46,351 nucleotides of DNA from Lenisia limosa (taxonomy: Eukaryota; Protista; Breviatea). Positions within the stretch are counted from its first letter, which is position 1, and the number at the start of each line of letters is the position of its first letter. The translations under genes and the position numbers were made by a program. The stretch spans positions 1 to 46,351 of the forward strand of contig LPNZ01010410.1 of NCBI GenBank assembly GCA_001655205.1. Reading direction: 5' to 3'. Of this stretch, positions 1 through 46,351 are shown one piece after another. The notes below the pieces were generated by a model. It did not search any database. It was given only the letters and a program-made list of their open reading frames with translations, and was not told where the DNA came from.

Positions 1-187
1 GGGGGTGGGGGGGGGGGGCAGAAAAACCAAAATTGCGAATACTAGGATCTATCTAATGTTTGTTAGTTTGAATGAGCGGCGTTGGTTGCGCGGGCGCGTA
101 ACGGGAACACCCCCTCCCGCGGCCGAAGGTTTGCTCAATGCTTTTGGACTCTGCTGTATTCCTTCGATTCCCACTCCAACCATCTAG

Positions 188-1538
188 GCTTTGCTTCCTC
201 TGTGATTCTGGACCCCCTCAAAGACTCGGCTCAAATAGTGGTTACAGGCGGATGCGACACTCGAGGACAGTACGTCGCAGTGCCACATATTCTTGAAGTG
301 GANNNNNNNNNNNNNNNNNNNNNNNNNNNNNNNNNNNNNNNNNNNNNNNNNNNNNNNNNNNNNNNNNNNNNNNNNNNNGGCTTTCCTTTTCTCAAGTGTG
401 TTCTGTTTTGTGTGACTTTTTAGACAGTAACGACCGTTGGCAACTGCACTGGAAGGCTCCTAAGATTTCAGAAACGCCTCTCCCCCCTCCAAGGTGAGTG
501 TCGCAGATCGTGAAAAGATTGTGTTGTGACAACCCCAGACGAGGCCATTCACAAGTCACCTGGAATGGTCGTATTATCATCTTTGGTGGTCAAACTCTTG
601 ACGGTTCATATTGCAATGACACTTGGTAGGCTGGCTGGAGGCTTTTTGAAGGACGTCTTGGAAGTTCTAACATTCTAGGATCCTTGACCCGAATACAGGA
701 ATGTGGACTTGTGTATCAAAAGAGTGAGAATGGCAACCTGCTCATGTATAATGATTTCTCTGAGAATCATTTTTGATCTGTTTAGAATGCAACCAGCCCC
801 TCGAGCGGGACACTCCATGTGCCGCATTTCAGATAGATTTGCTGCTGTGACAGGCGGTGGCGATGGTGGGACTTTATCGATTTCGAACCGTTACCATAAT
901 ACCAATACCAAATGCTCCTTAACATTACAGGCACGAAGGCGCTACACGATCTTTGGATACTAAATCTCGAGACGTTCGAATGGACCCAAATCTCAACCAC
1001 TGGACCGATCTGTGAAGATCATGTCCTTTTCGCTAATGTGGGGGACGGGAGACCCAAAGAGTTTATTTATTATTATGTTGGAATACCATGATTCCACTGT
1101 TTATCTTTTGTTGCTTTCACTATGCATTCATTATACCCTCAGGGCAACACACTTATTGTGTGGGGTGGTTGGGACGGTGCCAAGGACAAGGTGTTGAAAA
1201 GTGTTTATAGCTTCGACCTGGCTGAGTTTGTCAAACCAAAAGGTGAGTGTCATCTTGCTTTGTTGGAACCTCTTATTCTCTTAATTTCTTTAGAACCTGA
1301 AGAGGAGATGCCCTACAAGTAAGTGGATCTGAATTGATGCGCCATCTTGTTTTCCGAAAAATCACTATACCTGTACTCAGATTTATTGGTTTTATAAGAG
1401 AGCGGGAATTACCAGCGACTCTTATCTTATCTCCCCTTTAGCATTCTTCTGGAGCGGTGTAAAAGAGCGGAGGCCGAAAGAGACGCGTTGAAGGTCGAAA
1501 CCGAGTCTCTTCGTGAACAACTTCGGAAAACGGTTTGA
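188..1538 (+). CDS. Kelch-repeat beta-propeller protein with short C-terminal coiled coil (multi-exon, 5' end probably outside window or in gap)
   Basis: Spliced exons give kelch motifs RGHSQVTWNGRIIIFGGQTLDGSYCNDTW, PAPRAGHSMCRISDRFAAVTGG, LHDLWILNLETFEW and GNTLIVWGGWDG. Last exon ILLERCKRAEAERDALKVETESLREQLRKTV ends at TGA 1536-1538. Confidence 0.85.
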
Positions 1539-2145
1539 AGTCTTGCTTTTTTCATTACCTGTTTTGCCCCTGAGGCCTCTTTAACTGCTTAGGGCTCAAA
1601 GTGGTTTGGATGGATTTAATATAAGTGTTCTGATTTCAATGTATTTATTGTTTTTCTATTCTCTCTTTTTTTTCAATCCCATGTTATCATTGGCAAAAGA
1701 GAATTGTATCAAAGCCAAACAAAAACTTGAATTAAACCAACTTTGGTTTACGTCCTATAAATAAAATCTCACAGTTTAAGAGAATTGATTTCATCTTTCT
1801 GATACTTTTCTTTTCTCAAATCGCCTTACAAGGGGGTGGTTTGCACCCTGATAGTTATGGGAAGACTAGGTAGAACCTACCATTCGGATTGCCCGATCCA
1901 GAGGACCAGTCCGAGGTCGCGCAGCTGGTGGTGGAGGCGATGCTGTGGAATGAGAGGAAGAGTGTTAACATGCTTGCAATTTTGGGAAATAAAAAATATC
2001 AAACAGTTGTGTCTTGCGGAATCAAAATTACACATGACAATAATATACAGTTTTCCACATCGTCCACATTACATACACATATAATATAAGTTTGACTGCC
2101 TTTGAAAAGAAAAAGAGGGGTGATATTCCGTGAAAGAATGGTAAG

Positions 2146-4960
2146 CTAATCTAGATCACACAAACTTTCCCGTGTTCTTTTCATGATTGGCATTGCCTCT
2201 TCATCATCAGAAAGGTCGATGACAATTGAGGATGACCTTATTGAAGGATCACCAGGCTATAGAATGAAATATGAAACAGTTTCCTACATCTTGAGAAGAC
2301 TCTTGTGACTCAGAAATCAAACACTCATCAGGAGGAAACAATTTAATCTTTTGTTTGTCTGAATAGATGAAAAGGAAAGAAAGAGAAAAAAAAGGTACCA
2401 GAGAGTCGAGGTATCAAATTTTGAACCTGTATTCTCATTCCAATGTTATCAATTGTGTCGTTGACGCTCATTGGCTGGCCTGAATAGAGTTACAGGCTTT
2501 GAATGAAAACTCACCAGAAAAGGGATCCAGATGACTCTGCTGCAATACTCTTGACAGCGTACTACGATCAATCACCTGTTCAAGTTAGTATCAAAACAAT
2601 TTCTACTTATCCCCTGAAACTAAATGAATTTTCGGAAAAACTCACACCTGTCCAGAAGGCAAGATCATGGGATCTGTCATAAGGAAATGTGTTATAGGAT
2701 CAATAAAATCCGGAGAAATTTCAACTTCAGTTGAATGTATTGAGGGTGCAACTTTTGTTTTATCCATCACTTTTGAAAAGTATGTATGGATGAATTTTGG
2801 AGCAGACCTATGAAAGTTAATCGAAACTGAGTCAATTTTCTTCTCAAACCCCACAAACGCGCTCAGTTTTCCAATAATACGTATGTTGGCAATTCCCAAA
2901 GGGATTACCCCTTGACCTAAGGAGTCAATAATAATCACAAATATGACGAAGCTTATACAGTAGCAACCCACCAGCCAAAAGTTGGATGTTTAAACCTGCC
3001 GCCTTGCAGTTTTGCAATCGGCCATTTTGGATGTGGGTGATGGGTGTTCTGAAACGTGATTGTGAGCCCAGTGTAACCCATCAGGGCTGTTTTGGAGCCG
3101 CCTTTATACGTTTCAAATTAGGGGATGATAAATAATTGTGAGCCTTACTCAGAGGGTATGCTTTTTCTGAGTGTGTCTTTGATTTCCTCTGGTGCAAAAG
3201 CATGGGGAGTCATTAAAATGACAGACTAGAAAGTAAGCCAGAATCATTCAAGTAATGAGTGAAAGTTATCAAACAATATCCCTCTAACTCCTTCACTTAG
3301 AGGTGGGAAGTTTGAAGTTGTCCCCAGGTTGAAACATTCGGGAATTGCTAAGCTGGAAATGACCTGCAAAGAAATGTGAATTATTTGATAATAATATTAT
3401 ATCATATAGTATATGAATGCAGGCATAATATTTCATAATTGTATATATTATATGATATTAGAAAATAGAGTTTCAACCATCAGATCTCTATGATCCTAGT
3501 TTCAATAGAGACTTTACTGCACCCGAAAAAAGGTAATATCTGGCCGAAGCCCTTCATACCATCACGCTTATGAAAGATATCGAACATTAATTAACCTAGT
3601 CATTTGCCTTACAACTTTGTGTACACAGCTTTCTGTTTGCCTCCGCAGCATACGAAATATTTCATAGTTTTTCTATAACAGTTGATAAAACTTGTGGGGG
3701 AAATATACTATTACATATTACCGTTTATAGGGATGAACTCGGCTAAAGCCCTCGTTCATCCGGAGGAACACCTGCAACGCAATCAAACGAGTCCACTACT
3801 GACAATTCCCGAGGGCGTTATGAGTGACTGTGCCTGCAGGGATTTTGGTTTGAGTCGGTTTTCCCAGTGATTTTCATCATTTGAGGCCTAGTGGGGAAAA
3901 AACGTCTGCTTACAAATATTAAAAGGGTGAAGGTGGCAGGAGGGGCTGGCTTTTTGTCATCTTTTATAGTGATCCTTAGAAGTACTTACAGTTAAAATTT
4001 AATATTAAATTTTAACTGATAGCAGTATATGAATATGTATACTAGATAATATTAACATGTAGTAGCGTGAACCTCTTCAGATCCAACGTACTGATCATGT
4101 TTAATTTATAGATAATATTTATCACTTAAGGGTGGGTGGTAAACCAGTGTTCAAGAACACCAAAATACTGAGATGCCCACAGGAAGAGGAAGAGAAGTCA
4201 CACTTGGCTCTGGTAGTTTTGGTGCTCTTTTCCATTGAGGTAAGCTTGTCTGAAAGGGGTGACACGTCTATCCTGCAAGATACACTTTCGCTTTCATTTT
4301 ATTCAACATTTAATCACATGCTGCATATTTTGCCCTCACTTGCGGTGTTCTTTGAAAGCCAATTTTGGTCGTAAGGGCTCCTTTGGGGTTTAAGGTCAGC
4401 GCAATCGCGTATATGTCAATCAAGAACCTACAACCGGTTACTTACCTACATGATATAAACGATATTACCCGTCCCTCTTACGGCCATTGGAAGAAAAAGC
4501 CAAGCGGTGGTCGAACAAAAGGAGCAGCTGCAAACCTAAGGAATAAGGAAAGACGAAAACTTCAACAAACCCTTTCGTTTGACAAGCTTGGTCAGTTCCT
4601 TGTCCAATAACTGTTGTCTCTGGCCCCCTAAGTTCACATCCAAATAGGGATGAATTCAGAACAAACATTATACAAAGACAAATAACATTGTAAGCACTGG
4701 ATAGGGCTTGGGGAATGAAGAACTTGATTTATATACACTAAGATNNNNNNNNNNNNNNNNNNNNNNNNNNNNNNNNNNNNNNNNNNNNNNNNNNNNNNNN
4801 NNNNNNNNNNNNNNNNNNNNNNNNNNNNNNNNNNNNNNNNNGTTTCGAAGGGTTGAGAGACAAGGCAAAGTCAAGGAAAAGGGTGGGGGTGTGACTGGCA
4901 AACTTTGACGATCTGTTGATCTGCTGGATCCTGTTCATCATCACAACACCCCTATACACC
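2146..4960 (-). CDS. U-box domain E3 ligase, UBOX5/RNF37-like (multi-exon; ends approximate)
   Basis: Spliced U-box EISPDFIDPITHFLMTDPMILPSGQ|VIDRSTLSRVLQQSHLDPFS|GQPMSVNDTIDNIGMRIQVQNL. The upstream GQGVIPLGIANIRIIG resembles the UBOX5 N-terminal domain as I recall it. Upstream exons to ~4960 are inferred from GT-AG boundaries. A further 3' exon at ~1870-1950 is possible. Confidence 0.7.
3531..3643 (-). ncRNA. Family A dispersed structured element, long copy 1 (candidate ncRNA or SINE-like repeat), in predicted intron of U-box gene
   Basis: Colinear with 42161-42281. Shares exact blocks CAGAAAGCTGTGT, AGTTGTAAGGCAAATGA, TAAGCGTGATGGT and CCAGATA. Contains a GGC-TTCG-GCC hairpin and is followed by a T-run. 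Confidence 0.6.
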
Positions 4961-5224
4961 TCCTAGTTGCCTCCTCTGGTGTCCCCCCCCCCCCCNNNNN
5001 NNNNNNNNNNNNNNNNNNNNNNNNNNNNNNNNNNNNNNNNNNNNNNNNNNNNNNNNNNNNNNNNNNNNNNNNNNNNNNNNNNNNNNNNNNNNNNNNNNNN
5101 NNNNNNNNNTTCAACTAGTCCTCTGAGATTGCCCTCTCTCCCAAGATCAAGAGACCAAGAGTTCAAGGGCCCGGAACTAAAATAATTCTAAAACAGTCAT
5201 TCGTCTGGAGTCACTCCATTCACT

Positions 5225-6975
5225 ATGTTTTTGGTAAGTTTTGGGATTTTGGGGTTTTATGTTTCTGGCTTTATGGGTTTGCATTAACATCCATTTCCGG
5301 AACACATTTACCTTCGCCATTGCAGGAGCAAACCATTGACAAGATCGAGGCTCTTATGCTGAGGGGAGGTGAGCCTCTTGATGACGAAAGGGAGGAGACC
5401 CTGCCCGAACCCCCTGTGTTTTCGGTAAGCGGTTGGTTTGTGTCAAAGGTAGACTTGAGATTTCCTTTCGTATTTCTGTCATATTAAAACAGGTGTTTTT
5501 TTTTTTTTTTTTTTCACAAAGATAAACGTACAAAATAATGCCTTGTTAACTATGTTTTTTGGTAACTCATCTCATAATCAGTCCGTTCCCTCTGTCCACA
5601 GTGAACTTGTGTTCCTGATTGGACGGCCTGCCATGGAGCTCATTGATGGACCCGAGGAGCCAGGTGTGATCACTTTGCCTTCCGGTGTTAGGTAAGCAGG
5701 ATCTTTTAAGTACTCTATTTAATTCTACCACTTTTAAGACAATCATTCTCAAAATGCTTAATCACAGATTGGCTAGAAATGGTTCAAATGATTTGCCTTG
5801 TTGATATATCGATACCAAAGAATACCTTCTTGGGAGATTTGATAGAATAGATATGATGCAGTTCCTCACCAGGAGTGGAAAGAAGAGAGAGCTTTCTTTT
5901 TTAAGTCAAAGAATGCCCTTGTTGTTTCTTTGAAGGTTGGCTCCTCTTGACATTATCATTACTGAGTCCTTGCACAGATAGTCATATATACTTCTCATTT
6001 CTACATATTTTGTCAACAATTTAGGAAATTAGCAAAAGCAGATGTTCTGAGCTTGTGAGAGTTGTTCTTGACACAATCAAACCCAAAAAGTATGTTTGAT
6101 GTTTTGCACTGGGTGCTTCCCTTTGGTCCGAAATAAGCCATGGAAAAAAACTATTCAATATCTCTTATAAGCGTGATGATGTATACGGCTTCGGCCAGAT
6201 AAAACCTTGTTTTTTATTTCTCGTTGCAATATATTTTTCCAGAATTTATCGAGAAGCTCTTTTTTTTTGGGGGGGGGGGNNNNNNNNNNNNNNNNNNNNN
6301 NNNNNNNNNNNNNNNNNNNNNNNNNNNNNNNNNNNNNNNNNNNNNNNNNNNNNNNNNNNNGTGATGTCCATTTCACATTACCATACTTCATTGTATATTA
6401 TTGCATTGTTTCAACTTTTGTGTGAGGTTACCTCTTGATTCCCTTCAAAAACTATGTGAATCAAAGTACCAATGTCAGGAAGACAGCGTTACCGATCACA
6501 CTGCCTTACAATGTAGTGTGAAGGCCTTTGTGGCGCAGGAGAGTCTTGTATTCCCTCCCATTTCGGATCCAAGCCCGTCGCCATACTCAGTAGGGACCGA
6601 AGGTCCTGTGGCTGGGTACGAACCACTTCCTGCATTGTCGACTTTCGGCGGACCCCTTGCAGCCCTCTTGTCCAAAGTGCGTCTAACAGTGATAAGAGTT
6701 TTGTCATCTGCATTTTACTGCTTCAGTGCCAAAAAGAAGGAATCCCACTTCAGGCGTTTGTAAGCGTTTTCCCAAGCACCCACCCCACAAAGTCCCACCT
6801 TTTGCGTCTGCTTCAAGCCGTGGAAAAGGAAAAATTAGAAGCAGTTCGCAAAGAACAGGTTTGTGGAAAGTGGAATCAAAATTTATTTAAAAAGCATACA
6901 TTGATCATTCAGATCTTGACATGGCTTCGGGAAGAAGACGTTCGTACAACTGACACAACTCATCTTTTCTCATAA
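5225..6975 (+). CDS. Proteasome assembly chaperone PSMG1/PAC1-like protein (multi-exon)
   Basis: Exons MFL|EQTIDKIEALML..., ELVFLIGRPAMELI and GGPLAALLSK|CQKEGIPLQAFV. The last resembles the PAC1 LPAAVLSYCQVWKIP motif as recalled. Stop TAA at 6973-6975. Confidence 0.5.
6153..6208 (+). ncRNA. Family A element, 3'-half copy 2, in intron of PSMG1-like gene
   Basis: ATTCAATATCTCTTATAAGCGTGATGATGTATACGGCTTCGGCCAGATAAAACC is followed by TTGTTTTTTATTTCTC, a flank shared with copy 4. It lies in the long intron starting GTATGT at ~6091. Confidence 0.55.
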
Positions 6976-7089
6976 TCCTATTAACAATGTACACGACACT
7001 CAGACAAGTATTCCAGAATGAGAGATTAAAAAAAAATATCCATTGTATAACGTGGCGAGCAAATAATGTACAGTAAAATAACATTGGAA

Positions 7090-9130
7090 TCAGAAGAAAA
7101 GAAATAGTGAAATAGTTTACAAAAACCCTTCTTGAACAGTTGGGGAAGCTTTGAAGTCTAAAAGCAAGATGAGAAGGGGAACCGATGACAGGAAGCCTAC
7201 CAGGCCTTGATCGAGCTTTTGTCAATTGAACCGATGATAATCGTGGCGAAAGTGAAGCTCTAAAGCCATCACACTCAGTTATTGGAATGTAACACTCAGA
7301 ATGAGAATGACAACATACCTTGGAGAGGATGATAAACGAGGGGAGTGGAGAGGGTTTCGGTTGAACATGTTTTGAACCGGTCTGAAATATGAATATATTA
7401 TCAAAAACAACATTCCACCTCGCAGCTGGCACCCCACCTCAAAAATGGAGACACAGGGCGACGAGTTTGAACCATTGGGGGACCAAGATCGAAGGAAGAC
7501 ATTCTGGTCATCGATGGGACACTATGTGCGGATCTGGAAAAGTAAAAAGATGAGAATGTACCAATTTGAACCAGCCAAAAAAAAATCTTATTTATTCTCT
7601 ACAAAAAAGGAACAGGTAGAATGAAGAATAAACATTAGCTCAAGGGGAGGGGGGTGATAAGAGTTATTTTAGTCAATAGATATTATGATAGTATACATCT
7701 ATTTATGCAAAATGAAGGCCTACCCCAGGAGAAGAGGGGAAGTGATTCGGATATTGTCCAAATTAGCGGAAAGTTCAGGTGACATAGACCACCTCATTCT
7801 AAACCTGTGAGCATATGGACATCCCTTTTCTGCTAAAAGCATGGAACAAACTTGTTGAGACTTCTTGCAGCTCTCTCTTCGTCTTCCTCTTCGGTTAACT
7901 TATCAGTCTTAGGAAGTATGCTGGAGAATGGGCTTCCGACAGGAGCACTGCTGGGTCCAGGCATTTCAGACTCAGCCGCAGTAATAAGTGCCTAGAAAAT
8001 GAGATCCGGACTTATCAAACACAAAACATAACATCCTCTTACTTGGAACATGAGTGTGGGTGTTGAAGGGGACATTTGGATAGTTTCTGTCTTTTGCCGA
8101 GAAGCTAAAGAATAAATATTCACAAAATTATGTTTTTGGAAAATCTTCACATACATTTAGCAGCAGCCGTACTCTTGTCTTCTGTTTTCTTGACTTTTGG
8201 CACGGGTTTAGCCCTTGTTTTTGCCTTCTTCTTGCTCCAAACGTCTTCATCTTCAAGTTCACCCATAAACATTTCCTCCTCCTGTTCTTCTTCGTAATCC
8301 TCCTTGTGATGGTGGGATGAAGACCGTCTCCGCGACCGTGATTGTGGAGCCTCCTACAAGGTTAGCCGTAGTATATATGCTATACGTCTAATTATATTAT
8401 ATTCAAGATGAAAAATAACGCCAGTCTACCCGACTTCAGTACAAGGTTGGTAACATTAAAACCGTAAGCCCATCCCACATATTCAATAGTCGTTTCTGGG
8501 TAGGACTTGCTAACTGATTCTGTAGTCAGGTCAAACTTCAAACTAGCTTCATGTTGCTGCTTGTTGTAGAGGTTTTGGAGCTGACTCTGAAAAGAAGACA
8601 CCTGAAAGATTAGACACCTCAATTGAAGGAATACAAAATTAAAGTCTCAAGCAATTATTCAGCAGCAAAACCCAGCTAGCCTCGGTTGGAGAGACATCAA
8701 ACGATAACGAAGGAACTGCAGCAGCACCTCTGCTGCGGAAGAGCTCCTTGTGGAACTCGTTTACCCGATTCCCACCAACAGTCTGGGGAGAGTAAAGAAG
8801 GTTGTAATTTTGTCTCAGATGGGGCCAGATTCATGCTTAAAGTACTCAGGAAAATTCATCGAAAGAGGAAAGTCGAGAAGGGGTGCAAGAAGAGCACAAG
8901 ACATTCCCATAAAGTGAATATCACTTTTCAAAACCCCGCCAATTAGTACTTACCGGATATGCTACAACAGCATTTGCACTGCTAAATGATTCACCAGTAC
9001 TGAGGAGAGGAGCTGGCTGAAATTGTTCATTGGGAGGATAGGTTGGCAATGAAGACGCAAATTGGTTCAAGAAGTCAGGGGATTCGCGTCGATAGCGACT
9101 CTGTCTCGGAGGAATATGGCTACTGCTCAT
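7090..9130 (-). CDS. Hypothetical low-complexity protein (S/P-rich, acidic and basic tracts; multi-exon; 3' end uncertain)
   Basis: ATG 9130 MSSSHIPPRQSRY.... Open GT-AG-bounded exons include SRSRRRSSSHHHKEDYEEEQEEEMFMGELEDEDVWSKKKAK and ALITAAESEMPGPSS. No domain recognised. Confidence 0.5.
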
Positions 9131-9570
9131 TCTTCGTCAAAAACAGGCGATATTACCCAGCTATATGTAATAAACTATCTTTACATTGAAATAAATGTGA
9201 AATTTGGGTTATGAGGCTTTGTCAACCTCAAGCTGAATAAAATGAAAAACTCAAACCTAGAAAACCTGTCACTATCTAATACTAAACATAACGATATATG
9301 TATCGTGGGTAAAATTGGTGAAAATACAACAAATATTAAAAAATTTGAGCGCGGGCAAAATTTACGATATTAGCATTACGATTCCACCAGTTGCCTCCCT
9401 TTAGTTTCCTTTCCTGATCTTAAATCTTAATACTTTGATTGCAACTTGTTTGAAATCTTCATGAAATCTTGAAAACACATGAATTCACAAAAAAATCTGC
9501 ATAACCAGACCATAAAATAAAGAAACATCAGAGAGGTGATACTGGAACAATAGAAAGAAGGGGTAGTGAT

Positions 9571-11834
9571 TTAGATAGGAACGGGGTTGATTTCTCCAAG
9601 ATAAATTCGACCATCAGAGGAGCCTGAAGCAACAATTGGTTGATTAGGATGGAAGTCCACACCGTTGACACTTCCCTTATGACTAGAAGGTTAAATATCA
9701 ATCTCGAGCGGTAACCAAATTCCTTTCCTTCAAAAAGATCCTGAAACCACAAACCCAGGAAGCTTGAACATGAGACGAGAATTTCTGGCATTCCACACCA
9801 AAACGTTGCGGTCAGCTGAACCGGAGGCAATCTAGAGGAGAGGTGATAAGTGAAACATTTTTGTGAGAGAAAAAAAAAAACTCGGTAACAACATCGCAAC
9901 TCACTTGATTTCCGTCCCAACTCCAGGCTGAGCGGAGGAGATTCTTTTCAAAATCGTGCTGAAAAAAGTCACATTTCATTTCAACTATCAAATACAAAAG
10001 ATGGAGTGCCCACCTTGTGTCCCATCAGGGTGTGTGTAAGACGGTTACTGTCAGCGTGGGAGTTGATGTTCCAAATCTTGACTGGAAAAGGTAAGTTATT
10101 GGAGGGGGGGGGGGGGTTNNNNNNNNNNNNNNNNNNNNNNNNNNNNNNNNNNNNNNNNNNNNNNNNNNNNNNNNNNNNNNNNNNNNNNNNNNNNNNNNCT
10201 CATATTTTAAAATGAAAGGAATATCGGTCTGACAACAAATTAAAACTTCGAAAAGGCATAAACTTGGAAACAAAAACAACACTATATAATGGTTGGATAA
10301 CAAAGTGGAAAAGACAAATTATAAGAACTGTACGTATTGAAAGTTTTTTTTCAGCAGGAAAGTCTCTATTGAAACAAAAAAAAAAGAAGCCCAGATCTGT
10401 AATAAACAAACAAAAGCCAAGCCAGCTTACTTGACTGATCCATGCTGTTAGAGAGGAGACGTGACCCATCAGGGGAGACAGCAAGATGGGTGATAGTATC
10501 TGTATGTCCAGGCAATTTCCTCATAATCTTCTCTGGTCGACGGAGGTCGAAAGTCTAATACATAAGAAAACATTCCCATCTTACAACAGACAAAAAAACC
10601 CAAGCCCTCCAACCAAAACCACGTTTGAGACACCAGCAACATGCACTTCCTGGCTATCATCGGACATTGCAACGGCACAAAGCTGCGGAGGTGAGAATAA
10701 GAGGAACTTTAAAAAAAAAAACAATAAGATTAAAACACACGACAGTTTGAAAAAAAAACAAAAAAAAACAGTCTAGCAGTGCATCACATGGGAAGGGAGG
10801 AAATTATGGGATAAAATATTAGCGTACAGTTATCAAAGTAACCAAAAAGATTGAGCGTTGATAGATAGTGCGGGTAAATCGGAACATTATTTGATAAAAC
10901 GCCGTTTGCGATAATTCAATCCCTCCTCAAACAGGTCCTGCAGTGTTGATGGTGATTTCTGAATATTTGGTGGACATATCCCAAATCTAAACAGTCAAAC
11001 GGTACCCAAAAATGTTTCATGAGAATAAAGATGCAAACTTTGCAAGACTTGTCGTCTGAAACGGTGGCACAGAGGTGGCGACCACGACGGCTTGTGGAAC
11101 TGATGTTGTTAGAACGTGTGGGTGGAAAATGAAGGAAAATGTTTCAAAATACCAGCTTACACAGCATTAACGTAAGAGGTGTGCTCACGAAGACCACGCA
11201 TTCTTTCAAAGGTGCGAGCGTCAGTGATGATGGCAGTCTTATCAGCAGATGCAGAAACAAGCATTCTGAAAACAAAATAAAAAAACACCTCCTTGTGGAA
11301 TGTGGTTTGATCTACTTGTGATATGTAATATTGTTTTACAAATTTCCATATGAAACAGAGAAGAACACCATCCTCTTACGAATCGTCGTAACTCCAGGCA
11401 AGATCGAGAACGGCGTTCTTGTGAACTGGAAGAAAGTAAATGCATGGCAAAAAAAATTATAAAACTAACTTTTCAAGTTTGCATAGTTTTCACAGTCTCC
11501 AAAGGTCTTCCAAAGAAGGACACTCATGTCTCGAGAAGCTGAAGCCAAGGAAGCTCCATCGTTACTGAATTTCACTGAATGGACGATGTCCCTAAATATT
11601 AGTTATTCAATAAAACCTTGATTAAAACCAAACTGGTGCCCTGAAAGAAGCATAGTAGGGGCCTGGAGATCTGAGATTCTGTCGGGAGCCTACAATATGT
11701 CAGAGTCACTTTCTGGTTGTAAAATAATGTCATACATTGATCAGAGCCTTCTTAGAAGTAGAATCTGATACAACAATGGCTCCCATTCGAGCTTTTTTAG
11801 CAGCTGGCTGGTAGTTTGTCGTTGCAAGCTCCAT
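9571..11834 (-). CDS. SNRNP40: U5 snRNP 40 kDa WD40 protein
   Basis: Spliced motifs DLQAPTMLLSGHQ, VHKNAVLDL, LPGHTDTITHLAVSPDGSRLLSNSMDQS, HDFEKNLLRSAWSWDGNQIASGSADRNVLVW and LPGHKGSVNGVDFHPNQPIVASGSSDGRIYLGEI are diagnostic of SNRNP40/WDR57. Confidence 0.93.
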
Positions 11835-12203
11835 TTTCGATAGCTTTAATGGGCTATTGTTGCAAAAAGGAAGAAAAAAAAAAAAAAGTTCACTCTTAAA
11901 ATTGATTAATTTTTGATTACTTATGATTTCCAACTTAGTAAATTAGAACCTTCCTTATTTAGAAGCTTTTGTCTTTAAATCTGAGAAGAGGTCACTAAGT
12001 TTTAAGTTTTTTTAAAGGCAATGAATATCTAAGAGGCTACACATACATTTCTCATTCACCCAATTTTCACGTATTTCATCTTTCTCTCACACCTGCTCTA
12101 AGTACCCTTCTCCAGTTCCATTTGAGATTATTACATTCAATTCTGTAACTAGTCTACTTTTGGAAGCACTGAATCCCTTAAAGCTGGTCTTTGACATTTC
12201 ACA

Positions 12204-14825
12204 ATGAAAGCTTATTTTGGCCAAGGTCAAAATCAAGTAGTTGACCCTGCAAAGGAGAAAGCCAAAGATGTTGAAGCCTATGAACAGACCAAATTGAATG
12301 GAGATGAGACCACTGACAAATTTTCCGACCCAATTACAACTCTCACTGCAAAGGCAAGTCACCTCTCGCTTGGTGACCCTGATACCCCCGCAAGTGGTAG
12401 TTCAAGTGGAGAATTGTCATCAAATTCTGATTGGACAGATGTGAGTTTTCATTATTTGCTGCTTTTCTTATTGAGATAGGGATCAAACAAAGGACAAACA
12501 TTGACAGACTCCAAAGACTCACTCCCTTCTGTTTCTGATGATTGTGAAACCAATCCATTCTACACAATTCCCGGCTCACCTGCCTGTTGTCTCTTTATTT
12601 GTGGCTTTGCTCAAGACACTCCTGATGAGTGTCTCCATTCTTATTTCAAAGCATTTGGGAGTAAGCCTGACTTTTCGGTTTTGTCATTTATGAATCAGCA
12701 CTTCTCTCTTTGAAGATCCACCAAGATTATGCTGGTCGTCCATTTGCTTTTGTTACTTTCGAAGACCCCCTTTCTGCAAAACAGGTTTTCCTTCAGTCAC
12801 ACAACAGTATGGCCTGTGTTGCTTATTTTGACATTTAGATGTTGATGGCCATGTATTGCGTGTTGAACCTGCACGTGTTGACAAAATCCTCTATCTCGAA
12901 GGCTTTCCTGCTGAAATGACGGGACATGATCTTATTATGACTATTGAACAATTTTCACCTGTTGAGAAGGTTGTTTGCTCCCCCATGCCAAGCCATACAA
13001 AAAGGTAAGAATATAAACACATTTCGGATATATATGAGAGACTTTTTCCCCAAATTGATAAAATAAAATTTTTGAGATTTCTGTCAAAAATAAGTCAAAC
13101 TTACACGTCATCAGTGAGACCGAAACAACCCAGGCTTTCATTACATTCAAAGGACGAGAGGGTGCTTACCTTGGTCTTGTGGTATGTGAGGTGTTGTTTG
13201 TCAGAAATGTAGTTCAGCGTATATACACTGCTTAATTCATTATTAAGGGACTAAAAAGAGGCTTTCCCCATTGGAACACAATGTGGGCTGCTCAAGCTAT
13301 GCCAAAAAATGACCCACTTTCAATTGCTGCAACTGGGATTGCGACTGACAAACACACATGTTTTGTCGGAGGGTATGTTGGGCTTTGGGCGTAAACGCTA
13401 TTACAATATCACCCATCTTTTCCTTTGACCGGGCAGTCTTGACAGTAATGTGATTGCTGAACACCATCTTCAAGAACGTTTTGAAGTCCATGGAAAAATT
13501 GACAACATTGCCCTTCATATCCCTGAAAAGCAAGGTGAGCTTTAAGGTTAGAAAGCTCAATTTCCAGTCGGCCGCTCGGCTATTGCTTTTATTCGGTACT
13601 CTGATGTGGCTTCAACTCAGCTTGCTGTTGAAAAAGAGGTCTGTAGTGATATTGTGATTGAAATATGCCAAATAAGGAAACTGTCATTTAACAATTCAGA
13701 ATGAGACATTAATGACAATTCGAGAAGATTCTTGGAACAGTACCCGAAGAATTCGTGTAGAGTTCTGTGAAGCACCTGAAATCAAGTCAAAGAAAAAAGC
13801 AGATCGTCTTTTAAAAAATGTAATCTGACAACTTTAACGGATGAACTATGCTCATCATCTTAGCGCTACAGAAACATGAAAAGTTACACCCACACCGCTC
13901 GTGAAATGGAACGTGAATTGTCAACCCTCAAAGCCATTGAAGACAACCTTCATCATGTTCAAGGCTATACATCGCCTCAAAGCAACCATTCTTCACCATA
14001 CTCATGGCCACAATCACCCGTTGGTTTCCTTGAGTACCGTTTTTTACTTTTAGTTTACTGGCCCCTCGCGAAGCCCAGCCCCCCAGTTTATGCTTGACCA
14101 GTATGGAAACACTGTACCGATCATGAGACCTGTACGTGGAAATAATAGAAGCGTCTTGTAGTCCATGCCTTGTTAACAGCTCTAGTGGGAGATGGAACAT
14201 ATGATGCTTCCTCCTAGCATGCCTATCGAAATGATGTCACCTGGAATGGTCCCAAGTAGGCACCTGCCAACATGAATTTTCATCTGGATTGTGACCAAAA
14301 CTAATTGCTCAGTGATGGCGCCTCCTCCTATGTCATTTGAAGATGCTGAAGTCAACAAAATCAACACCATCCACCACATGGCCCCTGCTATGCCAGGTGA
14401 GCGCACAATTTAAGGCTATGCATTGTCTGAAATTTCATAACTTTTTGTTTTGTCAAAATACTCCCTTGTGTTGTGGGAATATTATGTGGGTATGTTTTTG
14501 TGCTACTTTTGTCATTATCTAGGAATGCGGATGCGCCCAATGCCAGAGTACGTCATGAGTCCTGTCAATATACCCATGGGTATGAAGGGGAGGTAGCACC
14601 ATACCCGTGGGGAAGGCGTCCATTCCAATTGTATTTCACTTCAAAGAGTACCCGCCACCAATGTTCATGCCTCCCCAAGAAATGCAATTCTATCCGACCC
14701 CTGTCTTCATGGGCCAACCAAGCGGCTGGTAGGACAAAAACTATGAGACCACTTTACCCCCTAGGACGCAAGAGATGCCGCCTCCACGCCGCTCATTCAA
14801 CGACAACCCTTCCCAGAAGGCCTAG
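12204..14825 (+). CDS. Three-RRM RNA-binding protein, Rim4-like, with Met/Pro-rich low-complexity C-terminus
   Basis: RRM1 PACCLFICGF...QDYAGRPFAFVTF...DGHVLRVEPARVDKILYL; RRM2 ending PHWNTMWA; RRM3 DKHTCFVGGLDS...LQERFEVHGKI. The tail includes MMLPPSMPIEMMSPGM and YPPPMFMPPQEMQFY. Stop TAG at 14823-14825. Confidence 0.75.
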
Positions 14826-15159
14826 GAGCCCCGCTCTTCTGATTTCAAGTACTGATGTCTATTTATTACCTGTATTTTTTTATTATTATTAGTTTTCTAT
14901 TTTGTTTCCTATTTTGATTGATTTCATTGTATAGTATTATGGGAGTGGCGTCATTACCTAAGAATTGATAAATTGACGATTTACTGTGGTGATAAAACTG
15001 CCTTCATAATCGGTAATGTGAGCACTTAATCAATAGAAATCTGTCAGAAATACATGAGTGAAACATAAATATACAACAGACATAAGACCATAAGCAAAAA
15101 CGAACATGAAGCAAATAAAAGAATTAAGAAATCATAATAAAACAAAGATCAGCACCGAC

Positions 15160-18100
15160 TTAGTAAGCATGTCTAAAAGAGAAGACAGAGTTACTCTGAG
15201 ACTCTTTCAATTTGTCAACATCAGCTATCACCTTTCGACTTCTTTCTTTTTGTTGTTCTTGCCTAAAGAGTGACAGAGGAATGCCATGCATTGTGATTAC
15301 TAACACTCCCAAACCGCCAACTTGATTTCAGGCTGTACTGAAAAGTTCCAAAAAGAGCCGAAGGTAGGGCCTTGACGAAGAGCGCCAAGTTCGTTACCGA
15401 GCCGGTCCCAAATAATTACCCGTCGGTCCAAAGACGCAGTCATCACCGCCCTAAACGCGTGAGAATAGAAGGCTAGTGAAGATCTCACCTGGGGGTAGAA
15501 ACAAGCTGAATGTCAGTGATAATGTCAGAGTGCGCTTCCCACGATCGAAGAATGGACACATTGTGAGATGCCACATTGGGCTGCATAACATTAGTCACCA
15601 AATCAACTTGTAGAAATTCAAGCACAATTGTTGTTACCCCCTCTCACTCTTGACCATTCATTCACATCAGAACGGAAAGGTGTAGGACTAAAGCGTCAAA
15701 CAGCATTATGGAACCCACTTTGGTTTACAGTCCTCATTTGGGGAAGAAGCATCAGCCATTTTCGAGGCAGTCTTGTTGGGGAAACACCTAAGGCAATGAA
15801 ACCGAAAGAAGCTCCAGGCCTACCTTGACTTCTCTAGAGCCACTCTCAGGTCCCACACGGTGACAACTCCGATTTCATCCCCACAGAACAGGATCCGATT
15901 CTGAAGCGGTCAAGCTCAACCCCATGTTCCAAACACTAACCTTCGGGTCCCAAGCCAACGAACGGCTGACTGACGATGGAACAGTAAAACTAGGGGGTGA
16001 GGGCGGCACAAGAGGCAAGGCACACCTGAACATGGGGAGTCGTCTGAAGGGGTATGGCCTAACGCCAAAGACCACAACGGCACCGTCATAAAGACCAACT
16101 GCAAAGCACGGGTATGGGGCAAGGGAGCAGAGCTGAAGGGTCAGCCAACAAACAAGCATACACAGGTGATCTGTGATTTCAACAGGTACGTTTCATCAAT
16201 CGCTCCTCTCTCCAGGTTGTAAGCCTAAATTATGAGAGCCAAGCCAATAAGTCTGGGTTATTGTTACTATATAAGAGGGGAATCCTTACCCGAACTTCAT
16301 CTCCGGAAGCAGTGCAGAACAAGGACGAGTGCGGACAGTCAATGACTGAAACAATTCCAGCCTTTTGCCTGGATTTTGTCAAATTAAAGAAACGTAGGCA
16401 AACCTCGACACTTTCCGAACGGTTCTCCCGTCAACTTCCATATCCGAATGCATAATAACAGAGCCATCACTTCCTCCTTAAGGGGTTAATGAACAAAAAA
16501 CCGTAAAGATTCTGGTTTCTCATTCAATTATAGGCAACAAATCATACCCGATACAACAAAGCGTTGCTGGCCATGCGAAATATAGCAAAGGCTTGTGACC
16601 TCTCCCATGTGGGACTCCTTTGGGGTCAGAAAAAAACCGAGTTTGAAAGAAATATTTCATCAAAAGGAACTCACAAAGTCCTTCATATGAGCACCGGTGG
16701 AAGCATTGACGGCCTTGACACATCCGGTGGCGTCTCCGATAATACACTTCCGCTCCCTCCTGTCCAATACCATGGCCGTTATCTCACTAGCCAGGTTATT
16801 CAGGGAAGAGTACCGACCTTTTGGTTACATCTCTAAAAGCCCTCGTAAAAGTCCCTGTTTCACTACTCCAGAGCCGGATTTCTTTCCCCGATGCCAACGT
16901 CACGAATTGGAGCTGCACATAAAATGATCGGATAATAAGCTTACAGTGGGGTTTAGGCGAACAGAGGAGATGACAGCAGTTGCAGCAATGTGGGGGTTTG
17001 GAGGCCTTTCCGCTTCAAAAATCTAACAGTGAAAAGGAAGGAAATGGCCTATTAGAACCCAGCTGCTCATACTCTGACACCATGGCTGGAGGCAACAAAC
17101 GACTCCGATGATGTCATTGAAATTGAGGAAAGCGATTGGAATCCTAAGAGGTGAGCCAAGATAGCATTTCGCCCTACCAGTATGAATGGTTTGAACACAG
17201 CCCATTGTTCTGACGTCCCAAATGCGGACTTCTCCAGAGACATCCGCGGTCACCACCTTGAAATGTGACAATNNNNNNNNNNNNNNNNNNNNNNNNNNNN
17301 NNNNNNNNNNNNNNNNNNNNNNNNNNNNNNNNNNNNNNNNNNNNNNTTTGACGGACAGTAGTGGAGACTCATGGCCCTGGAGACGAGCAACCTTTGATGT
17401 GACAAGAGGAAATGCATCTTGATCCTACCATCACGTTGACAAAAGGGTTGTAAACCAGGGCATCATGATCGAATCCTGCAGAAAACAGCAAATGCTGGTC
17501 CTAGAGAGAGAGGGTGACCAAACCAAAGAACACATACCCGAGAGTAGCTCATGGACAGAACACCTTTATGATGCCCGCGCATCACGGTCCTTTCGGCGCC
17601 CGTAACAAGGTCCGAGGTGATAAGCAAACTACAACTTTCAGCTATCGTAGAATGGATGATTGCAGTCCTGGCAATTTGCGGGTCAATTGTTCGAAATGAG
17701 AGTTCGATGCCATGATTGGCTAATCCCCCCAGCCCACGAATCCAATCCACAAGATACAATAAGACCAAGGTCATTTAACGCCAAAATGTCTGTACACGTG
17801 TCACTGTGCGACGGAAGGGGGAGAGCTGGTGCAAGGTTCTGCCATTTCCATCCGCGAACACTAAATAATAATGGTACTCAAAAGAACCTACTTGCCATTG
17901 GTGTCGCCTGTGAAGAGGATGGAGTCACGGGCCGCCCAGGCCAGCGCATACATCGGCTCTTTCGTGATCAACCGTCGCCGCACTCGGAAGGAAATGTCCC
18001 AGAATGCAACCTTTGGAAGTGAAACACTCTCAAAAAACGGAGAGGGATTTGTGGTAGGTTCAACAAGGATGATAATATCATATGATATGGTAAGTAGTAT

Positions 18101-19956
18101 ATGATATGTGTATGGTATCCCTATGTATTGTTATATCCTTTAAAGTATTCTCTTGATAAAATAAAAACACCATATGCAGTTCCCCCAACCGATCGATCAG
18201 CTGATGCTGTGGCGAGTACTCTCTTTGACTCAAGGTAAACTGAAATTGTACGTTATTACAAAGGGAAAAGATGGAACGCGTCACAATCATGATGTGCATA
18301 CTGGCGTTGAGGATTGGGCCCTTATGACCGTGGATGTCTTTGATGTGGTTGAGCTGGTAGTCGTACAAAGAAACAACTGACGATTTGTCCCAGCTTAGCG
18401 AGTGAAGAGAAACCAACACAATACACTCCCCATCACCAACATACAGGGCGATTCTCTCCAGAGTTGGAAGAGCAACAACCCTTTCAGCAGTTAGACGGTT
18501 ACTGGGGTGCGAGACTGCCACTTTCCGGGGATGATACTAGAGGGTTATAAGGTTTGACTGGGCCTACTTTTCTAATGGGTAAAGGGTGACCTGAACTGTT
18601 CATTCCTGATTCGATCAAATGAGCCACTAGTTCCTAAAGACATGAGATGGACAAGAGTAAGATGGACTCACATCCCACTCGACAGCCTGGTCTCCATTGA
18701 TGTCAATCTCGTCAAAGAGCTCTGATAATGAGATAAGACTGTCACGTATGTATACAATATATTGACGGGAAGAATGCATCAAGGCTATTGACTATAGTGC
18801 CATAATAATGAATAATCAAAAGGGCTCTCCAACCACAAAGGCTCTGCGCAAGGTCTTCTCGGGATAATCCTCCAGAAGGAAGTGTTTGCTCAAAAATTCT
18901 CACAAACTAAAATCGTCACAACGCTGATAATGGTAGTGGCATTCAGAAAACGAAACTTCCCCAAAATACATCAGGCAACGAGGCACCCTTCGGGAACTTG
19001 AGGAACTCGGTTTCAACATCCTTCATTTTGGTGATGTCAAGCATGAGAAGAAGATCATGGGCTGCTGAGGGCTTCACGGTTGCTAAGGAGGAAGCAAGGT
19101 AATAAGAAAATAAACGGATTTATTCAGTAAACCTTTTCAAACTTCAGAATACAAAGTAATAACAATATCACATAGTATTAGTATATCAAATACTATACCA
19201 TATGCTACGCCATGTAACAAGGAACTATCCACAATATATGCCCAAGTCTTACGTCTTGTTCCAGAAGCACTTTTTGGTGGACTAGGCATCGTCAAATTTG
19301 GCGCAACTGTAACATCTGTGAAGCTTGACGATTTGCTTCGAACCCTGCAATGTCACTTGTATGTTGGTACTAGACCGAAATCGAATCCCCAATTTCCCTC
19401 AAACATTTGTGCTCCCTTTTGATCACTTTGTGCTAAAATAGTAAGAATATGGCTCATGTGGCACAACAAAGTGAAGTCATCACGCAACCAACTTGGAGGT
19501 AGACGCAGAACATCAGGAGATTCTTTCGAATGGCTTGGGCTAAAGTATAATAAAAGAGAACACAAGAGAACACAAGAGACGACACGAGAAGAAACTCCCA
19601 TCAACCTCCATGCTCTGACAACTTCCTCGTCAAAGCGTGTGCCTGTATAGTGACAATTCAGGGCAATCTCAGCAAACCTGCAGGGGAGATATTGAGAGCA
19701 GGGAGAATGGCTGGTTTCTGTTGCGGTTCTGGGGAGGCCAGTGACGACTGTCGTGATGCAGAGTTGATTAATGGGTTCACTTTAGATAATGCTAGTGGGT
19801 AAGTGCATCTCAAATACGTGTCACCATACACTTCTCAAGTTGAACAGAATCGCTGATCAGATCATTTATCGTTATAGGAGGGAGAGACACTTCCTCAGAA
19901 ACGTTCCACGGGGACGGCGGTCTTGATGGCTTTGAGGGGTCCGTTAAAGACACCAT
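15160..19956 (-). CDS. EF-hand plus WD40-repeat protein, WDR49/WDR64/EFCAB8-like (many exons; start uncertain)
   Basis: EF-hand ELFDEIDINGDQAVEWD. WD motifs GHHKGVLSMSYS, LLFSAGFDHDALVYNPF, VVTADVSGEVRIWDVRTMGCVQT, EITAMVLDRRERKCIIGDATG and VMTASLDRRVIIWD. Last exon ends FRHAY-TAA. Confidence 0.8.
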
Positions 19957-20333
19957 ATGAGTATCCTTCTGAATAAGTGACCATCATGTCTCATGCTAAG
20001 TTCCAGATAAGCACAATGCAAACCACTATATCACGTTTACTGGCTAATGCTTCTGCTCTTTCGGGTAGTGCTCCTTTGGGGTAGATACCTGAGTGTGAAC
20101 ATTTTCCATTAAATTCAAGGCTTACGAGCTGGTAAATTACCCGAAGACAGGCCTCCTGCCAATTTATCGCCCAGGGACTACGTTGTCAGGGGTGGCTTGT
20201 TTGACGTCTATGATGGCTCTTATTGTATGATATGTTACACTTTCTGTTTTCTGTCCAGAAATCAAAAGATGTACCATAATATATTGAATAATGCAAAAAA
20301 CAAGATAGCAGGTATTTTACGAGGATAAAGACA

Positions 20334-23300
20334 TCAAATGGTGTCGACAGCCATGCCTACTTTGATTCTCAAGGAGTTGACAGCCAAATTGGCATTATCA
20401 GCCAATGCCTTGCGACCAGCCTGGAAGGTCACAGAGTACAGACTACATACCCATCCTTCAGTGGTCTGGAGATTGCTCAAGGCATGGTCTATGCTGTCGG
20501 GATCGGAATCGGAAGAAGAATCATCATCAGATTTCGGGAAGGGCGAGGGAAGTGTCACCTCCTGGATCTTGCCCCGAAAACTGCACAATTACAACATAAA
20601 GATTCGGAAGGGTCTTGCCCATATCTTACCTGAGCCATGGCCGATTTCGAGACCTTGGGGTAGTGATGCGCTGAGCACGGCTCTTCAAAGGCGAAGGAGT
20701 GGTTTGATTGAGGAGGGATGTGGACGGGCGCGGTTGACTGGGCGAGGCTGACATTGCCATCTGTAGCTCCAAAGCCTCTCCAGAGCTTATCAGATATAAC
20801 AATGGAAGCCAAGAGAGATGGCAAGGTGGGGATGCTTAACAAGGGCTTCCTTTTCCTACAATGTCACCCCACATATCAGTGTCATTTGCCTTACTTTCAT
20901 CATCCTTTTTCATAGCTCAACAAATTCAAAAAACTGTATTATTATATTAATATCGATATATTAGGAGATAGACTGGATCTGGATTTGGACTGGGATTCTG
21001 GACATGTGATCATGTGACAGGTCTTCCTCGGTCCAGTCCAAACCCGGCTCGGGGAATGATGATACGTAAGCCATGCAACATCCTTCTGATCTATGATCTG
21101 TTCTGTCGTGTGAATTCGTCTATCGGCCTGATGTGAACATATGCCTGATGCCTACAAGCCTGCTACAACTTGCAGACAACTTGACTACAACAAGCTGCTG
21201 ACAAGCTGTCAGGAATTTAGTTATATAGCTAAAGCAGAAAACAATACATATAATAAGAAATTCTACCACTACACCACTACCTGTAAACACCTCAGAAACA
21301 AAAAGGAACAAAAGAAACATGAAACACGGAACATGTTTATTAGGGCAATGCTGGAGGCTCTCGAGGCGGGCTGGTCTCCGGAGATGACACTACTCCCGGC
21401 AGTGCAGAGTCGGAATCACACTGCATTATAAAGGAGGTGCAGACAATCATTCAAACCAATCAGTTACGTGATGGGTAATTTGCAAGTAGCAAAAAATATA
21501 CATGTATGAGAAATTTCACCTACTGTAACTGCGATAATGGGAGCATCAGCTACAATGTCGTCGTTTGAGGAAGACACTTCAGTAGTCTTACTCAGAGCGC
21601 CCATCTACAACATCAAAGCATGATTATTTGGTTTATACTATGTGTCTCCCCGAATAAATAAGGCATATCACCATATAATCAGTCAATTAGTTACCATTGC
21701 AACAAAACAACGCCAACATGTGAGTAGCTCGGCCGCCGCAATTTCACCACCGGTTCGTCAGAATAAAGCGATTCATTTGGTCGATCCGGGTTGACAATGC
21801 CTTTGGAATAAGACAAAGCAAAAGACAGGCTTACTACTTTGAGGTAGGGTTTGCGACATCGAGCGCCTTCTTTGCATTTCGTTGTGTTTGGTGGTTTTGT
21901 CCTAAACAGTATGAAAAGCTCGTGGGGTCTTGGAAAAAACAGAAAATTTACCGATGCATTTGAGTTTGAAGTGAGTTTGTAAGGGAACTAGATACACCCG
22001 TACCTCTTCATTGGATGCTGCAAGAGGGGTGAAGTTACTATTTCTCGCTGAACGTGGAGTTTTGCCCGGCTAAGAGGTCATATCCAATTCAATGAAATAA
22101 AAAACCTCAATACCTATACCACATACCATTTCACTACTTGGTGCACAGATCGAATAACGTCTTACATGGGCGGTTTGCATGGTCGTTTCCTGTAAAGTTA
22201 CAGCTACGAAAAAAGCAAATGCGAGTGAGCTTTTCAAAATGAAACCTTACATTGGAATGGGTGAAAGATGGCACAATGCTGACATGCTCCCTAAAGTGTC
22301 AGCGAATAATTAGAGTGTATCAACCTACTCATGCTCTTGTTGATGTGTCAAAGTTGACATTTGCCTGGACATTGACGGCGAACCTATCTCAAATCTAAAA
22401 AGTGAGGCTCGTCTTCCCGAGAGTTCCTCACCCATGAACGTGTCTGGCCTGCTTTGTGGCATGGCGCACGATATCAACACGAGTGGCCGGACCAACTGAA
22501 CGGACCAAAGCCAACGTCGGAATGACCAATGGCGTAATGAGGAGGATGGCAATGAGGGGTGGTGTCTGGAGGGTCAAAAAGAGGAACGATCCTTCATACA
22601 CCCATCTCACATACCAAGGCAACAATGACAAATAGGGACCGCCAATGTGCCAAAAAATAATAGAAGACAAAAGTCAGGTAGAAAGCTAAGGTGTAAGGTG
22701 GTCATAAAAGGCAGAGTTATCTTACCATTCAGAAGAAGGATAATTTGGAAGAATCGGATTACAAATGTTGGATTACGGAACCTAAATTGTGAGTGTTGTG
22801 GAAGTCCCAGAGAAACATACCAAAATTGTCTTGCCCAAAGAGTCCGTTTGAGACTTTCGCGTATTTCCTTAGCCTAAAAAAGTCAACTACAAAAATGTGA
22901 TTATTTTATGTTCTTTGTTGTCTCATTCAAATAGAATAACAAAGGGAATGTCGCTTACCATGGCTTGTAAATCCTTTTTGCTAGCAGCTCCAGAGAACTT
23001 ACTTGAGCTTGTCACTTGCTGGGTTGTGAGAAACCCAATGGCCGAACTTACCATAGTGGCAGCGTGGGCAAACTGGTGTTGGTCGTTCCGCATGGCAACA
23101 GGGACAGACTCGATACCGCCATCTTCGTTGTCATTGTCCAATGAAACCGCTGAGGCGTGTGTGCGGGCAGTGAGGTTTGATGCACTTCGAACATTCATAC
23201 CAGAGGCCTCCAATGAGTCCACACGATCAGCTGTAGGATAAATACGCTGTTGAATGGTTTGTTCCACTGATGCCAGCCAAAAACAAAGCCTACCTATTGA

Positions 23301-25752
23301 AAGTGGAGGGATTGTGCAAGAGTAAACTGGGTTGTTTTGTTTTGAGTGAGAGTGAGTCATGCGCCTACGATGTTGGAGGAATCACAATTCATACTAAGCT
23401 AATAACATCCCTTACTGTATTGGGGGTGAACTGATCGGTTTTGGTGTATCTTCGTCATCACTTAAGGCTACATGATGATCAAACACATTCAAACGGCAGA
23501 CATCTAACGACAAAGCTAACCTTCAGAAATGGATGACTGGGACTGAGACATGTTCATAGTCGGAGACATCGCCTGCAAGGTCACCGTAGCCTTTCAAAAC
23601 AGTATCTGTAGTTTCACACAAAACCCTAGTAAGCAAGACAATCTGACCCCTCCTACTCTGCAAATGGCAATTGAAGAGTCAATTGGATCATCTGTAAATG
23701 GTAAATAAAAAGGTTAAAATATGGTCATGTATTGAGTAGAACTCTCATCATTTTGCTTCTCTACATACCGGCGGGTTTTACTGGTTCAGGCTTCAAGTCC
23801 TCTTCACATGTCTCCCCCTTTAAGTCGTAAGTATAATAAAAAACTTCAGCCTCTATTCATTGGCAAGAGAAACAAACCTGTCCTTCTTCACTGCTGAGGT
23901 ATTTAACATTAATCTGGATCATGTTCTTCAATATCTGGGGTGTAAAAAACCACAACTATCAGTTCTCAATGAGTTCACCCTCACCGTGTGGCACTTAATG
24001 TAAATTCGGAAGGCGACAAAGCAAAGGAGGTAACTAAGAGAGTAAGAATGAGTAAGTAACTGATAAATAGGACCCCAACACACCCGGCTGCCAGGAAAAT
24101 GAACGCCATTATCGCAGTGGGGATGTTGTACAGTTTATATCTAAAAGAAAAAAAGTTAGCAAGACTGAATGTTACCAATGCATACCTTGCCCAGTTGCCA
24201 AGAATAAGAACCAAAAGGGTAGTCCACACGGACCAATGTAACTCAACAAGCTCCTAAGACTGTCAGCTCATAACAAAAAGATAGTGTAACCCCATAAATA
24301 TTTCACTACTATAGAAAATTACGAAGAGTTGCCAATTGTTTAAGGGACTGGATAATTTGAATCCCCATCCAATTACAATGTCTTTGAATACTTTGACTTT
24401 ACAGGGTTTATGTACGTTATCAGCAGTACCATCGTTATCCATGGTATTTCCTTGTATTCAACTTTTTGTGAAATTCTATTGTGAAATGTCCAAATCAGAA
24501 AAATTCTGGTCTTTGGGAAATTCTTGCGGATGAAAGATGTGATACAATAGCAAAAAGAGGTGAAGGGCACAAATGCATTGGTGAATCAGTCAAACGTACC
24601 AAGACAAGTTCGTGAAGACAAGTTTTCGAATAAAATGCAAAGTCAAAATCCGCCGGTAGGGACTAGAAAAAGTCAGAAACCATGCAATGAAGAGTATTTT
24701 AAAAGGTTGTAGTTGGACAGCACCGAACCACCAGTCACCTACCTGGTCTTCAATGAATTGCATCCGGAGAAGATGGTAGCGAACCGAAAGCTTCGCCACC
24801 AAATGCTAAAGGAGTGAACGGACAGGGCTAGCGAACCTTAATGACTGTCTTCAGTCGGAAGAGTCTCAAGATTGGAGGAAGTTCATGGCGTTTGGTTCGC
24901 AAATTGCTGCATTCAACTTGGATCGTTTCTACTGAATTATATTCCGTCAAACACAACGACTCCGTCGTAGTTACCCTCAAACCAAAAGGAGTCTTTTCGA
25001 TTCGTTCATAGTAATGTGTGATTTTGACACTAAATAAGTCACAGAAGCCATTAAAAAATCCCTGGAATTTAACATTATATTCAATCCAACATACCTCAGA
25101 AACATAGCATAAGTTGCTGACCCAAGATAGAGCAGCATAATCATAAAGAAGCCAATATGGGCTAACTCAAAAAGAAGTCGTTTCTCGGCACCTAAATAAG
25201 TCAAGAGAGGCGGTCCAATGTTTCATGGTTATCATCGCCCACTGTACTCCTGGCCAAACGCATTGGCTGTGGTATTAGCGACTTGTGTGATGGAGGAGAC
25301 AAACGCAAGGAAGCTGACAACGCCCAGGATCATGATTTCTGGAGCATGGTGACGGGATTTCCATGGGGCAAAGCTCAATCCAATTGACCCACCCTTATAA
25401 GCTGCTTGTACCATGTGAAGAACATAGGGGGTCGAAATGAGTCCCTGCAGATTAAGAAGGGAACAAAACAAGACAAGTCACGCATGAATAATGAGACCTA
25501 CACTCTCGATTTTGAGCATGACCCATTCGAATATAAGGGTGAAGGAGATGAGCATACAAAGGAAGGCTGAAATCGTTCCAATGTTATTGGAATAGTCCAC
25601 GTCTAGACGTGAGAGAAAGACATCAAGACGAGAGGTGTGGTGTATCTTGCAATGAGTTAAACCAACAAACCTGAAATTGTACTTGCAGATGCTGCGGCAT
25701 GGCAACTTCGGACCAGAATGCCAACAAGAGTGGCAACAAAGAGGGTAGACAT
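20334..25752 (-). CDS. MLO-like seven-transmembrane protein with N-terminal signal peptide, greatly expanded IC3 loop and long C-tail (3' end uncertain, possibly ~19895)
   Basis: MLO-type motifs in the expected order: AAYK|EIMILGVVSFLAF, LFELAHIGFFMIMLLY, YHLLRMQFI, LPADFDFAFYSK, FW|FRNPTFVIRFFQIILLLN and IPTLALVRSVG. N-terminus MSTLFVATLVGILVRSCHA. Confidence 0.7.
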
Positions 25753-26197
25753 GGGAGGGCTTGGGGAGCGGAATGGAATCCTCCTTTTATGGTCGGCTGG
25801 AGCTAATTTTTCAAGGTCCAACAGCAATAACAATGAAGTTACTTCAAGTAATAAGTCGGTTAAAAGACAACGCGCAAGGCCGCCTTCTAACCATCAACCT
25901 CTTCTCTCCCTTTCGTCATCACTCGGTCTTCATTTCATCATACTATCCAAAAAAAAGAAAATGAGAACTTCCTTTTTGCTTCCTTTGTTCAAAAACACGA
26001 AACGAAAAGAAAAAAATTCACACCATTTATTTATATAGCCGACCTTCCGAACACTATCCCTACTCACGCTTAATATCTGAATATCTTCTTGAATAACTTT
26101 ATATCGCCTAATACAACTCAAGTATTCTCGATTCCCTTGAGGTACAGTTTATCCGTTTATCCGTTTATCGACATGCCTTTTGTTGAGATAAAAAAAG

Positions 26198-26280
26198 AGG
26201 TCATATCATCTGGCCTAAGCACACCATCACGCTAATAGGAGATATTGGTTATTGGATTAAATAAAATACCCAATCTCGAA
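26198..26280 (-). ncRNA. Family A element, diverged copy 3
   Basis: GATTGGGT...CCAATATCTCCTATTAGCGTGATGGTGTGCTTAGGCCAGATG...CCT followed by TTTTTTT. It lies between the secreted-protein gene and the MLO-like ATG, in the same orientation as both. Confidence 0.5.
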
Positions 26281-26619
26281 CTCATAGGATGTAATTCGGA
26301 CAACTTGGGGCAGATTTGGGGACAATATGAAAACTAATTCAGCCCAAATTCAATAACATTATGTAATTTAGCGAGAACAATGCGCCCCCCCCCTGAGTCA
26401 TGTTCCTGATCCATTTTTTCAAACAAGCCTTAGTGTCTTAGCCTCTAAAGTTTGTGTTTGTTTCAGCTACTGAACGGATCCATTGTGGGTGTTCTTGAAC
26501 CTGTGGTGATCATAAAAATAGGACATCTGCAATTAATTTTGAAATTAATTTTGGAATCTCAAGTGGAAATCTTTTGAAGCGAGAATGCAGGTAGTAATTT
26601 TTGAAGAGTCCTAGTACAA

Positions 26620-28717
26620 ACTCATCCATACTCTCTTGAAGCAATACAACCGAAGATTAAAAAAAGCCCAGCCCGGCCAACCTTAGGCTCAAATCCCTTG
26701 GCTGAGCTCCAGCCGAAATACTTATCGCCAGGAACGAAGAGAGCCTCATCATTAATCTTATCAACGACTTTGGTGTCTCTTTGCATGGGTCTGAAGTTGT
26801 CAGCCATAGTAAAGAGCACAATAAAAAAAAGTGGTTTTCCAATATCCAAATTGGTGAATAAAAAGATGACGTCGCCCACCCGAAGACAAGGGAGCCATCC
26901 TTCAAGTTGATCAAATTGGCAGAGCCTGACACATCAAGAACAAGTTCAGCAGCAGCGGAGGTTTCGGTCACTGTGAAGCGCTGGGCAGTTAATAATGGAC
27001 AAGGCCCCTAAAAATAATAAGGTAGAAGCCCCACGAAGATGTAACCGTAACAGTAGCCAAAAATTTGATTTCCTTCAATGGAATTGCCCGTGCCATAGCA
27101 GGCTGGAACTTCCATCTCTCCGTAATACCTGAACTGTTATTGTCTGACAGGAAAGTATCTTACACTTCTTGTCCAGTTTTAAGGTCCACAACAGCAAAGA
27201 AGGAGTGATGGGCTGACTCCTGAATGTGAATGAAAAAGGACGATACCAATTTTAATTGTCATACCCCACATCCTTGATGAGGGTTCTGCACGCTTTCCTG
27301 ATAGTAATCCACCCACATCAGAATCACTGCAGAGTAGAAGGGCAAAGTGGTCGACCACATATCCAGTTGACATCACACAGTTTTTCTCGTTGAAAGAAGG
27401 GTTGATCTGATAGTTACGTGCTAAAAGACAACCTAAAAGACAACATGACAGCTGTCCACGCCGTCTCATTACATGTAGATATATTCCTCCTAGGTCTCAT
27501 CCCCAAATACCACTTCCTCCCAAAACCATTTGTCGGTATTGAGGGTTGACAACGTATAGGCAGTGCGATCGTGATTGAAACCCCATGCCTGGTAAATTAG
27601 CGAAAATATAATTTAATGGAAGTCATCCTTTCCCACCCAGAATCTGTTTCCGCTTGAAAAGAATCGTGGGGCTTGGGAATACCATGAGCTAAAGAAAGCG
27701 GGAAGAGCCTTGGCTTTTTCTGGGACAGTTAATTTACATACTCAATAAATGTTCCTTAAAAAATGAAGAAAACTGATTTCTTTCTCATTTATATTTAAAA
27801 AAAAACAAAAAAAAAAAAGAGGTGAAATAATTAGAAGCATAATGTGATAAGAATTGGTATTTTCCAGAGAATGTACTTTTATTACCATCATGAATATTGA
27901 GAGTATTCCCAGCTACTCGTAAAGGCGTTGCAGATAATGCCATCTTCATGAGTTTCCATGAGGCTATCATAGAACATCACATCGCCAGCTTCAAAGTGAG
28001 GGGTTGGAAAAGGACTATGAAATGGTATGGTGAGGATAGATAAAGGATAGTAATGTAGCTTCGAGATATGCTGTTATCATTTCAATGTATGACGTTGATC
28101 ATACCATCAGTCACGACAACCCTCTCCATAGGGCCAGAAAACTGCCCATTTATGTCGCACTCAATTTTGAGCCACTCCCCATGGTTAAGTCTGCAAGTAA
28201 TCAACAAAAGAAGCAAGAAAACGGAGTAGCAATTGAAAGAGTTGAGTTAATCATACATGTAGAAGATAGGGTAATCAAGATTAACCCAGGGAACACTGTA
28301 GAGGGTTGAGTTTGACCCAGAGCCAGGAGCTATGGGAATTAGTCTCCTGTACGAAAAAGGCAGAATCCAGAGTAACAAACAAGTCAACTCGAGGAATCAT
28401 GAACAAACCTGAAGGACCAGATACAATGGAAAGGTAAGGGGCATCCATTGGCATGTGGGTCCATGATTGCATGTAGTTGTCATAATGGTACAACCTTGGT
28501 AGAATGATGAGTATTGTTGAAAGCAGTGATATGAATCGAGTTATGAGTTGTGCGTGACAAGGCAACCGAGGTCAAGCATGCAAGCAATCAACTCCTCTTA
28601 CGGAGCTGGTTGCGTGTCATTATAATAGTTCTGCTCAACAATGATGAAAAGCGATGGTGAAAAGGCTGATGAGACTGCGAACAGCACCCAGAGGCTGAAC
28701 ACCAAGAGGATTGTCAT
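26620..28717 (-). CDS. Secreted hypothetical protein (multi-exon; 3' end uncertain)
   Basis: Signal-like MTILLVFSLWVLFAVSSA. Exons include LNHGEWLKIECDINGQFSGPMERVVVTDG, YQAWGFNHDRTAYTLSTLNTDKWFW and EMEVPACYGTGNSIEGNQIFGYCY. No domain recognised. Confidence 0.55.
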
Positions 28718-28788
28718 TGCTCTGATCGGCGTGGGATGCTGTGTTTCAGAGCCAAACCCAAAAAATATCCAAATTAAGGCGTTTAGAG

Positions 28789-28818
28789 GAGGAGAGGGGA
28801 GGGGAGGGGAGGGGGGAG
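28789..28818 (+). repeat. (GGGGA)n purine tract upstream of the secreted gene ATG, in the divergent intergenic region
   Basis: ggagaggggaggggaggggagggggggag read directly. Confidence 0.8.
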
Positions 28819-29311
28819 ATGGTAGTGGGAGGTTCAAATTGGACAAAACAAGACAACAGGTTCTCCTCTTTCTTCTGTGTGCGTTTGTTGCTTAACAAGT
28901 GACAACAAACAAACCTTGTGGTTGCCTTGGCGGGATTATGTGAAAAGAAAAATGGGGACAAGCAAATTCCCCAAATTCCAACCATCCGCTTCCGCTTCCG
29001 CTTCCAAAGGCCCTAAAAGGAAACTCGCCATTCCCTCCTTCCCGTCCAACTCCCGTTCCTCATCTCCAACCTTTTTTGAACCGTGGTGTTATTTGTGAAT
29101 TTATTGAAGCTGTAGATATGTAAACAGGTATGACATATCTTCCATGTAAACCGCCTTGTATGTAAATTAATCCCTCCAGATGCATTACCATTGAACTCCC
29201 CGCGAAGACCAATCCAAATCATTAGGTGTTGCTAAATTGAAAAAAATAACTTTCTCATTTCTATATATAATTTGGTGAAAGAAAATCTTTTGTTTCTGAG
29301 TCCAGATTCAG

Positions 29312-30979
29312 ATGTCAATTAGACAAAGGTGGGTGGTTTTCATCACGTAACCAGCATCAGTTTCAAGAGGTTCAAGCATTCCTTGGTTCTAGTTGAAGCT
29401 TTCAAGAATGTTGTCGATACCACTTATTTGAAGACAATCACAGCTGCAAGTGGGTGCAAATACACACCACGATTTGACTTATGAACAATAACAAGCCAGG
29501 GAAACTTGATCAACCTATTGCCTGTGCAGTGATTTGTGATGGAACTGACGACTCGATTGCACAAGTGGGATTGGAAATATGCATTACATGATGTACAGGC
29601 TTATGATACGTAACTGTTTTGTGATGAAGAGATTCCCTCATTTGTAATGCTATTTCTTTAATCAGTGGTGAAAATTGAAGATGAGGTCTTGACGCAAACT
29701 TTCATTTTTCAATAGAAAATTGGCCGTACACAGGGGGTGACATCTGTTTACACCATTTCAACGAAGAACCATGTAACAAACAGACCAGAGGTTTGTTCTA
29801 TTAATAAAGGATCCAGCAATACGCTTACTGCTTAGGTCATTGTGCCCGGGCTTGAGGCAGTGATAGCAGACACAGGCGCATCTCATATCTTCGCTGCTGC
29901 TACAACTTCAGCAAAAGCTGCTTTACCCCGACTTGCCGGGATCCTGAACGTCCAACCAATCTCGGAAATTGTGGGAAAGTGATTATTATACTTGTAGCTT
30001 TATCACAGACATTTCAATTGTCAATTCACAGTGTAGACAGAGGTAATTGACGCTGACGAGTTTATTCGTCCCATCTATGCAGGGAATATCATCAGTCGTG
30101 TGCGGTCCAGTGAGGATATCAAAGTTAGCACTATTATATTGAGTCACTTTCAGGTTATCACTGTGCGAGCATCAACTTTTGAAACAAGTAGCTGTGAAGG
30201 AGGTTCTGCCATTTTCAAAGTACGACACGATTTCTTAGTTGTTACAGGATTGCAGCGTCTAATTAGTAGAAAGTCACAGTGGATCAGCCTGATTCGGCTT
30301 CGGAGCTCGTGGCTAAACACGAGAACAAAATTGACCGCCCATCACTGGTAACAGCAAAGGTATTGTCATTTCAATGTGACGTCATGTTCAGACCGTAGTG
30401 TCAGGAGGGAGAGGACTGAAGGACGAAGAAGGATTCAAACTCATCTACCAGCTTGCTGACAAACTTGGGGGTGCAGGTTGGTTATCGCAAATAAAGTGAA
30501 ATAATAAATAACCAAATGTCACCTTTTGACATCTGCCAACCGAATTAGTTGGAGCAACCCGGGCCGCAGTTGACAGCGGAATGTGCACCAACGACCTTCA
30601 AATCGGACAAACAGGAAAGGTATGATCATTGGGCTGCCCAAAGCATAACCAAGTTCATCAAAAAATGTCCACATGACCATCAGATTGTGGCGCCTGAGTT
30701 GTACATTGCCGTCGGCCTAAGTGGCGCAATACAGCACGTTGCTGGGATGAAGGAGTCCAAAACCGTTGTCGCCATCAATAAAGATCCCGAGGCCCCCATC
30801 TTCGAAATAGCTGATATCGGAATTGTGGGTTCGTGGACTAGTATTTCTCATCAACAAGTGAAATTATACTGCCAAATATCACATAATACTACTAATACAT
30901 ACTGAACAAGCCAGCTCACTTTCTTCAGGTTGGAGATGCATTCGAGGTCATCCCGGAGCTTCTTGAAAAACTGCCATGA
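29312..30979 (+). CDS. ETFA: Electron transfer flavoprotein subunit alpha
   Basis: [44 protein letters not shown] and [39 protein letters not shown] are canonical. Ends [12 protein letters not shown]. Confidence 0.96.
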
Positions 30980-31189
30980 ATTGTTAAGCGGGTAAAGACC
31001 ACAATAGGAAACAATGCATTTTATGTATTACATGTATTTGTGAATTTTGAATAACAAATGGCCACACTACAAAGGAAATCGAAAATTATAAGTTATATTG
31101 TAAAAAGGAGTTAGGAAACAAAAATCAGAAACGACACTGTAGACTATTTTTTAGGTTTTTTTTTTTTAATTTGAGGGTCGTTGGAAATT

Positions 31190-34100
31190 TCAGTGCTTCT
31201 TGTTGAGATGGGGGAACTCCTAAAAATGTCAGTTTAACAGGAAAGATAATTGACTCAAGTCCCTTTAAACAGAGATGTACCCACCTTGTCGGTCATGGCT
31301 GGCTGCTTGGGAAGGCTGCGGCCCTTCTTGTCGGACTTGGGGAAGTTGCTCATGTCTGGGAATTGGGCCATGATCTCAAGAAGGTCGGGACGGATGACAA
31401 GGGGGTTCTTGGACTGAAGCGTAAGGGGGAGGGGGGGATTCGGACACATCGGAAGTCATCATATACGAGTAGACAAACCTTTCTGTAGGTGAGGAAAGCC
31501 TTGAACTTCTCAATACCGTAGAGGCTTCCTTCGCGGTAGTCACTATGCCGTAAGGGGAGAAGGGAGAAGTAAAAAAAAAAAATAGCGTCAGAATGTGACT
31601 GCAGAAAAAAAGTTTGAAATAGTATTTTACTCTTTTGCCTAAATATGAGTGTGGTTTCGGCCATCACAATCCTGGGGTCTGGGCTAAGTAGCAAACCTGA
31701 CGGAAACTTCCATGAAGTCATCGAAAATCTCAGTACGGAAGTTCTTCTCAAGACCATAGGACATGAAGCGAAGAAGACACTCAACACCATAACTGTGGAG
31801 TCAGAAGCAAATGAACGGTCGAGAGAAGGCTGAAGCAAAATAACCTCAGATCAAAGATCGTCATCATTCGGCCAAAGCCGTTTGTGGTAGTAACGAAATA
31901 ATAAGAATCTTCACAGGCTGTCACAGTCACACCGTGTCCTCATACCGATACTCCTTGGCAGCGTCTTCCATAGCGAAGGTCTTGAACTCGTTGTACATTG
32001 TGCGGTTGTAGTTGTCACGGAGGAAGTGAGACCAGAAACGGAACAGAGTGTTCATTTCAGCGCTGCCAGCTCCAACACGCTTGCGCTCTAAACAAGTTAA
32101 GGAGATGAAGAAGAAAACAAGAAAAAGACCCGCCTCCCTCTTGACAGCTCAAATAAAGAAGCCAATCCTACCCTTGAGGCACTTGGCGCGGAATCTGTCG
32201 TAGAGCTGTTGCTGGAAGCCATGGTCACGCAGGAGAGCGTGGGAGGGATGTTCATGTCCAGGTGAGCCGGCAGCGGGGGATGAACCAAGTTTTGGTGACT
32301 CTGTTAGGCTCTACAATGGTGAGTGGCATGCACTGAAACGCAAGGGGTGAATAATCATGAGGCTTACGTGGGGAGCATGATGCGAATGAGGGTCCGGAGA
32401 CTTTCCAAGGAACCATCCAACGTGACTGTGGCCTGAACGCGTCAATCCAACCCATCTACAGATTTCTATAGAGCATAACAAACCTTCAAGAGAGCCGGCA
32501 GGAAGAGAGGAGCGATCACCACTACGTGCCGGGTACACTCGCTGCAGAGTTAGTTGGTGATTTCCAACAAGGGGCTAGGGGAACGCCACTTACAGGCTTG
32601 CTGATGTTAATGGCCTTAGAGCGCTTCTCCTTTTTCTTCTCCTCCTTCTTTTCAGGCTTCTCTCCCCTCATGGCAGAGACTTCGGCAGCAGTTCGGGTCT
32701 AAAAAATTCAAAAACGAAAAAAAACATCATTTTGAGTATTTCACTAATAAAAACAAACATTTTGGATTGGACCACTCTTACCGTAACAGAAGGCTGGTTC
32801 TGGAGACGATGGTCACTGTTGCGTCCGCGAGCCACATCACGTTCATAAGTGTAAAGTCCGTCGTTGATGGCGTCCATCATGTCATCGTTGACAGCCTTGC
32901 GGAAGACGGCCTTGCCTAATGCAGTCATTGGGATTGACCCTTTAGTTCGTAGTTAATGAAAGATAACCTTAGATCAAAGGTCGTCATCATTCGGCCAAAG
33001 CCGTTTGTGGTAGTAACGAAATAATAAGAAGCTTCAGAGGCTTTAAACATTTCACATAACAAAGACAAGCCCACATACCAGTACGGTCATGCTTGGGCTG
33101 AGTGAAAATCATAAGCTTGCGAACTTCATGGTCGGAGAAGTCCTCTTCGCTGTCCTCATCGTCCTACACTGTCATATCGACCAGATAATATTCTGAAGCA
33201 GAAAATCAAATAACCTCAGATTAAAGATCGTCATCATTCGGCCGAAGCCGTTTGTGGTAGTAACGAAATAATAAGAATCTTCACAGGCTCACAAATGATA
33301 CGCTTATAATAATGTATCTATTAATCGAAACGATTCAAAATAAATATATCATATAACATCACAAACCTTGAGAGTCATTTTGTCAAGCTTCTCCTGGGAA
33401 CGATCGAGCAGATCCTCATCAAAGGCGAACATGTCATCATCCTCATCGTCATGGGCAGCAGCAGCGGCAGGGGCGGGGACAGCCTTACGGGGAGGCTAAA
33501 TCCGTAAGGCATTCAAAAGAATATCAAAACAGTCAGCATTAAGAGCGCTCAGATGGGTTTGCTCACTAAACAGACCTTGGTCTTGGTAGCGGGCTGATGA
33601 TGAGACAAGGGGGAGGACTTGGAAAGGGAGGCCTTCTGCGGGCTTGAAGCACGACTGTTGGAACGGGGGCGGTTCTTGCGAGCCACCTTCCATTCGCCAC
33701 CGTCATCATCCTCAGCTAAGGGTTGTGAGTAACTGCTATCCAGAGGGAAACAAGAACGATTAACTGCCGCACCCCCTTACTGTTGTCGGGCGTGTCGATG
33801 GGCTTGGACTCGATCTTGACTTCCTCGGTCTTGGCATCTTCCTTGGGTTCAGCCTTAGGCTTTTCCGAAGTCTACGTCACTAATGAGACAACACCCATGT
33901 GATATGTGTATGCTAACGACCATGATTGCAGCTTACCTCCTCCTTCTTGGGAACAACTGAGACGGAGGGCTCGATAGTTGAGGGAGAGGCATTGCTGAGT
34001 ACCCATCTTAAGTGTCAAAGTCATCCAAACACAAACGAAGTTGCCAAGTTTGAAGGGTTAACCGCTCACCTTTCCCAGTCAGTCTTCAGCCTGAGGGCCT

Positions 34101-36438
34101 TCTGGTTTGGACAAACATCAACACAGTTAACACGGATGGCAGCCTCGTGAACTTGCTCATGAGTGAAGAGCTGGAAGGTCAGATGGGCTTGTTGAGAACA
34201 GCACAAACCTTAAGTCTTGGGAACACGCTGATGTCCTTGATGAGGATCCAGCCGGCAGCATCCATGAGGCGGCGGAAGTACATGTCGTGCCAGAGGTTGT
34301 CTTGGGAGAAGTAGAACGACCTTGAATGTGAACACAAGCTTCATCAGAAGATTGTTAATTCTACCCCCTCGCAGCCTACACTTGAGCAATGATGAACTGA
34401 CGGATCTCGCTTTTGGTAGTCAGACGAATGTTGACGACCTACATCGTTAAGCACCGAGACTTGTTCATTGTAAAACAAAAGAATAAATCTGATGTTATAC
34501 TGATATGTCATGACAAAAAAAAAAAAAAAAAAAANNNNNNNNNNNNNNNNNNNNNNNNNNNNNNNNNNNNNNNNNNNNNNNNNNNNNACATAAACAAAGA
34601 CACCCATGCTCACCTCTCCGAACTCATTGCGTGCCGGGACTTCGTACACCTGTCCAGCCTCCTCAGCCTGTGCATCGCTGTTGCTTCGGGCACCGCCGCG
34701 ACCGCCTCTACCGCGTCCGCGACCTACACCGTCAGAGGGGGGGGGGGATGATAACTAATACTAGATAACAAAACACTGTCTCACTTGTATAAAAATAATT
34801 CACCAAATCATGTTTCATTGACACAAGGAAACAGAATTTTTCTCTTAGGGGGCCATTGATTTGTATTTCCGGATAAAAATAGGTTAAAATATTTGATTTA
34901 CTATTTAAATTAGTGGCGGTGTTGGCGGCGATGTTTTCCTTGGTATTCATGATGGTTAAGAAGGAAAAAAGGTGGACCTGGGAGATGATAATACAAAAAC
35001 CGTTTATTGGAACAACTTTATTTGAATGAAATTTTATCTACCTCCTTGAGTAAAAAATTATTTATCAATCGCCCACTTAAATTTATTACCTAAACTTAAA
35101 TATAAAACTAAAATCAATCGCACCCTTAGAAGACCAAAGATCATGCTACAACATACCTCCACGTCCACGACCTCCGCGGCCGGCTGATCTTTCAGACTAA
35201 AAATGTCACAATACTATCATTCAAACGTAAGCCCAAAGTCCAGTGGAGCAACACAAGAAGCATCCGAACCCACGTCATCCTTCTTGTCAACGGGAACCAG
35301 GTTGAAGCCCACTTGTACGGGTTGCTCCTCCTTGATTGTCAAAGAAAGAACAATCATTATTGCATAGCTTCACATGAGACCCACCTTAGCGGTCTTCTTT
35401 CCCTTGGTCTTGCCGACCTTCGGCTTCTTGCTGTCCTTGGCCTCCTAAACAATGAGTCGACAACCCTCAAGAAGACCCAGAGAATGCCTTCGCACCTTTG
35501 GGGGATTGGCGAGAGAGGGCCAGTCGCCGGAAGCCTTGGCAGGGGCCGTGGCACCAGACTGGGGGGTAAATTCAATCCATGTGGCCATGTGGATGTTGGT
35601 CATTGCTTTGTGTTCAACAGGACTATTGGCCTCTACTCACCTTCGAAGTGTCCCATTTGCGGTTGGAGGGGGCCTCAGTGGGTTCTGACGCTGTCACCTC
35701 CTCCTTCTTTGCCTCGGCCTTAGGGGGAGACTTGGCTGCGGGAGCTGCAAGCGGTGAAATATGTCTTCCATTATTGTTTGCAGCTTGGAACAAATGTATA
35801 TAAAAGGAAGGAGCGATGGAAGAGGGGGAAAAGAGGAAAAGATTAGCCCATACCTTCGCCAGCTGATGACTCTGATCTTCCTCCACGTCCACCACGTCCT
35901 CTTCCTCGTCCACCACGTCCTCGAGCGGCTTCTTTCTTCTGATTGCGAACTTCGCTCTGTTTTTCAGTGTTTGAAATGGTCTTCTGACGCTGCTTTTCTT
36001 TTTCCTCGTGCTCCTTTTGTAAATTGGTGAGCTTCACCTCCTAAGAAGTGGGGTTAGCGTCATAGAAAGAGGAATACTTAAGGAATAAAGCCTGATAGGA
36101 GGAAGATATCCCCAAAACATAATATTACTCCTAAACTTATCAGCAAAAATGCCATTTAACATTAATAAAGAGATTGGCAACATGCACTCCTCGATTAAGA
36201 AAGCACACCTGCTTAATACTTATTTATTTGTACTAATAAACCTGAAAAGCAGGCAATACTACACAAACACCGTCAAGGAAGAAGAACATCAAAACGAATA
36301 TGGAAGAAAGACGCAATTACTGCCCAGTAATACCTCATCTTTAGAGTGCTTGGGCTCATAGACACTGGAAGGACGCTTCTTTCCCCATACAGAAACGGGG
36401 ACAGATTGATCTGATGGCTGAGCGCCAGCTTCACTCAT
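31190..36438 (-). CDS. LARP1: La-related protein 1 (La motif, RGG tracts, DM15 repeats)
   Basis: La motif [26 protein letters not shown]. Also [14 protein letters not shown], and DM15 segments [53 protein letters not shown] and [16 protein letters not shown] tracts at ~34690 and ~35870. Confidence 0.92.
31842..31919 (-). ncRNA. Box C/D snoRNA, copy a (LARP1 intron)
   Basis: Terminal stem AGCCT/AGGTT, box C GTGAAGA, C' ATGATGA, box D CTGA. Guide TTTCGTTACTACC is complementary to SSU rRNA GGUAGUGACGAAA. Sense orientation within the intron separating YR|YG codons. Confidence 0.8.
32965..33042 (-). ncRNA. Box C/D snoRNA, copy b with degenerate boxes (LARP1 intron)
   Basis: Same guide and stem as copy a, but box C reads CTGAAGC and box D reads CTAA. 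Confidence 0.65.
33212..33289 (-). ncRNA. Box C/D snoRNA, copy c (LARP1 intron)
   Basis: Near-identical to copy a, with boxes intact and an internal hairpin CGGC-TTCG-GCCG. Confidence 0.8.
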
Positions 36439-36868
36439 TGTGCTCTAATTACTTATAAGACAACTGTCTTCCTCCACTTAAGGGCTAGTTTCGCAAAAAA
36501 GCGTTCTGGAACAAATTATAAAAAATATTATACTTTACAAGCTACGGTTTTTAATTGTTAATAACGGATAATAATAGTATTCAACTGTAAATGTAAAGAG
36601 GACATTTTTTCCCAAGATTTTTTGAAATAGCAGCGGCTCGACAGAGCCATTGCACCTTTCCCCAAAATTGTCCTTGACGGTACCAGGTCTTTCCATCCAT
36701 CTCCCAGCTTTCTGTCTCCAAATTACATTAATTTATAAAACAGCAGCAAATCTTATTAATTTGTGTGGTGCATATTTTGTCATTGAAAGGCGGTCATTCT
36801 TCTTGATTGTGATTATTTGTTGCTGCACAAGATGTGAATTTTTCAGAGAACTTTTCCTATAAAACAAA

Positions 36869-39800
36869 ATGGCAGTGAAATCTCTGGGAGAGGCTGCATC
36901 AGTGTCCTCATTGCTACCAGGTATGGCGAATTTGTTGTCAATAAATTTGTAACGTTTCAGGCTATTATTTCTCGTTCCCTTATTTTTCATCCCTTCGAAG
37001 GTGGGCTGAAAGTATATTTAAACATTTAAAGTGGAGTAGATTTGTAACCTTCTCCAAGATCCATTTTGTAAAAACAGTTGCCTAATATTGGGTTTTTTGG
37101 TTAATGGGAAATGTAAGGTTACGTACATTACTACATGTTTCGCAAATAACCAACATCAGTTTGGCAATTGAAACCGGAATACAGAACGCCAGCCCCGCAA
37201 CATCCAATCTTCTGTTCCCAAATGCCAACTCTACCTCCCTTCCAGTGCTCCCCAGATCCTATCTCACCCCGACTCCCACTCCAAAACCAACCATCGCTGA
37301 GCATCCAAAAGTGTCCCCCATTCCCCCCCTCGTAAATGACCAGTCCACCCAGGGTAATGATTTATCTGAAGATTCGGTTCTTTTGACACCAATGAGACCC
37401 TTTGGTGAGTTGGGATGGTGCCAAATTTCCAACCTTGACCTAACAATTTCAGGGAACCGTCCCACTGGAATGTCCCCACGAGTCTCTCGAGTGTCCCCAC
37501 CAACTCATTCCTCTGACCATGCCAAACAGGCTTCCCCAGGTAAGTGTCAGGTTCCTAGTGCCTTTTCTTGATTTGCGTGAATTATAATGTCCTTTTGTGA
37601 TAGCACCTAATCTGCAGGGTTTGACAGACGCTTATCATCTCGGGACCTCAGTACGCCTTCAAGATTGTGGGAGGGGTGACGAGACGATATTGTATTACTA
37701 ATATCTTTTTTTTACTATCTAGAAGAAAAACCATTCAACCTCCACCAAAATTCCACGAGGAACCGACAGGTGGGTTCTTACAAATACATAAAGAGTTTTT
37801 TTTGAGCAAGCGTTTACTTTTTAGAGCTACATGCAACTATCTCTTCATTATCCTGGAAATTGGACCTTGAAAAAGAGTGAGTGAAGCAGTTTTTTATTTC
37901 TTCAATGTTGACTTTTATTGATAGTCAATTTACAAGAGCAAATAATTGACGATTCAGAACTGTGGAAAGATTACAACAATCCCTTGCTGAGCAAGAACAC
38001 CAGAACTGCAAAAGTGGGAACTTAGCACAACTTCAACGTCAAAATCCAATCATAATTTTGTTATGTTTGTTAACAACCCAGTGTCAGCTGACTTGAAGTC
38101 TTCACACATTGAAAGGGAAGTTATCTCCGCTGAACGTAAAGGTTATTGGAATGAATGAAAACTCAATTTTTCTCAACACAATGACACTTTTAACTATCCA
38201 GGACACGCAGCCCTCCGTTCGGAGTTTGCTGAGCTCCAACTTCAACTCCAAAAATCAGTGCGTTCACTTGAGGCACATCATGACTGACGATTTCTAGGAG
38301 CTTTCTAGGGCCCAGCTTCAAGATAAACTCACAGAGCAAGCCGGACAGCTGACGTCAGCAAGGAGGTCTCTTCAGGATGCCTCGGAGCGGTTCACTGGTT
38401 GGCTGCCATCGTTAAATGGACTCACTGCTTTGAGCGTTTTACTATTTCCCATTGGGTACTGCACCTGCTCATTTGATAGGATTGGCAGCTGGTATGGCAG
38501 AGAGCAGGGAACTTCGCTGCACCACTGAAGAAAAATGTAAGTACCAGACATGTCGCTTCATTCATCTCTCACAACACAATATAGTGCGACAATGTCTTGA
38601 GGAACTGGAAAACACCAAGTTTAGGCTACACGAAACCAAAAACAGGAACCAGTACGCCGATGACACTTCGAGAAATGACATTCAACATGAAATCCGGAGC
38701 AGCATCACGGAGGAACTGACTGCTCAACATCAGAAACAGCAGGATGAACTGCGAACTGTTCTCAACACCCAGCTGACAGCACTTCAGGAAAAGTGCGAGA
38801 AAATCTCCAGTGACCTGGCTCATGTGGCCATGGAGAAAACGGAAACTGATCGGGCGTTAAAAACGGCAAGAGAGGAAATCACTCTCAAGGACAATGAAGT
38901 CACAAGGCTTCAGGAAACTGTTAAGTCGCTGAGTGACCGTCAAGTGCTGAAGTCTGACGAGAACAAGCGGCTTGAAGAGCAGGCCCAAGCATCCTCAGAT
39001 CTGGCCCAGCAGCTGTCAAGAGAACACAGTGTTGAAGTTGCTGGCTTGAAGAAGCAACTAAGCACTCATGAGAAAACTGTCGAGCTGCTTCGTACTGAAT
39101 TGGAGGGTCGAATCCAGGCTGACAGTCACACTAAAGAACAGCATAAGGCTGAGGCCAGTGCCGCCAACGATCGGGCAAGTCAAGCTGAAAGACGCTGTGC
39201 TGATTTGGAAAAGCGCTTTGAGTTGGAGGACTCGTTTACTCAATTGCCTGGTATGCCTGGTTTCATTCTGTTTTCTATTTATTTTATTTTTTCCCCTGTA
39301 AATGTATTACAAGATAAGGTTACTTTTTACTATTCTCAAGAAGGTTCGCTGTACATATCACTCCTTCAGACCCTTCGTTAAACGAAACGACCCTGAAGTT
39401 ACAGCTTGAAGAAACCAGGCAACAATTGACCTCTGCACACGCCCAGCTCACTGCCTCCCAAGAAAGGGCAGCCATATTGGATAGCGACTTCGAGACTCAG
39501 CAGTCTCTCCTCGCCAAGTCTCAAAGTTGGAATGACTTCTTCGACTTTTTCTTGAAACTGGTGTTGACTTTTCCCAGGCCGGCTTGAAGCAGCCCAGCAT
39601 ACCATTGCCACTGTCAAGCAGGAGCTGGGCACTTCTGCCGCCGAAGTCGAACAGCTGAAGGTCCTGCTCGAGTCCGAACAGTTTGCAGGGCTTTGGCAAC
39701 GGCAGCGTTGATAATGCTGACTTTTCAGAAAAGACAATGAGCAAGGGTTGGAAAGACTCAAGTCTGAGCTGCAGCAATTTAGGCAAGAATCTTATAAAAG

Positions 39801-40771
39801 TATGGCCTTGCAGAAAATAGAACGATATAATAAGATAAACATGTATCGTCGTCTTACCATTGTACAAAATTATATGGTAGTTTCATAATATCTGAAATTC
39901 TATCCGTTCACAGTGTTTAGTGAGCCGGGACCAGGACTCTGTTGAAGGTAAGGTTGCTAATGACAATGCCATTAAAGACGCCCTTCTGACAGAGTCTATT
40001 ACAAGTGGGTGGATCGACTGCTTTTTTATATTTCGTATTCAATTTTCCTCACCACCCAGCATCTATTCTCTCAATGAAGGCTGCTATTCTGTCCATCCAC
40101 CAGTCCATCAGACCTGCCTCCAACATGGAAACTATCATAAACATCCCTGAACGTAGGTTTGGTTTGTTTTTATTGTAATAGTTCGTTGCCTTCTCGACTG
40201 TATGACATACTACATGTATTTGGCCACTACTCTATGTGATAATTGATTCAAAACAAGTTTACTTCTCTATAGTTCCAGATGGGGCCACACCAACTGATGT
40301 TCTGGCGTTAGTGAGATCGCTTTCTGTTGTGAGCTGAGGAATATCTTTTATTCGAATCTCTGGCTCATTTAACTTTCAAAATGCCGTCTTTTGGTGCATT
40401 ATGGGAAATTATTGCGCAGGGCCTCTCGGAATCAATAAAAGAGCTCCAAACGGCGACAAGTGATTTCTCGACCCTGTATACTGACATGATGGGGAGTCTC
40501 AAGAGGTCTTCCACGGTCAGTGATTACTCTGTTTTATTATCTAATTGAAGTAGGCAGAGCAATCTACAAACAACCCCCTCCTTGATTACCTCAATTAGTG
40601 TTTCTTATTTATTTAATAGTTGTGTACATTATTAGTATTATGTTATTTATATGCATATATAGTAGCTATAATATGATATACTATAATAGATATATAGTAT
40701 ATGATATATATTACATGTATAATGTAATGGTTCAGAGGAAATCTCCGATTATGCCTCAGAAGAAAAGTTGA
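36869..40771 (+). CDS. Long coiled-coil hypothetical protein with Pro-rich N-terminal region (multi-exon)
   Basis: The 309-aa ORF 38452-39381 is mostly a heptad-rich E/K/Q/L exon. Further coiled-coil exons follow (TLKLQLEETRQQLTSAHAQL, GLERLKSELQQFRQE). Predicted stop TGA at 40769-40771. Confidence 0.65.
40610..40725. repeat. TA-rich low-complexity intronic tract (TATAGTATAT/ATATGATAT-like); similar tracts at ~3385-3465, 18075-18135, 19170-19215, 41705-41865, 42045-42140 and 46258-46300
   Basis: Read directly: near-absence of C/G runs and recurrent ATATGATATA and TAGTATAT words. Confidence 0.7.
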
Positions 40772-40830
40772 ATGTTAAATTGAATTGAGACATCAATAAT
40801 AATTACATCTAATATATAAAGCTGTTTAGG

Positions 40831-43057
40831 CTACTTAATCCAAATTTGGTGAACAGTAGGAGAGTCGACAGACATATCGTCACATTCCCACCTAAATTGT
40901 GTGACATGCAATACATGGAAAGATTTGCCCACCTGTTTGCAAGAAGATTCCAGTGACGAAGTCCCGCTAAGTAGAACGAATGGTTGTAGAGAGGTAGTGA
41001 ACTCACTTGGGGGTCACAATTACAATTTATCAGAGATACTATCAACTACAACCAATACTCCAGCATACAATGGACAGAATCTGCACCTTTCGGAATAACT
41101 GCGTTATGATCGGCCTGAAGGGTGGAGGTGGTTTTCTGATGTGTTATCCTCAAACGAAGCTGCCGCTTTTCGGATCCAAAAGGAAGCAAAACACAAATTT
41201 GAAATACCAACCAAATCACTCAGAATCGCAGCTGAAGTAGAACCTCCTGTTGGGTAAATGATAGGGCGATTAAATGATTGAATTTTGGAAAAGGCTTTGG
41301 AGTTTTATTTTCCAAAATTTGGTAACACTGTCCAATGCCCAGATTTGCCTCGTCATACCAGGATTTCCCATCATGTGACCTTTGAAGAGGCTTCCCGTTA
41401 CGCTAATAGTATCAGAATGGTTCTTGTAACAGATGAAAAAGGACACCAATGCAAACTTGAAATGTAAGACAGTTGAGGATTTAGCGCAGTACCACAGGGA
41501 AGAACTGAACTAAACGATAGTAAACGACAACGTGACATCGGATCGAAAAAGAACAGTACAACATAATACAATTATGGGAATTTATTCCAAAAAAAAGTAC
41601 CTCAACAAGGTTCATGGTTTCTGTAGACATATGACCCCAATCATCTTGGCCAAATGAGTCATCTCCTGAGGGTGGGTGGTAAAAGCATACTACACAATAG
41701 AGTGGATATAATTAGATACATGTATACATACATATCATTTGATATGATATGTATAATTCAGTTAACTGCTTATACTTAAACATATATGTATGTATATTAT
41801 ATCATATGATATATATATATATACTACATACTATATATATATTACTATTATGTACATTAGACAAAATGCAAAACATGATAAGGTGAAACTTGTTGATGAA
41901 ATAAAAAATAGAACATTGGGAGGTTCACACACCTAAGGATCTTGGCTGGTAGTTTGGCCCGACCCCAGTGGCTAGAACAGAAGTTGTACGTGAGGAAACC
42001 GTCTAAGGAAGGTGAGATATAACCTACATCCGCAGTCTTTTATTATGTCATAATATATTCACGACCTTAGTAATTATATCATAGTAATATAGCTATATCA
42101 TATATATATATAGTATATGCATATGATAGGTAATATTATAGCAATGAGAAATAAAAAACAAGGCTGTATCTGGTCGTAGCCGTCTACACCATCACGCTTA
42201 GAGATATTGAATTATAGTACAATATTAATTCACCCAATCATTTGCCTTACAACTATGTGCACACAGCTTTCTGCGTGCCTCATCAATAGCTATATCGATA
42301 TATTATTTGTAAGTCTTATTTTAGTAAAAGAGTCAAAAAATAGTGACGTATATATATGATAGTGTTGACATACATTTGCATAGGATAACGCCAGCATCCA
42401 AGGACCATCAGGCTTGTCAAAGTCGCAATAGACCTTCAAAATGCTCCCTGATTGCAGCAGTCTTCGTTGACCTGACACTGGGCATCCTAAGGAGTGACCA
42501 TGAACCCTAAAACTGAAAGAGTCATGAACATAGTGCAACCTTCTTCCTGAGACTCCAAACACGAAGCAAACACCATCTTGCTACAAATGCTCGCATCCAA
42601 CTGCATTTTGTGAGAAGAGAAGTCTTTTGTTCTTCAAAAACACATTCTTTTTGGATTTATCTCTCCCCATATGAACTCACTTCGGATAATTTAGTGTCAA
42701 GGCGCGACTCCTACAATCATTAATTGTGAGCATCCCTTTTGTGATTACCTCAAAAGAAATATATATTTTAAGTTTGAAAAAATAGAGTCACACTTACCGC
42801 TTCATCAACGTATTGCTTGTTGGCAATGTGCATGGGTAGTGAAGGAGCTCCAACCTCAATCCCAGTCGAGCTTAACCTGAGTAGTCTGTTATATGCCAAT
42901 TATCGCATAAATTGCTGTGAAAGTAATAATACTCAAATAGGATGGGAAACAATCATTATCCAAAGAAAAGGTAGAAAGGGCATGCAACCTACTTAAAGCA
43001 AGCACAGCTGGAGATGATAAGAACAAGGAGAAAGCAGGTGATGTGATTCATGGCCAT
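40831..43057 (-). CDS. Secreted protein with fibrinogen-like (YCD-x-GGGW-type) C-terminal domain
   Basis: Signal MAMNHITCFLLVLIISSCA; PMHIANKQYVDEA; ASCLE...ILKVYCDFDKPDGPWMLALSYAN; DDWGHMS; WYCAKSSTVLHFK; LYNHSFYLAGLRHWNLLANR|WECDD...TVHQIWIK-TAG. Confidence 0.7.
42161..42281 (-). ncRNA. Family A element, long copy 4, in intron of fibrinogen-like gene
   Basis: GAGGCACGCAGAAAGCTGTGTGCAC...AGTTGTAAGGCAAATGATTGGGT...AATATCTCTAAGCGTGATGGTGTAGACGGCTACGACCAGATACAGCCT followed by TGTTTTTT. It is sense within the intron following exon ...LSYAN. Confidence 0.6.
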
Positions 43058-43792
43058 CTGCAGAGAAGGAACCATGATGCCTGACACTTAACAGGGAATA
43101 TAGGACTAAATAGGGTAGATGATAGGAGCCTCCGCGGACCTCGGATCGGAGGCTGGGTTTGTTTTGCTGCTGGTGGGTAGCGCTGGGTAGGCGTTGTATT
43201 CCAATTGTATTTCTGTCCTAATTTATAATTTCAGGGGGTCTCACAGGTGGGAATGAGGTTGAAGCCTGAAGTCACAAAAATTTCGCCGCAAATGCCGCAA
43301 TTTTTGGGGATAAGGGGAGGGGGGGCTGGCTCTCGGTCTCGGTAAAAAGACTGAATTTCTCGATAAATCCTCGAAAACTATCGATATTTTCCCGAACAAG
43401 TGAACAAGTGAAGCCTCTGCCTCGGTTATGGGTAGTTAGTGTAACTCTCTAACTGGTGTTGATTTTCATGCGTCCAATCAACGTCCAACGCCATCTGATT
43501 TGCATCAGCCCCAAGAGTCTCCTCGTACGAGGTAGTAAGACTTAAAGACGCAGGCGGGTTCAGATGGGTTCACTGCGTCTGTCAATATCCAACGTCTTTC
43601 TGTTCTTTACCACTTTTAGACAATCTGCCGTCTGTCCGCCATTCATCATTCTAATTAACTGATTTTATAGCTCTAATAACCTTGCTTCTGAGTAAAACGG
43701 TGCATATCGGGATGAATAACGAATTGGAATACATAATCCTCCTACATTTCCTCAACCATGTAACAATGGACACCAAGCTACAAGCAAGTTGT

Positions 43793-46351
43793 TTACTCAT
43801 TGATCAGTGGAGTTTGTTCATCCACTCCCTGTGAAGTCGGTCATTCAATCGATGGTGAAACGGTAGAATAGTAGAGAATGAAAGAATGCAAAAAAAAAAN
43901 NNNNNNNNNNNNNNNNNNNNNNNNNNNNNNNNNNNNNNNNNNNNNNNNNNNNNNNNNNNNNNNNNNNNNNNNNNNNNNNNNNNNNNNNNNNNNNNNNNNN
44001 NNNNNNNNNNNNNNNNNNNNNNNNNNNNNNNNNNNNNNNNNNNNNNNNNNNNNNNNNNNNNNNNNNNNNNNNNNNNNNNNNNNNNNNNNNNNNNNNNNNN
44101 NNNNNNNCTCCATCGCCGAAATTCTGAACTCGTGAGAAAAATACACACGTAAGTTCTTATATGCTCTCACAAACCTCAACAACAGCTCCAGAAGAGAGCG
44201 CCACAATTAGCTGAGGTAAAACAACGAAGAAGTTATAAACACCCATAAAACGGCCTGCGTCTTTTCCTGCAAGGTGAGTAGACTAATGATGGTTGAAGAG
44301 GGGACACACATGAAGGCCACTTACCAGCTACTCTCGAAACGATGATATAAGGGATCGCCATGGTTGTTGCCCATGGAATGCCGATTGCGGAAATAACGCC
44401 CAAAGCCGCCCATTTGGTCTGAGAGTAAAAACGATCACAATTGGAAGACACGAATGAAGAAAAAAGGTTGACTAATTTGGAAAAATAATTGCGTTGATTT
44501 ACAACCCTTGAAATTTCCGTTGTTTCACCAACGGCTCCATTTCTCATATATTTATGAACAGTTATCGTCATTTCCTCGTCTATTAATAAAACAATTCGAA
44601 ACTGAAGTAGCCCTTTGGGCTCAACCCGTTCGCTTCTCTTACCTGTATTTTGAGAGTTACACCGCAAGCGATAGCGACGATAAGTTGACCAAAACCGTAC
44701 ATAAACTAAAAATGATGAGTAAATATCAGGGCAAACAAGACTATGATGTCAATTGTCCACTTTTGTGGTGTATTAATCATAAACAACAAACTAATGATTC
44801 CGTTCAACAAACCTTCAAGTTTGTGATCTTGATAAGGAAGGGAAGAATCAACTGCATGGTGAGACACAGTACATTAAGTCCGAAAAGTACCGACACCCAC
44901 CGAATAGACCAAGACAACCGCGGCATTGACGGCCAGGCACAGGCTCGTCCAACGTACACCCTCGTCGTAGTTCTCTTTCAGCTCCGAGCCGTCCTTTGCT
45001 GATGCATCACCTGAGTAAACATCTTCTCCTGGGGGGGGGGGGGTAAANNNNNNNNNNNNNNNNNNNNNNNNNNNNNNNNNNNNNNNNNNNNNNNNNNNNN
45101 NNNNNNNNNNNNNNNNNNNNNNNNNNNNNNNNAGAAATTTTAGAAGGTCAGCCAAATGTTCATGTATGAAATGCTCCATACCCGAACAGAAGAATCTTGG
45201 TGTTCAAGCCCTGCATACCGACCCAGGCGGAGATGTAAATCTGATACTCGAACCAAGCCACCCAGGCAATCAGCTGGAATAGGCAGATTCGCCACATTGC
45301 TGACGGCATTGACTTCATTCCACTGATGATGGACTTGAAGGGATTCCCGTTTTCTGACCGATAAGTTGCTATCGTTGACATGGACAAGAGAGCCAAGAAT
45401 AAATCACTAACTGGATTTTGTTGCAGTGAGAGGGTACTCCTTGGTGCCGAAGATTGTGACAAGGCTAGAGAGCAGAATAATGGCGATTCCCAAGGTGAAG
45501 ACGGCTCTGACGTTGTTTCCAAAATACGGCATGTAGTCAACAAGGTTCATAGCTCCAAGTCCGTATGCTGCGAGTTGCCCAGCTCCTGGGACAATTACGA
45601 AAAGACACGGAAAAGAGTTAATTTAGAGGAGTGAACCGTTTTGAGCCAGCAGGACAACTTACCCATAAGAGCCGAATAGAGGGAGTTTCCACTATTTTGC
45701 TGGGACTCGGGAGCAATGTCAACCTAATTGATTAGCAGATACACATACTGTAATATCAGAACAAATATGTTGCTGATAAACGCTTTTCAGTTCCCCCGTG
45801 ACTACTAAAGTCACCCACCAGAATCGCTCTGCACGGTCCTTGAATTGCATTCAAAGACAAATCAAAGATCCAGAAGCCGATCAGCTACATGATGAGATCA
45901 AGTCAGTCAGAGGGTTCTTATCCAAACTAAACTATGACACACCACTGTCACCCCGTACCGCGGTCGCGATTCCCCTTGGTCGGGTGTCTTCGTCATCTCC
46001 AAAGTATTCTCCCACCCATTGTGCATTCGAAACAATAATCATTGCAATTACTGGGGGGGGGGGGNNNNNNNNNNNNNNNNNNNNNNNNNNNNNNNNNNNN
46101 NNNNNNNNNNNNNNNNNNNNNNNNNNNNNNNNNNNNNNNNNNNNNNNNNNNNNNNNNNNNNNNNNNNNNNNNNNNNNNNNNNTATACACTGATCGTGATA
46201 AGACTTGACCGATTTTCCTTGGAAAAACCATACAGCAAATCAAGACTTATTCCAATCACTGTATATTTGATATAGTATATCATATAGTAGCTATATAGTT
46301 CACACCGTCCATATATCTGTGAATTGTCCTCTATCTGTGAAAACATGCCAA
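43793..46351 (-). CDS. Sucrose/H+ symporter family MFS transporter (SUT/SUC, SLC45-like), 5'-partial
   Basis: LIGFWIFDLSLNAIQGPCRAIL, MPSAMWRICLFQLIAWVAWFEYQIYISAWVG, YDEGVRWTSLCL, GIPWATTMAIPY and GRFMGVYNFFVVLPQL. Predicted last exon GVDEQTPLINE-TAA. Confidence 0.88.

Follow-up and report, generated by a model that had tools for sequence, protein, structure and literature searches.

The four related elements in the window, the 46,351-nucleotide stretch of Lenisia limosa DNA analysed here, are probably copies of an abundant, lineage-specific, non-autonomous repeat that is mainly intronic and introner-like or SINE-like in character. The family numbers hundreds to thousands of copies in the Lenisia limosa genome, mostly in introns, and the SINE-like reading, one of two offered in an earlier note on this DNA, comes much closer to the data than the other, a small RNP RNA.

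All four elements described in the earlier note are present where, and on the strand on which, it had placed them, and their similarity is far above chance, with copy-versus-copy BLAST E-values of 1e-5 to 1e-23 and exact matches to the 9-mer AGCGTGATG at these four sites alone in the whole window. The blocks CAGAAAGCTGTGT, AGTTGTAAGGCAAATGA and TAAGCGTGATGGT, said to be shared exactly by the long copies, are identical in copies 1 and 4, and the ATCT/AGAT stem letters reported for all four are borne out by an ATATCT...AGAT inverted repeat in every window copy. All four also carry CCT followed by at least five T, but the T-run had been taken for the end of the element, whereas homology runs about 22 nt beyond it and the T-run is therefore internal. 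By global alignment, the homologous core of copies 1 and 4 spans about 120-130 nt, and homology between copies ends abruptly inside introns; a whole-intron homology between these two copies, suggested by a BLAST alignment of 282 columns, was rejected, as global alignment found only AT-rich noise in the flanks. Each copy lies within or next to a different gene, the four genes being unrelated to each other, and none of the copies touches an assembly gap. The three window gaps tested (34535, 43900 and 46065) are represented by real letters with colinear flanks in an independent assembly of the same genome.

Copy 1 (3441..3655, minus strand) has a full-length 5' part, which opens with GTATGCTGCGGAGGCA at 3655, and is homologous to the family as far as its T-run (about 3526); past this follow a non-family 3' segment, within which 3482-3521 is a repeat of its own, and the TA-rich tail. 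It is flanked by a 14-nt direct repeat matching at 13 of 14 positions (upstream arm 3656..3669, downstream arm 3427..3440, minus strand), a candidate target-site duplication, and lies in a predicted host intron (3366..3721, minus strand) with donor GTAATATG at 3721 and an acceptor near 3366 or 3353. Between this donor and the element all three reading frames are closed, and polyA RNA contigs nearby cover 2166-3447 and nothing of 3448-4171. Copy 2 (6090..6235, end approximate, plus strand) is a diverged copy with weak homology to the family at its 5' end and a diverged middle, which has kept the T-run, ATTTCTCGTTGCAATATAT and the 3' module (ATATCT...AGCGTGATGG...CCAGATA). It starts at the RNA-verified donor GTATGT of a host intron at 6090..6516 (plus strand), defined by an RNA contig joint 6089->6517 with GT..AG ends and including the assembly gap 6280-6360, which is bridged by an RNA contig. 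Copy 3, previously regarded as having merely a shortened hairpin, is really a diverged, full-length copy at about 26185..26310 (minus strand), and by eye it seems to be intergenic rather than intronic, flanked by the end of a minus-strand gene and the start codon of a second gene on that strand. Copy 4 (42100..42285, minus strand) is near-consensus (90% identity), and its 5' end reads GCTATTGATGAGGCAC, with GC where the family has GT, followed in order by an internal GTAAGG, the 3' module, the T-run, ATTTCTCATTGCTATAA and the TA-rich tail. On both sides of it stands GATATAGCTAT, an exact direct repeat of 11 nt (upstream arm 42286..42296, downstream arm 42089..42099, minus strand) and again a candidate target-site duplication; the predicted host intron (42003..42373, minus strand) has the donor GTATGT after the exon end ...TATGCAAAT and the acceptor CCTTCCTTAG, and the host exon codes for a fibrinogen-like VYCDFDKPDGPW motif. 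The proposal that three copies lie sense inside introns is hence confirmed by the RNA joint for copy 2, while for copies 1 and 4 it is a prediction from splice motifs and flanking ORFs.

Copy number was addressed through DNA depth and through the collection of further copies. Summed over 391 DNA contigs, depth rises from a baseline of about 36 to values of 6818 (over copy 1) and 4522 where elements lie, i.e. 125-190x, with part of this signal due to the second repeat beside copy 1 (3482-3521) and possibly to low-complexity runs near copy 2. A profile of the single open frame through the element recovered 54 spurious ORFs at E<=1e-3, and all ten that were traced, the window's own included, lie in the window's assembly (the other nine being P0005, P0008, P0010, P0014, P0017, P0029, P0032 and P0034, plus an unrelated P0001/P0002 walk). 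About 22 copies or fragments were gathered from about 156 kb, at a density of 5 in a 73 kb contiguous contig, and they are spread over nine contigs, the window's and eight others; as the extra copies were found mostly via sense-frame ORFs, they form a biased sample. A contig walk via called ORFs, many of which have in-frame stops, yielded 1 new copy in 26 kb. Two protein searches for paralogues on other contigs gave matches only among the proteins of the same genome, namely the query itself, and a metagenome pattern scan for the 3' module gave 33 matches, close to the chance expectation, none of them with the T-run or flank similarity.

From 15-17 aligned copies we derived a consensus of about 162 nt, to which a TA-rich tail of variable length is added. 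It starts with the donor-like GTATGC, contains a second donor-like site, GTAAGG, in its interior, and has in its 3' part a T-rich run and, after it, a branch-site-like CTCAT within TTTCTCATTGCTATAT. Copies are 81-94% identical to this consensus. The T-run counts at least 5 T in 13 of 17 copies and 4 or fewer in 4, and the approximately 22 nt past it, ATTTCTCATTGCTATAT, show 80-100% column identity in 13 of 15 aligned copies, the homology (ATTTCTC...) being visible in window copies 2, 3 and 4. Conservation along the element is roughly even, as in a repeat in free drift. Several copies are 5'-truncated and begin only at about consensus position 28 (L044a and L045b), 62 (L045a) or 100 (L041a and L043b), TA-rich tails measure 12-41 nt, and several internal-deletion copies, L038b and L040 among them, have both ends present. 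Candidate target-site duplications, for which the earlier note had suggested a search, flank three of the nine copies with a recognisable 5' start, namely copy 1 (13/14 nt, its 3' end set by the T-run), copy 4 (11 nt) and L039a (8 nt), within AT-rich flanks, and none of 72 mismatched flank pairs used as a control gave a repeat as long as 10 nt; in the 5'-truncated copies, however, the search returned low-complexity matches only.

The family is linked to splice donors, a feature that the earlier note had overlooked. The start of copy 2 is the RNA-proven donor at 6090, and six more copies start with GTAT straight after the flank. A position of the 5' start at the exon-intron boundary is consistent with the data for L039a, L039b, L041_2212, L040 and c5 and RNA-proven in copy 2 alone, and copies 1 and 4 start 66-92 nt inside the intron, off the boundary. 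The acceptor lies outside the element, its AG following the element's end after 10-60 nt that are non-homologous between copies. Of 13 copies, 10 have an upstream flank with an open frame of 40 codons or more, versus 43% of random positions, a modest excess (p=0.015), and strand calling by the longest flanking ORF was uninformative on orientation. The internal GTAAGG was considered as the donor of copies 2 and c5 and set aside, as it became ambiguous with more copies, L042 speaking for it and c2 agreeing better with the terminal GTATG.

Under the earlier note's other reading, the elements would encode a small RNP RNA of a new kind, with box C/D-like features and Pol III transcription. In its broader form, a functional small RNA, snoRNA-like or k-turn-bearing and Pol III-transcribed or intron-processed, would be specified by the 3' module or by the full element (about 120 nt) and would have multiplied into many gene copies and pseudogenes. 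Tandem G.A pairs are possible in GUGAUGG...CCAGAU, the consensus contains a cUUCGg hairpin, the T-run reaches terminator-like length (at least 5 T) in the 13 of 17 copies noted above, and window copies are sense to their hosts, all of which would suit such an RNA; we nevertheless regard it as very unlikely. With Rfam cmscan, the window as a whole gave no match at the gathering threshold, and a relaxed cutoff of E<=10 brought up no credible family for copy 1, copy 4 or the near-consensus L043a. Fold z-scores lie between -1.1 and +1.1 relative to shuffles, each copy folding in its own way with no common fold, and covariation is absent from the proposed stems in 17 copies (score 0.072 versus 0.068 for shuffles; alifold energy -1.54 kcal/mol), with double-sided changes in 1 of 133 pair cells, not above shuffles, and several changes that disrupt pairs. 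The sequence past the T-run is conserved equally with the module, which does not fit a terminator, and the copy number is high. Box C/D snoRNAs carry a C box (RUGAUGA) close to the 5' end and a D box (CUGA) close to the 3' end, which are brought together by a terminal stem. The element lacks this arrangement: its sole C-like motif, GUGAUGG, is some 40 nt away from the T-run and is followed by CCAGAUA instead of CUGA, a 5'-terminal UGAUGA is confined to copy 4, and a loop of 10-13 nt separates the k-turn from the proposed adjoining helix. Depth of polyA RNA contigs is zero over copies 1 and 2, which is a weak test, as the library was polyA-selected and is blind to small stable RNA. Other candidates were also rejected. 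The 3' module as a coding exon has one frame that is open in most copies, but its substitutions are without third-position bias and copy 3 has a stop, and resemblances to hammerhead, SECIS, H/ACA, U6atac and U12 RNAs fail on motif order, in agreement with Rfam.

The status of the elements as repeats, the anatomy of the family, the missing signatures of an RNA gene and one RNA-verified donor are established by these data. Spread by retroposition in the fashion of SINEs is most likely, judging from the variable 5' truncation, the variable tail and the varying length of the flanking repeats. The suggestion of a SINE-like element with 5'-truncated copies is upheld in its truncations, its TA-rich tail and the direct repeats of three copies, but not in A/B boxes or a small-RNA head, and the T6 run inside the element would impede Pol III transcription to the tail. 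Among the sequences collected, neither a master copy nor a partner reverse transcriptase came to light. A sense insertion within an intron or just upstream of one would be spliceable along with the host intron, and copies that are spliced out may be tolerated and build up; a general sense bias of insertions is also presumed. Certain copies would now provide the working donor of the host gene, inserted copies would then drift freely, and the 3' module would simply be the portion left in 5'-truncated copies.

Alternatively, the same intron-associated repeat might move as DNA, as a cut-and-paste MITE-type introner without an RNA copy, and the introner families described to date are mostly of this kind (Gozashti et al. 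2022, PMC9860276). By eye, the termini show a weak inverted similarity in the alignment (5' GTATGC... / ...GCTATATAT 3'), and the internal-deletion copies have kept both ends. Such deletions are frequent in DNA transposon derivatives, and transposases make target duplications of fixed length. The flanking repeats here are 8, 11 and 14 nt and not of one length, the TA-rich 3' tail varies, many copies are shortened at the 5' end alone and at various points, and the inverted similarity amounts to just about 5 bp, so that we consider movement as DNA unlikely, albeit the strongest of the competing explanations. A further and still less probable variant is that the family is a retroposed intron, whose RNA template was an excised intron copied back by a reverse transcriptase. 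This would explain a GU donor exactly at the start and a branch-site-like CTCAT after a T-rich run, and reverse transcription would leave behind 5' truncations, the TA-rich tail and target duplications of variable length; if true, introns would seed or extend other introns via an RNA intermediate. In L039a, the flanking repeat would suit an insertion immediately ahead of a donor that was already there, by which the exon end would have moved 9 nt with the reading phase kept. That a few introns share sequence through ordinary duplication or gene conversion, with no dispersed mobile family, could be entertained from the window by itself, which shows four copies only, but it is exceedingly improbable in view of the unrelated host genes, the sharp stop of homology within introns, the nine different contigs that carry copies and a DNA depth more than 100x the baseline over the elements.

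With the candidate new small RNA class removed, the family is a lineage-specific short interspersed repeat of an ordinary kind, notable for bringing along its own 5' splice site, which is in use in at least one host gene, and it adds a donor-side family to the Lenisia limosa genome. If donor-side and acceptor-side families coexist there, with the present one spreading via RNA, Lenisia limosa would offer a useful natural setting in which to ask, as has long been asked, how spliceosomal introns are built, extended or remodelled by mobile elements.

Among known systems, box C/D snoRNAs such as U8 and U3 share with the element a GUGAUG(G/A) that resembles a C or C' box and an intronic, sense location; the element differs in having no CUGA D box or terminal stem joining its ends, in boxes that lie away from the ends, in the lack of an Rfam match and of covariation, and in its hundreds of decaying copies. 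The likeness to SINEs is closer, as the element is short and of high copy, with a conserved 3' end, 5' truncation at varied points, a simple-sequence tail of variable length and, in some copies, direct repeats of variable length. Unlike SINEs, it has no head resembling tRNA, 5S or 7SL RNA, and its consensus matches neither an A nor a B box within 2 mismatches; it has an internal T run, a TA-rich rather than poly(A) tail, and a 5' end that is a splice-donor sequence, and to our knowledge it has no LINE partner. Introners, the intron-generating or intron-resident transposable elements described by Gozashti et al. (2022, PMC9860276), likewise occur as many similar sequences, sense, in introns of unrelated genes, and the present element resembles them in a 5' end that is a donor sequence in use in at least one case, in being AT-rich relative to exons and in its protist host. 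Intron creation, however, is a feature of introners and only a candidate here, where homology stops 10-60 nt before the acceptor. Moreover, copies 1 and 4 are nested deep in larger introns and copy 3 seemingly lies outside introns, the flanking repeats are long and variable and not the typical 3-9 bp of introners, and the variable 5' truncation and TA-rich tail point to an RNA intermediate. Fungal introner-like elements, in turn, are entire introns and are reported to have unusually stable predicted structures, whereas the present element is only part of an intron and folds at chance level; both, however, form families of similar introns in unrelated genes without obvious terminal inverted repeats, and an origin at the RNA level has been proposed for the fungal elements as well.

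The family described here is a short interspersed, intron-resident, introner-like repeat. An earlier note had reported four related elements in the window, and their positions and strands were confirmed by a sequence check (copy 1, 3441..3655 (-); copy 2, 6090..6235 (+); copy 3, 26185..26310 (-); copy 4, 42100..42285 (-)). Pairwise BLAST between them gave E = 1e-5 to 1e-23, and in a MAFFT alignment all four share an invariant core, ATATCT...AGCGTGATG...GAT...CC-T-run, of which the 9-mer AGCGTGATG occurs exactly at four sites in the 46 kb window, namely those of the four copies only. The exact blocks separated by indel-bearing spacers that had been noticed between copies 1 and 4 are indeed present, but this pattern comes mostly from deletions particular to copy 1. 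None of the four copies touches an assembly gap. An independent public assembly holds the window within a 256-kb contig, in which the three window gaps tested (34535, 43900 and 46065) are filled with real letters between colinear flanks, and the gap at 6280-6360, within the intron of copy 2, is bridged by an RNA contig. Gap sizes differed from the estimates of the window at 4745-4841 (61 letters in a spanning DNA contig vs 97), 34535 (40 in the other assembly vs 53) and 46065 (47 in the other assembly vs 118). Runs of 9-14 G or C, at 6269-6279, at 26385-26393 and in flanks on the same-genome contigs L038, L043 and L041, adjoin assembly gaps and several family copies.

The consensus of about 162 nt starts with GTATGCTGGGGAGGCAC, followed by GCAGAAAGCTGTGTGCACAGAGTT and GTAAGGCAAATGATTGGGTGAATTAAT, and continues through the 3' module (the ATATCT...CCAGATA part, ATATCTCTTATAAGCGTGATGGTGTGGACGGCTTCGGCCAGATACAACC), a T-run (5 T or longer in 13 of the 17 copies), ATTTCTCATTGCTATAT and a TA-rich tail of variable length, the 3' end reading ...CTCATTGCTATAT(TA)n. 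Conservation is about level across the whole element, with clear copies 81-94% identical to the consensus. Since a column identity of 80-100% continues downstream of the T-run in the aligned copies, the T-run is internal and not the end-defining Pol III terminator proposed in the earlier note; neither an A nor a B box was found within two mismatches in the consensus. Five copies on other contigs are truncated at different points from the 5' side (L044a, L045b, L045a, L041a and L043b) and two carry internal deletions (L038b and L040), which is why the 3' module is the part most often retained. In L041 (2194-2340), the 5' module is tandemly duplicated and the 3' module is absent. A hairpin segment of about 40 nt (GTCTCTAT...ATAGAGAT) lies just downstream of copy 1 at 3482-3521, with a 22-nt partial copy at 10354-10375; it is very high in copy among the DNA contigs, where loose ends occur to either side of it, and some contigs join its reverse complement straight onto the beginning of the 3' module. 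This segment probably belongs to another repeat family.

The 5' end of the family appears to be linked to splicing. In the gene around copy 2, seven GT..AG introns are established by joints in RNA contigs, with the donors GTAAGT, GTAAGC, GTATGT or GTTTGT, and the intron of copy 2 itself (6090-6516) opens with GTATGT, matching the family 5' end. A GTAT start directly follows the upstream flank in six further copies (L039a, L039b, L038a, L041_2212, L045_1190 and copy 1), while in L042 the exon boundary lies at the internal GTAAGG of the element, as perhaps it does in the additional copy c5. Of 13 copies, 10 have an upstream flank that stays open up to the boundary over 40 codons or more, vs 43% of random positions (p=0.015), a support that is only modest because so many random positions pass too. 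The acceptor is never reached by the element: the final 10-60 nt before the AG are not alike from one copy to the next, and it is there that verified introns have their branch-like CTTAC or TTTAC. The CTCAT that follows the T-rich run of the element resembles a CTCAT near one verified acceptor. Of the three copies placed in introns in sense orientation, copy 2 has an RNA-defined intron and copies 1 and 4 have predicted ones. The predicted introns measure about 355 nt (copy 1) and 370 nt (copy 4), and these two copies lie in sense 66 and 92 nt downstream of the predicted donors; copy 3 appears to fall between two genes on the same strand.

Elsewhere in these genes, the RNA-verified 89-nt intron at 5934-6022 carries ...ACTTCTCATTTCTACATAT some 20 nt upstream of its AG, closely like the family 3' end ATTTCTCATTGCTATAT, and was not called a family copy by the profile search. 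The exon upstream of copy 4 (42374-42562 (-)) encodes a fibrinogen-C-like motif, ILKVYCDFDKPDGPWMLALSYAN; a Pfam search with this 63-residue piece gave no match. TA-rich, partly palindromic low-complexity stretches of the ATATGATATA type (41794-41875, 40636-40721, 42085-42138 and 3391-3458) recur in several introns and produce spurious BLAST similarity between them.

The earlier note had offered a small RNP RNA or a SINE-like relic as explanations. The former is unsupported by Rfam, folds or covariation: Rfam 15 gave no match in the whole window at gathering thresholds and, at E<=10, no credible one for copy 1, copy 4 or a near-consensus copy from another contig. Single-sequence folds of seven element versions had ordinary z-scores (-1.1 to +1.1 vs dinucleotide shuffles), and their minimum-energy structures vary from copy to copy. 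In an alignment of 17 copies of the 3' module, 87% of cells are paired in the two proposed helices (TATCT/AGATA and GGC-UUCG-GCC), a consequence of the inverted repeats present in the consensus; both sides are changed in only one cell, several substitutions break pairs, the covariation score is 0.072 vs 0.068 in shuffles, and the RNAalifold energy is -1.5 kcal/mol. In the suggested box C/D-like kink-turn, the C-box-like GUGAUGG has neither a CUGA partner nor an adjacent closing helix. Depth in the polyA RNA run is zero over copies 1 and 2, a weak test for a small RNA. The SINE-like relic came closer, but missed the built-in donor.

Summed DNA-contig depth is 6818 over 3448-3628 and 4522 over 6163-6343, compared with about 36 elsewhere, the second repeat at 3482-3521 contributing part of the first peak, and the 391 DNA contigs placed show many loose ends and joints at element borders. 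One sense frame is open through the 3' module (...ISYKRDGVDGFGQIQPCFLFLIAI...), and a four-sequence profile of this peptide, searched against 1.8 billion representative proteins, retrieved 54 spurious ORFs at E<=1e-3, many with the 5' module in frame too; each of the eight ORFs traced to its source is located on another contig of the window's assembly. The public gene calls on these eukaryotic contigs (L034-L045) are prokaryote-style ORFs, many reading TGA as W, and therefore many spurious ORFs from this genome have entered protein databases, an artefact that makes the family recoverable by protein search. With these ORFs and a 26 kb walk along the window's contig, about 156 kb was covered and some 22 copies or fragments were collected, and an unbiased contiguous stretch has 5 copies in 73 kb; a rough extrapolation to the assembly of about 70 Mb is a few thousand copies. 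A metagenome pattern scan returned chance-level matches only, which argues that the family is lineage-specific.

As to its spread, copy 1 lies between 14-nt direct repeats that match at 13 positions and copy 4 between 11-nt ones, and an 8-nt repeat flanking L039a takes in the G of its donor; among 72 mismatched control flank pairs, none shared a word of 10 nt or longer. The repeats at these three copies are candidate target-site duplications. The variable repeat length, the variable TA-rich tail and the variable 5' truncations point to retroposition, against which count the six copies without a repeat, the AT-rich flanks and the lack of a known partner element. Spread by DNA transposition is a less likely alternative, and most described introners are of DNA-transposon origin (PMC9860276). 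The family, a donor-side one, resembles introners in being intron-resident and in the donor sequence at its 5' end.
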